Source: Chara braunii (Eukaryota; Plantae; Charophyceae). Taken from it: a stretch of DNA of 64,000 nucleotides. The stretch spans positions 1,805,827 to 1,869,826 of the forward strand of contig BFEA01000013.1 in the NCBI GenBank assembly GCA_003427395.1, in the 5' to 3' direction. The position numbers were made by a program, and so were the translations under genes. The notes below the pieces were generated by a model that saw only the letters and a list, made by a program, of their open reading frames with translations, was not told the DNA's origin and did no database searches. This document shows positions 1-64,000 of this stretch, piece by piece; position 1 is the stretch's first letter; each line of letters starts with the position of its first letter.

Positions 1-93
<93 letters not shown>

Positions 94-123
94 TTATTAT
101 TTGAAAAAGAGAGAGAGAGAGAG
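1..123. repeat. (GA)n microsatellite
   Basis: GA dinucleotide run with one short interruption. Confidence 0.95.
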
Positions 124-734
124 TTATTATTTGAAAAAAAAAAAGACTCAAGAGAACCCTTTGGGCTGAGTGTACAATAAGCAAACATGTGTTATTTAAT
201 AAATGGTTTTGTACAAGACCTGTCGTGGATGTGTTTCGACCATCAAGTAGCATTTGCGTTTCGCATCTCACATTACTCACTATCAATTTATTGTACACAT
301 TGTTGCTTGTCTTGCAATGATACGCAGTGCGTCATGTGTAATGTGGGCCAAAATATGTCAACGTATGATTTTGTAAGAACATGAATCGTTTGGGCCGTTT
401 GCAGAAAACGCATTACGCACTTCCAAAAATGTTGAATATGATGTCACAAAGCAGTATTGGGCAGACACTAGAAAACATGTTCATCTTAATGGTGGGCGAG
501 AAGTACATGACTGGTTGACTACTGCGTGTCATGTTCTTGTCGTGCATGGATATGATGCTGGAAATTGGCACCCGGTAGCCAACCCGCGTGTCAATTTCGT
601 TCACATCCATCGGACATTTGCCTATGGCGCTGCATTCAAGGTTCACAGGAGCCAGTTTTCTGACATCATCAGTTTGGGTGATAAATAGCAACAGGGTCAG
701 TTTTCTGACATCATCAGTTTGGGTGGGAAGATGG

Positions 735-735
<1 letters not shown>

Positions 736-799
<64 letters not shown>
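736..799. repeat. (CT)n microsatellite among three copies of G(C/T)CAGTTTTCTGACA
   Basis: CT run; motif copies near 650, 696 and 822. Confidence 0.85.
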
Positions 800-802
<3 letters not shown>

Positions 803-2550
803 GGTGAAAAATAGCAACAGGGCCAGTTTTCTGACAAATTTCAAATATTCCCAACAATATCTGAAATGTTCAACAACATTTCAACAACTTGTAAACGACT
901 TTCAATAGTTTTTCAACAGTTTTTCAACAATTTTTCAACAATTGAACGAGTGTTGAACACAGTGTCGCATGTTTATGACATATGTTATCAACGTTGAGTT
1001 CCTTCATTTTTGGTGGAACACATACTACCCCCGCCAAACTGTTTATTAACACGAAACCAACAATTTAAAAGGGGTGCCCACATTTGATAAACCGTCCAAA
1101 AAAATGCCCACAATTATTTCGTTGCACCTTATTAGGCATTGCATCTGGAAGGCCCGAGTTGGGGTTACGCCGCACCAAAAAGGCTTCAAGACGGGGTCAG
1201 GCATGGCGTCCTGAACATCAGCGGGCATATCTGCTTCATGTTATCCTTTGCACAACAAGGCATGACCTTAGTAGTCAGCCATAGCCTTGACGTACATGAA
1301 GAGGAAGAAGAAGGGTGGTCGGGGTTATGGTGGACCTCACGTTGTGCCGGCTGTAGAAGAGGGATTCAAACATTGATTCTGGTTCAACCACTCAATATTA
1401 CTATTATTACTTGTTTGAATATAAGGGGAGGAGAAAATGAGGAGGAGCATGGTTGGTTAAGATGAAGGGAATTCTCATTGGTCTTTGTTTGTGTACATGT
1501 TCTTCTTCTTCTTCTTTGTTTCATCTTTTTATTCCCCCTCCCTCTCTCTCCTCTCAAGTTCATTCATTTTCTTTTACAATTGGACGACATTGTACTTTCT
1601 CATGAATATGTACTTCGAAATTGGCCAGGATTGTAACGTAGGTAAGATATGGGGCTTTGATGTGGAAAAAATTGACAAGTTGTTTTATTTCAAGGGCGGA
1701 CGGACTTTTTGAAAGAATAAAATTGAGCGTCATGGCCAAAACTAATCCTTAGTGAAGTCGAAGACAATGTTTCATACAAGATTAACGATCCATATGAGTT
1801 TATTAACTGATACATAAGTAGGGCATAATATCATAACTTATGTTCATGGAGGTATATGAGTCATATGACCCATGCATCTAATGTAGGCAAAAAAAAAACA
1901 TTCCCTACTCAAATGCTATTCTCAATCTTATGGGAACTTTTAGTGTACTCCATCGAATCATTGACCTTTTTGTCTTGCACATGTCTACTCAGGTATACAT
2001 ACGTTTGAGAAATTATCTGCGTTTTTTCCTAGTATATTTTTACCTCAACTTTATCTACATCTAATCATATTTTAGGCATAATATAATCTATTATTATATA
2101 TCTTGATAGTTTCAATAGCATAATCTCCTCATAGTTTGGATGAACAGAAAAGAAACTCTTACTTTTCATAATTGAGGTGAATCGTTGGAAGGTTTGACGA
2201 AGTCGTGAACAATCTATCAATCTTTAAAAATGTTCAACCCAACAACAACACGTGTGGTGAAATATTCGTCAACATTTGTATGGCCGAACCCAACAACAAC
2301 AGGTGTGGTGAACAGTTGTAATGACGACAGTCAGTGCTTATAGTGGATTTGCATCAACTAGTTGTTGCCGGCTGCATTTTGCCTAGATTTTTCAAAACCC
2401 AATTTTTTTTACAGAAGAGAGTGTGTTCCCAACCCATATTATACCTAGCCTTCACTAACAACAAATCAACAATTAACATTCGAAAGAGCAAGAAATAAGT
2501 CAAACTTAACAACGACAATGTTAGTTTGAGATCATCCGCCATATTATACT

Positions 2551-3048
2551 TGAGGCTCCGAGAAGCCTGCCTTACCACTATAATAATAAATACTACTGTA
2601 ATAACGAAGATCAATGTGGTAAGAGGAGCGAGGCTCCGAGAAGCCTGCCTTACCACCATAATAACAACGATCAATGTGGTAAGAGGAGCAAGGCTCCGAG
2701 ANNNNNNNNNNNNNNNNNNNNNNNNNNNNNNNNNNNNNNNNNNNNNNNNNNNNNNNNNNNNNNNNNNNNNNNNNNNNNNNNNNNNNAGAGGAGCAAGGCT
2801 CCGAGAAGCCTGTCTTACCACTGAAATAACTAAGATCAATGTGGTAAGAGGAGCGAGGCTCCGAGAAGCCTGCCTTACCACTGCAACAACAAAAGAAACA
2901 AGTAAGATAAGAGTAAGCGAGGTTCCGAGAAGCCTGCCTTATCACTACAACGATAAGAAAAAGGTGATAAGAGTAAGCGAGGCTCCGAGAAGCCTGCCTT
3001 ATCACCACAATGATAAGAAACAGGTGATAAGAGTAAGCGAGGCTCCGA
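2551..3048 (+). repeat. ~60-bp tandem stem-loop array in LTR A (resumes at 10382-10465)
   Basis: Unit GTG(G/A)TAAGAG(G/TA)AGCGAGGCTCCGAGAAGCCTGCCTTA(C/T)CAC plus A-rich linker; GGTAAG/CTTACC covaries with GATAAG/CTTATC. Confidence 0.9.
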
Positions 3049-6000
3049 TGTTGGTGCGGATACCCTTATAAAGGTACTCGCACTGGAATTTTGCAGTTGA
3101 CAGAGAAATGGGTCGATTCATAATTAAATGGGAAGACCCCGCAAGTCGCAGGGGTTCGCGGACTAAGGATTCGGCGGTAACATCCAGAATTAGAGAGTGT
3201 GCGGGCGCACAGGTTTGAGGCGCGCGTGATTTTTTCCTCTTTGATCGCAATGGAAGACGTGGCGTGGATTCCGGTCGACGTGCTTCATTATAATAGTTGT
3301 TTGTTTTGATTAAACTGACTAACCTATGGGCGTTCTTTTCTCTAGTCCCGCGTGGTATGGTGGACGGTTCAGTGAGCCTGTGTGGACTTACGCGGAATCC
3401 AGATGATGGGACCTGATGGATTTGGCTAAGGACGGGTAGCCGCGGCGAGGCCGGTAGGCTGACGCGAGTTTTTGGGTGGTCTTTTGTGCGAGTGTGGGCC
3501 GGGAAGTGGCATAGGGTGTTTCCTTGGACCCAAGAGCCGGGCGCTACCTCTTTATTAGGAGATTCAAGCCCACTAGTACCAGGCTTGAGTTTAGCCCTAT
3601 AGGTTACAGCATCGGACTGGTACACCGCAGACGCAGGGATCGAGGCCAATAACATGCAGTAAGGGAGCGGAGGAGCGAGGCGAAAAGGGCTTGAGGGGTT
3701 GATGGGCCTGTAAGGCCATCCCCCTCGCCTTTTGCTACTGCGGGGGCCGCGGTTTCCGCCCGACTACTGCACGCTTGGCAGTCGTTATATATCTGTATAT
3801 GTATAATTTGTTTATTGTGAGTTTTTGTTATTAATTTTTTTTTTTCTATTACGCCCGTGTGTGGGCGCGAAACCGCGGCGGGTACACTCGTGAACTGTGA
3901 GATACGGGCAGGTGTTCGCCCCAGAGGGTGGGGCTTGATGAGTAGCACCAAACAGTTTGGATAGCCTAGGGCCGCGCAGGATCCGACAGGCCGCGAGCTA
4001 CTGTCACGGGCAAGTCCTTCGGGACATCTCGAGAGAAATTGGAACGATACAGAGTAGATTAGCCTGGCGCCCGTACGTGGTCGGCGCGTATAAATTGGAA
4101 GAAGGCCCGGGGCGCCGGGGCTTGGCTGTTTGGGCAGTTTCAGGCTTTTTTTTTTTTCCACATTTTGTTGTGGAATCGGGCGCTGCGTAGGGGCTGTGCC
4201 AATCGAGATGGCGCTGAGGACAGTGGGCGGGTCAGCGGAGATGATGACGACGAGGGCGGTTAGCGAACGAACCTGACCCGAGAACGGGACGAGGTGCGCC
4301 CGGAGGTGAAGACGAGGAAGGGACTACAGCGGGTCGGAGCTAGCGAGCGGGGCGGAGGTATGATCGAGGTGGGGGACGAGTGAAACCGGGCGCAATATTG
4401 CGTCGGGTGCCTTCGACTTTGAGGAAGGCAGCAAAGGATGGAGACAAGGGTGAAGGAACCCGAACACGACTCTGTGCCGGGTGCATTCACTATGAGGAGG
4501 GTGAGTGGCGGAGTGAACCCGGAGGGATCCCTACGCCGGGTACATGCGCAGAGCAGCGAGGCGCAGTGGTAGAAGGAAAAGGAGGCTGAACCCGGACGGG
4601 AGAACGGGCCAGGCACGTGTGGATCGAAGAGAGGGATGGCGGAGCTGAGTGGGGCTATGGCGGAGCGAAAAACGCTGATCTCGGCAGATTGTTGACTAAA
4701 TCAAGCTAGGAAAGAAAGGAGATAGGGGTTTCTAATGATGGCGAATACAGATCTTTGGTTAGTTTGAGTGATAGGTTAGTAGACGTGGACTTAGTAGCGA
4801 AACGGGCTGCGCGCGGGGTGTAGAGGAAGCCGGATATGGCAGAAGGAAAACACGATACGGGCGGATTGAACTGTTAAGACGGGGTTTCTGGGGCGGGCAG
4901 CCGCGAATACGAGGCCAAATCAATGTGAGAGCTAGTAAAAAGAAAGGTTGAGCGAGAGTATAGGAAGCGCAGCTATGGCCAAAGTTGAAGGGCGCTCGAA
5001 CCCAACCGTGCCTTGGTAAAGACGAACGAGTGGAGGCTCACTTCGAGGGTTGAGTGAATCTAGCCGTATTTACGGGCAGATTCAGTCAATCCTGGACGTC
5101 ATATCGAGTGGGCAGTATGGGCTGACCAAGAGGCTGGAGACTTACCTGCTACTCGGAGTGCTACTAGTTCTGTCGAGAGAAGGGGCCTCATGTTAGCTCC
5201 GGTAGGCACGAATGAAGGAGCGGGAGTCGGAAGGGAACCAAGCCTCGAGCTACATCCTTGAGTCGTGCCTCGGTGTGACAGATGCGCAAGGGCAAGGGTC
5301 AGTGGGTAAAGGCACGACGGACGACACATATACGCAGAGGGAGAGAGAGAAGGCTCGTCTAGGACAGGTGATAGGGGAGGAAATAAGGACCGAGCTCCAG
5401 TGTACCCGTCCATGCTCCAGTGCCAAGTTCGTTTCTGCTGCATGAGGGACGCCTAGTTGCGCAGCGCGCGACAACTACTAGTCCCGCCTATGATTACGGC
5501 CGCCACCACGAGTGAAAGGTTTGCGCTACTCAAGATCCGAAGTCGAGCCCTAGCCTGTAGATGCGAACCGACATGTCAAATGTGGGGTGAATCTGAGCTA
5601 CTGGTTGTGTTGATGCTGGTATGGTTACTGCTGACCTGCACCGCTGTATGCGACTGGAGTTGCAGACAGGGCATAAATTACTGTTACTGGCTACCGTCAC
5701 GAGTGCCTATTGAGTGTGAGGCTCAACTGTGGACTGAGTGTGGGCTGCAGGAGCCGGCAACTAATGCTGTTGCTGGTGATCGCCGCTGGGCAAAGTAGCC
5801 GCTGACTGGTGCGTCCGGGCACAGACGACGGCTGCTGCTGCTGATGACCATGGCTAGACCATGACTGTATACTGCGCATTGGTTGTTACTATCGAAGACA
5901 GTTACTAAGGTTGCCCCTCATTGCAGGGGATCATCGCTGCATATTGCTGCTGGCGACAACTGTAGCTGGCTATACAAACTACGACAAGGCCTACGTACTG

Positions 6001-6634
6001 TGTGTGAGGATTATTGTCCGCTGTAAGCTGTATGTGGTATGTCGCCATAGTTTGGTGTTGAATGTTGCATATTGTTGTGCATTGATGCCCACAACTGGCC
6101 ACACCTGCGAACCACTGATACCACTGATAGGGCGTGAGCTACTGCCGCCGGCAACCGCTGGTGTTGCTGTTAACTGCTGTCAGATGCTGCTGCTGAGAAT
6201 TGGGTACGGAATGTTACCCTCGTTACTGGTTGCCACTACGTATGGCTGTAGCCCCTAAAGGCTGAGGCAAGTTGTTGGGTGGCCACAAACGAGCCAAGGA
6301 GAGGCGTTGAGGCTCGGGGAAGGGACTAGACCGGACAAGAAGGAGGATGGCGTTGCAAGTTAGGGGATCACGAGGGGTTTGATTTCCAGCAATCTGACGC
6401 CGGATTGACCAAGCTGTCATACTGCTTGACCACCATTGCGGGGTCCTGAGGCGCACGAAAATTACAAGGCCCTCTCCTGCGAGTCTGAGTGCACCTCTCT
6501 TGGATCTGAGAGTCTCAAAGCTTCTCCTTCTGCCCTTCTTACTCTAAGTCTAGTCTGTTGGATCTGAGAGGAAGGCGCCAGGCGGGATTGCAACCCGTAG
6601 GACCACAGCAAGACTCTGTGGGGAGTCATCCCAC

Positions 6635-6697
6635 CGATTGCGGGAGCTCTGTCGGAACTCAGGAGGAGTTCTGGAGGCAGGGAACTGACAGGTAACC
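6635..6697 (+). promoter_or_regulatory. Conserved LTR hairpin plus 5' splice site (CAG|GTAACC, GT at 6692)
   Basis: Homologous to 16784-16846(-), 35375-35437(-), 43131-43194 and 57680-57742, with compensatory stem changes. Confidence 0.7.
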
Positions 6698-6959
6698 ATT
6701 GCTTTCCCTCTATACACCTAAGCTATAACCCTTATCTGTATTTCTCATTGCATCTCTGACTGGATATATGATGCACAACCCTACTTTTTTTTTTTTTTTT
6801 TTGACTTTCAGAACACTGAACACGACTAAGTAAAGGAATGTCTGTTCAAGTTTCAGTTTCAACTTTATTGATTGTGTGAATTCAGATTGCTGAAAAGAAC
6901 TGCATTTGGGGAAAGGCAGGATGGAGGGTTGTTTTGCTTGAGGGTTGAGTGGGTCATTA

Positions 6960-8740
6960 AGGCTGGGAGGTCCCCATAAGTTTGGGGAGACGCAGTGCTT
7001 TGTTTCATTTTTTGTTTGCATGGAGAAACAGACCCTTCTATAAGTTTAGGGGGTCTGATTACTCTGGAGGCTGGGATGTCCCCATAAGTTTGGGGAGACC
7101 CAGTGCTATGGTTTGCATGGAGGGTCAGGCTGTTCTATAAGTTTAGGTGGCCTGACTGTTCTGGCTTGTGAGGGCCGACTGGGGATGACTTTTCAGGCAC
7201 CAAGTGCATTTTGTAAGTTCAGGTGCCTTGGCCGCCTTGCTTATTTTGGGTTTTCTTCTGTTTATTTTTTCTCTAAACGAGAAAGTCTGAGTTGTTCTAT
7301 AAGTTTAGCTGGCTCAGTCTCTTCCTGCTTTATTATGAGAAAATGAACTTGACAAAGGGCAGATTGTTTTGTAAGTTCAGGTGATCTAGCCCAGTGCCAC
7401 ACACAGAATGGATCAGGCATAAATTAATCACGCAGAGAGCCCAACTGTTCTGTAAGTTCAGGTGGTCTGACTCAAAGCCTCGCACATGCTGGAATCCAAA
7501 GGTTACAACTTGGCTATATTTTATTATTATTCTATCTAAAAACGAGTTAATCAGACTGTTCTATAAGTTTAGGTGGTCTAACTATAGCCTATCACAACCT
7601 GAAGAGAGTATAGCTAAGAATAAAATTGGTGGTAAACTGGGGCAGACTGAACTTAAGTTAGTTTTGTCATATGCAGTCTTAGAAGACAAAGGAGAAGACG
7701 GGTACATATAACTTGAATATCTTAAACAGTTCAGGGCGACTAGAGTGGTCTAGTCATGTGCCCAAGGAAGAGAAAAGTAGTTGTGCCCTCTGTTCGTGTA
7801 TATTCACTGACAAGTCAGGTTCATTTCATAAGTTTGGGTGTCCTGACTCTATGCCTCGTTAAGTAAGATTCATTCCATAAGTTTGGGTGGCCTGACCTTA
7901 TGCCTTATGTAAGTAGGGTATTAGGGGTTAAGTTACTAAAGGACCATGAACTATTGGTTGTTGGAATGAACTTGGATGGTGAGAGTACTTACATTTGTGG
8001 TCTGGCCTGCATGTGGTTGAGTGAGGCTGTTACCCTGGCTGAGCTTTAGTTTGATAGGTAGCTGCTTTAGTTGCTCGCCACGTGCTAGAGCGATAGGAGT
8101 TAGTTTCAATTCCTGCATTTTCTGTAGTAACTTTTTTTACTTAGGTCAATTCCTGCATTTTATGGGATCATTTTTTTTGTACTTGGCTTTGTATAAATCT
8201 TGGCAAGCTACTTTCTCTACGGGAAGCGCTGCCGAAATTTCTACAAATCCAAGGAGTTAGTCAGATTTTGACTTGTCAAAAGTTCAACTTGTCTTTCTTA
8301 TATCTGACTTAGTAAAAATCGGGGAAGTCTCCTTTTCTAAAGGGAGTGCTGCCCAAATTTTTGTTAATTCAGGGAGTTAGACAAAAATTGGACTTTGAGA
8401 AGTCAAATGTTACTTTTCAATTCTGGACTTAGCCTTGTATAAATTTTGGAATAACACTTTTCTAGAGAGAGTGCTGCCGAAATTTCTGCAAAACTAAGGA
8501 GTTAGTTAAATCTTGTCTAAAGTTGAACTCAAGTTGTCTTTTGAAGTTCATATCTGACTTAGTATAAATCTGGGAAGTCTCCCTTTCTAAAAGGAATGAT
8601 GCCCAAATTTTTACTAATTAAGGGAGTTAGACAAAATTGGACTTTCCAGAATTAAAGTTTATTTCTGCTTTCATATTTTGGACTTATATAAATCCTGGAA
8701 AGACATTTTCCCTACAGGAAGCGCTTCCGAAATTTTTAAA
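6960..8740 (+). repeat. Degenerate stem-loop arrays in LTR C
   Basis: About ten hairpins with TAAGTT loops (6960-7900), then about five ~120-bp units AAAT..GG.AAG..CTTT.CTA..GG.AG.GCTGCC.AAATTT (8190-8740). Confidence 0.7.
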
Positions 8741-11700
8741 AGGAGATCGATTATATTTTGACAGGTGACAATTTTTTATAGTCCACTCTGTATGGGGGAG
8801 ATTCTGCCATGTTGCTTAGAGGTAGGCTTAGATATAGTTGACTGGATGATTTGGATAAGATCACGATATGAAGATTGTTCTCCATGGACTTATAGATTTA
8901 GCCGGGGGCATTGACATGTCATGTATTACAGGTCCTCTTGATCGTTTGACTCAAGGTCCGGACTAGATTCAGCTTGATCCCTTGAGGGTCATCATCTGTT
9001 ATCATTGATAACAGGTCGGTTGCCGATTCGTCGGTCTACGACTCAATTCCAACTCACCCTCCACACTCAATCTAAAAGGCTTTAGCCCTAGTGATTTTCA
9101 TTGTTTCATTAAGGTTTCACCCATACTTTTATTGAATGGCCATTTAACAAAGGTACTGAGTATTTAATCAAGGTTAGTTGGACAAGAGGTTGGGGCGTGC
9201 ATGGCTAAAGCGAGGGGTATGAGTGTCGAGAATGGTTGAAGTTGACCCCGTGTAGTGCATGGACTTTCTGGTTGAATCTTTGATGTGATTGCAGGTATGC
9301 TTGGTGATTCGGACTTGGGATTTGATTGTCTGCGAGTGTTTCGTGCGGTCTATTGCGACCGCACGTAAGGGTTAAACAAATTATGTGTTCGAGAGAAAAG
9401 GGAGATCCTCTTTTATCCTTTGCTTTTTAGAGATTTTTATAGTCGGACGTTGGTCCTGGACCGGGTTTCAAGGTCCTTGTCCAGAACATCCCAAGCCCTA
9501 GACTCTGTAGGAAGGAATTTGCCCCCGTGCAGAGCCTATTTGCCTTGCCAACCGAGACGCTCAGACCAAAGGCTGGAGGTCTCGCGGCGGCTGCACGACT
9601 ATTCCTTCAGCCGTGCAATGTCGTGAGGGACTAGACCCTCCCGACACTTCAAGTCTGACACTTGAGTGTCATAAGCGGTACTCGGATCCACGAGGGACCG
9701 CTTGATTATGGGCACTACATAGTACGCCATCATTGCGACTGCTTGCGTACACTTGCATTGGGAATCAGTATGTGTAGGCCCTGTGTCCGCGCGGTTTTAT
9801 ACTAAGTCTCGCACGCGACGCCTATCCGATTTCCGCATCGGAAAGTTATGGGATAACTACTAAAGAGACTAAAAGTGTTGTCGCGTTGTTCGGTGTGTGT
9901 GTGAGTGTTTTACTGTTGCGTTCGTGGAGTGGTGTATGCGTGGTGAGTGGGATATGTCCTAGTCGACCGACGACGAGTCGCGCTTGAGACCTCAGCCCCC
10001 CAAGATGTCGGTTCTCGTGCGGGTTCGATAGAGGCGTACTACTGCGCGTACCCCCTATGCTACAGCGAACGAGAAACGCCCTCGGTTGGTCCACCTCTGC
10101 GATTGCAACTGATTAGCTTTCGTACCGTGGACTGGTAGCTCGGCGGGGATACGCCCCACCAAAGGGAGGTGACAGCTCCCGTAAGGTGGAGGTAAGTCGC
10201 GCCTCACGTAGGCCCTATCCTGTCATAGGGGTTCGCGAGAGGTATGGCTGGCGCACTCGGTCGGAGCGGCTTGCGGAAGCTCCATGTATATTTGCGACGA
10301 GGATTTAGACCAACTTCTGCGTGACGCGGCCGGGAGGGTCTCGCGCTGCCCTGGTGCGATGCCGGACCGATGCGCTCGACACGGAGAAACCTGCCTTATC
10401 ACCACAACGATAAGAAACAATGTGATAAGAGGAGTGAGGCTCCGAGAAGCTCGCCTTATTACCATTTTGCCTTGCTCCAATGCAGGATAATGAATAGGAG
10501 AAGTAAGACCCTCGAGGTCTGTCCTATCACAAGTAGACGATGGAAAAATCCCGAGCGGTCTACCATATTACTACTAACCTTCTCAATAAAATTGGATCAA
10601 TCAATTACCAACAGACTGTTTCTGATTCTATTGAGGAGAGGATACTGAGATCTTGACCCTGAGAGACTTATCACTTTATCTTGGAACTTCTGATTTGTTT
10701 TTTATCATGTGATCCTTCTCCAAGATGAATTGACGACATTGTTTGTGCTTGTCATGAAAAGAACCAAGAAAAGGGGTTGTGATAAACAACCTTAAAAGAT
10801 AACTTATATAGGATCACTGGGTCGGAAGAGCTGGGAATGAACTTTGTTCATTACCCAAACCCATAAGACAACAGCCTGACAGTTAGGTAAGGATAGAGGC
10901 TAGACAGTGGGTCACCGGTGAGCATCGATCTTTAGGTCACAAATCTAGAATGAATTATCTAAACCTTAGGATAAGAAAAAGGATGTTAAGTTTCTTTCAG
11001 ACTGTGTTGTGTCTATAGATTTCATCACACTTGGAGAAGATTACGGAAGAAAACCGTAAGGAACTGCAATTCTGTTATCATTGGATAACAGGTCGGTAGA
11101 ATTCCGACTCAACCTCCACATGGCTTGATACCCACACCTAAGACAAAACCTAAAAAAGAAAATTGACAGATCTTCCCCTGTACCTTAACCTAAATTGTCG
11201 AAATCATCTCTCAAAGGTCTTTGAAAAGGTGAAGGGCTCGATAATAGGACCCAGGAGCAAGAAGGAGTGTTGTTTTCAAGGTTTTGGGAAGTGAGGAACT
11301 TAATATGAATAGGTTAAACGCTGACGCTTGTAGCGCATTCTGTGTTTTGCATTTGTATGCGTGTATGTGTTTTCTTGCATCTGCACAGGTGTTGGGCAGT
11401 GAACTGTCTTTTCCGGACTTAAAGTCACCTGCGATATCCGGACACAAGGCACTGCAATTGTGAAAGTGAGATCTACCGCTTATTCGCTCTTTTGATATAC
11501 ATATGTACTTATATATGTCTATGAACAAGTCCACACTCTGGTCTGAGCTTAGGAAGGTTATTGTCTGGGATTTTGTTGAGATCTTGAGAGAGTGAGAGAT
11601 TACAAAAGGGTTTGGACTTTGACATTTTCTCGTATGGTCAACGAAGGAACATAGATTCTTTATCATATTTAGCTAATCGTGGAAGATTGTCCGGAATAGT

Positions 11701-12096
11701 CGACTTGATAAGAATAGTTGGTCCGAGGGAGTTAGTACCTCGAGCCACAATATACAAGTCAGTCTTAAGGCGTTCTACCGCGCGTATGCCTATGCTACGG
11801 CGATGGAGAAAAACGTCATCGGTTGGCCTATCTCTGCGATTGTATGTAAGAGTCTTCGCACGTGGGTCGGTAGCTCAGCAGGGATCCGCCCGCCTAAGGG
11901 ATACTCCCGCAGGTGGAGGTAAGTTGTACCTCACGGGATCTCTAACCTGTCGTAAGGATTCGCGAGAGGTATAGCACGCGCGCACGGTCGGAGTGGTGTT
12001 TTGCATAGGTGACAAAAGACTCTTGCATGATATGACCGTGAGGTCCGACACAAGAATTACTTTGCGTCTGGGTGTGGGACCGCCGCGTGCAACAGG

Positions 12097-12116
12097 TGCC
12101 GCCGTTGCTAGGGATC
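12097..12116 (+). promoter_or_regulatory. Primer-binding site of element A (tRNA-Asp)
   Basis: TGCCGCCGTTGCTAGGGATC matches TGGCGCCGTTGCCGGGGATC (complement of the plant tRNA-Asp 3' end) at 17/20, 2 nt after the LTR end. Confidence 0.85.
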
Positions 12117-13570
12117 TCGCTTCCAAGCCGAGGTCCTTAGTGAACTGACTCGGGTACGGTAAGTCGATGATTCAGGCAAAACGACAAATACAACTTATTA
12201 GGCTAAAACTTGAGTTACAAATGTGAAGAGTGGGCTGGTAATATAGGTGGGGCTCCTATCGGCAAGAATCACCTTAGAAAGTAGATAGTCCTCTGAGAAT
12301 AATTTGAGGTTATCAGGGGCCGTTCAAAGGACAAAAGTGTTAGGTCACTCCTAGGACGACATTAATTAAATTGTGTCCGCACTTTAAATGACACTCAAAG
12401 GTCGTGGGACCGTTGCTGGGAGACGAAGAGGCGGAAGGTTAGGAAAGGCAGCCGAAAGAACCATAAATTTAACCAAAGAACGAGGAAACTGGGAGGAAGA
12501 AGCAGATGAAGGACCAGGGGAGAAGTAGGAATGGTTGAGAGCACGTAAACATCAGGAGGAATGGCGTGAACGCACTCCTTCACCAGGGAAGATGGCTTAC
12601 TATTCCTATAAATATGAGAGGCGTTACGACGCGTCTCCACCACGTTTTGAATCACCTAGCCGACCTCGCTTCGGACCTTACACACCGCCGTCTTCCTCGG
12701 CTAAGGAGAGACAACTGACGATCCTTCCTCTGCCACGCTTATCAACAGCACAGTCAACGCCTCACGTTCCGGACCCTCCTGTTGTTTCCCAATCTACGTC
12801 GCCTGACAAGAGATTATGTATCTCTCTTGATGTTTTTGATATGCCACATAGAAATTTGTTGATTGGTATTCTACTCATTATATAGAAAAATTATATGTAA
12901 AAAAAAAAACGAAAGGGCACGATAATGGGACAAAATAAAGGTGGTCGGTTGATCCTGAGCTTGACAAACAAAACTGTCAGTCTTAGTGATATTTAAATGA
13001 AGGGAAAGTGGGTTGGATTGTGTTGTGTAACAAATAGGCGGAGTATATCAACAAGAACAAGATGACTTCAGCTCGGTACCAGTTCACGATCAGAGAGCCC
13101 AGACAAATGAGGAGCGGTCTAATGATGAATTTACCAACTCATCATGAGAAGAATGAGGAAACATGGTATTGTTGGAGGAAGTCTATGGGGGAATATGCCC
13201 TCGTCTGGATTGAGTCTGGATGGATCAAAGGTGAAAGTTGTGCAATAGAAAGGGTTACATTGTATATTTCAGCGGAATATTTGCAAGCTATCATAATAAA
13301 TTTAGCCTTAGGAATAGATCGATCTCTTTCGAGGCTAATGTGGTTTGCGGAGTCCGCACTCAATACTCGGAGCAGGGACGCGCATCTGAATGGGTTTGAA
13401 AGAGTTATAAGAACAGTGAAAGTAAAAAGTGCTTTCGAACTCCTTCCGCCGGCCTCATACCTAAGAGGAACCCTTCCTATGTTTATCGTGAATGAAGCCT
13501 TCAGAGGGAGGTCGCGAGTAGAGAAAGCTACGGAAGCCACATTGGCAGTGCCCGAATGGGGATATCACGA

Positions 13571-16500
13571 TGTCGCACACGGCGGTCCTGCGCCTTGCTG
13601 GGGAGCGCCGAATCTCGCGGTCGTGTCACGTAGGATGTTTCGTCTGGAAAGAACCAGTCACCACTCCAACCGTGCGCGTGTGCTATACCTCCCAGGACGT
13701 CCTGCGACAGGTCGGGACGTCGCGAGGTACAACTTACCTCTACCCGAAGGGTTGTCACCACCCTCAGGTAGGCGTATCCCTGCTGAGCTACCGGCCCACG
13801 TGCGAAGGTTTTTACATGCCTAAGTAGAGGTAGCTCGGTCGAGGGCGTTTGCTCGATCGCTGTAGCATGAAATGAGGTATGCGCGGTAAAACGCCTAGGA
13901 CTGACCCGTTAGATACTCAAGTCGAACTTTGAAACGGTCGTCTACTCCCGCTTTTGTTCCAAAGACACATTCTCCTTCTAACCACTATGTTCAAAGTATC
14001 TAAACAAAACCTTGTCACTACCAACGTATGACTGATCATCAAATATCATAGGAATTATATAAGACTGATTATGAGTATTGAGGTATTACCACTGGGTACC
14101 CTTCCCACTTTTATAAGTGTTGAGTGTCCAGAACTCTTCAATATGCCAATCCCAGTCCAGCCCAAATCATGCACAAAACAGACATGTACAACATAATGCA
14201 AAAACAGTTCACATGCCATGCACTAACAACGTCAGCCATCAACCGTTGACATTGTCCCTCACTCCCCAAACCATGCACGACAGCTCTATCTTTCCTGAGA
14301 TGCAAGCCCAGCCCCCTCACATTGATTCAAAGGACCCTTGAGAGTGACCAGGACCATTCAGGCAATGACCACATGTGAGAGTTTTACTGACCACAAGGTT
14401 TGACTTTAGATGTAGGTGTCAAGTCAAAGGAAGAAAAGTTGAATCGGCAACGATCGACCTGTTATCGAGTGATAACAGAAAGTTCAGTCCTTTATGCAGG
14501 ACTTCTCCTTTAATTGCAGTAGACCAAAGCAAAGACCTGCACACACACAGGTCAACAATGATTCAACATCCCCACTTGATTCCCACATAATGATATCTAA
14601 GGGTCAAACCCTTAGTTCAGGTTTGTGAGCATTGGGATCATCATCCCAAAGTCTAATCCTTAGCCACTATTTACCCTGAGCCGTTTGTCACATCTCCTCC
14701 TTTTATTTCAAGGAGTTTCTCTGTCTATGTCTCAAGTTGTCCCAGGGAAACTCATATTTCTCCTTACTCTTAATGCTTGCATATTCTCTCTTGCGGATAA
14801 GCACACCCCTTTGTACTTACGTGGTAATCTAACCGAGATCTACTCATGTCGTTCGGTGGTTTCTCCCTTAGGAGCCTATTAATGAACTGAGGCTACGCGA
14901 AACTTCTTCTTGTCTAATCCTTTTCCGTGCGGTATTCATTTTCTTTCACATGTCTTTTATGGAACCTTTGGAGTCGCTCCCGATGGAGCACTCCTTTTTC
15001 TTTCTCTTTCTCTTGTCCTGACATACGCAAGTGGTGGGTTGAATCACCTAGGAATCTTCCACTACTTGACCAGTTCCAAACAATCTCTTAGTAAGAAGAG
15101 TAGTCGAGTCGCCCCAACGGGAGCACTCAGTCACTCTTCAAAATTCATGCAGTTCTCACGCAATCAAAGCAGTTCATGTAATCTAGTGCAAGTGACAGGA
15201 TGACTCACCCGGGAGTATCATTTTATTAGTTAAGCAGATAGTTAGGAGACCTATGTTGAATCGTTTCAATACTTGACCCAATACTCAGGGAACATTCTAG
15301 ATCCAGGTGTCAATACAGACTTAAAGCTAGTAATATGCGGTCCTCACCGAAGCCTCCTATTACTCCTTGATCAAAGTTCAGTCTCTCCCTTGAAAGTGTA
15401 ATAGGATGACCCAACGGGAGCCACTCTACTATTATCTCAAAGTCAGACGAGCTAGGATTATGTCAGCGGATTCAGGCAAACACCAGATCGTGCTGGAGTA
15501 TCTTGTTAGACCCGTTAAGATTGAGTTAAGCAAGCATTAGGATGACCCCACGGAAGCCTCTCATGTCCTGCTTCAATGTTAATCAGGTGGATCGTTAGTA
15601 CTTATTTATATCGTTCATTAGTCATACCTGAACAAGTCATAAGGTTACTCACCCGGGAGTATCCCTTTACTTGTTCAAGCATAATCGCCTTACTTCTTCC
15701 TTCCGTTAGTTGACCTCCAAATCAAACAAGTGTTAGGATAACCCACCCGGGAGCCATCCTACCACCAGTTCGACGCATAGGAGATCAAAAACAACTCTTC
15801 ATTGAGTTGCCCTGACAGTTCACCTATCTGGCCTATGCGTTGTAAGTGAGCAAAAGGCATGTTAACTCCCACGGAAAGTCGGACAGATCAACCCAGACTT
15901 AAGAGTTCGTACACTCACCCGGGAGTACTCGAATCCCTCCCCAGTCTAGTTCGATTGGTGATAGGAGAGCCTCATGGAAGCCTCCTGCTACCTTCAACCT
16001 TTATTAGCCTTTTGAAGACGCGTACCCTATGAGAGTACTGGACTAATTGACTTTTGTTAGACTGAAGGAGTGTACTTCACGGAAGCACCGGATCAAATTG
16101 GTTTTTGTTAGACGATTGAAAGAGTGTACTTCACGGAAGTACCGAATCAAATTGGTTTTTGTTAGACGATTGAAAGAGTATACTTCACAGAAGTACCGGA
16201 TCAAATTGGTTTTTGTTAGACGATTGAAGGAGTGTACTTCACGGAAGTACCGGGTCAAATTGGTTTTTGTTAGACAATTGAAGGAGCGTACTTCACGAAA
16301 GTACCGCATCAAATTGTTTTTTATTAGACGATTGAAGAAGTGTACTTCACGGAAGTACCGGATTACTTCCTAGACCTAGCCTGTAATGTAATGAGAGGAC
16401 TGCACGACAACCTCTCGTCACCAACGCCGCAATCAAACAGACATTTTATCAGTTTGTTACTTTAGCCGGACGAATGGAAGGGAAACTTCGCACGGCGAGT

Positions 16501-17113
16501 ACCCTGTCAATCATCTTGGTTAGCTAATACAACCAGCGTGACGACCCCTCGGGAGCCTCCATCATACTGCCTTATGTTTCAGAACCAAGCAGACTAGGTT
16601 CTTTTTTGGTTCTCCTAGGTTCCTTTCCTGAATCAGGCATGATTTTTACTTCAATTATATAGTCTTTTTGCTTTCGATACTTTTAGTCCTGAAGAAAGTC
16701 ATAAACAGTATATCATACAATCACACAAGCAGTCTGATAGAAGGGCGTAGCCTGTAAGGGTATATTGGAAAGGAATAGGTGACGCGTACCTTATGGTTCC
16801 CTGCCTCCAGAGTTCCTCCTGAACTCCGGCAGAGCTCCCGCAATCGCCCTGACCACGTCAAATCTATACAATGATTTTCTGACTTCTTAGCAAGATCAGA
16901 AACATCCTAGTGATCATACATCACTTAAACATGTATAGCTGAAGAGATAGGTTTTAGAGAGGATCAATCAACGATAAGAGTGGAGGAAGACGGAGGAGGT
17001 GTGCACCATCACGAACGCGATGATGTTTCTTCTCCTTCCTAATGCCTCACAATCCTCGTCAGTTTAGTCCTCAGTCAAACAAATAATAATAAAATCAATA
17101 AACACCAATACTG

Positions 17114-17154
<41 letters not shown>

Positions 17155-19216
17155 TAATAATAATAATAAACAATAATTATTATTATTATAAATAAAATAA
17201 TGATAATAATAATAATAATAAAGGTAGCATTTTCTCGCTACCTTCCATAAGGATCAAAGAAAGGACCCTCTTCCTTTCATTTTCTCTTTTCCTCATACAT
17301 TTCCCTCACTCTTTCTCTCTTCACCTACCTCCTTTCTCACTTCTCACTCTTTCTTTTCCCTGCATAATCCTACCTTCTCCTTACTCTGCCGTTTGGTTCT
17401 CACTATTCCCAGTTACTTTCATCCGCTTTCATACTTGTCTGGCCATAGGTCCGACCAAGTTCAAAGGGCCCCTATCTAAGTTGTCATAGGTATGTCCAAG
17501 GCAGATCCTAACTGAGTCATATGTCCCCAGTCTGATGATCTACTTAGTCTTGTCAGAAATGCCAATTGTATCAATGTACGCCAGGCTTGAGCCCGGTACC
17601 GACGAACCCAGTCAATATCAAGTATAAGTAAGGGAACAGTGAGCAAAACATCCATGCATTCTGTTGCCGATGATGCGGAGGTGCTGCTGCAGCGGCTCGT
17701 GCTACGGGGTCAGCAAGTTGCCCGTAAGCGCCAATCAAATATTGTCATTTGTCTGCTGCCTCGGCGTCCGATGGTCAAGTCCGATTTCTTATCGGCCAAT
17801 AATGTAGTCATGGTGATCAGGTGCTCTAATCAGGCGAAGATAGTAGTGAGAGGCTTCGCGCATATAGAGCGCAAGCATGTGACAGATAAATAAAACACAG
17901 ACAACGCATAGTTATATCATATACAAGGCACGGTCAAAGACATATCAGACGGACATCGCACCAGACAAGGCATCGTCTCAGCACGGGAAATAGAACACCG
18001 ACTGCACAGTCATATTACAGGCCTAGCACATAGGAATACCACAAACTCCATACAGGCTCAACACATAGCCATAGCACAACTCATCAACCACAAACACAGA
18101 TCACAGACATAGCTCAGATGTAGATATAGCATAGACACGACCTTAGCACAATCAGACGTAGCAGAGAGATGTAGCCACATCATAAATACTACAATTGCAC
18201 AGTCATAGCACAATCTCAGAACACAGATGCAGCACACTGGCTTGGCACGGTCTCAACACACAGACGCGGAACACAGACCCAGCTCAGACACAGGTCAGAT
18301 GTAAAACACAGACATAGCCTACAGTCCTAGTACAAATGTAGTACCGTGATACACAGATACGGCACAGATGCAGTACAATGGCGCACCGACATGGCAGAGT
18401 CATGCTTTCCTTTACTGTATAGCGAACTATGGCAACACACACACACAGTCATACAGATGCTCCCCCACAGATGCATTGGTGAAAGCCCGACGAAACTGTC
18501 TGACGCAGTCCTGCTTTTCTGTTCACACCATCCGTCGTTTCTATCAATCGAATGGTCTAGTGAGGTGTCTGGATCTCGGCGGTTTGCCGTTGTCTGTATG
18601 TCTGATGGTCTGTCTCTTCTCTCTTTTATCTTCCCTCATTCTCCTCCTCGCTCTCTTTCTCTCTCTTTACAGCAAAGAAAAAATAGCAATAGCAGGATGA
18701 TAATATTCAGACTACACGTTCACATTGAAAGCCAGATCGTACCACAACGTCCAGAAAGCAGCAATGCACCAATATAACACCAATAGAGAATCGTAACACT
18801 GAAAACTCAAGGTTAATGAGAGTTTGCTCTCGCCAATACCATCATATGTATTCTAGGCTCTTCTCCGTACTTGGCACTTGGTGCCCAACGTACTCCCTAC
18901 ACAACTAACATCTGCCTTCTAATTAACAATGCAACTATAAACGTCAGCAACCGACGAAGTACTTAAAAACGTCGACCAATGCACGCCATCGCCAATACCA
19001 GGTATATGCCCTCACCTGTTATTATATACGTCGTATCATTGTGCGCGATCGCCTAGAAATCTCGGCCTCAATGGTCGAGAAGTTCGCTTCACCTCACCAA
19101 GCCAAAAAAATTCTCACTTTTTACTCCAGACTGTCTCCGATACGGCGACAGGCGTTGATACTGTATCATATGCAAAATCATGAGCAAATACCCTTGTAAG
19201 GGTGTTTGCTCTGACA
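13571..19216 (-). mobile_element. Solo LTR B (5.65 kb), antisense, in the leader of element A
   Basis: Minus strand reads TGTCAG...GCGACA; perfect 4-bp TSD ACGA at 13567-13570 and 19217-19220. Confidence 0.93.
15100..16565 (-). repeat. Stem-loop array in LTR B, including six 54-bp tandem units at ~16047-16365
   Basis: Recurrent GGATGAC(C/T)C..CGG(G/A)AG hairpins; tandem unit carries GTACTTC-ACG-GAAGTAC. Confidence 0.8.
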
Positions 19217-19259
19217 ACGAGTCCACCTCTTTATTTACATACTACTTGTACCTGGAGGT

Positions 19260-21690
19260 ATGACATCTAATTGGGGAAAGAGAGTTACTAAGCATATTAC
19301 CGCAAATCGACTCATACGCTCGCAGATACGAATTGGCAAATAGGTTTAACTATTGGGACAAATTACGACGGGTAATCCTCTTTCCAGCCTGATAGTGACA
19401 GAATGCTCTTCATTTAGGGACCTATGGAAAAATGGTAAAAAGGTCAATGGAGGGGGGCCACCGCCTATTACCGTAGCGGAAATTGTTAAGTTACTAGAAA
19501 GGAGAATTATAAAAAGGTCTAACTTGCCAAAAATAGATATCTTCCCGTTCAAAGGAGAAAGAGTATCTCACAAGTTGGAGTTACTTGAATAGATCTTCAA
19601 CCAATTAACTTCAGCGGAGAAATTTGCTCAGCTGTATGAGTATGTATGGTGGGAATGCAAATCGGACGTGGAAGAAGTTGTAAAGAAGGCCAATGATGAT
19701 TGGGCAAAATTTAAGTAAGGCATGCAAAGGAAGTTCAAATTAAAGGACGGTCTGCACACGGTCGAACACCTTTATAACACGAACCGGGGTGATTTCACCA
19801 CGATTGGAGCATTTGCCAATGCCTTTGAAAAGACGACCGAAAGGGTCGCAGGGTTGTCCGAAGAAATGCAGTGCCTCATATTCCTGGGAAAATTCTCTGG
19901 GTATGAGGTAATGGAATTGACTCGAGGAGGAGCTGCGAGAAGGAAAACGACTTGGGAAACCATTAAGAGGAACATCGCGGCAGGGGACTTAGATCAAGAG
20001 TTTCATCACCAGGTCAAAGTAGAACGAAGGAAGAGAAAGGCAGTTGGAACAGTCCAACGAATAGACAATGTGTTAGGAGGAGTATTGAGCAACATGACAA
20101 ACGAGATAAAGGAACTTAGGGAGAGGGTGACACCGACAAAAGTGTTAACAGTGACGCAACCATCAGGGAAGAGGAAGAAGAAAGAAGAAGAAGAAGAAGG
20201 CGAAATCGAAGTAGAAGACCTAGAGGAAGCAGTCAAGTTGACAAAATGTCAAAGGAAAGCTATGAATTTAACCATGAGGGGACAAGGTTCGGGAAAAGGA
20301 CAGGTTTCTCAACAAGCGATAGTCCAGTCTGGTCAAGAGTCATCGACAAGCACGACTCGGTTTGGGCAATGGCCCATGGGACCGCCGATGGGTGCATGGC
20401 CCGGATATTTCTCAATGGGACCATGGCCTACGTAGGGACCATATCCGATGATGCCTCAAAACCAGAATATGGGAGGAGAGTAAGGCTCGGGGCATAACCA
20501 ACAAGCAAATAAGAATCAACCAGGGTTGAGTCGCCAAAGCGGTGAAAACCAGAATCGGTCCCTGGGACAAGGATAGGAACGTGGAAGAGGAAGGAACACA
20601 GGAAGGAATCAAGGACCAGCAGAACGAGGAGTAGGGAATAGAGGGAATGGGGGTCAAGGTGGAAAATGGGGACAGCCCCAAGTGGGTGCCAATCAAGTGG
20701 GACAAGAATACCAGCAAGGGTATGGCCAAGGATACGAACAAAGCTACGACAGAGGGTATGGTAGAGGTAGCGGACAATGAAACGGACAAGGGTACGACAG
20801 AGGATGGATAGATTACAGTGAGCGCATTTGTACCCACTGTGGGATCCGAGGGCACACGGTAAAACGGTGTCACGTCGGGAAGCTAGACGAACGTGACGGA
20901 CTCATAACCTCGAACATAGATGGTGATGTATTCGACAAAAGAGGGAATATGATTAGTCCGGACATTCCGGGCGCCATGAGAGAAGAGGCCCTCCGGGTGG
21001 CCGAACTTGGCCCCAACACTCCGGCAATGTTCTGAATTTGGCAAGAGAAGGAGGACCCTGTTGTGCATGTGGAAGATATAACGGAATTAGAAGAGAAAAT
21101 GAGCAGGATGGAGGTAAAAGAAAACAAGGAGAACATTCCCGTCGTTAAAGAAAACACGGAGGAGGGGGATGTTAACATCAATGTCAGAGAAACGTTTGAT
21201 AGGATCGAGGATCTGGTGGATAAAATGCAAAGATTACATCCTAGGCTTCGCGAAATATGCGAAGAAGTTGGGAGAGCAGCGATTTGGATATCCGAGAATA
21301 TTTACTATGGGACATGAAGGACCGGGAGAAGGACCGAATGAGCCTAACCCAAGAATGTTGAGGGCCAACATGGCTGCAAAGGCTAGCATGGGTCAGAGAA
21401 ACGTAAGGGGCTCGATTCCATACGCTACGCGAAGACCTGGAGGAGGCAATCCTCCAAAGGAGCAAGCTCAGACCTCCCAGCCGACTGGGGAAAAACCACC
21501 AATCACGGTAGAGGGAGATGAGGACGAAGACGATAAGATCAGGGAAAAGAAGAAGTCAAGCGGGCGAAGATTAGGGCCAAGAGAAGAAAAGAAAAAATCA
21601 AGGAAGGGAAATCGAAGAAAGAAGAGACCCCGACCAAGAAACGAAAGTAGCAGACTTCGATCGAAGAAGGAGTCGACCTGGAAGGATTTA
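19260..21690 (+). pseudogene. gag: gag of element A (stops and frameshifts; start approximate)
   Basis: Capsid-like segment (FKGERVS...WAKFK*GMQRKF), Gly/Arg/Gln-rich tract, zinc knuckle CTHCGIRGHTVKRC at 20829-20870. Confidence 0.8.
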
Positions 21691-24600
21691 TGAATAAATT
21701 GTTGGAAGGCCACAATGAATTGTTGAATCTAAGAGAGATTTTTGCCTCAGCCCCACGGCTAAGGGAAATGGTAAAAGTTAGGCTGTCGCGCAAGAGAGTG
21801 ACCATAGTCCGAATAGGAGACCTGATTCCCAAAGAGGCGAACTGGAGCGTTGCGGGAAGTAAGATGGACTGAAAGTTCGTGGGGACGGAGTCCATTGAAG
21901 TTATCATAAAAGGAAAGATGTTTCCAAGAATGGTTGATACGGGGGCATAAATGAACATCATAAACGGAGAAACTGCGGAGAGATTGGGGTTGGAAGTTGA
22001 TGAAAACGATTGCGGATTCCTCAATGGAGCTAGTGGCAAAACCGGGTACACGGGGTTGCTTCTAATGTTGTAATAAGGAGAGGAAGGGTCAAGGTGCGTA
22101 CGTGCTTTTACGTTATGCCCTGTTTGGACATCTCGATTTTGCTAGGCAAATCCTTCTTATGCAGGTCCGAGTCGCTCATTATAAACAAACATGATTGCAC
22201 CATGTTTGTTATCTTGTGTGATCTCGCCAGTGGGAATTTTGAGGTAATCACTTGTAGAAATACCGGACCCCACAGCTCGACGAACCGACTCAATGCGGGA
22301 TCTTACACGTTTGAAGAGTCGGAGAATAGGCGGAAAGAAGTAAAATGGAAGAAAGAAGAAGAATCAGACAATGAAGAAGCGAGTGGACTTGTATGGAGCC
22401 TATCAAGTATTAGTGACGCAACCGAGTTGGTATCGGCCTACACGATGGCGAACCCTGATGCTGTCAGAGCGCTTGCGGAAAGGATCCAGGAAGATCCAGA
22501 AGGAGGGAGAGTCGATCTTGTTTACCGACCTTCTCCTCCTCAGATGATAGGGCCACATATGCCAAATGCCCAAACACCCGGCCAACAATGTTTATGGGTG
22601 GGCTCAAGTAGGGCTCCAAAAGGCGGTACAAAACGGTAGACAAGAAAAGTCATCCGGTCCCAGTGCTGGTAAGTCAGGAAGAAGGTGTGTATTATGATCA
22701 GGAGAGAGAATTGATATGACAGATGAGAGAGTGTACTAAAAATGGGTCATGTCGCATCAATAAGGAAACTAATAAGGATTTGATAATAGGCGAACCCGGT
22801 TTCCTGACAAAGCAAGAAGAGGTTTTGGTAAATAATTTGATACGTAAGAAGCATGGAGCATATGCCTTCAATGATGATCAACACAGACGGTTGGACGTTG
22901 ACAAAATCGAAATGATCCGCATTCATACTGTGCCTCATGAACCGCGGAATGTTCGCGGAGCTAAGTACCCCAATCCTGAGGATCGCCGAAAGGTGCTAGA
23001 GTACCTAGATGAAAAGATTCGCACGAATGTTGCTGGGTATTCTAGCGGACCATATGCTTCTCCTTGGTTCTGCTTTGTAAAACCAAATGGGGTGCTCAGA
23101 TGGGTGCAGAACCTTCAATGGTTGAATTCGGTGACCGTGAGAGACGCTGGGCGATTGCCTAACGCTGATCAATTGTCAGAATCCTGCGCAGGGAGATCGA
23201 TTGTATCCCTTATTGATCTCTACTTCGGGTATGATCGATTTTCAGTCTATCCTGCGGATCGTCCTATAACGGCGATGCACACGCCCAGAGGGTTAGTCCA
23301 TATGAATGTTGTACCCCAAGGGTAGACGAACGTTGTGGCCATGGTGCAGCGCAGTATGATCAGAGTAATGCAGCCAATCAGTCCTCAAATTACCGAGCCA
23401 TATATTGATGATCTTGCTGTCAAGGGACCTATCGAGAAGGACGAATCAGAAGTCGCTCCTTGGATAAGAAGATTCGTGTGGGAGCACGTCCAAGGGTTAA
23501 GATAAGTTCTATCTCTCTTAGAAGAGTATAACCTCATTGCCAGTGGCGTGAACTCAAGGCATTGTGTGAAGGAAGTAACCATTCTGGGGTACGTATGCAA
23601 CGAATACGGTCGACGACCTGATGGTAAAAAGAATAACAAAATCCTGGAATGACCTACTCCCTTCAGGAATGTTGGAGAAGTCCGTAGCTTCCTTGGAACC
23701 TGTGGATTATGGAGGAGGTTCATAGAAAGATTTGCCACCAAGACAGAGCATTGGAGGAAGCTAGTACGAAAGGATCAGGACTGGGAATGGGGTAACCGTC
23801 AAGAAGAAGTGGTAGAGGAATTGAAGACGGAATTCAGAGAATGAGGTTTAGTATTGTGAGTGCCTAATTTTGATGCAACTATGGAGCAACCTTTCATAGT
23901 TGAAACCGATGCTGGGTCAACCGCCTTGGGAGGCGTTTTGATCCAAGCAGACAGTCGAGGAAAGGAAAAACCGCTAAGATTCGAAAACCGGACACTCAAT
24001 TCAACGGAGCGGAATTACTCACAGTTCAAAAGGGAAGCCTTGACAGTCCTGCATTGTCTAAGAATCTTCAGGCACTACCTCTTTGGGAGGAGGTTTATCC
24101 TCAGGATTGACCCAACGGCGCTTATGTATTCCCTCAAGAACTTTTCGCCCTCAGACTCGACCATAGCCAGATGACTTACCTATATCTGGATGTTCGATTT
24201 TCAGCTGGAACGTATCCCAGGAAATAGGAATATGGCCGATGGCATGAGTATAATTGAATGGGGAGATCAAGCAGGGTCAGAAAAGGAGGCACCTCCGGTA
24301 GACGAATTTTTGGGAGAAGGGGAAGATATGCGCACACTCGTCAACTATTAGTTTATGGTCGTTGAAAATAAGGCAATGAGGAGAGGAAATCCGATGTGGC
24401 ATCCGCCGCCTGAGTTTTTGAAGAAACCTGCCTTGATACTTACGCCGATAGTAGAAGAGGACTCTTGGGACTCGGAGAGCGGAATGCGGAATGGATGATG
24501 GAGTTGGCCTTGGCTGAGAATTATAGAATAATGGACGAACCACGAACAGTCGAGGCAGGAGCCCGACAAGCAGACGAACAAGTAACCATGATGGGTAGAA

Positions 24601-27600
24601 TGTACTACTTAACGAATTCCTTCTTACAGGTCCAAGTGAATGATGAAGGAAGTGTGGTGAAAGCTTATAAAATAGTAATTGAGGATGATTACGAATTTGA
24701 TGAGGAGAAGAAGGAGGAATTTGAGCAAGGAGAGATTTTAGAAGAATTCCGAGAAGAGGAGTATGATGGATTATACCTAGAAATGGCGTTACTTCTTTCC
24801 GGGGATAAAAGAGAAAGAGAAGTTAGTGAAAAGACTCTTCGGATGAGAGATCATTATGTAGTAAGAGGTGATCATTTATTCATCAGAGACAAGAGGGGGC
24901 CGCCGAGACGAGTGGTATGCGGGAAGAGTCATCAGATTGATATCATAGTTGCACTTCATGATGGGATAGTAAGGAAACACCGAAGTTTTGCGGCAATCTA
25001 TAAGAAGGCGATGAAACTCTACTATTGGGAAGGGATGTTTGAGATGACTCGTAAGTACTGTGAATTATGTGTACCTTGTCAAGTACGATCGCCTGTCAAA
25101 TACAAGGAGCCTCTACATCCCAGGTACATCAAAGATGTGGGAACGGTTGTCCATTTGGACCTACTGCTATGCCATTGGGACTAGGTGGGTATAATTATAT
25201 ATTTGACGTAAGAGACAACCTTACCGGGTTTGTCGATGGTAGGGCCATTAGGAACAAAATTGGGGTGACACTGATAGAATGCATTAAGGAATACTACCTC
25301 AGATATCCGTTCGTATTGGAATTCACGATGGACAGGGGGTCTGAGTTTACGTATGGGGAAGTGAAAAAACTGTTGAAAGAGCTGGGAGTGATAGGTAACT
25401 ACACGACTCGGACTCACCCTCAGGCAAATGCGCCGGTTAAAAGAGGTCATAGTACCATTACAAACTTGCTAGACAAGTGGACCAATGGGAAGCCAAATCT
25501 CTGGCCGAAATTCCTGAGAACGGTATTCTTCGTGGAGAATATCACTGTCAGGAAGACGACAGGGCATACACCTGCAACTCTCTGGTATGGTCGGCATGCC
25601 ACATTCCCGATAGAAAGTTTCCTAAAGACGTGGCGCAGACAGGACTTGGAGAATGATCTTACACTCGAAGAGTTACTAGAGCTCAGGGCAAGACATATCA
25701 GCGCCACGGAAGAGAGGATTCAAGAAGTTGCCACGAGGGTGGCAGACAGCCGCGGAAGGGACAAAGAAAGGTGGGACAAACTCCCTAGAGTGAGAGTTGA
25801 GCCGTTACAAGTTGGGGATGTTGTATTACTTTATGACTCTTCTTTGGAAAAGCAGTGGTCGCGAAAGTTGGACAAGCGTTAGCTAGGGCCTTTCAGAATC
25901 AGAAAACAGGGACCTATGTTACCGCGCGTTCATTGAACGCGCGTTTCACGTTCCAAAAATGAACGTGGTGAAAGCGCGTTCACTGAACGCGCCTGAACGC
26001 GTTTGACGCGTTCGCGCAGGGAGGTGGGCGGGGGGGGGGGGGCCTTTGGGTAGTGTGGCGAGCGGCGGCGGTGCTTGGGGGGGCTGCGGGCAGTGTGGGT
26101 AGTGGCGGCGGTGCTTGGAGGGGGCCTGTGGGCCAAAGCCCCAAGGAAACAGGAAAAAAAAAAAAAAAAACAGTGTATGTGAATTTGTGTGTTTCTGTGA
26201 GTGTGAACGTGTGTGTGTGTATGTGAAACGTCCTTCTTTTTTTTGGGGGGGGTGGGGGAATCTCCCCCGCTCAGACGGCCAATACAGGCTATCTAAAGGG
26301 TCCTCGCAGCCTTGTCGGCGTTGTCGCGCAGACCCCCCCACCCACCAACGTCAAGGCAGGCAATGAATATGGAGTGGAGCACGAGCTCGCCAAATATATA
26401 CTGTATATTCGAATTCAGGTCTGTGTTTCAGCAGTTATGGGTTGCTCACGTAGGTAGGCGGTAGCTAGTCTGTGCACGTGATTATGAGGGTTTGGTTGCA
26501 CTACTCACCAAATGTGCAAAACTAGAATGAATCTTCTGCAGAACATGGAATAATACGTCGTTATATGTTTTATTTTTTCTACCCATGATGAGTAGAGGCC
26601 CTTAGGGCCATTGCACATATTCCTAAGAAAAGAAAAACGAGAAAAATGAAAAAGAGAAAAAAAAAAAAAAAAAAAAAAAANNNNNNNNNNNNNNNNNNNN
26701 NNNNNNNNNNNNNNNNNNNNNNNNNNNNNNNNNNNNNNNNNNNNNNNNNNNNNNNNNNNNNNNNNNNNNNNNNNNNNNNNNNNNNNNNNAAAAATGAAAA
26801 AGAGAAAAAAAAAAAAAAAAAAAAACAACGAGAAAAGGCAAAACATATAGAGGTGTATTATTCCATGTTCTGCAGAAGATTCATTCTAGTTTTTCACATT
26901 TGGTGAGTAGTGCAGCCAAACCCTCAGAATCACGTGCACAGACTTGCTACGGCCTACCTACGTGAGTAACCCATAACTGCTGAAACACAGACCTGAATTT
27001 AAACATACAGTATATATTCGGCCAGCTCGTGCTCCACTCCATATTCATTGCCTGCCTTGACGTTGGTGGGTGGGTGGGGTCTGCACGACAAGGCTGCGAG
27101 GACCCTTCAGATAGCCTGTATGGGCCGTCTGAGCAGGGGAGATTCCCTTACCCCCCCGTAAAAAAAAAAAGACCTTCAGATAGCCTGATTGGGCCGTGAA
27201 AAAAAAAAAAAAAAGGAGTGCATATGTGTGTGTGTAAATTTTGTGTGTATATGTTTGAGTGGGGGTATTTCATGTATTTTTTTTTTTACTTCGTTTTTTG
27301 AATTTCCATAGTCCTCCACGCGCACGCACCCCCCCGGGGGTCGCGTTCAATTTTTTCGCGCTCCGTCGCGTGCAGCGCGTTTGAACGCGATTGAACGCGG
27401 CCCCGGGGGGTATGAACGCGCGCGTTTGAACGTGCACGCGCGTTCTGCGCGTTCAAGGTTACACAGATAGAGACTCCATGGGGCCTATGAGTTGGAAGAA
27501 ATGGACGGCACTCCAAGAAGAGACTGGATTTCGGGGTCCAAACTGAAGAAATTCAATATTAGAGAAGAGGTGAACCCGAGTCCACAAACGAGACCTGAGT

Positions 27601-27602
27601 AA
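21690..27602 (+). pseudogene. pol: pol of element A (protease, RT, RNase H, integrase), disrupted
   Basis: MVDTGA protease motif (~21930); RT with YASPWFCFVKPNG, IDLYFGY and YIDD (23401); RNase H PFIVETDAG; integrase H..H..C..C, VHLD, DRGSEF, PQANA and C-terminal LGPF...YELEEMDG split by an insertion. Confidence 0.95.
25914..27466. mobile_element. Non-autonomous foldback DNA transposon, probably hAT superfamily
   Basis: Imperfect TIRs CTATGTTACC / GGTTACACAG; 8-bp TSD ACAGGGAC/ATAGAGAC; subterminal TGAACGCG repeats; long internal inverted arms; removal restores the integrase frame. Confidence 0.8.
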
Positions 27603-27605
27603 GCG

Positions 27606-27643
27606 CTGTCTCTTATACACATCTAGATGTGTATAAGAGACAG
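27606..27643. other. Nextera mate-pair junction adapter (assembly artefact) with false duplication of 27466-27605 at 27644-27783
   Basis: Exact CTGTCTCTTATACACATCT+AGATGTGTATAAGAGACAG (back-to-back Tn5 mosaic ends). Confidence 0.98.
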
Positions 27644-27791
27644 GATAGAGACTCCATGGGGCCTATGAGTTGGAAGAAATGGACGGCACTCCAAGAAGAG
27701 ACTGGATTTCGGGGTCCAAACTGAAGAAATTCAATATTAGAGAAGAGGTGAACCCGAGTCCACAAACGAGACCTGAGTAAGCGAGTGTATG

Positions 27792-27834
<43 letters not shown>

Positions 27835-27904
27835 GTATAAGCACAAGTGAAGGATGTTTTGTCATGCTTATGTTGATGATGTGAAGTGTTGCCTTGATGA
27901 TGAT

Positions 27905-27946
27905 GACTAACCCTTGTACCTATCATTGCCCCCTCTCTCTGTGCAG
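27905..27946 (+). promoter_or_regulatory. Branch point, polypyrimidine tract and 3' splice site ahead of the extra ORF
   Basis: GACTAAC ... CCCCCTCTCTCTGTGCAG|G, 44 nt before ATG 27990. Confidence 0.7.
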
Positions 27947-27989
27947 GCGTGACCCTTGAAGAGAAGTGACCATAACCCAGAGAGGAAGG

Positions 27990-30268
27990 ATGACAGGTCC
28001 CTCTGGACCAACCTTGAGAAAGGGAGGGCAGAGGAGGGATCAGAAAGTCTCAACGAGTACGGAGGAACTATCGGTTTACAGATCAGGGGATAACTTGCGT
28101 GTGTTCTTGAGGGATTTCGAGGAGTATGCTTTCATGCGAGAGTAGGATGATAAGATGAAGCTCTCAAAAGTGACTGGAGTAGGGGGATATAAAAAGAAAA
28201 TTGAAGAAGTGGCAGCGGGGTGCTTGAGGTGGAAGACGTGTGTGGTAAGATTGTGGCAACTCATTGGGAGTTTTTCCAGCGACGAGATTGAGGACGATTT
28301 GACGTTTGATGGGACAAACTTGGACGACTTTCTCGACAATTTACAACTATTTGCAGAGAAAGGTGGATGGAGTGATGAGGAAAAGAGGAAGAGATTGATA
28401 GAGAGGATAGAGAAAGATGAAAGTGAAGAAGTGAAAAGGATCGTGGAGGAAGTTTACAGTTGGCAAGGGATACTGGTAAAACTGCAAATGGCATACACCC
28501 AGGTAAGGCAGGACCTGACAGGAAAGGAAAGGCTGCAAGAAAAAGAATTGTGGATTGGGAAGAAGGAAAATGAGTTATTAGAAACGACACAGAAATAAGG
28601 GGAAGAAGAAGAAGTACCTTTGAGGCATCTGAGAAGCAAGCCAAAAACGTTTCCCAAGGATAAGAGCAGAGGAGCAAATCAGGCGGTGGAAAAGAGGAGA
28701 AAGGAAAAAAAGAGACAACAGTAGAGAGAGGAAGAGTCCAAAAGATAAATAAGGCACCAATGGTTAAAAGGGCTAAAGAGAAAAGGTCAGTTGAGGATGA
28801 AAGGGAAGGAGGGGAAGTGAAGAGAAGTGAGAGAGGAGCAAGACCAGAAGAGAGTAAGGAGGTGGAAGCAAAAGAAGTGGAATCAGAAAGGGTGGAAGAG
28901 AGAAAGGTGGAGTATGAAGGTTTATCTCAGCAAAAAATGGACGCAAAAGAGGGGCAAGTAAGCAAAGAAGAAAGAGCTCAGAGGGAGAAAAAAAAGGAAG
29001 AGTGGAGAGATTATGTAATCAAAATGTTGCAAGATGATGATCTGCTTATTAATTAATCTTGGGACGTAAGGTTCGAGAGGATGTTGCTTTCTGAATTGGT
29101 GGTAAGTTCAAAACACTCTACCAACATGCACAAGCTGATGGGACTGCATGAAATGTTGGATGAGAAGTGTACCAGTCTCTTTGAAGAGTATGTTGAGGTT
29201 GCAAGGAGACTGAGGGAGATGGATAGAGGAAAAAACGAGAGAGAAGTTGGAGAGGACTTGAAGGCATTGGGGAAGGGGCTTCAGTCAAAACTCAAAGAGA
29301 ATACTGAGTTTTTCACCCAAGGGTTTTTGGACTATATCCCTGGGCTCCTGAGAGAAATGAGCAGGTTGAGGAAAAAGAAGGAGAAAAGGGATGTCCAGGT
29401 GACAAGTTTGACAAAAAGATTGGAAGAGGTGAGAAAGGAACTGGAGGACTTGAAGAAGGGGAAAGAAAAGTTGTTGAAACAAGTAAGTACTTTGGAGGTG
29501 TCCCTGGCCCAAAAGGGCAAGGAGTTGGAAGATGAAGTGGCCGAGAGGGAGAAAGTGGAAAATAAGGTTGAAAGTTTGTGCTCAGGGATTAGTGTGCAAG
29601 GGGAAGATCTGGAACAAGAGATTACAAAGAGGGAAAAGATGAGTCAGGTATGGGAGAAAACGTGGGAGGTAATACTGAAAAGGATGGAAGAGCTCAAACT
29701 GAGCCACCAAGAGAAAGAGATGGAGACCACGAGAGTGGTGGAATGGAAGGATGAGGAAGGATTTGAGATCAAGATGGCAGAAGGAGAAAGGGAGGCTCCT
29801 CAGTCAAAAGAAGGAGAAGGGAGGAAGGGTGAACAGACTAAGATTGGAAAGGAAGGACCCTCCAGCAAGAGGCCACAAGAAGAGCCAAGGGTTGAAGAGC
29901 CTCCTGCCTCAGAAGAAAAAAAGAGTGAATGTTTAACTTTGCCTCAGCAGAAGAGCATCAAGAGGAATGGACAGTCTGGAATGAAACTCTCAGAAAGAGT
30001 TGGGAGTCAGACAGAGACTTTGACTCGGCCTCCCACAAAGAAGGTCAGATATAACAAAGTCAGAAATGGATGTTTCTTTTGTACAGAGGAAGGACACTTC
30101 CGGTATGATTGTACCATATTGGCCGAATATATTAGGAAAGGGATGGTCAGGTTTGACTCGAGAGGGAGGCTGGTAACCAGCAATGGACAGACAATCCCCA
30201 AGACACCTGAAGGTGGTAAAGTAGAGCTTCATAGGATGTTGGGGCTGACATCCACTTTCTCAGGGTAG
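27990..30268 (+). pseudogene. Extra ORF of element A (~750 codons, several stops, at least one frameshift): Gag-like N-terminus, coiled coil, CCHC zinc knuckle
   Basis: YRSGDNLRVFLRDFEEYA and FDGTNLDDFLDNLQLFAEKGGWSDEEK capsid-like segments; E/K-rich heptads; CFFCTEEGHFRYDC. Confidence 0.75.
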
Positions 30269-31833
30269 AAAAGGGTAGGAATTTATAAGTTAAGGCGCTT
30301 TGATAAGGGACAGGGAAAACGAATGAGTGAATAGAGTACAGTATGGAAAAGAAGGGCAGACTTTCTAGGACTTGGTAGGGGTAGAAACTCAGAAGTGGAT
30401 GGTAGTATAAGGGAAAATGCATAAACATTCAGGAGGTGAGATGAAAGTGAATAGGATGAGTCACAAGTATGACTCGCTGTATCATACTTGTATTTATATA
30501 TACATATAAATGATCCAAAAATGGAGAATGAGCGGGTGACCACGAACACTTTTCACATTTGTGAGTGAATCTTTGTCCATGATTTCGAGTCTTCTTTTGT
30601 GAATGAGTACCTTCCTTCATCTATCACTATTTAGAATCTCTGAGGTCTGGGGATGGTGGTAGAGGAAACGGGCGGGTCAGTGTATGAACGAAAGTCGGCA
30701 AAGGATTGAATGATCTGATGCTGAATTGATTACATATGTATGATTGGAATGTCATACTATGATATGGACAAACTCCCCTCAATGGGTAAAGATTGTTTTG
30801 CAAGTGGCTTTGAATGGGATATCTGTTTTTGGATCGATCAGACAAGCAAAGAGTCAACGACCTTGATTTCAATTCAAATATTTGGTTCTTGTATATATCA
30901 ATGACCCCGAGGTGCATGCCTCACCGAGCTAAGATGAAAGACTTGGAGGGCACAACCCTGAGTGGCAACCTGACGATAACTCAATTGTTTGGAAATCTCA
31001 TTTAATTGGTTTATTTTGAAAGAAGCATCGTTCGTCCATCTCAAGGGTTAACCTGAGGGCATAAAATACCAATCCTATGGTGGAAAATTGACATTGTTGG
31101 GACATAACTCCCAACGTGGGCTGCTGACCTAGCATAACCAAGCAGCGGACTCTTTGACTATGGCCTAGAAGAGAGACTAGAGGGGATGATCACCCCGGTG
31201 AAGGAATCTATTCAGGTAGGAGTCAGAGGGGTTGAGATTAGTCTTGAAATTTGTGAATATATTTTAAAAAGGTAGGCTGAATATCCCATCGTTGCGCAAC
31301 CAACGAGGGTAACCACTGATAAGCAACAACGTGGTAGACCGCAGCTTCGGCCTGATCAGCAGGACTGTGGTGGGTCATGATGGAGACCGCTTGTCCTTCT
31401 GTATTAGGCTTCGGGCAGGACAACAGACAACTTTGGACGGTAATATCAAGAGTTGAGCGCCCAAGGTCTCGGTTAGGACCCGCATTTGAAGGGTTGAGTT
31501 CGCAAGTAGACACCGACCCTGAAAAACAACCAACGAATATTTGCACCAAAGTCTAAGGGTATGGGGAAGAAGGAGGCAGTGCCATACTTGACTATTTCAT
31601 GTACTGTAGTACGGATCAATTATCCCCACTTCAAGTCATTGAATTTATTTTGTAATGTGGGAGACCCAGGTTAAAATCCCGGCAGTAATAATGAAAAGTG
31701 AGGTGACGATGTCAATCCTGAACCACATTTCATTCCAGGATTCAGATTTGACAATTTGCTTGTTGGAAAACATCTTTTGGTTGCATACAGTTTCCCAGGC
31801 GACGGAGACGTCACTTAATAGGGTCTGGGATAC

Positions 31834-32162
31834 CGTCGAGCCAAATACCCTTACAAGGGTATTCGACCGTGATTTTTGCAATTGACAGGGTCGGTTACGC
31901 TAATTACCTTGAGGGAACTAGTCTGAGCTTAGAATTTTGTATGGGCGCGCTCGTCATCGTAGCGCGCGCTGTAATGATTAGGATCGACGTTGAATACCCT
32001 TCGATCGAGAAAAGGTCGAGGGGATTGAGTTGGTTACTGCCATGATACGTAGAGTGTCGGGCTTGCTCGACCACGGATACCCGATGCGTCTGCCTTTACT
32101 TAGTATAGTACCATCATACCTGCCATTTGGGTGTTCTTCCCGAGGCGACCCTCAGAGAGCGG
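31834..32162 (+). repeat. First 329 bp of the 3' LTR of element A
   Basis: CGTCGAGCCAAATACCCTTACAAGGGTATT start after GGGTCTGGGATAC, same junction as at 51404; homologous to the start of the E LTR. Confidence 0.85.
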
Positions 32163-35100
32163 TGTCGAGCGTGGAGGTCTCACACCCCGCTGGAAGCACT
32201 GAACCTCACGGTCGTGTCACACATAATTTATTTTTTTGAAGAACAACAAGTCACCACTCCGACCGTGTGCACCGGATATACCTCTCACGACACCCCACGA
32301 CAGGTCAGGGCGTCGCGAGGTACAACTTACCTCTACCCGAGGGGCTGTCACCACCCTCAGGTAGGCGTATCCCTGTTGAGCTACCAGCCCACATGCGAAG
32401 GCTTTTACATGCCTTTGTAGAGGTTGGTTGGCCGAGGGCGTTTGCTCGATCGCTATAGCATAAAACGGGGTACGAGTGGTAAAACGCCTAGAACTGACCC
32501 GTTAGATATTCAGGTCGAACTCTTAAGAGACGGTCTATTTCCGCTATTGTGTAATGTGTTATTTTCTTGACAAATATCAATCAAACCAAAGAGCGTCCTA
32601 TCTTTCTTAACAGGTTGTGACTTAGATGAATATCATAATAATATAAAAGTTAAGTTGGACATATGATGAATATGAAAGTATTACCGTCGAGAACCCTTCC
32701 CACTTTCACAAGTGTTGTGTGTTCGAGACTCTTCAACAGACCAGGTCGAGTTCAATCCAAAATCACACACATAACAGACCTGCATGGAATAATGTAAAGA
32801 CAGTTCACATGCCATGCACTAACAACGTCAACCATCATCCATTGACCTTGTCCCTCATTTCCCAAACTATGTATGACAACCTTATCTTTCCTGAGACGTA
32901 AGCCCAAACCCCTCACATTTCTTCAAAGGGCCCTTCAGAGTGACTATGACCATTTAGGCAATGACCACAGGTGACAGTTTTACTGACCACAGGGTTTGAC
33001 TTTAAAGGTGGGTATCAAGTCAAAAGGGGAAAAGTCGAATCGGTAACAACTGACCTGTTATCGAAAGATAACAGAAATTTGGGCCCTTTTTTGTATACCT
33101 CTTCCTTGAAATGAGGTAGATAAACAGAGACCTGCACACACACAGGTCAACAAAGATTCAACACCCCCACTCAATTCCCACATATTGATATCTAAGGGTC
33201 GAGCCCTTGGATATGAGTAGTGAGCTCTAGGATCGACATCCCAGGTCTAATCCCTAGTTTTACTCTCACAACCCTACCCTAAGTCGTTTGGCACTCTCTC
33301 CTTTCTCTCAAGGAGTCTCAAGCCTGCATCCTAAGTCATGTTAGGAAAACTCATATTTCCCCTACTCTAAGTCCTTACATTTTCTCTCCTGGAAATAAGC
33401 GCACCGTTTGACGCTTATTGTAGATGAGATATAGCTCATTCATCGTCGTGGGCCTTGTGGCATTCCATCCGAAAGCCATGGACAGTCATGGACCACGCGG
33501 TGATTCTTTTTCTATTAGTATTCTTTTTCCCGCGGTCTTATCTTTTTTTTTTCCTTGCTTCTCTTCTAGATATGTAAAGACCTTGCTTCAACAAGAGCAT
33601 TGTTTCTTCCTTTCTCTTCTATTTGTGTTAACATACTCAAGTAGTAGACGGATTCGGACATGAATCTCTTGCTACCTGATCAATATCAAGCAATTTGTTA
33701 ATCAAACTGACAGTCGAGTAAGTCACACATGAGTATTTGATCCCCTGTTAAGTTCCACTCAATGTACACATATGATCTAATCAGAGTAGCAGGATAGCTC
33801 ACACATGAGCATCCTTCCCTAAACAAATAGTTAAGGCTCCTACAGAAGCACCCTACTACTTGCTTTAGGTATCCTTCTGAAAGATCTGGACATCATCCCC
33901 TTCCCAGAGGTTAATAACGGTCTGCGTGAATAATAAGCGACCCGCACAAGAGCCTCCTACTATCACGTGACAAGGTCCTCTTCATGAGAGCAGTAGGATA
34001 ATCCTAACAAGGGTATCATGTTGCCCTTCCGAAGCCGGCCCACCTGAGACCGGGTTAGTTTGGACAGAAGACGAGTATTTAGGGTATTCCTACAGGAGTA
34101 TCCTTCCCCCTTGTAAGTTAGTATCAGAATCAAGTAGGTAATAGACAGACCCCAATAGATGCCCCTCTACTACTTTCCTTGGGTAATGAGTAGTCCCGCC
34201 ATTAAACAAGTAATAGGATGACTCCTACAGACGCCTCCCTATTACCGGTCTGGTGGTCGGGCTGTCTGAAGGTAAGTAAGCTAGGAAAGAAAGAGTAGCA
34301 ATGTGATTTTCTACTCTTTGCAGGTTGTTAGTCGGCCTTAGACTCAAGCGTGTGAATAGGATGACCCTCCCTGGAACCTCCTACTACACCTTGAATAAGT
34401 ACAAAGACCGAAACTTCTGGAGCCATTAATAAGAAAGGAAGTTAGTACAAAAATCCCCTGAGTTCACTTTTCACAACAAGCAGACCCTAGTTAATCAACT
34501 GGAACGTGGTGAGGTAGCACACACATGAGTATCGCCACCTTCTCATTATGCCAATCGTCCCAGCCTCAAAGAGCAAGTGTCCAACCCATACATGGGTTTT
34601 CTACCACCTTCGGAGACTGGTCCGGTAGGCTAACAGGGCGACCCGCACAAGAGCCTCCCTTTACTATTTCTAAATGTCAGACACCTCTGCCCGTCACGAC
34701 AACACTCGATCCGACAGTTAGTAAGGTAACTCGCACATGAGCACCTAATTTAGTTCATAAGTTAGTGTCAGATACCTCTTTCCGTCACAACGACAGTCGA
34801 TCCAGCAGATGGTAAGGTAACTCACACATGCGTACCTAAGTTAGTTCATAAGTTAGTATTAGACATCTCTGCCCATTACGACGACAGTCAATCCGACAGT
34901 TAGTAAGGTAACTCACACATGAGCATCTAATATAGTTCATAAGTTAGTGTCAGACACCTCTTTCCGTCACGACGACAGTCGATCCGGCAGATGGTAAGGT
35001 AACTCACACATGAGTACCTAAGTTAGTTCATAAGTCAATGTCAGAACCCTCTTCCCATCACGATGACAGCCGATCCGGTAGACAGCAAGGTGACTCACAC

Positions 35101-35686
35101 ATGAGTACCTAATCGTTAACCCTTAGTCAAGTCAGCGCATACGTAAGTAGCACGACGACTCACACATTAGCCTTTATCGCACCACTTTGTTCTTCAAACC
35201 CAAGCAATCTTAGGTTCCTTCCTTCCATCAGGCAGGATTCTACTTCAGTCATATATTCTTGTTACTTTTGATAAACTTAGTCCTGAAGAAGGCAAAAATA
35301 GTATATCATACAATCATACAGGCATTCCAATAGAAGGGCGTAGCCTGCAGGGTTACGGGAAGGGGTTAGGTGACACGTACCTCATGATTCCCTGCCTCCA
35401 GAGTTCCTCCTGAACTCCGGCAGAGCTCTCGCAATCGCCTTGTCATCGATCTCGTATCATACATGCAATAGGACGTCTGGACCTTTATAGGAATATATCA
35501 TTAGACAAGTTATAGTGTTGAAGAGATCGGTTCATGAGATGATCAAACAGGGAAAAAAATGGAGGAGGGTGGAGGAGGTAGGTACCACCACACAGTGATA
35601 ATGTCTCTCTCCTCTCCAACACCCCACACTCTTCCCCTTTTTGGCCCCTGCTTATCTCAGGATGTTTTAATAGTGAAACAACAACC

Positions 35687-35744
<58 letters not shown>

Positions 35745-37203
35745 TCAATACTACTACTAGTAGTATCAGAAGGTAAGCGTGTCAGACTGCGGACTACGCC
35801 GTCACACTGAAAGCCAAAAAAAACTGACACTGTTCGGAATAGTAATAATGCGTCGCTACCATACCAACAGAGAATCAGATCATCGCATCAGATCGTCAAT
35901 GAAGATGTTGACTATCTTAGACCATTGCATAGACCAGGTACATACCCTTACATCATCAACCTCATCCCTCTCTCTCTCACTCATGTACATACTTACACAC
36001 AGACACGGGTCGAGGGATCACACAAAATTCACACTCGAGACCAGAGATGCAGAGTCCGGATATGCTCAGTCATAACAGATTACTACAGTTTCTGGGATTA
36101 GTCACTAAGTGCCCAGAAGCGTAGTTCACAGCAACCCAATACCAGTACCCGCATCAAAGGTAGGCGGCTCTCCTCGTTATCTGTGTCTGTCTGTCTGAAT
36201 GTCTGTATGTATGTATCTGTCTGTCTGAATCAGTCTTGTCTGACCGTCTGCGTCTGTTTGGCTGATTGTCTGTTTCTGACTGTTTCTTGTATCTATCTGT
36301 CTGATCCTTCTCTCTCTCTCTTCTCCTGACTGTTACTCACTCCTCTCCCGGTTCTTCTTTTTTCCGTCTCCCTTTCTTGTATGCATGTTCGTCCCCCCTT
36401 TCGCACCCTCTCTGTATCTTTGCATCTCTCTCTCTCCCTCTCCCTCTTTCTGTGTCTGTATTGTTTCTGGCTTGTTAATCTGAACGCCACTGTCCGTCTG
36501 TATGTTCGTCTCCCTGTCTGCGTTTGTAAGATAGTCTGTTCTTGTTTCTCGGTCTGTCTTGCTTGTCTGTTTGACTGTCTGTTTGTCAAGCTGTCTGTTT
36601 CTGTTCTGCCTGTTTGGTCTGTTTGTTTATTCTGTTCTTTGTCTGTGTTCCGTCGCTGTCTGTCTGGTCACCTGTGTCTGGCTGTTTGTTTCGTGACCTG
36701 CATCTGCCTGCCTGCTCGTTTTGTCAATTCTCTCCCCTTTTGTTTACGTTGTCTGTCAGTTCCGCTAATTGTCTATTACTGTTTGTATCTGTCTGTTTGT
36801 TGTTGTCTGTCGGTGCCTGTTTGTCTAACGGCCCGCCTGTCATACGAGTCTGTTTCGTTCATACCCGCCGTCGTCTATCTGTTTGTATTCTGTTTGTCGT
36901 TGTTTTGACTGTCTGTCTATTTCTGTTTCGTTCGTTGAGTCTGTCCGACTATTTGTCTGTCCGCCTTCTGTTGGTTTGAATGTTTCTATTTAGTCAGACT
37001 GTTGTTGTTTGCATGTCCGGTTGTTCGTCCCTCTGTCTCACTTGTTAGATTTTGTCTGTCTTGGTCTATTTGTCCCAATCTTCGCTTGTTCTCTCTGTCC
37101 GTATTTGTCTGTGTATATTTGTCTGTGTCCTCTGTCTATCTGTCTATTTTTCGTCCGTTCGTGTCTGTCGTTTTGTCTTTGTGAGAGTGAGTGTATAGAG
37201 CGT
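32163..37203 (-). mobile_element. LTR D, 3' portion (solo or 3' LTR), antisense, inserted in the 3' LTR of A
   Basis: Minus strand ends ...GCTCGACA at 32163 with no PBS beyond; 32170-33400 is homologous to LTR B. Confidence 0.85.
33700..35170 (-). repeat. Stem-loop array in LTR D, including five ~91-bp tandem units at ~34676-35115
   Basis: Repeated AGGTAACTCACACATGAGTACCT and GTAATAGGATGAC...CCTATTAC hairpins. Confidence 0.8.
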
Positions 37204-39233
37204 TGTCGGACCAAATACCCTTACAAGGGTATTTGGCCATGCTTTTACATTCGACACGGTGACGGCATCGACTACCATAATGAAGCCAGTCTGGAATGGA
37301 AAGGGTGTGCACGCTTGAGTGTGACGCTCGAAACGAATACCTCGGCCAATGAGGCCGGGGCAAAATCGGTAAGAAAATTTCGATAAGTATGTGCGCGCGT
37401 TATTGTGACGTGCGCTCTAATGGTTAGAATCAGTAATAATACCCTTCGACCGAAGAGGTCGAGGGGTCGATTGGGTTAAGTGTTATGACGGGTAAACCTA
37501 TACAACCTACACCGTGACGGAGGCTTAAGCGTCCGTACGATAGTCAAGTTAAAATTAATATACGCCCCGACCGTACGGGCGGAGCAATTAACAATGAGTG
37601 ATCGTCAGGTTGAGGTAGCACCCTGAAATGCTAAGAGCTTGGCTCAAGCGGTATACCACGAGTAGGACTAAGGGTCTCACCCGAGTTCCCGCATATGGCG
37701 AAGCGTTTGCCTCTTACACGGTGACTTCCTGACTCCGTGGCACGCTTGCCTTTACTAGGTATGGTACCAGCCTACCTGCTACTTGAGTGTTTTCCCCGCT
37801 GTTATGAGTATGCAGGTTTAATCCACTGCCTTATAACGTTTCCGCCGCGTCCCTCAAGGCCACGACTACAGGTAAGTACCGGGCCTACGGGCCTTCAGAG
37901 CAACTATGTGCCCTTGCGGGTCACACACACGCCCAAGCCGACAGGCATGCAGACCGGCATGCGTACGCACACACAGACTTGGAAAACAGACTCAGGCCAC
38001 TAAGTAGGCCGAGCCCTCGATCCTCTGTATGTACCTTAGCGACTCTTTTCCTAACCATAATAGGAGCTAGCTCAGTTGGTTTAGGTGTAGATTGACAAGC
38101 GGGAGACACAGGGATCGAGGTTTACTGTCGCTGAGATTAGCTCCTTTTGAAAAGGGAGCCCTGCTTTTTTTTTTGCCCAGTTTCGAGTGGTCGGGGCTTG
38201 AACCCGCGATCACAGCATTAGGAGTAGTTATAGTTAGGTTGTTTGCCCAACAATTGGCACGTCGGAGGAGTTTGCAGTTGAAAATTTCTTTTGTTTTCTT
38301 TATTTTATTATTATTAGATTCGATTTTTAATTTTAGATTCTTTATATGTATGTATATTTTTATTTCTTTTAATTTTTCTGATCCCGTAGTTACTCTCCAC
38401 AGATTCGCTTTAGTGAATTTGTGTAAGGAAGCCGGGCAGATTCATTCTGCAAAGTCTGCTCGATTCAGAAAACGATGTCGAGGACTTGGTCCGCGCGATT
38501 TGGACTCAATGCTCGTCGGATGATCAGCGAACGCACGGGGAGCGGCGAAGATGGTCGGGTGGTGGTAGCAAGAGGGGAGATGCGCGGAGGGAGAGGAGGA
38601 GGATTGCGAGGAAGAAGGGCGACACGCGGGAGAGTAACGAGAGGAGTAATGGCAGGAGAAGACAGAAGAAGAAGAAGAAGTAGGAGGGAAGGAGGAGGAG
38701 AAGAAGAAGAAGGAGGGAGAAAGGAGAGGCGGAACCGCGGGAGAAGGAAGAGCGGCCGCGATGGGAAACAGCGGGCGAGTAGGAGGTGGTGTGCGGGGAT
38801 CAACTAAGAAGATGTGTGGTAGAAGGTAAGCGCGGGAAGCAGCGAAGATGACGAGCGGGATAGCATAAAGGAGGAAGATGGTCACGCGCAGAGAAAGTAG
38901 TATCGGAAGAAGAAGAAGGAGAAGAAGAAGAAGATGAAGAAGAAGAAGAAGAAAGAGGAGGAGGAGGAAAGAAGTAGAGGGGGAAAACACTTACCTGACC
39001 GTGCGGTCAGATGATTGCGGCTCCGACGACGACGACGACAACAAGCTAACGACGTGCCGCCGCCGCCACCGACGACAACAAGCTAACGACGTGCCGCCGC
39101 CGCCGCCGACGACGATGGCGATGACAAGGGAGCAAGAGAGAGAAAGCGGGTAAGTCTCCTACCCCAAGGCTAGCCGCACGCTACTTGGATCGGAAGACTC
39201 ATTCCGCTTTTGGTCGTCCTATCNNNNNNNNNN

Positions 39234-39328
<95 letters not shown>

Positions 39329-39503
39329 ATCAGTCTCCAACTCGCGCTTCGCCGCACGCTACCTGGATCGATAGAACGAGCAAATCAACAAGTGGTTGTG
39401 TATATTGCCACGTTTCAGCGGAAGATTCATTCCGTTTTTGCTCATCCTATCGATGGAATGTATGTGATCCTATCGATGGAATGAGAGTGATCCTAACGAT
39501 GGA

Positions 39504-39586
<83 letters not shown>

Positions 39587-39978
39587 GAGGCATGGAGACA
39601 CGTGGCATTTGTGTGTGGGGTTGAGTTTGTGAGTGTAGCGCGAGACATACCTGGTGCTGGAAAGCGTGCGACATCGGTCGCCATGTGCTCGTACTTCGGG
39701 AATGATGTTAATGTCATCTTTCGAATTCGTAGTATAAGCTAGATAGGATCCGCCACATGTAGTTTGGTCGCTGAGCGCCAAATAGGATATCAACTTTAGT
39801 TCTTCGTTGATGATGACGGGAATATTTCAGCATTGTCAATTATGAACTCTTTGTGTGTTCTTATTTGGTGGATCTCGTGATGCAATTATGCTGTTGGTTC
39901 AAGGTAAAGACTATCTGGACTCGTATGTATGATGCTGTTTGATTACTGAAAATCGTTAATTTTTTTTTTGCATATTTA

Positions 39979-40056
<78 letters not shown>

Positions 40057-42733
40057 CAGGTGCAATGTGGTTCTTGAGTCCACGTGGCATCTGTGTTGGG
40101 GATTGAGGTTGTGAGTGAAGGAGGACACGTACCTGGTGGAGGTGGAGGTCGGCATTGGTGTTGACATCATCATCACTCGCTGGTAGTCAAGTTGTCTGGT
40201 TGTTGTCATACTGTAGTTGTAGTGATAGGCTGTAGAGTAGATAGGGCGCCTAGCGCCATTCAGAAGAGAGAGCTACATTGGGTTATGCTGTTGGTGTTGC
40301 CCTGTTGAGCTTGGACATTGACTCACAATTCTTCTGTATCATTCTCAAATGGATGGTTACTCGGTTCCATTGTGCTATCTGCTCTTGCTTTCGCTACTTG
40401 GACTTCAGTGAGATTTTGCGATTTGGATTTTTGTGCTTCGTCCACATTCATGTTCCTTGCATATTTTCATTTTTATTATTATTATTTTATTATTTTTATT
40501 ATTTTTATTATTATTATTATTATTATTTGGGTCGTAGCGAAACGAAATCGAGAGAGAAAGAGACGAGGATGATGACGCGAGGGCACGTACCTCGCATCGG
40601 AGATGGTCTGCCTTGAGTGACATCTTCGAGTACTTCGCTGGCTGCTGACGTCTGCAATTGCATTGTCAATTTGTAGGCAAATAGTAGTTGTGCGGACGGT
40701 AGTCTGGGCGCTGAACGGCAGATAGGCAGTCGACATTGGTTTGTTGATGATGATGAGACTATTCCAGCATTGTCAAATATAGGTTTTGCTGTGTTCTTAT
40801 TTGGTGGACCTCGTGATGCGATCCTGCTGCTGGTTTTTTGAGGTCACGACAGTCTGATCTTGTCTATATACTGCTGTTTGATTTATGAAGTTGCCATCTT
40901 CATGGCATTTTTATTATTATTATTATTATTATTGTGCAATCGTACTCGCTTTCATTTACACTTTTCATGCATGTGAATGGCAGCACAGCAAGCTGGCGAC
41001 ATGCGCCGACTCAATACTCAGAAATATGGCATCCAGATAAGAATCCACTTTCACTGGCAATGGCGACTCAACGCCAAAACAACTCTCTGTTCACATATAC
41101 CAGATCGTCGTGGTTATCCTACACGCGGTAATCTGCACTCACGCAACACACACAGCACACATGCACACTAACTACAGCTATGGCAGTTATGGCTGCCTCT
41201 ACCCTATCGCTGTGCTACGCCCTTCTCTCTCGCCCACTGCGTCCGCCGGGTTCACTGCGGACCTCCTTGCACAAGTCGCTGTGACAGCGCTTCCGCATGG
41301 CTCACGCAGGAATGAATGAAAGGCTGGGTCCTGCCTCTTGATTTATACTCCGGAAACTCGTTGGACGACCCTGTTTCTCTGGCCCACGGTGTACACAGTC
41401 TCAGACGGTACGTGTTTGACTGGACTGGACTGGCTGGACTGGGACTGATTGAGTCCTGCCGCATCCCCGGTGAGAGAAAAGAGGGGGGAGGCAAATAGGC
41501 ACATATATACGGACTGTCGAACACATAGACAATCTGAAGCAGACAGCCAGATACCGGCAACCAGACAGGCTCAACATGGACAGACACAGACCTATCGAGA
41601 CAAGCACAGATGTGCAGGCAGACTGAACCAGACAGGCAGACGGATTGGGCAGTCACCAGATTGGACAGTCAGACACAGACTGTGACACAGGCACGCAGTC
41701 ACACGACGACAGTCACTCTGTGACATGTAAACACATTCACTCAATGGCATAGACACGGTGACGAAGACACTGTAAACAGATAAGTACACAGTGTGACAGT
41801 CACACAGACACACAATGACACATGCACGGTGAAACACACGCATACACAGTGGGACGGACACAGTTATTGTGACATACATAGTCACAGTGGAATAAACCCA
41901 GACATTGTGACATACGCAGTCACAGTGGGACAGATACACACTGTGACATACACGGTTGCACCATGACCTACAGATGCACGATGACGCATAGTCTTACACG
42001 GTGCACAGACACGGTGCACGGTCACACATAGTGCACAGTCGCGTAAACACTACACACACTGTCACTGTGACAAACACACGGATATTGTGACAGACCCGCA
42101 GATACTAAGAGCACACCTACAGGTACTGAGATAATGACGGTGACACTGTGACGCACGTAAACAAATGGAGCAAATACAGTAAAACACTGTGACATACACA
42201 GTGACACAGGCTGTGACATACGCGGTGTGACACAGACTGTGGCATGCACAGTAAAATACAGGTTGTGGTATACACAGTGTGACAGAGGCTATAACATACA
42301 CAACAAGATACAAACATTGACGCACCCAATGTCACACGAACCATGGAAACACATTGTAAGATACAGAATGTAACATACACCGTAACGTACATAGAGAAGG
42401 CACGAATTCAGGTACACAGTCGCACACGGAGTACACGGTGAAGTGACAGTCACTCAGTGATACATGCACCGTGACACATACACAGTAATAGCCACATAGT
42501 CACTCTGTCACACGGTGACACACGCAGTCTCGGTGACACACACAGTAACTAGCACCGCGACACACGCAACAGTTTGCGACATATACAGTGAGACACATAC
42601 ATGGTGACACACAGAGGGGGACATATACACAGAGCGAGGAAGAGAGGGATAGAGAAGGAGAGAATGAAAAAGGGGAGGAGTTATGATAAGGAGGAAACAT
42701 CGACAAAAGGGGCATCTTCTTTCCCTTAGTCTG

Positions 42734-42799
<66 letters not shown>

Positions 42800-43206
42800 T
42801 GTGTCATTATTTATTTTATTATTACCGATTGTTATCGTTTGATTATTTCTACTACCTGTGTTAGTTACTATAACTGACATGCGACATCAATACAGGGTCA
42901 CAGATGAAGAGAAAACATGGGGCATTGGAGAGGGAGGTGACGCTATCCTTTTGCGATAAGTGCCCACCTCCTTCACCCTTCTCCATGCTTAACTTTGTAT
43001 GGTCCTCTCATATACCTGCCTCCTCAAATTTATTCAATTGAGGGTTTGATCACCGTTGAGTTAACCCTGACCTCGACTAGCTCGAAGGGCCAGCAATCGA
43101 TTGCATGAATTATACATGATCGATGACAGGGCGATTGCGGGAGCTCTGCCGGAGTTCAGGCGGAACTCTGGAGGCAGGAAATAGTGAGGTATGGGTGCTC
43201 TAACAT

Positions 43207-43240
43207 AAAACCTAAACCCTAAACCCTAAACCCTAAACCT
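43207..43240 (+). repeat. Short (CCCTAAA)n telomere-type / telo-box tract (also ~57757-57790)
   Basis: AAACCTAAACCCTAAACCCTAAACCCTAAACC just after the predicted splice donor. Confidence 0.8.
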
Positions 43241-43659
43241 ATAACCTCAATAATACTAATAAATAAGACCACTTCGGGTCAAGGGTCCCTCAGGGCTAAA
43301 CCCGAGGGGCAGAAAGACAAACAGTAATGCTTGAATAAGGGAGGATAAGTATGATCTGTCTTGGTGAAATGACTGGCCAAATGTAACTGATTGCTTCTAG
43401 ATACAACGATCTTGCTGTGACGACATTTCTCGAAAATATGGATGCGAGGGATCAACTTCTCACGATCGTTCTCTGTACATACCGCCTAAACGATGATGGG
43501 TACCCTTAATTTGAGCTTGCTATGATCAACTGTCATGGATTACACCGGTCATTTCTCATTATGCATCTGATCCAGCGTTAATTCTTAAAACTAACAACGA
43601 TTCAGGGCTCGAATGGTATCAAAGGCAATAACTTGGTCCGTCGATAAGGCTTGTGTGGG

Positions 43660-45200
43660 GGTAAGAGTAGCAGGGCCGCATGAAGCCTGCCTTATCGGTG
43701 ACTGGCCGCATGATAAGAGTAGCAGGGTCTATGAAACCTGCCTTATCAACGACTAGCCAAGTGATAAGAGTAGCAAGGCTCCATGAAAAGGTTCTGCCTT
43801 ACCACCGATGAGTCTTACATTCGGTCAGTGATAAGAGTAACAGGGTTCCTTAAACACCCGCCTTATTGATGACTAACTAGTGATAAGAGTAGCAGGGAAA
43901 GCCAGCCTTATCAGTGACTAGTCTGATATAAGAGTAGCGAGGTTTCAAGGACACCTGCCTTATCATTGACCAATCTAACCTTCTTTCAGTGGTAAGAGTA
44001 GCATGATTCNNNNNNNNNNNNNNNNNNNNNNNNNNNNNNNNNNNNNNNNNNNNNNNNNNNNNNNNNNNNNNNNNNNNNNNNNNNNNNNNNNNNNNNNNNN
44101 NNNNNNNNNNNNNNNNNNNNNNNNNNNNNNNNNNNNNNNNNNNNNNNNNNNNNNNNNNNNAAGCCTGCCTTATCAATGACTAGTCTGATATAAGAGTAGC
44201 GAGGTTTCAAGGACACCTGCCTTACCATTGACCAATCTGACATTCATTCAGTGGTAAGAGTAGCAGGGTTCCTTGGACACCCGCCTTATTGATGGCTAGC
44301 CAGTGATAAGAGTAGCAGGGGAAGCCTTCTTATCAGTGACTAGTCTGATATAAGAGTTGCGACGTTTCAAGGACACCTGCCTTATCAGTGATCAGCCTCA
44401 CATTCATTCAGTGGTAAGAGTAGCAGAATTCCTTGTACACCTGCCTTATTGAGGTCTAGCCAGTGGTAAGAGTAGCAGGGAAGCCTGCCTTATCAGTGAC
44501 AAGTCTTATATAAGAGTAGCGAGGTTTCAAGGACACTTGCCTTATAAGTGATCATCCGAACACTTAGTTAGTGGTAAGAGTAGCAGGGTTCCTTTGACAC
44601 CCGCCTTATTGATGGCTAGCCAATGATAAGAGTAGCAGGGGAAGCCTGCCTTATCAATGACTAGTCTGATATAAGAGTAGCGAGGTTTCAAGGGCACATG
44701 CCTTATCATTAACTGATCTAACATTTTTTTTCGGTGATAAGAGTAGCAGGGTTCCTTGAACACCTGCCTTATTGAGGTCTAACCAGTGATAAGAGTAACA
44801 GGGAAAGCCTGCCTTATCAGTGACTTGCCTGATATAAGAGTAGCAGGGTCTTAAGGACAACTGCCTTATCAGTGATCATCCTAGCACTAAGTCAGTGATA
44901 AGTGTAGCAAGATTCCTTGGACATCTGCCTTATTGATGTCTAGCCAGTGATAAGAGTAGCAGGGAAAGTCTGCCTTATCAGTGACTAACCTGATATAAGA
45001 GTAGCAGGATTTCAAGGACGCTTGCCTTATCGGTGATGAGCCTTACACTCGGTCAGTGATAAGAGTAGCAAGGTTCCTTGGATACCTGCCTTATTGAGGT
45101 CTAGCCAGTGATAAGAGTAGCAGGGAAAGCTTGTCTTATCAAGTGACTTGTCCAATGTTAGAGTAGCGAGGTTTTAAGGACACCTGCCTTATCAGTGACT
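43660..45200 (+). repeat. Array of at least 26 bulged stem-loops in the E 5' LTR, three-unit ~160-bp higher-order repeat
   Basis: GATAAG-AGTA-GCAGG-loop-CCTGC-CTTATC; same unit type recurs at 44251, 44411, 44571, 44733, 44894, 45056. Confidence 0.93.
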
Positions 45201-46850
45201 AGCTATGGGTTAAGCCTACCACTAAGTGTGCTTCAGCGCACAGGGGCCAAGACTCATAAGGTTTGTCCTTGTCAAACAGGCTTCAGTAACAAGTGGATAA
45301 ATCCTGAATGGTCTGTCATACCATCACTAACTTTCTCCGCGATCTGCATCGTTCAGTCCTAACTTACTATCTCTGATTCTACTGGGAGGTAAAGTGAGAT
45401 CTTGACTTAGAGAAGCTTATCACCCTTTGAAATTCTTATTCGAGCTTTATCACGTGATTCCTTTCTCAATTGAATGAATTGTATTGCTTGTGGTGGCTAG
45501 GGACATGGGGCTCATAAAAAGAAGGAAACTAAGTACAATCGCAGGGAAGCAGGGGCGAAGAATGAGCTTTGTTCGTCGCCTGGACCGACTGGGCAGCGAA
45601 CTGACAGTTAGATCAGGATAGAAGTTAGGTAGTAGGTCGACGACATGCAAAAAACTTTTGGTCACAAGTCTAGAAGGGATCTTGTAGGACCCAAAGAGAG
45701 GATGCTGAGATTCTTTTGGACCATGTTGTATCTACAGATTCATCACTCTTGGAGAGGACTACGGAAGAAATCCGTAAGGAACTGCAAATTTTGTTATCTC
45801 TGGATAACAGGTCGGTATAACTCCGACTCGACTTCCACATGGCTTGATACCCACACCTAAGACAAGACCTAAGAAGGGATTAGATAAATCTTCCTCCTGT
45901 ATCTACACCTAGATTTGGCCAAATCACACTCAGAGGTCTTTGAAAATGTGAAGGACTGGGGTAAAAGGAGTTGGGTTTAGAAAGGAATATTGTTTTCAAG
46001 GTTTTGGGGCGTGAGTGGCTTGCTATGAATGGGTTAAAGGTTGATGCTTTTAGCGCATTCTGTGTCTGCATCTGTATGCGTGTATGTGTTTTCATTGCAT
46101 CTGTACAGGTGTTGGGCATTGAATTATCTTCTGAATTTTGGGATCATCTGGGGATATTCGGACAACAGGTCACAACAATTGTGAAAGTAAGGTCAACCGC
46201 TCATTCAACTCCCCTAATTTACATACAACCGCTCATTCAACTCCCCTAATTTACATACATACTTATATATATATATATATGTGAGTGAGATGATAGTTGG
46301 TCGGGGCTCAGAAAGTCATCTGTCTAGGTTCTGTTTGAAAGAATGGGAGAGTACAAAGGGGTCTGATTCTGACCTTCTCATATGGTCAACAAAATAAACA
46401 TAGAGTCATTATCACAGTTAGCTAAGCGTAGAAGACTGTCCGAGAAAATTGACCTGATTAGATAGTCGGTCCGGGGAATTAACACCTCGGGGCACGACAC
46501 ACGGGTCAGTCTTAAGGCGTTCTACCACGTGTATCATGCCTATGCTACGACGATCGAGAAAACGCCTGGCTGACCTACCTCTGCGATTGCATGTAAAAGC
46601 CTTCGCACGTGGGTTAGTAGCTCAGCAGGGATACGCCCACCTAAGGGATGGTGACAGCTCCTACGGGTGGAGGTATGTTGAACCTTGCGGGACCCTAACC
46701 TGTCGTAGGGAGTCGCGAGAGGTATAGCACGCCCGCACGGTCAGAGTTGGTATTGCGTAAAGTCACAAGAAAACTCCTGCGTGATACGACCGTGAGGTCC
46801 GACACAAAAACTACTTTGCCTCTGGGTGTGAGACCGCCGCGCGCGACAGG

Positions 46851-46870
46851 TGACGCCGTTGTCGGGGATC
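46851..46870 (+). promoter_or_regulatory. Primer-binding site of element E (tRNA-Asp)
   Basis: TGACGCCGTTGTCGGGGATC, 18/20 match to the complement of the tRNA-Asp 3' end. Confidence 0.9.
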
Positions 46871-49674
46871 TCGCTTCCTAGCCAAGGTCCTCAGTGAACG
46901 AGCTCGGGTATGGTAAGTCGATGATCTAGGCAAAACGACAATTCTAATCCACGTACTGGGATATAGTTTGACCAAGGATTCTGAGTGGGGAGTACGCAAG
47001 GGTGGTCATAGCGTATAAACCACTCGAAGATTATAGAACAGAATAGGTACTAGGAGTGAATGGGTGGTACAAGTAAGACGACAGTCAATGAAAACGTGTG
47101 ACAAGGATCGCCCTAGAGAGTGAAAGGAGAAGTATTCCATTGATAATAACCTGAGGTTATCTAGAATCCTTTAAAGACCAAGGGTATTGGGTCGGATAAC
47201 CTTAAAGGCTTTATTGTCTAGCTATTGTCCTCGCATTAATATGGTACCCAAAGGCCGCGGGACTGGTACTGGGAGAGGAAGAAGCGTAAGGTAAGGGAAG
47301 ACCGCCGAGAGGCCTATAGATTTGACCAAAGAGTGGGAGGATTGAAAAAAGGGAGATGGAGGGCTACATGAGAAGGAAGAAGGGGTAGAGGCTCGTAGGC
47401 ATCAGGACGAGTGGAGTGAGCATATCCCGTCTCCGGGAAAGATTACGTGTTACGAACGTGAGAGGCATTACGGCACCTCACCTCTGCGTTGCGAGTCACC
47501 AAGTTCCCGTCACTTCGGGTCTTGTCCACCGCCTTCTTCCTCTGCTCAAGAACGAAACAATTGACTGTCCTTCCTCAATCCTGACAACCAGAGTTTCAGT
47601 CAATGCCTCATGTTCCTGATCCTTCTATCGTCTCTCAATCCGCATCGCTCGACCGGAGATTGTGCGTCTCCCTTGTGATGTTCTTGTTATATCGACTAAA
47701 GATTTGCGGGTTGATTTCCTACTTGTTGTACAAGAGAATTATAAGAAGCATTGAACGAGCATTTAAGAGAGTCGAGAATTGTGAAGGAGTTAAGGATGAA
47801 CAGATATAATGAGAAAGATGTCAGGATCTTTAGGGAGTGACCCTAGGAGGTGAGGATAGGTGAAAGTTGTATATGGTACTTACTGTCAATAAGTAGAGTC
47901 CGATGATTTAGCTAGGAGATAGAAGTTGAAGAAGATAGTAATGTGCTTATTTAAGCGGGTATCAAATTAGAAACTTGAAGTGTAAGACAAGTGAGATAGG
48001 GGGTAGATGAACTAAAGAGGTGGATTGAGTACGTAACTCGTGCACGAGAATTGACTCATTTAGACTTTTGTTAGTCTAAGGGTTGTTCTTGCGAGCAAAG
48101 TTTACGGGTGGAGACCTGTTTACTCAGAAGTCTAGCGGATCCACAAAAGAGGACGAACAGAATGGGTAGAACGACTTATTAGGCCAACTGTAGTTGCTTG
48201 CAAGAATAGGCACATAATCCTAAGTTTAGTCAGTGAGGCAGTGAGGAAATATGTGTCAAACCATCTTGTTTATGTTCAACTTGATGGCTATATCCATTCA
48301 TGAGGATAGTTGTTTAAACTCATCCACCCTGGACCATCTACTTGAATATACCCAGTTGAATCTAAGCGTTTAAATCCATTCTCTTGAGGCCGTTCATTTC
48401 AGGTTATCCATTTAAAAATTATTCATTCATGTCAATCTATTCTAAGTCTATTCACGTGAAACTATCTATCTGATGCATTTTAATTGCTTGAGTTTTCCAT
48501 CTGAGTTTATTTATTCCAGACTGTACACTTAAATTCATCCGTCTCAGTTAATCAAATTCTGCTATTCGTCTATATTTTGAGCTCGTTTGTCTGGATTGCT
48601 CTCCTTATAAAGGATAGAGAAGTTACGCAGAATCCACGTCCGACGCAGGGTCGGGGGTGAATGGAGTGAGCAACTCCTTGGGAGAAGAAATTCTCTCAAG
48701 AGTTGGTCAATGTGTAGAGTCTATTCTTGAGAGAGTTACAATCCTAAGTTATCCTTTCCCTGACAGATGGTTTGAAGGAGCTATAAATTCGTCTTCTAAG
48801 GTAGTAGTGAGACCCACGCCGGAACTATGTTGCACATAGTGGGGTGTTGTCACCTGACCCTTTGAGGAATGGTGACTACATTACTACTGAGAAGGAGGAA
48901 AGTGTTTAAACCTTGTTAGACTATGGTCTATGATGGAGGCAACTACTGCGTACCGCAAGGAGGTAGGGGGTGATTCCCCAACTATCTTTGTATCAAGTGA
49001 GTTCACTATCATCAGAAAGGATATGTCATCCTGGAACGTGTACGGTGAGGTTGTCTACCAATTGACAAGAGTCTGCAAGGGACGGATACTGGAATCGGAG
49101 GGTGAAGCAGTGAGACTTGGTCCTTGAGCGGGGCTCAGAGTCTAAGATGTTATCCCTTTAAAGGATTACACTGCCCCTTGATACAATATACTCATGTCAA
49201 AGCCGAGGGAGTAGAAAATAGTACTCTTATTATCTTTGCATTCAGAAACATTTATCATTAAAAACTTTATTGACTACAGCATGACTATTGTTTATGATCG
49301 TAACAGGTACCATAAGTTTTCCGTCATCACCAATGCATGCATATGCTTACTAGGCTTGTCTCTTCGCTGCTAAAACTATTTACATACCGAACTATTATAA
49401 CTATTAACTATTATGAGTGCTATGGCAGTATGTCCTCATTATGAGTCACAGTCATTATAATAATTTATGACCTTCACAAATTATAAATGCATTGCTATCG
49501 CAATATACTTTTATGACCTGCTTTGAATGGTCTTAGGCGTTTGGAGGTTAGCAATGATAGTAAGGTATGGTTTGAATATTACATTTCGGAAAGAATATAG
49601 TAGGAAGGAGAAACTCTGTAAAGTGATGAGAGGTTTTATTAGGCGTTTGTCTATATGAGCAGGACCTAGGGGTA

Positions 49675-49839
49675 GCAGAAGAAGGACACTTCAGGGACGA
49701 TTGTGAGGTTTTTGCCAGATACATTAAGGCAAGGATGACTGAGTTTGATGCACAAGGGAAGTTGGTTGCCAACGTTGGACAGACAATCCCCAAGACATCC
49801 AAGGATGACATGATATAACTTCACCAGATACTGGGGTTG
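49675..49839 (+). pseudogene. Remnant of the C-terminus of the extra ORF in element E
   Basis: AEEGHFRDDCEVFARYIKARMTEFDAQGKLVANVGQTIPKT aligns with TEEGHFRYDCTILAEYIRKGMVRFDSRGRLVTSNGQTIPKT of element A. Confidence 0.85.
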
Positions 49840-51403
49840 GATAACACCTTCCTAGTTTAGAAACAAGTGGGTGTATGAACTTCTTAATAAATTGAGGTGT
49901 TTGTTGGGTAAGAGAGAACATGGATAAGTAGAGTGCAGTCTGAAAAGAGGACAAATGTTTTTTCTTTGAGTTTTGATAGGATAAAGGTTTAGAGTAGATG
50001 ATAGTATAGGAAAATGCATCGACATTTGAGGATAAGGAAGAAAGAGATGAGTCGCAAGTCTGACTTATTATAACATACGTTATATTTATATATATATCCA
50101 AAGGGGATGAGCTGGTGACCACGAACACTTTCACGTTATGAGTGAATCCTTGTCTACGATTGAGTCTTTTGTAAGTCAGTATCTCCCTTTGTCTATCACT
50201 ATTGAACTCATTTGAGACCTAGAGATGGTGGTAGAGGAACGAGCGGATCAGTACCTTGTGTGAAAGTCAGTGAAAGGTTGTACGACCAAGATCTTGGAAG
50301 GATTGATTATATGTTTGAGAAACCATGCTACGACATGGACAAACCTATTTCAATGAGTTAAAACGTTTGCGATCATTTTTGAATGGGATGTTTGTTTTGG
50401 TGGTTTCAGACCAGCAAAGAGTCAACAAATATTTATTTCATTTAAAAATAATATTTATATATATATATATATATAATACAAATGACCCCGAGGTACGTGC
50501 CTCACCGAGCTATGATCAAAGACTTGGAGGGCACAACCCTGAGTGGAAGTCTGACGATTGCTCAATTTATTAAAAATCTCATTTATTTGGTTTATTTTAA
50601 AAACATCGTTCATCAATTTCAAGGGTTAACCTGAGGGCATAAATTACCAAGCCTATGGTGGAAAATTGGCATTGTTGGGACGTAACTCCCAGTGTGGGCT
50701 GCTGACCTAGTGTAACCAGGCAGCGGACCCTTCGACTATGGCCTCGAAGAGAAACTAGAGGGGTGACCAACCCAATGAAAGGATCTATTCAGGTGGATGT
50801 CGAAGGGGTCGAGATTAGTCTTGAAATCTATAATTTTAAAGATAGGATGAATATCTCATCGTTGCGCAACCAACGGGGATAACCACCGATAAGCAACAAC
50901 GCGGTGGGTCGCAGCTCCGGCCTGATCAGCAGGACTGTGGTGGGTCATGATGGAGACCGTTGCCCTCCTGTATTAGGCTTCGAGCAGGACGACAGACATT
51001 TTTGGATTGTGATATCAAGATTTGAACACCCAAGGTCTCGGTTAGGACCTGCGTTTGACGGGATGAGTTCGTACGCGAATACCAACCCTGAAAACAACCA
51101 GCGAATACCTGGGTCAAAAGTCTAAGGGTATGGGGAAAGGAAAGGCGCGTTGTCATACTTAACTATTTCATATACTGTAGTACTGATCAAGTATCCCCAC
51201 TTCAAGTCATTCAATTATTTTATAATGTGGGAGACCCGGGTTAGAATCTCTGCAGTAGTAATGAAAAGTGAGGTGACGACGTCAATCCTAAACCACATCT
51301 CATTCCAGGATTCGGATTTGACGATTTGCTTGTCGGAAAACATCTTTTGTTTGCATATAGTTCTTCAGGCGACGGGGACGTCGCTTAATGGGGTCTGGGA
51401 TAC

Positions 51404-53469
51404 TGTCGGACCAAATACCCTTACAAGGGTATTTGACCATGCTTTTACATTCGACACGGTGACGGCATCGGCTACCATGATGGAGCCAGTCTGGAATGGA
51501 AAGGGTGTGCACGCTTGGGCGTGACGCTCGAAACGAATCCCTCGTCCAATGAGGTCGGGGAAAAATCGGTGAGAAAATTTCGATAAGTATGCACGCGCGT
51601 TATTGTGACGTGCGCTCTAATGGTTAAAATCGGTAATAATACCCTTCGACTGAAGAGGTCGAGGGATCGATTGGGTTAAGTGTTATGACGGGTAAACCTA
51701 CAACCTACACCATGACGGAGGCTTAAGCGTTCGTACGATAGTCAAGTTAAAATTAATATACGCCTCGACCGTACGGGCGGAGCAATTAACAATGAGTGAT
51801 CGTCAGGTAAAGGTAGCACCCTGAAATGCTAAGAGCTTGGCCCAAGCGGTATACCACGAGTACGACTAAGGGTCTTACCCGAGTTCCCGCATATGGCGAA
51901 GCGTTTGTCTCTTGAACGGTGACTTCCTGACTGCGCGGCACGCCTGCCTTTACTAGGTATGGTACCAGCCTACCTGTTACTTGAGTGTTTTCCCCGTTGT
52001 TCTGAGTATGCAGGTTTACCTCGCTGCCTTATAACTTTTCTGCCGCGTCCCTCAAGGCCACGACTACAGGTAAGTACTTGGCCTACGGGCCTTCTGAGCA
52101 ACTAAGTGCCCTTGCGGGTCACACACACGCCCAAGCCGACAGACATGCAGACCGGCATGCGTACGCACACACAGACTTGGAAAACAGCCTCAGGCCACTA
52201 AGTAGGTCGAGCCCTCGATCCTCTATATGTACCTGAGCGGCTCCTTTCTTAACCAGAATAGGAGTTAGCTCAGTTGGTTAGGTATAGATTGACAAGCGGG
52301 AGACACAGGGATCGAGGTGTACCGCCGCTGAGACTAGCTCCTTTTGAAAAAGGAGCCCTGCTTTTCTTTTTGCCCAGTTTCGAGTGGTCGGGGCTTGAAC
52401 CCGCGATCACAACATTAAGAGTAGTTATAGTTAGGTTGTTTTCCCAACAATTGGTACGACGGAAGAGTTAGCAGTTGAATTTTTTTTTTTTTTTCTTTAT
52501 TTTATTATTATTAGATTCGATTTTTAATTTTAAATTCTTTATATGTATGTATATTTTTATTTCTTTTAATTTTTTTAATCCCGTAGTTACTCTCCACAGA
52601 TTTTCTTTAGTGAATCTGTGTAAGGAAGCCGGGCAGATTCATTCAGCAAAGTCTGCTCGATTCAAAAAATGATGTCGAGGACTTGGTCGGCGCGATTTGG
52701 ACTGAGTGCTCGTCGGATGATCAGCGAACGCACGAGGAGCGGCGAAGATGGTCGCGCGGTGGTAGCAAGAGGGGAGACGAGCGGAGAGAAAGGAGGAGTA
52801 TTGCGCGGAAGAAGGGCGACACACGGGAGAGTAACGGGAGGAGTAATGGTAGGAGAAGATAGAAGAAGAAGAAGAAGTAGGAGGGAAGGAGGAGGAGGAA
52901 AAGAAGAAGGAGGGAGAAAGGAGAGGAGGAGCCGAGGGAAAAGGAAGAGCGGGCGCGATGGGAAACAGCGGGCGAGTAGGAGGTGGTGCGGGGGGATCAA
53001 CTAAGAAGATGCACGGTAGAAGGTAAGTGCGGGAAGCAGCGGAGATGACGAGCGGGATAGCGGAGAGGAGGAAGATGGCCGCGCACGCAAAGAAAGTAGT
53101 ATCGGAAGAAGAAGAAGGAGAAGAAGGAGAAGAAGAAGAAGAAGAAGAAGAAGAAGAAGAAGAAGAAGAAAAAAGAAGAAGAAGAAAGAGGAGGAGGAGG
53201 AAAAAAGTAGAGGGGGAAAGCACTTACCTGATCGTGCGGTCAGATGATTGCGGCTCCGACGACGACGACGAGAACAAACTAACAACGTGCCGACGACGAC
53301 GACGACGACAACAAGCCAACGACGTGCCAACGACGACGACGATGACAATGGCGATGGCAAGGGAGCAAGAGAGAGAAAGCGGGTAAATCTCCTACCCCAA
53401 GGCTAGCCGCACAGTACTTGGATCGGAAGACTCATTCCACTTTTGCTCGTCCAATCGTGGAGTGTGTGT

Positions 53470-53552
<83 letters not shown>

Positions 53553-53821
53553 NNNNNNNNNNNNNNNNNNNNNNNNNNNNNNNNNNNNNNNNNNNNNNNN
53601 NNNNNNNNNNNNNNNNNNNNNNNNNNNNNNNNNNNNNNNNNNNNNNNNNNNNNNNNNNNNNNNNNNNNNNNNNNNNNNNNNNNNNNNNNNNNNNNNNNNN
53701 NNNNNNNNNNNNNNNNNNNNNNNNNNNNNNNNNNNNNNNNNNNNNNNNNNNNNNNNNNNNNNNNNNNNNNNNNNNNNNNNNNNNNNNNNNNNNNNNNNNN
53801 NNNNNNNNNNNNNNNNNNNNN

Positions 53822-53863
<42 letters not shown>

Positions 53864-54110
53864 TAGAGAGAGAGAGAGAGAGAGAGCTTATCAGTCTCTA
53901 GCTCGCGCTTCGCCGCGTGCTACCTGGATCGATAAAACGAGCAAATCAACAAGTGGTTGTGTATATTGGCACGTTTCAGCGGAAGATTCATTCCGTTTTT
54001 GCTCATCCTATCGATGGAATGTGGGTGATCGTATCGATGGAATGTGTGTGATCCTATCGCTGGAATGAGAGTGATCCTAACGAAGCAATGTGACTGATCC
54101 TAACGATGGA

Positions 54111-54158
<48 letters not shown>

Positions 54159-57100
54159 AAGAGAGAGAGAGGAGGGATGGAGACAGGTGGCATCTGTGTG
54201 TGGGGTCGAGTTTGTGAGTGTAGGGCGAGACACACCTGGTGCTGGAAAGAGTGCGACATCGGTCGCCATGTGCTCGTACTTCGGGAATGCTGTTGATATC
54301 ATCTTTCGACTTCGTAGTATAGGCTAGATAGGATCCGCCACATGTAGTTTGGGCACTGAGCGCCAGATAGGATATCAACTTTAGTTCTTCGTTGATGATG
54401 GCGGGAATATTTCAGCATTGTCAATTATGAACTCTTTGTGTGTTCTTATTTGGTGGATCTCGTGATGCAATGATGCTGTTGGTTCGAGGTCAAGACTATC
54501 TGGACTCGTACGTATGATGTTGTTTGATTACTGAAGATCACTATTTTTTTTTCCTTCATATTTATATATTATTATTATTATTATTATTACTATTATTATT
54601 ATTATCAGGTGCAATGTGGTTCTTGAGTCCACGTGGCATCTGTGTTGGGGATTGAGGTTGTGAGTGAAGGAGGACACGTACCTGGTGGAGGTGGAGGTCG
54701 GCATTGGTGTTGACATCATCATCACTCGCTGGTAGTCAAGTTGTCTGGTTGTTGTCATACTGTAGTTGTAGTGATAGGCTGTAGAGTAGATAGGGCGCCT
54801 AGCGCCATTCAGAAGAGAGAGCTACATTGGGTTATGCTGTTGGTGTTGCCCTGTTGAGCTTGGACATTGACTCACAATTCTTCTGTATCATTCTCAAATG
54901 GATGGTTACTCGGTTCCATTGTGCTATCTGCTCTTGCTTTCGCTACTTGGACTTCAGTGAGATTTTGCGATTTGGATTTTTGTGCTTCGTCCACATTCAT
55001 GTTCCTTGCATATTTTCATTTTTATTATTATTATTTTATTATTTTTATTATTTTTATTATTATTATTATTATTATTTGGGTCGTAGCGAAACGAAATCGA
55101 GAGAGAAAGAGACGAGGATGATGACGCGAGGGCACGTACCTCGCATCGGAGATGGTCTGCCTTGAGTGACATCTTCGAGTACTTCGCTGGCTGCTGACGT
55201 CTGCAATTGCATTGTCAATTTGTAGGCAAATAGTAGTTGTGCGGACGGTAGTCTGGGCGCTGAACGGCAGATAGGCAGTCGACATTGGTTTGTTGATGAT
55301 GATGAGACTATTCCAGCATTGTCAAATATAGGTTTTGCTGTGTTCTTATTTGGTGGACCTCGTGATGCGATCCTGCTGCTGGTTTTTTGAGGTCACGACA
55401 GTCTGATCTTGTCTATATACTGCTGTTTGATTTATGAAGTTGCCATCTTCATGGCATTTTTATTATTATTATTATTATTATTGTGCAATCGTACTCGCTT
55501 TCATTTACACTTTTCATGCATGTGAATGGCAGCACAGCAAGCTGGCGACATGCGCCGACTCAATACTCAGAAATATGGCATCCAGATAAGAATCCACTTT
55601 CACTGGCAATGGCGACTCAACGCCAAAACAACTCTCTGTTCACATATACCAGATCGTCGTGGTTATCCTACACGCGGTAATCTGCACTCACGCAACACAC
55701 ACAGCACACATGCACACTAACTACAGCTATGGCAGTTATGGCTGCCTCTACCCTATCGCTGTGCTACGCCCTTCTCTCTCGCCCACTGCGTCCGCCGGGT
55801 TCACTGCGGACCTCCTTGCACAAGTCGCTGTGACAGCGCTTCCGCATGGCTCACGCAGGAATGAATGAAAGGCTGGGTCCTGCCTCTTGATTTATACTCC
55901 GGAAACTCGTTGGACGACCCTGTTTCTCTGGCCCACGGTGTACACAGTCTCAGACGGTACGTGTTTGACTGGACTGGACTGGCTGGACTGGGACTGATTG
56001 AGTCCTGCCGCATCCCCGGTGAGAGAAAAGAGGGGGGAGGCAAATAGGCACATATATACGGACTGTCGAACACATAGACAATCTGAAGCAGACAGCCAGA
56101 TACCGGCAACCAGACAGGCTCAACATGGACAGACACAGACCTATCGAGACAAGCACAGATGTGCAGGCAGACTGAACCAGACAGGCAGACGGATTGGGCA
56201 GTCACCAGATTGGACAGTCAGACACAGACTGTGACACAGGCACGCAGTCACACGACGACAGTCACTCTGTGACATGTAAACACATTCACTCAATGGCATA
56301 GACACGGTGACGAAGACACTGTAAACAGATAAGTACACAGTGTGACAGTCACACAGACACACAATGACACATGCACGGTGAAACACACGCATACACAGTG
56401 GGACGGACACAGTTATTGTGACATACATAGTCACAGTGGAATAAACCCAGACATTGTGACATACGCAGTCACAGTGGGACAGATACACACTGTGACATAC
56501 ACGGTTGCACCATGACCTACAGATGCACGATGACGCATAGTCTTACACGGTGCACAGACACGGTGCACGGTCACACATAGTGCACAGTCGCGTAAACACT
56601 ACACACACTGTCACTGTGACAAACACACGGATATTGTGACAGACCCGCAGATACTAAGAGCACACCTACAGGTACTGAGATAATGACGGTGACACTGTGA
56701 CGCACGTAAACAAATGGAGCAAATACAGTAAAACACTGTGACATACACAGTGACACAGGCTGTGACATACGCGGTGTGACACAGACTGTGGCATGCACAG
56801 TAAAATACAGGTTGTGGTATACACAGTGTGACAGAGGCTATAACATACACAACAAGATACAAACATTGACGCACCCAATGTCACACGAACCATGGAAACA
56901 CATTGTAAGATACAGAATGTAACATACACCGTAACGTACATAGAGAAGGCACGAATTCAGGTACACAGTCGCACACGGAGTACACGGTGAAGTGACAGTC
57001 ACTCAGTGATACATGCACCGTGACACATACACAGTAATAGCCACATAGTCACTCTGTCACACGGTGACACACGCAGTCTCGGTGACACACACAGTAACTA

Positions 57101-57282
57101 GCACCGCGACACACGCAACAGTTTGCGACATATACAGTGAGACACATACATGGTGACACACAGAGGGGGACATATACACAGAGCGAGGAAGAGAGGGATA
57201 GAGAAGGAGAGAATGAAAAAGGGGAGGAGTTATGATAAGGAGGAAACATCGACAAAAGGGGCATCTTCTTTCCCTTAGTCTG

Positions 57283-57348
<66 letters not shown>

Positions 57349-60300
57349 TGTGTCATTATTTATTTTATTATTACCGATTGTTATCGTTTGATTATTTCTA
57401 CTACCTGTGTTAGTTACTATAACTGACATGCGACATCAATACAGGGTCACAGATGAAGAGAAAACATGGGGCATTGGAGAGGGAGGTGACGCTATCCTTT
57501 TGCGATAAGTGCCCACCTCCTTCACCCTTCTCCATGCTTAACTTTGTATGGTCCTCTCATATACCTGCCTCCTCAAATTTATTCAATTGAGGGTTTGATC
57601 ACCGTTGAGTTAACCCTGACCTCGGCTAGCTCTAAGGGCCAGCAATCGATTGCATGAATTATACATGATCGATGACAGGGCGATTGCGGGAACTCTGCCG
57701 GAGTTCAGGCGGAACTCTTGAGGCAGGGAACAGTGAGATATAGGCGCTTCAACATAAAACCTAAACCCTAAACCTTAAACCCTAAACCTATAACCTCAAT
57801 AATACTAATAAATAAGACCACTTCGGGTGAGGGGTCCTTCAGGGCTAAACCCGAGGGGCAGAAAGAGAAACAGTAATGCTTGCATAAGGGAGGAGAAGTA
57901 TGACCTGTCTGGGTGAAATGGCTGGCCAAATGTAACTGATTGCTTCTGAACACAGCGATCTTGCTGTGAGGGTATTTCTTGGAAATATGGATGCGAGGGA
58001 TCAACTTCTCACGAGCATTCTCTCTACACACCGCCTAAACGATGATGGGTACCCTTGATTTGAGCTTGCTATGATCAACTGTCATGGATCAAACCGATCA
58101 TTTTTCATTATGCATATGATCCAGCGTAAATTCTCAAAACTAACAACGATTTAGGGCTCAAATGATATCAAAGGCAATAACTTGGTCCGTCGATAAGGCT
58201 TGTGTGGGGGTAAGAGTAGCAGGGTCGCATGAAGCCTGCCTTATCGGTGACTGGTCGCATAGTAAGAGTAGCAGGGTCTATGAAACGTGGCTTATCAACG
58301 ACTAGCCAAGTGATAAGAGTAGCAAAGCTCTATGAAAAGGTCCTCCCTTACCACCGATGAGCCTTACACTTGGTTAGTGATAAGAGTAGCAGGGTTCCTT
58401 GGACACCCGCCTTATTGATGGCTAGTCAGTGATAAGAGTAGCAGGGGAAGCCAGCCTTATCAGTGACTAGTCTGATATAAGAGTAGCGAGGTTTCAAGGA
58501 CACCTGCCTTATCATTGACCAATCTAACCTTCTTTCAGTGGCAAGAGTAGCAGGATTCCTTGGACACACGCTTTATTAATGACTAGCAAGTGATAAGAGT
58601 AGCAGGGGAAGCCTTCCTTATCAGTGACTAGTCTGATATAAGAGTACCGAGGTTTCAAGAACACCTGCCTTATCATTAACCAATCTAACATTCATTCAGT
58701 GGTAAGAGTAGCAGGGTTCCTTGCACACCCGCCTTATTGATGGCTAGTCAGTGATAAGAGTAGAAGGGGAAACCTGCCTTATCAGTGACTAGTCTGATAT
58801 AAGAGTAGCGAGGTTTCAATGATACTTGCCTTATCAGTGATCAGCCTCACATTCATTCAGTGGTAAGNNNNNNNNNNNNNNNNNNNNNNNNNNNNNNNNN
58901 NNNNNNNNNNNNNNNNNNNNNNNNNNNNNNNNNNNNNNNNNNNNNNNNNNNNNNNNNNNNNNTACACCCGCCTTATTGAGGTCTAACCAGTGGTAAGAGT
59001 AGCAGGGAAGCCTGCCTTATCAGTGACTAGTCTGATATAAGAGTAGCGAGGTTTCAAGGACACCTGCCTTATCAGTGATCACACTAATAGTTAGTCAGTA
59101 ATAAGAGTTGCAGGGTTCCATGGACACCCGCCTTATTGATGGGTAGCCGGTGATAAGAGTAGCAGGAGAAGCCTGCCTTATCAATGACTAGTCTAATATA
59201 AGAGTAGTGAGGTTTCAAGAACACCTGCGTTATCATTCACCGATCTATCATTTTTTTTTTTTTCAGTGATAAGAGTAGCAGGGTTCCTTGGACACCTGCC
59301 TTATTGAGGTCTAGCCAGTGATAAGTGTAGCAGGGAAAGTCTGCCTTATCAGTGACTAGCCTGATATAAGAGTAGCAGGGTCTCAATGACAATTGCCTTA
59401 TCAGTGATCATCCTAGCACTAAGTCAGTGATAAGTGTAGCAAGATTCCTTGGATACTTGCCTTATTGATGTCTAACCAGTGATAAGAGTAGCACGAAAAT
59501 TCTGCCTTATCAGTGACTAGCCTGATATAAGAGTAGTAGGATTTCAAGGAGGTTTGCCTTATTAGTGATGAGCCTTACACTCTGTCAGTGATAAGAGTAG
59601 CAAGGTTCCTTGGATACCCGCCTTATTGAGGTCTAACCAGTGATAAGAGTAGCAGGGAAAGCCTGCATTATCAAGTGACTAGTCCGATGTTAGACTAGCG
59701 AGGTTTCAAGGACACCTGCCTTATCAGTGACTAGCCATGGGTTAAGCCTACCACTAAGTGTGCTTCAGCGCACAGGGGTCAAGACCCACAAGGTTTGTCC
59801 TTGTCAAACAGACTCAAGTAACAAGTGGATAAATCCTGAATGGTCTGCCATACCATCGCTAACCTTCTCCGCGATCTGCATCGTTCAGTCCTAACTAACT
59901 ATCTCTGATTCTACTGGGATGTAACGTGAGATCTTGACTCAGAGAAGCTTATCACCCTTTGAAATTCTGATTTGAGCTCCATTACGTGATTCCTTTCTGA
60001 ATTGAATGAATGATATTGCTTGTGGTGGCTAGGGACATGGGGCTCATAAAAAAAAGGAAACTAAGTACAATCGCAGGGAAGAAGGGTCGAAGAATGAGCT
60101 TTGTTCGTCGTCTGGACCGACTGGGCAGCAGAATGACAGTTAGATCAGGGTAGAAGTTAGGCAGTAGGTCGACGACATGCACAGAACTTTTCGTCACAAG
60201 TCTAGAAGGGATAGAAGGGATCTTCTAGGACCCAAAGAGAGGATGCTGAGATTCTTTTGGACCATGTTGTGTCTACAGGTTCATCACTCTTGGAGAGGAC

Positions 60301-60772
60301 TACGGAAGAAATCCGTAAGGAACTCCAAATTATGTTATCTCTGGATAACAGGTCGGCATAACTCCGACTCAACTTCCACATGGCTTGATAACCACACCTA
60401 AGACAAGACCTAAGAAGGGAACAAATAAATCTTCCTCCTGTATCAACACCTAAATTTGTCCAAATCACACTCAGAGGTCTTTGAAAATGTAAAGGGTTGG
60501 GGTAAAAGGAGTCAGGTTTAAGAAGGAATGTTGTTTTCAAGGTTTTAGGGCGTGAGTGGATTGCTATGAATGGGTTAAAGGTTGACGCTTGTAGTGCATT
60601 CTGTGTCTGCATCTGTATGCGTGTATGTGTTTTCCTAGCATCTGCACAGGTGCTGTGCATTGAACTGTCTTCTGAATTTTGGGATCATCTGGAGATATTC
60701 GGACAACAGGACACAGCAATTGTGAAAGTAAGGTCAACCGCTCGTTCAGCTCCCCTGATTTACATACATACT

Positions 60773-60828
<56 letters not shown>

Positions 60829-61390
60829 TGAGATCATAGTTGGTCAAGGGTCAGAAAGTCATCTGTTTAGGTTCTGCTTGAAAGAATGTGAAAGTACAAA
60901 GGGGCCTGATGATGGCCTTCTCATATGGTCAACATAATAAACATAGAGTCATTATCATAGTTAGCTAAGCGTGGAAGACTGTCCGAGAAAGTCGACCTGA
61001 TTAGATAGTCGGTCCGGGGAATTAGCACTTCGGGGCACGACACACGGGTCAGTCTTAAGGCGTTCTACCGCGCGTATGCCTATGCTACAACGGTCGAGAA
61101 AACGCCCTCGGTTGGCCTACCTCTGCGATTGCATGTAAAAACCTTCGCACGTGGGTCAGTAGCTCAGCAGGGATACGCCCACCTAAGGGATGGTTACAAC
61201 TCATGTAGGTGGAGGTATGTTGTACCTCGCGGGACCCTAACCTGTCGTAGGGAGTCGCAAGAGGTATAGCACGTGCGCACGGTCAGAGTTGGTATTGCGT
61301 AAAGTGACAAGGAAACTCCTGCGTGACACGACCGTGAGGTCCGACACAAAAACTACTTTGCGTCTGGGTGTGGGACCGCCGCGTGCGATA
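51404..61390 (+). repeat. 3' LTR of element E (~10 kb including N gaps)
   Basis: Direct repeat of 37204-46848; followed by TSD GCGT. Confidence 0.92.
58208..59730 (+). repeat. Bulged stem-loop array in the E 3' LTR
   Basis: Same units as 43660-45200. Confidence 0.93.
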
Positions 61391-61394
61391 GCGT

Positions 61395-61659
61395 GCATTT
61401 GGGGTATTCAGGGTGATCCGGAGTTGAAGAGTGAAGTGAGCAGTGGTGTTGGACACAGTGCCAAGAGCTACGATGTTTGAGTGCTGATGCACCATAATCT
61501 GTCGAAGCGAGCTTGCATCTGAACGGTATCTTGGTCTCCATATCTTCCAGCTTTGAGTTGGGCGCTATGCGCCAGCGAGAATCCCCAACTGTTTGTATGT
61601 ATGCGAAATGTAAAGGAAAACGAGCCTGCCTACCGGTAAAATAATAATAATAATAATAA

Positions 61660-61702
<43 letters not shown>

Positions 61703-64000
61703 TAATAATATATCAATCAATCAATAATAATAATAATAATAAGTAATAAAATTCAAACAGAATACAAGGAAATTGAGCCATAGCGAACTGTAGAAATCAA
61801 ACAGCATCATATACGCAAGACCAGATAGCCGTGACCTCGAACTAGTCAGCAGAATTGCCTCACGAGTTTCACCGAATTAGGAAGGCACCAACAACTCATA
61901 ATTGACAATGCTGGTAAAGTCTCGTCATCATCATTAGTGAAGAACCAATATGATATCCTACCTGGAGCTCGGCGCCCAGACTACAGATGGCAGATCCTAT
62001 CTAGCCTATACTACAATGTCGCACGATGATGACAACAGCTTCCCGAAGTACGAGCATACAGCGACCAATGTCGCACACTTCCAGCACCATCTATGTCTCT
62101 CGCCTCACTCACAATCTTGTTCCCCAACGCACAGATGCCACTTGCACCCAAGGACCACCATGCGCCCCATCTCATTCCCTCTCTCTTACTCTCATGTAAA
62201 CACACACACATTCACGTACACACACACATACGCACCCGTGCAGTGGTGTATATTTCCATGTTCTAGCGATAGATTCACTTATTTTGCTCATCCTATCGAT
62301 GGAAGTAGCGTGTGGGCAGTTGCGGTGTTGGGAGACTTACCTGTTGTCCTCCCTTCTAGTCCCCGTCGTCGTCGTCGCTCGACAGTCCATCACTCTCCGC
62401 AAGGCAACGCGACCAGTCATGGAGTGCAACGTACCGGGATCACAGTATGTGGGACATAACAGGTACGTGCGCGTACTGAACAAGTCGGGCGGATGGCTGA
62501 TTCGTGCTCATGACGTCGCCGGCTTCGATTGCACGACTTAGGTGAGTAGCCTTCTTCTTCCTTTACTTCTCACCTTCCCTTCTTCCTTCCTTCTTCGTCT
62601 CCTCCTCCTTCTTCTTCTTCTCCTCGCGCGCCTCTTTCTTCTGCGCAGCTACCTTTTTCCCACCGCGCGGTCATCTTTTTCCCCGTCGTCTCCTTCCCGT
62701 CCTGTTCATGCGTTATTTCGCCCCGCTGTTCTCCCCTTTTCACTTTGTTTGGGTGTCTTCATTCATTTGCGTCCGTGGTCTTCCTCTTGACCGGTCTCAC
62801 CACCTCACTCTTGATCTCCCCCTCTCCCTTCTCCTTCTTCTTCTTTGTCTTCCTCCTTCTCCTCCTCCTCCTCCTCCTCTTCTTCTTCTTCTTCTTCTTT
62901 GCACATCTGCTTTCCTCTGCGCCTTACCTTTCGCGCGCTGCTATCTTGCTGTTCCCACCGCGCGATCACTCCGTTGCTCCCTGTTTGTTCTTCTGTTGGT
63001 CTTCCCTGTTGTCATTGTCTCCCTTACCGTAATCGTCATCTCCGTCGCTTGCTCCTCACCTTCTCCCTCATCCCCTTCGTCGTTCTTGCTACCTTCCCCC
63101 TCCCATTCTCCATCTTTCTCCTTCCTCCTTCTTTTTTTTTTCCTTCTTCTTCGTCTATTTCGTTTTCTCGCGACGCTACCTCGCGACTTCCGCTCCGCGT
63201 TGTCTATGTTGCGCCCATTCTTGCATGCTTATGCTTCCTCCACACGCGCCTTCCTCTACCGCACAGCCATCCTTTTTCCTTTGCGCTGTCTCGCTTTCTA
63301 CCCGTACTCGTTTTCTCTGTCCTGACGCTCCTCCCTTGCCGTACTCAAACGCGAGAGTCCTCCCTGTCGTCGTCGCAGGTCGGATACCGAGCGAGATGTC
63401 GGGAAGTTCGGGGGAATGAATCTGCCCCGGTTCTAACAACTGATTCAACAAGTTTTCATACGAGAACGGAGGAAAGGAAATAAACCAAGAAAACAAAAAC
63501 AAAAAAATCGTAAAGGAAAGAAAAAAATAAATAAAGAAATTTGAACAAGGCAAAAAAAGAAAATCTAACTACCTAACTACCCTGTCGTGCCATCTGTCGG
63601 GGAGGCCAACTACCTATAACTACTCCTAACAATGAGGTCGCGGGTTCGAGTACCCACCGCCTGAGGTCGGGGTAAAAGTGCAACTCCCTTACAACAAAAA
63701 TGGAGCTAGCTCAAGGGGCCGAGGCAGATTCAATCCCTATGTCCCCGGCTTGACAGTCTGCCCTGAAACCTAATGAGCTAGCTCCTACTTCGGTTAGAAG
63801 AGGAGCCGCTCAGTACTATATAGAGTAGTGGGGCTCGGTCCACCTAGTGACCCGAGCCCTTTTTTTAAATTTGTGTGTGTGCACGCTTGCCGGTCTGCAC
63901 ACCTGTTTGAGAGCTTTGTTGGCTAGAGTGTGTGTGTGGCCCGCAATGGCACTTGGTTGACCAGAAGGTCTGAAACGTCGTTTCTTACCTGCGGTCGTGA
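61395..64000 (-). mobile_element. LTR D, upstream portion (runs off the window)
   Basis: Begins after the TSD of E; reverse complement resembles the upstream part of the E LTR (63600-63990 vs 37860-38260; 61780-62160 vs 39600-39950). Confidence 0.75.

What the first reader, a model, noticed from the sequence alone, without database searches (positions are those of the whole stretch)
3045..61394. 4-bp target-site duplications all centred on CG
Seen: TSDs are ACGA (B, perfect), GCGT (E, perfect) and CCGA/CGGA (C). The 4 bp beside D read GCGG (only one side visible). All fit NCGN on the left flank. Established: plant LTR elements usually make 5-bp TSDs with weak preference, whereas 4-bp sequence-specific TSDs are known from insect errantiviruses (e.g. 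CGCG for ZAM). Inference: a CpG-directed integrase, possibly favouring methylated repeats, which would explain the nesting. The sample is only four sites.
Basis: partly seen in the sequence, partly recalled or inferred. Interest (0 to 1): 0.72.

Follow-up and report, generated by a model that had tools for sequence, protein, structure and literature searches.

The report
CG-targeting algal Gypsy retrotransposon family
A family of very large jumping genes, most likely from the stonewort alga Chara, duplicates four bases centred on CG where it lands; the same rule is already published for a moss family, so it is likely a property of the insertion enzyme, and nothing tested here points to DNA methylation as the guide.

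Summary
Confirmed, and extended beyond four sites. The window holds five nested Ty3/gypsy elements (A-E) of one lineage with 5.6-10 kb LTRs; all 120 listed RT relatives are Chara braunii proteins. B (ACGA/ACGA), E (GCGT/GCGT) and C (CCGA/CGGA) have 4-bp duplications, 5-bp ones fail, and D's single flank is GCGG. In public contigs of one sample, the majority flank reads CG at -3/-2 before the LTR start (90-106 contigs a run) and at +2/+3 after the LTR end (26-34 contigs), which fixes a 4-bp NCGN target. Three more single junctions are NCGN too. Membership in Phygy could not be tested by sequence, and size, primer site and an extra ORF differ. The methylation idea found no support: no chromodomain or methyl-reader in the integrase, no CpG hypermutation between E's LTRs (27/295 vs 70/873, p=0.54), and target neighbourhoods of average CG density. 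Best reading: integrase-intrinsic CG readout.

The parts
3045..3048 (+). Left target-site copy of C (CCGA), inside a 60-bp tandem unit of A's 5' LTR
3049..10381 (+). Element C, solo LTR of 7,333 bp (TG...CA)
10382..10385 (+). Right target-site copy of C (CGGA, one change from CCGA)
10386..12094 (+). 3' part of A's 5' LTR, ending in CA; its 5' start was not found in the window
12095..12116 (+). Primer-binding site of A (tRNA-Asp type; the tRNA identity is recalled, not tested)
13567..13570 (+). Target-site copy of B (ACGA)
13571..19216 (-). Element B, solo LTR of 5,646 bp, in A's 5' untranslated region
19217..19220 (+). Target-site copy of B (ACGA)
19400..25900 (+). Broken gag-pol of A: Gag, protease region, RT, RNase H, integrase (H2C2 zinc finger, DDE core); several stops and frameshifts
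28146..30268 (+). Extra, broken Gag-like ORF after the integrase (coiled coil, CCHC knuckle)
31816..31833 (+). Polypurine-tract region of A
31834..32162 (+). First 329 bp of A's 3' LTR; the last four bases (GCGG, 32159-32162) are D's visible flank
32163..37203 (-). Element D, 3' part of its LTR; the last four bases (GCGT, 37200-37203) are E's left target-site copy
37204..46848 (+). 5' LTR of E (9,645 bp)
46849..51403 (+). Internal region of E (4.6 kb): primer site, A-like untranslated regions, polypurine tract, no gag-pol match (non-autonomous)
51404..61390 (+). 3' LTR of E (9,987 bp; ends TA instead of CA)
61391..61394 (+). Right target-site copy of E (GCGT)
61395..64000 (-). Continuation of D's LTR, running off the window

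Best explanation
These nested Ty3/gypsy retrotransposons insert with a four-base duplication centred on CG, and the choice is likely made by the integrase reading the CG bases and their bendability, probably without regard to methylation. Shown: TG...CA ends, the 4-bp NCGN duplication, a DDE integrase without a chromodomain. Inferred: the two active sites cut four bases apart around a CG on the two-fold axis of the complex; a 4-bp stagger needs a sharp central bend, which favours pyrimidine-purine steps, and base contacts narrow that to CG alone. Inferred: nesting follows from the family's abundance and its huge LTRs, because CG sites occur about every 25 bases everywhere in this DNA.
For: 4 of 4 window sites NCGN. 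Majority flank before the LTR start ends ACGT, GCGT, ACGT, ACGT in 4 of 4 runs (103, 90, 106, 93 contigs); after the LTR end it begins ACGT and ACGG in 2 of 2 runs (34, 26 contigs). CG at -3/-2 and +2/+3 fits only a 4-bp duplication. With no preference, CG is the majority at both places in 0-2.7% of 150 simulated sets per case; the printed agreement values fit about 75-100% CG if agreement is the mean majority share. Of 12 joint rows shown (34 not shown), 5 touch an LTR end; they are 3 distinct junctions and all 3 are NCGN (TCGT, GCGT, ACGT; for the last base of the first). 7 of 7 CG is unlikely under a bend-only model (CG is 17% of YR steps; 3.7e-6). No chromodomain or methyl-binding family in 8 of 8 family or related proteins scanned or in 11 window ORFs. 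Retroviruses with 4-bp duplications favour central YR steps (PMC4422553, section 6). Purified ZAM integrase binds its CGCGCG target oligonucleotide directly (PMC2527525 passages). CG counts within 100 bp either side of the three empty sites are 8, 9 and 8 in 204 bp, the window average.
Against: No biochemical test; the base-contacting residues are not identified. The read-based support is majority letters, not counts, from four runs of one sample, which may be the sample behind this assembly. It covers the A/E-type ends only; B's end gave no row among the 12 shown (350 not shown). Three of the seven single sites and D show one flank only. Methylation was tested only indirectly, and one LTR pair gave the mutation rates.
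Confidence: 0.75

Rival explanations
1. The integrase prefers methylated CG and so steers new copies into silenced repeats.
For: All four window insertions lie inside other copies of the family. Chara has a chromomethylase gene (PMC11540031 passages), so its repeats may be methylated.
Against: No chromodomain or methyl-reader family detected. C/T differences between E's LTRs are 27/295 at CG against 70/873 at CHH (p=0.54), so no trace of long-term CpG decay; CG observed/expected is 0.78. Six of seven visible target-site copies keep CG and the seventh changed by a transversion. Targets sit in average CG density.
Confidence: 0.1
2. Only DNA flexibility is read (any pyrimidine-purine step), and CG is over-represented for another reason such as nucleosome position or later loss of other insertions.
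For: Central YR preference is general for 4-bp integrases (PMC4422553); 4-bp duplications in plants have GC-rich centres in pooled data (PMC6911290 passages).
Against: The retroviral YR enrichment is only about 63% over random, whereas 7 of 7 single sites here are CG and none TA, CA or TG; CG is the rarest YR step in the window.
Confidence: 0.1
3. The pattern is chance or a boundary-calling artefact from four hand-picked sites.
For: Small in-window sample; C's copies differ at one base; E's 3' end is TA; the assembly has artefacts nearby.
Against: Boundaries are fixed by shared terminal motifs in five elements and by E's paired LTRs; the same CG appears at both ends in other loci.
Confidence: 0.03

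Closest known systems
Phygy (non-chromovirus Ty3/gypsy of Physcomitrella patens; Neumann et al. 2019, PMC6317226)
   Same: 4-bp duplication with the NCGN motif; no chromodomain; Ty3/gypsy domain order.
   Different: Phygy: 7.7-10.0 kb in total, tRNA-Trp primer in 81%, no extra ORF, one moss species. Here single LTRs are 5.6-10 kb, E is 24 kb, the primer site is of the tRNA-Asp type (identity recalled) and a Gag-like extra ORF follows the integrase. Sequence kinship untested.
Ylt1-like / SN_1006 fungal Ty3/gypsy lineages (PMC2864245, PMC3248453 passages)
   Same: The nearest non-Chara RTs found (32-36% identity, unnamed) share an insert after YxDD that generic gypsy RTs lack; the top Atlas structure match is a Basidiomycota cluster. 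Calling these relatives Ylt1-like is recalled, not shown by a call.
   Different: No target-site rule for these fungal elements was seen in the passages read; the original Ylt1 paper was not held.
ZAM errantivirus of Drosophila (PMC2527525)
   Same: Gypsy-type integrase with a CG-containing target that it binds directly.
   Different: Target is the longer CGCGCg plus a second site; an insect errantivirus; here only the two central bases are fixed. Kinship not tested.
Athila, Selgy and TatI (PMC6317226, Additional file 5)
   Same: Athila: tRNA-Asp primer, large size, extra ORFs. Selgy and TatI: 4-bp duplications.
   Different: Athila makes 5-bp duplications (95%); the paper names a sequence preference only for Phygy; TatI has an extra archaeal RNase H, not seen here.

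Membership tests
Ty3/gypsy LTR retrotransposon | LTRs with TG...CA ends, primer site, polypurine tract, target-site duplication | tested here: met
Ty3/gypsy LTR retrotransposon | Domain order RT - RNase H - integrase | tested here: met
Chromovirus | Chromodomain at the integrase C-terminus | tested here: not met
   none in 8 of 8 proteins scanned or in window ORFs; A's own integrase tail is interrupted, so this rests mainly on relatives
Phygy | 4-bp duplication, NCGN | tested here: met
   reference value
Phygy | Clusters with Phygy in RT-RH-INT trees | not testable with these tools
   reference FASTA too large to read; no moss-named relative returned
Phygy | tRNA-Trp primer site (81%) | tested here: inconclusive
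   site read; it matches a tRNA-Asp 3' end as recalled, but no tRNA set of this organism was available (one search found none in the window)
Phygy | Short element (7.7-10 kb), coding region fills the interior, no extra ORF | tested here: not met
   LTRs 5.6-10 kb, E 24,187 bp, extra Gag-like ORF in A
Athila (OTA) | 5-bp duplication | tested here: not met
   0 of 5 matches at 5 bp for B, C, E
Tat | Additional archaeal RNase H domain | tested here: not met
   no RNase_H family beyond the RT-type RNase H
Ylt1-like fungal clade | Clusters with named Ylt1-like elements | tested here: inconclusive
   shares a post-YxDD insert with unnamed relatives; no named Ylt1 sequence in hand; only two generic outgroup rows
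Errantivirus (ZAM, gypsy) | env gene and clustering with insect errantiviruses | not tested
   the extra ORF looks Gag-like, not Env-like; no tree with errantiviruses

The most novel reading that the evidence does not exclude
The integrase senses the methylation state of the central CpG itself, without any reader domain, making this a retrotransposon that uses DNA methylation at the cut site to hide in silenced copies of its own family.
Probability: 0.08. Interest if true: 0.75.

Novelty: new member of a known kind. Interest (0 to 1): 0.36.

Why it matters
Sequence-specific landing is rare among plant LTR retrotransposons; the main survey names Phygy as the only exception. A second case, in a very abundant family of a streptophyte alga, raises the testable idea that NCGN targeting is an old trait of one integrase lineage reaching from fungi-associated elements to algae and moss. 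In practice, annotation tools that assume 5-bp duplications and LTRs of a few kb will miss or mis-trim these elements. No paper on this for Chara was found, but the library lacks most subscription journals.

Tried and rejected
No whole genome is held for this window, so paired flanks could not be counted genome-wide. A pattern scan for the LTR start in metagenome contigs found 0 matches. Related-locus scans: viral contigs gave no relative in three scans; metagenome contigs gave 7 loci, one short lineage member without LTRs and six distant elements, so no target site outside this genome could be read. The search of protein representatives never ran because its queue was full, which leaves lineage placement open. 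Cluster look-up gave no organism names for 10 of 10 non-Chara relatives. Two searches for a Chara methylome found nothing relevant among the papers listed. PMC5014426 and PMC7466625 passages gave nothing on target sites of the relevant families. Rejected: 5-bp and 6-bp duplications; CG-island targeting; the extra ORF as a methyl-reader (only coiled-coil and CCHC matches, Gag-like motif). In the LTR mutation count I dropped E's middle region, which holds a 3,034-bp identical block; with it and looser context rules the rates were CG 51/714 and CHH 101/2068. Earlier findings of this scan held none on this family or motif.

Full report
Anatomy. Self-comparison and terminal motifs show five related LTR elements. 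A is a broken autonomous element: end of the 5' LTR at 12094, primer site, gag-pol at about 19.4-25.9 kb, an extra Gag-like ORF, polypurine tract, and the start of the 3' LTR at 31834. C (7,333 bp) is a solo LTR in A's 5' LTR, B (5,646 bp, minus strand) a solo LTR in A's 5' untranslated region, D (minus strand) sits in A's 3' LTR and runs off the window, and E (24,187 bp; LTRs of 9.6 and 10.0 kb around a 4.6-kb interior without gag-pol) sits in D. The RT-RNase H region has 305 relatives at E <= 1e-30 among 4,929 candidates; all 120 listed are Chara braunii proteins. The host is therefore most likely Chara; this was not shown directly.

Observation. The duplications are as reported: ACGA/ACGA (B), GCGT/GCGT (E), CCGA/CGGA (C), and GCGG on D's one visible side. 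At 5 bp all three pairs score 0 of 5. C landed in a 60-bp tandem unit whose intact neighbours read CCGA at the same place, which confirms the 4-bp length. With 3.9% of 4-mers CG-centred, 4 of 4 has a chance of 2.4e-6, or 3e-4 allowing any shared centre.

Beyond four sites. The four runs found are one sample of one study and may be the source of this assembly; what they add is other loci, not another individual. Before E's LTR start at 51404 the loose ends of 103, 90, 106 and 93 contigs have majority letters ending ACGT, GCGT, ACGT and ACGT, while the rest of the 30 letters is noise (agreement 0.36-0.37). Behind A's LTR end at 12094 the majority begins ACGT (34 contigs) and ACGG (26 contigs, two of the four runs laid). 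CG at -3/-2 on the left and +2/+3 on the right is compatible only with a 4-bp duplication. In simulations from window sequence, no preference gives that majority in 0-2.7% of 150 sets per case; the agreement values fit roughly 75-100% CG, assuming agreement means the mean majority share. Table 5c shows 12 of 46 rows; five touch an LTR end, they are three distinct junctions, and all three are NCGN. B's end gave no row among the 12 loose-end rows shown, so this extension covers A/E-type ends only.

Mechanism. The integrase has an H2C2 zinc finger and a DDE core; its best solved relatives are foamy-virus and Ty3 integrases. No chromodomain or methyl-binding family appears in the eight family or related proteins scanned. 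For retroviruses with 4-bp duplications, a flexible pyrimidine-purine step at the centre is favoured, by about 63% over random (PMC4422553; abstract and sections 6 and 14 read). That explains why the centre is YR but not why it is always CG: CG is 17% of YR steps here, and 7 of 7 has a chance of 3.7e-6. Base-specific contacts are therefore inferred. ZAM integrase gives a precedent for direct binding of a CG-containing target (PMC2527525, passages; the text has no hit for 'methylat').

Methylation and nesting. Three indirect tests gave no support. C/T differences between the diverged parts of E's LTRs are 27/295 at CG, 31/226 at CHG and 70/873 at CHH; CG against CHH p=0.54, CHG against CHH p=0.013. 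CG observed/expected is 0.78. The three empty sites have 8, 9 and 8 CG in 204 bp, the window average. A site that occurs every 25 bases cannot by itself cause nesting; abundance and LTR size are the simpler inference (over 9,000 contig pieces a run were laid on 5.2 kb of E, though depth is no copy number). Against my reading: none of this measures methylation, and a preference at the moment of insertion need not leave a mutational trace.

What is known. Neumann et al. [quoted passage not shown] Jedlicka et al. 2019 (PMC6911290, passages) also report GC-rich centres for 4-bp duplications. So the rule is published for a moss lineage. Whether this family is Phygy's relative is open: the paper's element table and FASTA could not be read and could bear on it, and no moss-named relative came back. 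By size and extra ORF it fails the Phygy description, so I do not file it there. The nearest non-Chara RTs (32-36% identical, unnamed) share an insert after YxDD that two generic gypsy rows lack, and Atlas neighbours include Basidiomycota clusters (leads only); I recall such sequences as Ylt1-like (background: PMC2864245 and PMC3248453 passages). A search for 'Chara braunii', 'gypsy' and 'target site duplication' gave one paper, on Penelope elements (listing only); 'NCGN' with 'retrotransposon' gave two, only one relevant; one search listed none that names Chara among 25. The Chara genome paper (recalled) was not seen.

Verdict. A real, strong 4-bp NCGN target rule in an abundant giant-LTR Ty3/gypsy family; it works like Phygy, membership unproven. 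New member of a known kind; interest 0.36.

Noticed in passing
window 40042-43075 and 54591-57624: E's two LTRs share an exactly identical 3,034-bp block inside 90-93% identical flanks: recent gene conversion or an assembly collapse.
   Followed up: partly
window 27463-27783: A mate-pair library junction adapter (27606-27643; identity recalled) between two copies of a 144-bp stretch: an assembly artefact in A's integrase tail.
   Followed up: yes
window 25900-27460: About 1.5 kb of non-LTR sequence with an internal inverted repeat (26220-26580 against 26831-27182) interrupts the end of A's integrase; its ends are unclear because the artefact adjoins it.
   Followed up: no
window 3049-10381, 13571-19216, 37204-46848, 51404-61390: LTRs of 5.6-10 kb with internal tandem arrays and microsatellites, longer than the 'up to about 5 kb' given in PMC6317226.
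   Followed up: partly
window 28146-30268: Extra ORF after the integrase carries a motif found upstream of RT, in the Gag region, of a second Chara subgroup, plus a CCHC knuckle: a likely second Gag-like gene, also present after the integrase in P0007.
   Followed up: partly
window 37204-39223 and 45200-46848 against the 3' LTR: C/T differences are somewhat higher at CHG (31/226) than at CHH (70/873; p=0.013, one of two comparisons, one LTR pair) and not at CG: a possible trace of CHG methylation.
   Followed up: partly
window 3061-3075, 19189-19203, 31846-31860, 37216-37230, 51416-51430: All LTR starts carry a conserved near-palindrome about 12 bases inside the end, a candidate integrase or replication signal.
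   Followed up: no

Follow-up and report, generated by a model that had tools for sequence, protein, structure and literature searches.

The ORF3 locus and its host element

The window analyzed here, a stretch of 64,000 nucleotides of DNA from the stonewort Chara braunii, carries behind the pol gene of a retrotransposon (element A) an additional reading frame of 2.3 kb (ORF3), which can be read directly on the + strand and ends at position 30268. Judged by its sequence, the host of ORF3 is a member of a Ty3/gypsy (Metaviridae) retrotransposon family of C. braunii: the pol region has the order protease - RT - RNase H - integrase, with Pfam matches to RT_RNaseH (23860-24171; E 4.7e-24), to Integrase_H2C2 (within 24414-25181; E 1.4e-10) and, weakly, to rve (within 25064-25879), and the protease and RT parts of annotated gene models map to 21864-23472. 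The 5' LTR of element A ends at about 12099 and its 3' LTR starts at about 31834, a boundary that was placed by alignment with both LTR starts of the deleted element E, which is present in the same window with two repeats (37204-46852 and 51404-61396); the two LTRs of element A gave no match to each other. Relatives of the true Gag protein of element A yield weak matches to Retrotrans_gag (E 2e-4 to 0.07; 15-22 bits against a cut-off of 24.1).

From its N- to its C-terminus, the deduced ORF3 protein consists of a basic N-terminus, two tandem modules resembling the N-terminal domain (NTD) of retroelement capsids (CA), a Lys/Glu linker, a helical and heptad-rich region, a CCHC zinc knuckle, and a Gag-like tail (Table 1); E, K and R together make up 30-39% of the ORF3 residues. 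This copy is dead and incapable of making the protein. Its coding sequence is distributed over two frames (frame 0, 27948-28724; frame 2, 28664-30268) by a single frameshift in an A-rich run, and it contains four in-frame stops, damage that was already implied by the sequence-only reading of this DNA when it spoke of a repaired ORF. The methionine codon of most ORF3 relatives is a non-ATG codon in the window (27972-27974), and the next ATG is found at position 27990.

A stretch of 140 bp from the end of pol is duplicated and flanks a Nextera junction adapter at 27606-27643, a sequence found with two exact matches against none expected. As the source of ORF3 we rejected this assembly artefact, which is located 300 nt upstream and does no more than double those 140 bp of pol.

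Table 1. Positions in the window of ORF3, its parts, and associated features of elements A and E
Feature	Position	Strand	Remarks
GGTAAGT, candidate 5' splice donor, leader of element A	12158-12164	+	
True Gag of element A	19440-21035	+	One frame; two stops in CA part
True Gag CA-NTD	~19518-19739	+	
True Gag knuckle CTHCGIRGHTVKRC and tail	within 20781-21035	+	
pol C-terminal end (integrase tail ...GAYELEEMDGTPRRDWISGSKLKKF...)	27466-27780	+	Written twice around adapter
Candidate 3' splice site: CTAAC (27907-27911), pyrimidine tract, AG	27905-27946	+	Read directly
ORF3 start: short leader peptide and basic N-terminus (GPSGPTLRKGGQRRDQ)	27947-28061	+	In-frame stop 27957
ORF3 module 1, capsid-NTD-like repeat	28062-28280	+	In-frame stop 28143; hhalign, atlas neighbours
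ORF3 module 2, capsid-NTD-like repeat, FDGTNLDDFLDNL...W...W	28290-28523	+	hhalign, VIA, atlas
ORF3 Lys/Glu-rich linker, poorly conserved	28524-29002	+	Stop 28596; frameshift near 28700-28715
ORF3 conserved helical segment (WRDYVIKMLQDDD...), then heptad-rich helix	29003-29800	+	Stop 29054
ORF3 CCHC zinc knuckle CFFCTEEGHFRYDC, C-X2-C-X4-H-X4-C	30071-30112	+	
ORF3 post-knuckle tail, collinear with true Gag tail	30113-30268	+	Stop TAG 30266-30268
3' UTR to start of 3' LTR of A (~31834)	30269-31834	+	81% identity to E 49993-51446
GGTAAGT, homologous leader position of element E	46912-46918	+	
Remnant of last 59 ORF3 codons in deleted element E	49675-49851	+	

Gag likeness and spread of ORF3, and signs of constraint

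That the third gene is Gag-like, as the sequence-only reading had proposed, was substantiated by profile comparisons with shuffle controls, by a structure search headed by Arc capsid domains, and by Retrotrans_gag neighbours in a protein atlas. Modules 1 and 2 resemble each other (hhalign E 5.6e-6; none of 150 column shuffles reached the score), and module 2 resembles the CA-NTD of the family's own Gag (E 1.7e-4 to 1.9e-4; 0/200 and 0/150 shuffles), to which it is about 20% identical and to the same region of which it aligns when the whole Gag serves as the target. With the first, smaller alignments, module 1 stood at chance level against the Gag NTD (49 of 200 shuffles reached the score), and with larger ones it gave an E value of 0.0047 (0/150 shuffles). 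The knuckle together with the tail matches the corresponding part of Gag with an E value of 6e-5 (score 26.6 against 10.0+-2.3 for the shuffles, none of 200 reaching it), and the tail by itself scores 16.7 against 8.9+-2.2 (1/200), so that the likeness previously noticed between the sequences following the two knuckles is upheld. The ORF3 matches are collinear with Gag. BLASTP of the C part against nothing but the knuckle region of Gag gave a weak E value of 0.026, the comparison of the helical segment with the start of the C-terminal domain of Gag CA was not significant (E 0.28), and neither ORF3 pieces nor their relatives matched a Pfam gag family (Retrotrans_gag PF03732 or Ty3_capsid PF19259), even at E values of up to 5.

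Both AlphaFold models of ORF3 are of low confidence (pLDDT 51 and 57). When they were compared with 48,161 chains using VIA-align, the capsid domain of rat Arc came first for both models, with Z scores of 6.3 and 5.4 that, being below 8, count as middling for helical models; Arc and dArc1 capsid entries made up five of the top 11 matches for model 2, and the Arc and dArc1 matches scored between 4.8 and 6.3. A Foldseek search of the PDB with both models gave no match at E<=0.001, and the A2 profile, searched against PDB sequences, returned nothing meaningful (E 0.21 and 3.4). In the protein atlas, the structural neighbours of the ORF3 modules carry Retrotrans_gag, Ty3_capsid and DUF4939 annotations; those of module 1 (Retrotrans_gag/Ty3_capsid) have TM values of 0.32-0.51, and module 2 reaches 0.66-0.76 against Retrotrans_gag clusters, values that we treat as a lead only. 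The two capsid-like segments described earlier show similarity to the Gag NTD at the level of profiles; a capsid N-lobe fold is suggested tentatively by low-confidence models with Arc ranking first at Z 5.4-6.3.

The zinc knuckle has the spacing C-X2-C-X4-H-X4-C, in agreement with the earlier identification, and it scores 17.8 bits against Pfam zf-CCHC (PF00098), below the cut-off of 20.8; the motif is kept in the relative P0001 and is broken in P0006 and in element E. The long coiled coil claimed for ORF3 fared less uniformly: a hydrophobic excess of at least 0.55 at heptad positions a and d extends over 46 consecutive 28-residue windows and suggests such a structure, but the prediction is formally not significant, and Pfam coiled-coil families match at weak, sub-threshold levels. 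With a peak 19-residue Kyte-Doolittle mean of 0.94, the protein has no membrane segment, as had been remarked before, and an envelope-like protein was ruled out on this ground.

ORF3 is a recurrent component of the family. In all 24 C. braunii gene models that contain both gag/pol and ORF3 pieces, it is the last gene in a canonical order, and five models are collinear on element A. Proteins of C. braunii encoded on different scaffolds account for 15/15 matches of the C part, 10/10 matches of Gag, and all ten matches of an exhaustive search that were looked up. Diverged subfamilies (24-48% identity) keep ORF3 behind integrase and hold both modules, with conserved FDG.N, W and W positions, over 150-190 residues. 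Element E retains the last 59 residues of ORF3, which are 52% identical to those of element A and include the broken knuckle, followed by the common 3' UTR; the remnant had been reported at this matching position by the sequence-only reading. Since ORF3 is last in 24/24 models and since the 3' UTR and the LTR start are common to E, it belongs to the element proper, as had been maintained, and is not a nested insertion. That the ORF3 of the window should instead belong, as gag, to another element inserted behind pol is therefore extremely improbable, even if its Gag likeness, and the other insertions and the assembly artefact in the surrounding region, might be cited for it; no LTR or primer-binding site lies between the pol stop (27780) and position 27947, and in none of the 24 models does ORF3 have a protease or RT behind it.

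Conservation is distributed unevenly, in the manner of a folded protein: median identities across copies amount to 60-69% for the structured parts, with 69% for the conserved helical segment and 64% for the heptad region, against 38% for the linker. A comparison of elements A and E yielded a dN/dS ratio of 0.39 (Fisher p 0.006-0.018), a value that covers only 58 codons and for which one partner, E, is a dead remnant. These data are signs of constraint on the ORF3 sequence, and, together with the positions kept in subfamilies of 24-48% identity, they speak against the notion that ORF3 is a neutral relic, that is, charged low-complexity sequence that is open by chance and was joined into gene models during automated annotation. 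The broken copy in the window, the high content of E, K or R residues, the lack of a Pfam family and the very low expression would all suit such a relic, which we nevertheless hold to be very unlikely.

Taken together, the sequence comparisons indicate that ORF3 is likely an old offshoot of gag. It would have arisen by duplication of gag, or by capture of a related gag, followed by an internal duplication of the NTD module. A donor that was only distantly related, acquired for instance through template switching between co-packaged RNAs, would leave the present nature of ORF3 the same; the roughly 20% identity between module 2 and the family's Gag NTD is equally expected of a foreign gag and of an old duplicate, and the linker and the long heptad region lack a counterpart in the family's Gag. 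Yet the post-knuckle tail of ORF3 is collinear with that of the family's own Gag, and no ORF3-like donor was detected outside C. braunii by an exhaustive search with ORF3, which returned 30 matches (19 named as C. braunii and 11 without an organism name). No relative turned up when metagenomes were scanned with P0001, and a word-indexed search with the N part of ORF3 at similar lengths returned P0016 alone. We consider capture from a distantly related retroelement possible but rather doubtful.

Splice signals and transcript evidence

Directly ahead of ORF3, the DNA contains the components of a 3' splice site that the sequence-only reading had recognized, i.e., a branch-point-like GACTAAC beginning at 27905, a pyrimidine-rich tract, and CAG|G, giving an exon start at 27947. 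This full-consensus acceptor sits 25 nt ahead of the conserved ORF3 start. When CAG|G, at least 70% pyrimidines in the preceding 20 nt, and CTRAY 12-45 nt upstream were demanded in combination, a single site on the + strand of the 64-kb window, the one at 27947, and three on the - strand were found; by these criteria, which were picked after the site had been seen, the acceptor appears to be more than chance. In annotated gene models of other copies, the ORF3 exon begins at the same AG, and tblastn matches of the gene models P0006 and P0014 begin at 27945.

The consensus donor that had been described in the leaders of both elements is indeed present at homologous places. In element A, it lies about 230 nt ahead of the ATG (12388) of a small upstream ORF, with no ATG in the 119 nt before it, and it belongs to a block with 81.6% conservation between the two elements, the end of which is reached about 28 nt past GGTAAGT. 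By itself, this heptamer is not rare in the window (11 occurrences on the + strand and seven on the - strand). With a donor in the leader and an acceptor before the 3' gene, both sequence signals are in place, and ORF3 is probably read from a spliced message; the leader donor would be joined to the 27947 acceptor to yield a subgenomic ORF3 mRNA.

RNA was assessed in three raw oligo-dT runs, of which 6-13% each was covered and in which reads of at least 85% likeness were considered. The depth on ORF3 was 0-2.3x, and no 12158-27947 junction was present among the eight joints listed for these portions of the runs. Where reads fell on the 3' half of ORF3, the first mate was nearly always on the - strand (0.45, 1.21 and 2.32 against 0 in the three runs); as the libraries are oligo-dT ones, the slightly higher cover on ORF3 would already be accounted for by its 3' position.

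The missing leader-to-ORF3 junction among the listed joints would also fit an expression of ORF3 that bypasses this splice, be it from the full-length RNA (by internal entry or reinitiation), from a separate promoter like that of the extra ORF in the maize element Grande, or through a donor in gag or pol that fuses Gag or Pol peptides to ORF3. The last variant finds a parallel in Cer1, the spliced protein of which is described, in the cited part of the study, as having N-terminal peptides in common with GAG (PMC3315495), and the gene models, which are predictions, indeed draw the donors for ORF3 from gag, RT or integrase and never use the leader donor. However, these donors vary between copies, as would be expected if they were chosen ab initio, the end of pol lies 166 nt upstream in another frame with stops in between, and a complete 3' splice site directly precedes the conserved ORF3 start. 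We therefore regard these routes as unlikely in comparison with what the leader donor and the 27947 acceptor suggest.

Comparison with known systems and the proposed role of ORF3

Plant gypsy elements often carry extra ORFs behind pol, and most of these ORFs are env-like or of no known origin or function. In the case of ORF3, an origin can be named, and it would be gag. A Gag-derived copy-number-control factor encoded by the element itself is known from yeast Ty1 (p22/p18), where p22 arises from the gag ORF itself as a product shortened at its N-terminus. By analogy, ORF3 could be a second element-encoded protein of Gag descent that tunes or interferes with particle assembly, but it differs from p22 in being a separate, rearranged gene behind pol. 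Arc and dArc1 are domesticated Ty3/gypsy capsid genes, and Arc, which belongs to the host, has both an N- and a C-lobe; the structures of Arc and dArc1 (PDB 7r24, 7r1z, 4x3h, 6s7x, 6tap) are the best matches of the modelled ORF3 modules, over the Arc N-lobe. In contrast to Arc, ORF3 stays in the element and, as far as low-confidence models with Z values of 4.8-6.3 can indicate, seems to carry two N-lobe-like modules. The ORF1 proteins of non-LTR retrotransposons combine a coiled coil with CCHC knuckles and may resemble ORF3 in their mode of action only, self-association through the coiled coil and nucleic-acid binding through the knuckle; they belong to another class of elements, and no homology is claimed.

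The cited sections of a review on additional ORFs (aORFs) describe env-like sense ORFs (aORF-3S) between pol and the 3' LTR in plant Ty3/gypsy elements, among them Athila and barley Bagy-2, and report expression of the Bagy-2 ORF from spliced RNA (PMC7264820). ORF3 shares with these plant aORFs its position, its sense orientation and its presence in most copies (24/24 gene models), and it likewise occurs in the streptophyte lineage. According to the same sections, plant aORFs are called env-like because of their transmembrane segments (PMC7264820); unlike these, ORF3 has no such segment and possesses capsid-like modules and a CCHC knuckle. The words zinc and CCHC are absent from the whole text of this review (PMC7264820). 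As portrayed in the cited part of a study on Cer1 of C. elegans, this Gypsy/Ty3 element produces a spliced 2.4-kb mRNA for a novel, non-Env protein of about 60 kDa, with consensus splice sites conserved among related elements (PMC3315495). It is thereby similar to ORF3 in having a spliced, non-envelope extra protein; the cited part does not portray that protein as the product of a gene of gag origin that stands apart and has capsid-like modules and a knuckle of its own (PMC3315495). The literature searched, which lacked Steinbauerova et al. (2011) and the paper describing the Chara genome, yielded neither a publication about this Chara element nor one about an ORF behind pol that derives from gag.

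From these comparisons, ORF3 would be a lineage-restricted, Gag-derived 3' accessory gene of the known additional-ORF kind, the function of which we can only infer. We suggest, with a confidence somewhat above even, that the segment 27947-30268 is the decayed copy of a family-wide third gene behind pol, with gag as its likely source. A spliced subgenomic RNA is predicted to serve for its translation, and the product would bind RNA, self-associate, and act as a partner or regulator in the assembly of Gag. Its heptad region would mediate oligomerization, its knuckle would bind nucleic acids, and the protein might affect particle assembly or copy number. The sequence-only reading had named a reader of the hairpin arrays and a regulator of capsid assembly as candidate roles; both would be purely hypothetical.

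A bolder version of this proposal, which we put forward tentatively and consider rather improbable as a whole, envisions a retrotransposon with two Gag genes, the second being a rearranged paralogue (two capsid N-lobes, coiled coil, knuckle) with a spliced message of its own. Its product would either build a two-component particle with Gag or act as a self-encoded brake on assembly, and it would be a stand-alone counterpart of Ty1 p22 that was kept while an entire lineage of charophyte elements diversified.

For annotators, the data argue for masking dozens of chimeric 'hypothetical protein' models in C. braunii. The Chara lineage is close to the origin of land plants and has a very large genome that consists mostly of such elements. 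The architecture of ORF3 suggests the activities that its product may have, namely RNA binding, self-association and contact with the capsid. If ORF3 indeed tunes or joins the assembly of Gag, it would illustrate how gene duplication can give an element an accessory or copy-number-control factor of its own.

ORF3 and the element that carries it

The window has the marks of eukaryotic repeat DNA in its composition, in its microsatellites and N gaps, and in reading frames riddled with stops. The matches to the C-terminal part of ORF3 (15 of 15), to a Gag query (10 of 10) and among the further proteins looked up (10 of 10) are all Chara braunii 'hypothetical proteins' from differing scaffolds; none is identical to the window, and they therefore represent further copies of this element family. 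Many annotated 'hypothetical proteins' of the species are chimeric, with gag, pol and ORF3 pieces of the family joined by predicted introns (gene models P0002, P0006, P0007, P0012-P0015, P0017, P0026-P0034 and others). The pol stop of element A is at 27780, and ahead of it lies a 1.5-kb foldback-like insertion whose inverted arms, 89.7% alike, surround an N gap.

Features of elements A and E and their surroundings
Feature	Position	Remark
Candidate donor GGTAAGT	12158 (A); 46912 (E)	homologous
Small Arg/Gly-rich ORF	12388-12880 (A); 47289-47549 (E)	between primer-binding site and gag
54-bp tandem array	16034-16363	between 5' ORF and gag
RNA-seq hot spot	18170-19403	
Gag of A	~19440-21035	single frame; two stops within capsid part
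Protease and RT pieces (A)	21864-23472	where gene-model pieces map
RT_RNaseH (A pol)	23860-24171	Pfam
Integrase_H2C2 (A pol)	within 24414-25181	Pfam
Integrase core (A pol)	within 25064-25879	Pfam, weak match
Foldback-like insertion	25930-27465	splits integrase C-terminus
Its inverted arms	26233-26580; 26831-27171	
Its palindromic GC-rich stretch	27320-27460	
Duplicated pol end	27466-27605 = 27644-27785	140 bp
Mate-pair junction adapter	27606-27643	Nextera
Candidate 3' splice site	CTAAC 27907-27911	pyrimidine tract, CAG/G; exon start 27947
ORF3 frame	stop 30266-30268	frame 0 to 28724, frame 2 from 28664
ORF3 in-frame stops	27957, 28143, 28596, 29054	
ORF3 frameshift	near 28700-28715	
ORF3 module 1	28062-28280	
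ORF3 module 2	28290-28523	
ORF3 CCHC knuckle	30071-30112	
LTRs of E	37204-46852; 51404-61396	
161-bp tandem arrays	44161-45198; 58376-59730	one in each LTR of E

ORF3 is part of the element. A separate element nested behind pol was considered and rejected: the 166 nt between the pol stop and 27947 contain neither an LTR nor a primer-binding site, and ORF3 is followed by a 1.57-kb 3' UTR, 81% identical to that of E, and then by the start of the 3' LTR, which can be aligned to the beginning of either LTR of E. Element E retains only the last 59 ORF3 codons ahead of this shared UTR, a remnant that the sequence-only reading had held against nesting. Moreover, 24 of the 47 gathered Chara proteins hold gag/pol and ORF3 pieces together; in all 24 the ORF3 pieces stand last, after canonically ordered pieces, and in none does a protease or RT lie behind them. 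When 1.84 billion representatives were searched exhaustively with HMMER, 30 proteins came up at E<=0.001, 19 of them named as Chara braunii; even the most distant matches (P0046 and P0047, 24-25% identity) have the module pair behind integrase.

Upstream of ORF3, two exact copies of a Nextera mate-pair junction adapter (19-mers, 0 expected by chance) stand head to head, with a duplicated piece of the pol end on either side. In all three runs, adapter reads from RNA-seq start and pile up exactly at this place, and the translated adapter yields the peptide '...SYTHLDVYKRQ'. Adapter and duplication are an assembly artefact; that it created ORF3 is ruled out, since the adapter lies 300 nt upstream.

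The copy of ORF3 in the window is damaged by four stops and a frameshift, at every one of which its relatives read through. The pattern of divergence hints at constraint: measured over one set of copies, median identity is 60-69% in the structured parts and 38% in the Lys/Glu linker; for the closest copies the figures are 76-81% in Gag CA and 77-79% in protease. Between A and E, a small sample of 58 comparable ORF3 codons with one partner dead gives dS 0.87, dN 0.34 and dN/dS 0.39 (Fisher p 0.006-0.018).

The LTRs of E, both beginning TGTCGGACCAAATACCC, appear to be ~9.6-10 kb long, which is unusually large, and 90-98% identical; the whole of E is apparently lodged in A's 3' LTR.

Gag-like parts of ORF3

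No Pfam gag family matched ORF3, and even the family's true Gag, which in A has the knuckle CTHCGIRGHTVKRC and the tail quoted in the sequence-only reading, gives only a sub-threshold Retrotrans_gag match. Profile-profile comparison, in which hhalign scores were set against column shuffles, is clearer and points to a likeness with Gag. Module 2 aligned with the N-terminal region of Gag CA over 64 collinear columns (E 1.7e-4; score 25.7 vs 9.9±2.1; 0/200 shuffles), matched the same region when the whole Gag was the target, and held with larger alignments (E 1.9e-4, 0/150). Module 1 resembles module 2 (E 5.6e-6, 0/150) and the Gag NTD (E 0.0047, 0/150; at chance, 49/200, in the first small alignments). 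The claimed resemblance between the two tails was borne out, both with the knuckle included (E 6e-5, score 26.6, 0/200) and for the tail alone (E 0.0041, 16.7 vs 8.9±2.2, 1/200). Against the beginning of the C-terminal domain of Gag CA, the ORF3 helical segment gave no significant match (E 0.28).

Two AlphaFold models are all-helical and of low confidence (pLDDT 51.0 and 57.4). A Foldseek search with both found nothing; in an independent structure search over 48,161 chains, the best match of either model was the capsid domain of rat Arc (Z 6.3, rmsd 3.5, 88 aligned; Z 5.4, rmsd 3.1, 73 aligned), at Z values that the tool's notes class as middling. For model 2, Arc/dArc1 capsid entries make up five of the top 11, and only five chains overall reach Z 5; for model 1, the remaining top rows are single long helices. 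Protein-atlas neighbours (Retrotrans_gag, Ty3_capsid, DUF4939, DUF7041; TM 0.66-0.76 for module 2) likewise point to Gag, as leads only. Of the two capsid-like segments originally proposed, the likeness to the Gag NTD stands at the profile level; with Z values in this range, the models do no more than suggest a capsid fold.

Candidate splicing signals and RNA

The branch point and acceptor described before ORF3, and the leader donor described in both A and E, are present in the sequence. The GGTAAGT heptamer by itself occurs 11 times on the plus strand of the window; a complete 3' splice site (CAG/G with a pyrimidine share of 70% or more, and CTRAY 12-45 nt upstream; criteria fixed only after the site had been seen) occurs once on the plus strand, at the ORF3 acceptor, and three times on the minus strand. 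In annotated models of other copies, which are predictions with varying donors, the ORF3 exon begins at this same AG.

Three raw oligo-dT RNA runs of the same species label were aligned to 12000-30500 at 85% likeness. Depth was 0-1.0x in gag-pol bins and 0.45, 1.21 and 2.32x over the 3' half of ORF3, where first mates lay on the minus strand only, a pattern that fits sense transcripts under the usual stranded protocol, or 3' bias alone. None of the eight joints listed from these runs, at a depth of at most 2.32x over the ORF3 3' half, falls at 12158 or 27947; of the 372 loose read ends, the listing covered 18. Splicing of ORF3 from the candidate leader donor to the predicted acceptor is a good inference from the sequence signals rather than an observed event. 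The highest depth of the region (17-42x, both directions) lies on the foldback-like insertion, with its many genomic copies presumably the source. Shortly before gag, a hot spot reaches up to 35x (run X2, both directions); its reads differ from the window at fixed positions, which suggests that a repeat family is expressed there.

The Arg/Gly-rich ORF of the leader is conserved in A and E, and gene model P0026 has it at its N-terminus (74% and 43% identity); the family may also have a 5' additional ORF. It lies ~6.5 kb from gag (12900-19350); parts of this interval (13597-17165) show 75-82% likeness to the first portion of the 3' LTR region of A (32189-35744), and the interval therefore probably derives from a related family, as an LTR fragment that inserted here.

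Predicted role and known elements

Plant gypsy elements are well known to carry sense ORFs in the slot occupied by the Chara ORF3, behind pol and ahead of the 3' LTR, and that of Bagy-2 is spliced (PMC7264820). Likewise, passages of PMC5408684 describe spliced messages as typical for expression of the ORF3s of LTR elements, and passages of PMC3315495 a non-Env protein made from spliced RNA in Cer1. No gag-derived ORF that combines capsid-like modules with a knuckle turned up for this slot in the literature searched (outside the Chara genome paper and Steinbauerova et al. 2011).

The knuckle was located as claimed, and a membrane segment is absent from ORF3, where mean hydropathy over 19 residues peaks at 0.94, in agreement with the view that it is not env-like; of the proposed long coiled coil, a heptad-rich helix is present, its heptad signal not being formally significant. 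The two capsid-N-lobe-like modules could contact Gag, the helix could drive self-association, and the nucleocapsid-type knuckle and basic stretches could bind RNA. Taking these parts together, we favour the prediction that ORF3 encodes an accessory protein that would join or tune Gag-RNA assembly and would be made from a subgenomic message.

Follow-up and report, generated by a model that had tools for sequence, protein, structure and literature searches.

Six nested copies (A-F) of Ty3/gypsy LTRs, the whole ones 5.6-10 kb long, lie in a 64-kb stretch of Chara braunii DNA (the window), and we found that they share a common order of parts: a hairpin, donor 1 (D1), an intron-like stretch bearing a stem-loop array, acceptor 1 (A1), a short exon, donor 2 (D2), acceptor 2 (A2), and an end block with donor 3 (D3). 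All three donors and two acceptors are predicted from sequence motifs. Our best reading, which we hold tentatively and as slightly less than an even bet, is that an LTR leader with an intronic array sorts the RNA of these elements. Five splice-like sites kept in one order in lineages with unalignable arrays counted for it; counted against it were the lack of a junction among the joints listed, the weak E and F hairpins, and a D1 that is moderate and lost in F. The first-pass annotation of this DNA had recognized the common order, which is real, but it had merged the two acceptors and missed D2, D3, and LTR F. The LTRs and the parts of elements X and Y are as follows.

2480..12094, + strand: LTR A, surviving 3' part, the 5' LTR of element Y; interrupted by B; array remnants
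3049..10381, + strand: solo LTR B, 7,333 bp; sits within the array of A; TSD CCGA/CGGA
13062..13570, + strand: element Y, extra 5' ORF, interrupted by the insertion of C
13571..19216, - strand: solo LTR C, 5,646 bp; TSD ACGA/ACGA
19259..27600, + strand: degenerate gag-pol of element Y in the order PROT-RT-RH-INT, with stops, frameshifts, and an insertion
27946..30268, + strand: strong predicted acceptor (rank 1 of 331) followed by a broken extra 3' ORF
32163..37203, - strand: LTR D, 3' part; its U3 resumes at 61391-64000, past element X
37204..46848, + strand: LTR E, 5' LTR of the non-autonomous element X, 9,645 bp, TG..CA ends
46849..51403, + strand: internal region of element X, which has lost gag-pol by deletion; ends in a purine-rich tract
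46851..46869, + strand: primer-binding site of element X, tRNA-Asp-like
51404..61390, + strand: LTR F, 3' LTR of element X, 9,987 bp

Element X has a total length of 24 kb and is flanked by the TSD GCGT (37200-37203 and 61391-61394). The 4-bp TSDs in the window, three pairs and one single flank (GCGG), are all NCGN. LTR E had been noted before, but only as the 3' 3.7 kb of what is a 9,645-bp repeat. The evidence for conservation described here comes from six copies in one window, which represent about three lineages (B, C/D, and E/F), and the array regions do not align between lineages. The standard plant survey caps LTRs at 6 kb, so that elements with LTRs of 7-10 kb would escape it or be annotated wrongly.

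The elements are Ty3/gypsy LTR retrotransposons by their PROT-RT-RH-INT order, TG..CA ends, primer site, purine tract, and TSDs. A second copy of the Asp-like primer motif lies at 12097; both primer sites are within 4 mismatches of a 19-nt Asp motif. A search for tRNA genes in U3 gave none at the default score, and a relaxed run gave 32 scattered calls and missed the candidate. With a profile of 16 Chara relatives, the closest solved structure was Ty3 Gag-Pol (E 8e-50). No chromodomain, the criterion for chromoviruses, was found in these 16 relatives at E 0.1, whose gene models may be incomplete; nor was a second RNase H family, the archaeal-type RNase H (aRH) that would indicate Tat, and no such solved structure was matched. 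A 240-aa RH-INT linker had no match. Among the 30 RT matches looked up, the named ones outside Chara were Riccia (37%) and two basidiomycetes (36-37%). The extra 3' ORF of element Y has a Gag-capsid-like start, a coiled-coil-like middle, and a zinc knuckle, and a family search with the extra 5' ORF gave no match.

In their 4-bp NCGN TSDs and the lack of aRH and chromodomain, the Chara elements resemble Phygy, a non-chromovirus Ty3/gypsy clade of Physcomitrella (PMC6317226). However, Phygy is 7.7-10 kb in total with a tRNA-Trp primer and no extra ORFs, whereas the present elements have single LTRs of up to 10 kb, an Asp-like primer, and extra ORFs on both sides. With the OTA superclade (Athila, Tat, and Ogre) they share large LTRs, an Asp primer (found in 72% of Athila and 37% of TatII), extra ORFs, and tandem arrays in non-coding sequence, and the 3' ORF of Athila is expressed from a spliced subgenomic RNA (PMC7197481). 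These groups differ from the Chara elements in turn: Athila has 5-bp TSDs, Tat has the aRH found in none of the 16 Chara relatives, the Ogre intron lies between ORFs rather than within the LTR, and their LTRs reach about 5 kb in a survey that caps LTRs at 6 kb.

In LTR E, the parts of the predicted leader are the following (all on the + strand; slashes in donor motifs mark the predicted splice point).

43132..43188, + strand: conserved hairpin, end of predicted exon 1
43189..43190, + strand: donor 1, GAG/GTATGG
43660..45198, + strand: bulged stem-loop array with 24 units on either side of the N gap in total; 161-bp higher-order period
45736..45737, + strand: predicted acceptor 1, rank 4 of 128 YAG sites by a crude score
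45738..45810, + strand: predicted middle exon, 73 nt, no ATG
45791..45830, + strand: twin hairpin with predicted donor 2, CAG/GTCGGT, GT at 45811
46107..46108, + strand: predicted acceptor 2, rank 1 of 128 YAG sites by the same crude score
46500..46848, + strand: structured end block with predicted donor 3, GAG/GTATGT, GT at 46673

The hairpin with a GT donor, which the first-pass annotation had placed in B (6692), C (16789, - strand), D (35380, - strand), and E (43189), was confirmed at each position as AG/GTA, 10 bases past an anchor that these copies share. AG/GTA is retained between the lineages, which differ in the preceding spacer and in the bases that follow, but D1 of F is mutated to AG/AT (57738). 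By a home-made U1 score, D1 is of moderate strength (6-7 of 9). A1 was found in all six copies (B 8931, A 11018, E 45737, F 60278, C 14537, and D 33132) and A2 in five of six (B 9294, A 11388, E 46108, F 60649, and D 32780), being broken in C at about 14184. Branch-like motifs accompany both acceptor positions. The earlier list of acceptors thus contained splice-like sites of two kinds: 14537 and 33132 lie 70-71 nt upstream of the twin-hairpin anchor and are A1, while 9294, 11388, and 46108 lie 287-305 nt downstream of it and are A2. Its intron range of 2.25-2.9 kb accordingly blended the D1-A1 length (2240-2549 nt) with the D1-A2 length (2601-2920 nt). Although their arrays are unalignable, B, C, and D have D1-A1 lengths of 2240, 2253, and 2249 nt. 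The predicted middle exon is 73-83 nt across copies and is followed by the D2 motif CAG/GTCRRY within the twin hairpin of all six (B 9015, C 14458, D 33054, A 11092, E 45811, and F 60352); none of the 13 pairs of the twin hairpin is compensated. The D3 motif AG/GTA[AT]GT lies 167-190 nt before the LTR end in every copy (B 10192, C 13737, D 32330, A 11919, E 46673, and F 61215). This motif type occurs 17 times in the window, six of them in the six end blocks, where about 0.016 would be expected per 330 nt. D3 stands upstream of the primer site, inside a paired region, and is the best U1 match of the donors.

The strength and structural setting of D3 would also suit donors that act, by analogy with foamy virus, chiefly as U1 sites suppressing premature polyadenylation over the 3.5-kb R-U5 of the 5' LTR, with acceptors and arrays secondary. 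The major donor in the foamy virus LTR suppresses the 5' poly(A) site and RNA structure gates U1 access to it (PMC3694450), and no LTR junction was among the joints listed. We consider this explanation improbable, since two acceptor positions with branch-like motifs are also conserved and RNA reads diverge at donor 1.

The arrays, twin hairpin, and end block, all previously annotated, were found in every copy that retains those parts. The E array contains a 151-N gap (44010-44160), and the F array has 25 units. The loop and bulge motifs are family-specific and confined to the sense strand. In unit patterns that were defined only once folds had been seen, cognate left and right stems out-paired swapped ones in C (p=2.5e-4, 8 units), B (p=5e-4, 11 units), and D (p=0.012, 8 units), while random-position controls reached p<0.05 in 0, 0, and 4 of 40 trials, respectively; the pairing effect in D (-1.6 kcal/mol) was within the range of one control (minimum -2.0). 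The array stems covary in B and C, and weakly in D. Units of B and C are non-tandem and carry conserved loops on variable, still-paired stems, and A and E share a bulged core with differing spacers and apical loops. The E and F units are recent, weak tandem duplicates with weak hairpins (mean -9.2 and -8.6 kcal/mol, mean z -1.3 and -1.2), and fixed 80-nt windows over the array were not unusually stable (mean z -0.04 in E and +0.24 in F). A sense-strand folding advantage was absent in D, E, and F, and only C exceeded the compositional strand bias. We also considered the C and D arrays as an inverted form of the A/E motif and rejected this, because the motifs are sense-strand only and cross-family matches fold differently.

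An Rfam search of the whole window, which covered known ribozymes, the IRE, and retroviral signals, gave 8 matches at E<=1. None of them reached its gathering score, and the hairpin, arrays, and end blocks had no match. One chance-level snoRNA match (20.6 bits) is located in F, past acceptor 2 and before the end block. Scanning metagenomes for the hairpin motif gave three loci, all chance matches; these are in genes of bacterial appearance and had no BLAST match to the window. A search of viral contigs for this motif gave no match.

Template switching can perfect stems without selection, and hairpins promote it. The splicing might be real, as in maize LTR non-coding RNAs, with the arrays being passengers of template switching or slippage during reverse transcription that the intron tolerates. 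Plant non-chromoviruses commonly have large non-coding regions that contain tandem arrays (PMC6317226), the E and F duplicates fit this explanation, and the significance of the maize spliced RNAs contained in LTRs was described as unclear. Nevertheless, we regard it as unlikely, because B and C units keep loops on paired stems that vary, every motif is on one strand, three unalignable introns are of near-equal length, and A and E retain the bulged core. Less probable still is a role of the arrays in a silencing arms race: at the DNA level they might bind a family-specific anti-silencing protein from an extra ORF, or they might act as a decoy or give rise to small RNAs. Family-specific repeated motifs together with extra ORFs, strong antisense-oriented coverage in one RNA run (X2), and the lack of a sense-strand folding advantage in D, E, and F would suit such a role, and the arrays may resemble VANDAL/VANC arrays. 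However, stem covariation favors a single-strand structure over a double-stranded motif, and the 3' ORF is Gag-like.

RNA reads from other copies, in sense orientation, accumulate upstream of and on the exon-1 hairpin and diverge at donor 1. In run X3, which is cleanly stranded, sense depth on LTR B was 59.3 on exon 1 versus 1-3 in the intron. A contig of run X4 (1,763 nt, depth 33) retains the intron, crossing the donor into the array. A plurality of the loose read ends at the donor does not continue with GT, and their sequences vary (agreement 0.59 over 16 reads in X1 and 0.58 over 23 in X3). Reads of at least 99% identity numbered 0 of 740 in X3 and 22 of 7,893 in X2; since the reads derive from other copies, the loose ends may be diverged unspliced copies. 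The 43189-46108 junction predicted by the first-pass annotation was absent among the 5 joints listed, a weak test at an acceptor depth of at most 0.23 in X1 and X3 and at most 7 in X2, and no B or C junction was among 15 of 64 joints listed. The exon behind A2 was covered 1.1-3.6x in X3, as thinly as the intron, so a dominant exon 1-exon 3 RNA was not seen. A search for RNA data sets containing the E stretch listed none, to which we give no weight as evidence. Over the B intron and exon 3, antisense-oriented reads in X2 were about twice the sense-oriented ones. RNA thus bore out the sense coverage to the hairpin, the divergence at donor 1, and intron retention, but not a predicted junction among the joints listed.

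Intron-retaining RNA would also be expected if the arrays, and the hairpins at donors 2 and 3, paced or damped splicing so that full-length RNA escapes, with no role in packaging. The position of D2 within the twin hairpin and of D3 within a paired region fits such control, as does the almost constant intron length. The family-specific loops exceed the needs of a generic structural brake, however, and the junction data do not link the arrays to splicing efficiency; we therefore give this explanation a rather low probability.

Under RNA sorting, the downstream 3.3-3.7 kb of each giant LTR would be a conserved three-exon spliced leader, and the family-specific stem-loops of intron 1 would likely tag intron-retaining genomic RNA for export or packaging, to be read by a protein that the element presumably encodes. 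Splicing from donor 1 would remove the array. If D3 (or D1) were spliced to internal acceptors, for example the site ahead of the Gag-like 3' ORF, the primer site would be removed too, and thus only unspliced RNA could be copied. The first-pass annotation had argued that an intron persisting in the LTR implies copying of unspliced RNA; this is a consequence of established LTR replication and holds for any position of the start site.

Plant LTR elements are generally without introns and their RNA export has not been directly studied, according to a 2025 review (PMC12786077). Introns in plant LTRs are nevertheless not new, since abundant spliced LTR transcripts, among them three-exon ones with introns inside the LTR, were reported in maize (PMC13192763, Gooden et al. 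2026 preprint), mostly from Ty3 or unclassified elements. Like the Chara leaders, these often have three exons and a short middle exon, and their introns are long (mean 1,303 bp); splicing was shown there by long reads, whereas in Chara it is predicted from conserved motifs with no junction among the joints listed. The maize RNAs were read as possibly domesticated lncRNAs of unclear significance, and the main text contains no 'hairpin', no relevant 'tandem', and no passage on RNA packaging. Relative to that text, the sites kept across diverged families, the arrays, and the third donor before the primer site are found in Chara only. The layout had been thought undescribed in plants; this does not apply to the introns, but our literature searches found neither stem-loop or covarying arrays in LTR introns nor a donor whose use would eliminate the primer site, and they yielded no work on these Chara LTRs. 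A preprint by Panda and Slotkin (2020) treats TE splicing in general, and its accessible part makes no statement on LTR introns.

The principle proposed here, that splicing parts translated from packaged RNA, is that of the Ty1/copia elements BARE1 and EVADE, and BARE has distinct RNA pools (PMC3735527); in the parts of these sources available to us, the intron lies in gag-pol rather than the LTR, and no stem-loop array is named. From similarly partial sources, foamy virus offers a structure-gated LTR donor, and Cer1 CERV, an export protein from a spliced 3' ORF (PMC10309623), and HIV Rev-RRE offer export of unspliced genomic RNA by the product of a spliced 3' ORF. These are animal elements for which those sources describe no whole LTR introns or LTR repeat arrays, and we claim no sequence kinship to Chara. 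Sorting like that of complex retroviruses, wholly within the LTR, is conceivable but unlikely: each family would have a second Gag-like zinc-knuckle protein, translated from spliced RNA without array or primer site, that recognizes the stem-loop code of that family, and only its own unspliced genomes would be exported or packaged. If true, the same principle could account for the maize three-exon LTR transcripts. Five splice-like sites kept across deeply diverged element families of a charophyte alga would make LTR introns selected parts of these elements, and the family-specific arrays would be a concrete candidate for an export or packaging signal.

Self-comparison and termini showed that the window consists of Ty3/gypsy elements nested in one another, comprising six giant LTR copies (A to F) and two elements, X and Y. 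Among the matches listed, the RT relatives were all named Chara braunii (120 of 120, at 46-88% identity), which points to a Chara-type alga as host.

Nested elements (positions in the window)
end at 12094: LTR A, the 5' LTR of element Y, with the primer site at 12097
interior of Y, in order: extra 5' ORF; degenerate gag-pol at ~19259-27600; extra 3' ORF
start near 31834: 3' LTR of Y
3049-10381: solo LTR B, inserted into Y within the array of A
13571-19216, minus strand: solo LTR C, inserted into Y
from 32163, minus strand: LTR D, inserted into Y
37204-61390: element X, located in the U3 of D

In element X, LTR E (9,645 bp) and LTR F (9,987 bp) flank a 4.5-kb internal region that lacks gag-pol; the two LTRs share 94.8% identity overall. 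The interval studied here covers the last 3.7 kb of E. A ~1.5-kb insertion in the integrase region of Y (about 25917-27465), with CG-rich subterminal repeats and an inverted duplication inside, around an N gap, is MITE-like by eye. Subterminal repeats are also present in the stretch truncating LTR A (about 150-2346), whose minus-strand end reads by eye like a CACTA terminus. The perfect 38-bp palindrome at 27606-27643, between two identical 139-bp copies, looks like a Nextera mate-pair junction adapter, and this junction is likely an assembly artefact. In addition, 40204-42703 of E matches F with 100% identity over 2.5 kb, amid sequence at 89-96% and with the remainder as a whole at 89-98%, which may reflect an assembly fault (collapsed repeats or a filled gap) or gene conversion. 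The leader sites described below are untouched by both.

The first-pass annotation had proposed that these LTRs keep a hairpin with a splice donor, a stem-loop array and an acceptor in one order. Its hairpin and AG/GTA donor (D1) positions were borne out: AG/GTA is constant, while the five preceding bases, and those that follow GTA, vary among B, C/D and E/F; the exception is LTR F, which reads AG/AT. The D1 hairpin is highly conserved and modestly stable (z -0.4 to -2.7), with both-side changes in 3 of 20 pairs. For the predicted acceptors, the alignment on the twin hairpin resolved the original list into two distinct sites that had been mixed, namely A1 (upstream, 6/6 copies) and A2 (downstream, 5/6, broken in C). 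By a crude home-made score, A1 ranked 2-11 and A2 1-18 among the 38-141 YAG sites per scanned LTR stretch. Two more donor-like sites were found. D2, which scores 6.5-8 of 9 as a U1 match, falls inside the twin hairpin, where both-side changes affect 0 of 13 pairs, and D3, AG/GTA[AT]GT, is present in all six end blocks at the LTR 3' end, 167-190 nt ahead of the LTR end. The D3 motif occurs 17 times in the window on both strands, six of them in end blocks, against an expectation of about 0.016 per 330 nt. The end block is 75% identical across the six copies, with both-side changes in 16 of 98 predicted pairs.

The corrected, predicted order is exon 1, intron 1, exon 2, intron 2 and exon 3 up to D3, followed by the primer site, as based on six copies of about three independent lineages in a single window. 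Predicted intron 1 measures 2240 (B), 2253 (C), 2249 (D), 2549 (E) and 2541 nt (F), with N gaps in E and F; predicted exon 2 is 73-83 nt, without ATG in the three copies counted (B, D and E), and predicted intron 2 is 275-298 nt. The leader architecture is real, selected-looking and richer than first described. In E and F only, D1 is followed at once by five or six telomere-like TAAACCC units (43202-43247, 57755-57796). An (ATT)n run, which may mark a promoter or poly(A) region, is found 236-308 nt ahead of the hairpin in every full leader but that of B, from which it is absent, so in C, D, E and F (42734-42824, 57283-57373, 17082-17221, 35687-35744).

Within intron 1, the array regions of B, C, D and E are mutually unalignable, C and D being alignable at the intron ends only, and each family has its own array motif on the sense strand. 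A purine-rich bulge of 4-5 nt is common to the units of E, F and A (24, 25 and 5 units); in C and D the pattern finds eight units apiece, in which the upper stem is short and the loop measures 5-6 nt; B has 11 units with a fixed hexaloop and three antisense matches (shuffle mean 2.0). Flanks outside the pattern paired more favourably with the cognate partner than with one from a different unit in C (p=2.5e-4, -4.7 kcal/mol), B (p=5e-4, -3.2 kcal/mol) and D (p=0.012, -1.6 kcal/mol). At random positions, p<0.05 was reached in 0, 0 and 4 of 40 control trials, the strongest effects being -0.7, -1.0 and -2.0 kcal/mol; covariation is therefore solid in B and C and weak in D. Several points weigh the other way: the patterns were written after the folds had been seen, the E/F units are weak and their antisense folds equally well, fixed-window folding found little excess structure over the arrays, and a sense-strand advantage above compositional bias (-2.1) was seen only in C (-5.4). 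No Rfam match was obtained on the arrays.

RNA data under the same species label came from three raw oligo-dT runs together with two sets of contigs; matching reads came from other copies, mostly <95% alike. Reads on the E hairpin had the orientation expected for sense (at 43155, 48 vs 0 in dataset X1, 67 vs 1 in X3 and 109 vs 80 in X2), and depth in the E array bins was 0 in X1, X3 and the contigs X4 and <=1.6 in X2. Loose read ends behind 43178 (16 reads in X1, 23 in X3) showed a B-type spacer up to AG and then divergence, GT not being the plurality (agreement 0.59 and 0.58). The five joints listed on E included no predicted junction, at an acceptor depth of only <=7, and none was among the 15 of 64 joints listed for the B-A-C stretch. 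In X3, the B exon 1 bin had 59.3 sense vs 0.25 antisense; depth was 1-3 in the intron and stayed low past A2, at 1.1-3.6. Twenty-six X3 reads depart from B two bases after D1 (agreement 0.89), probably representing one locus, spliced or diverged; by eye and post hoc, these reads (6694 onward) have a 10-letter word in common with the branch-point region before A2 (near 9251-9260). In X2, the B intron and exon 3 (7730-10537) were heavily covered, ~2:1 antisense- vs sense-oriented, and X3 of the same study differs. One X4 contig (1,763 nt, depth 33) links exon 1 to the array, the RNA nature of X4 being a guess. The stretch 4922-6325 was empty in all four runs, which places the likely start of transcription ahead of the hairpin, at about 6426 or earlier. 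Taken together, D1 is probably used, intron-retaining RNA exists, and a large part of the exon-1 RNA seems to extend into sequence outside the window, with the LTR-internal junctions standing as predictions from sequence.

Several features were observed in U3. LTR B carries a U6-snRNA-like stretch with a T run at its end (4012-4155, plus strand; Rfam RF00026, 36 bits, E 2e-5, under the gathering score of 44). At 4014-4054, many RNA reads and contigs align while their flanks differ on both sides, which suggests numerous U6-like copies in varied contexts. The stretch is reminiscent of Cassandra LTRs, which carry a 5S copy; no literature was found on a U6-like stretch in LTRs. A tRNA-like or Pol III-like hairpin with paired ends and a T run occurs in E (38063-38160, plus), F (52260-52350, plus) and D (63690-63800, minus) at similar distances from the LTR start, with a T-arm-like motif just downstream on the opposite strand; ARAGORN did not call it. 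The heaviest RNA pile of the mapping that covered E, in both orientations, lies at 51958-52283 in F (E homologue near 37760-37960), surrounding a perfect CAG/GTAAGT donor motif (52070 in F, 37872 in E).

The elements have 4-bp NCGN TSDs as in Phygy, and their primer site, which we take to be Asp-like from a tRNA-Asp motif, resembles the Asp primer of Athila and TatII. No aRH or chromodomain was found in 16 relatives, and the elements can be filed only as a non-chromovirus-like Ty3/gypsy group with mixed lineage traits. These traits were compared with PMC6317226. For maize, PMC13192763 describes spliced LTR-contained transcripts, often with three exons and a short middle one, and presents the study as first evidence for LTR introns. 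Further comparison drew on PMC12786077, PMC7197481, PMC10309623, PMC3485330, the Panda and Slotkin preprint, PMC3694450 and PMC3735527. No literature was found on stem-loop arrays in LTR introns or on these Chara LTRs, subscription journals being mostly outside reach. LTR introns are already known from maize; for covarying family-specific arrays and a donor ahead of the primer site, no published account was found.

D1 and D3 are both upstream of the primer site, so that splicing from either to an internal acceptor would delete it. In Y, the predicted acceptor at 27946 (rank 1 of 331) is a candidate target of the LTR donors; it lies ahead of a broken ORF that is Gag-like at its start (retrotransposon type; atlas scores 0.91-0.92, taken as a lead) and weakly matches a zinc knuckle at its end (E 0.003). 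The whole LTR sequence passes through genomic RNA, and introns kept in LTRs therefore mean that unspliced RNA is the copied form. We tentatively read the arrays as a putative protein-read tag on this unspliced genomic RNA, which would fit their family-specific loops, covarying stems, many copies and position within the spliced-out part. Other readings are less likely: passenger arrays come next, followed about equally by splicing control and poly(A) suppression of the U1 type, with a DNA or small-RNA role in silencing the least likely. Sorting of RNA by the LTR arrays would be a plausible, if putative, function in these Chara elements.
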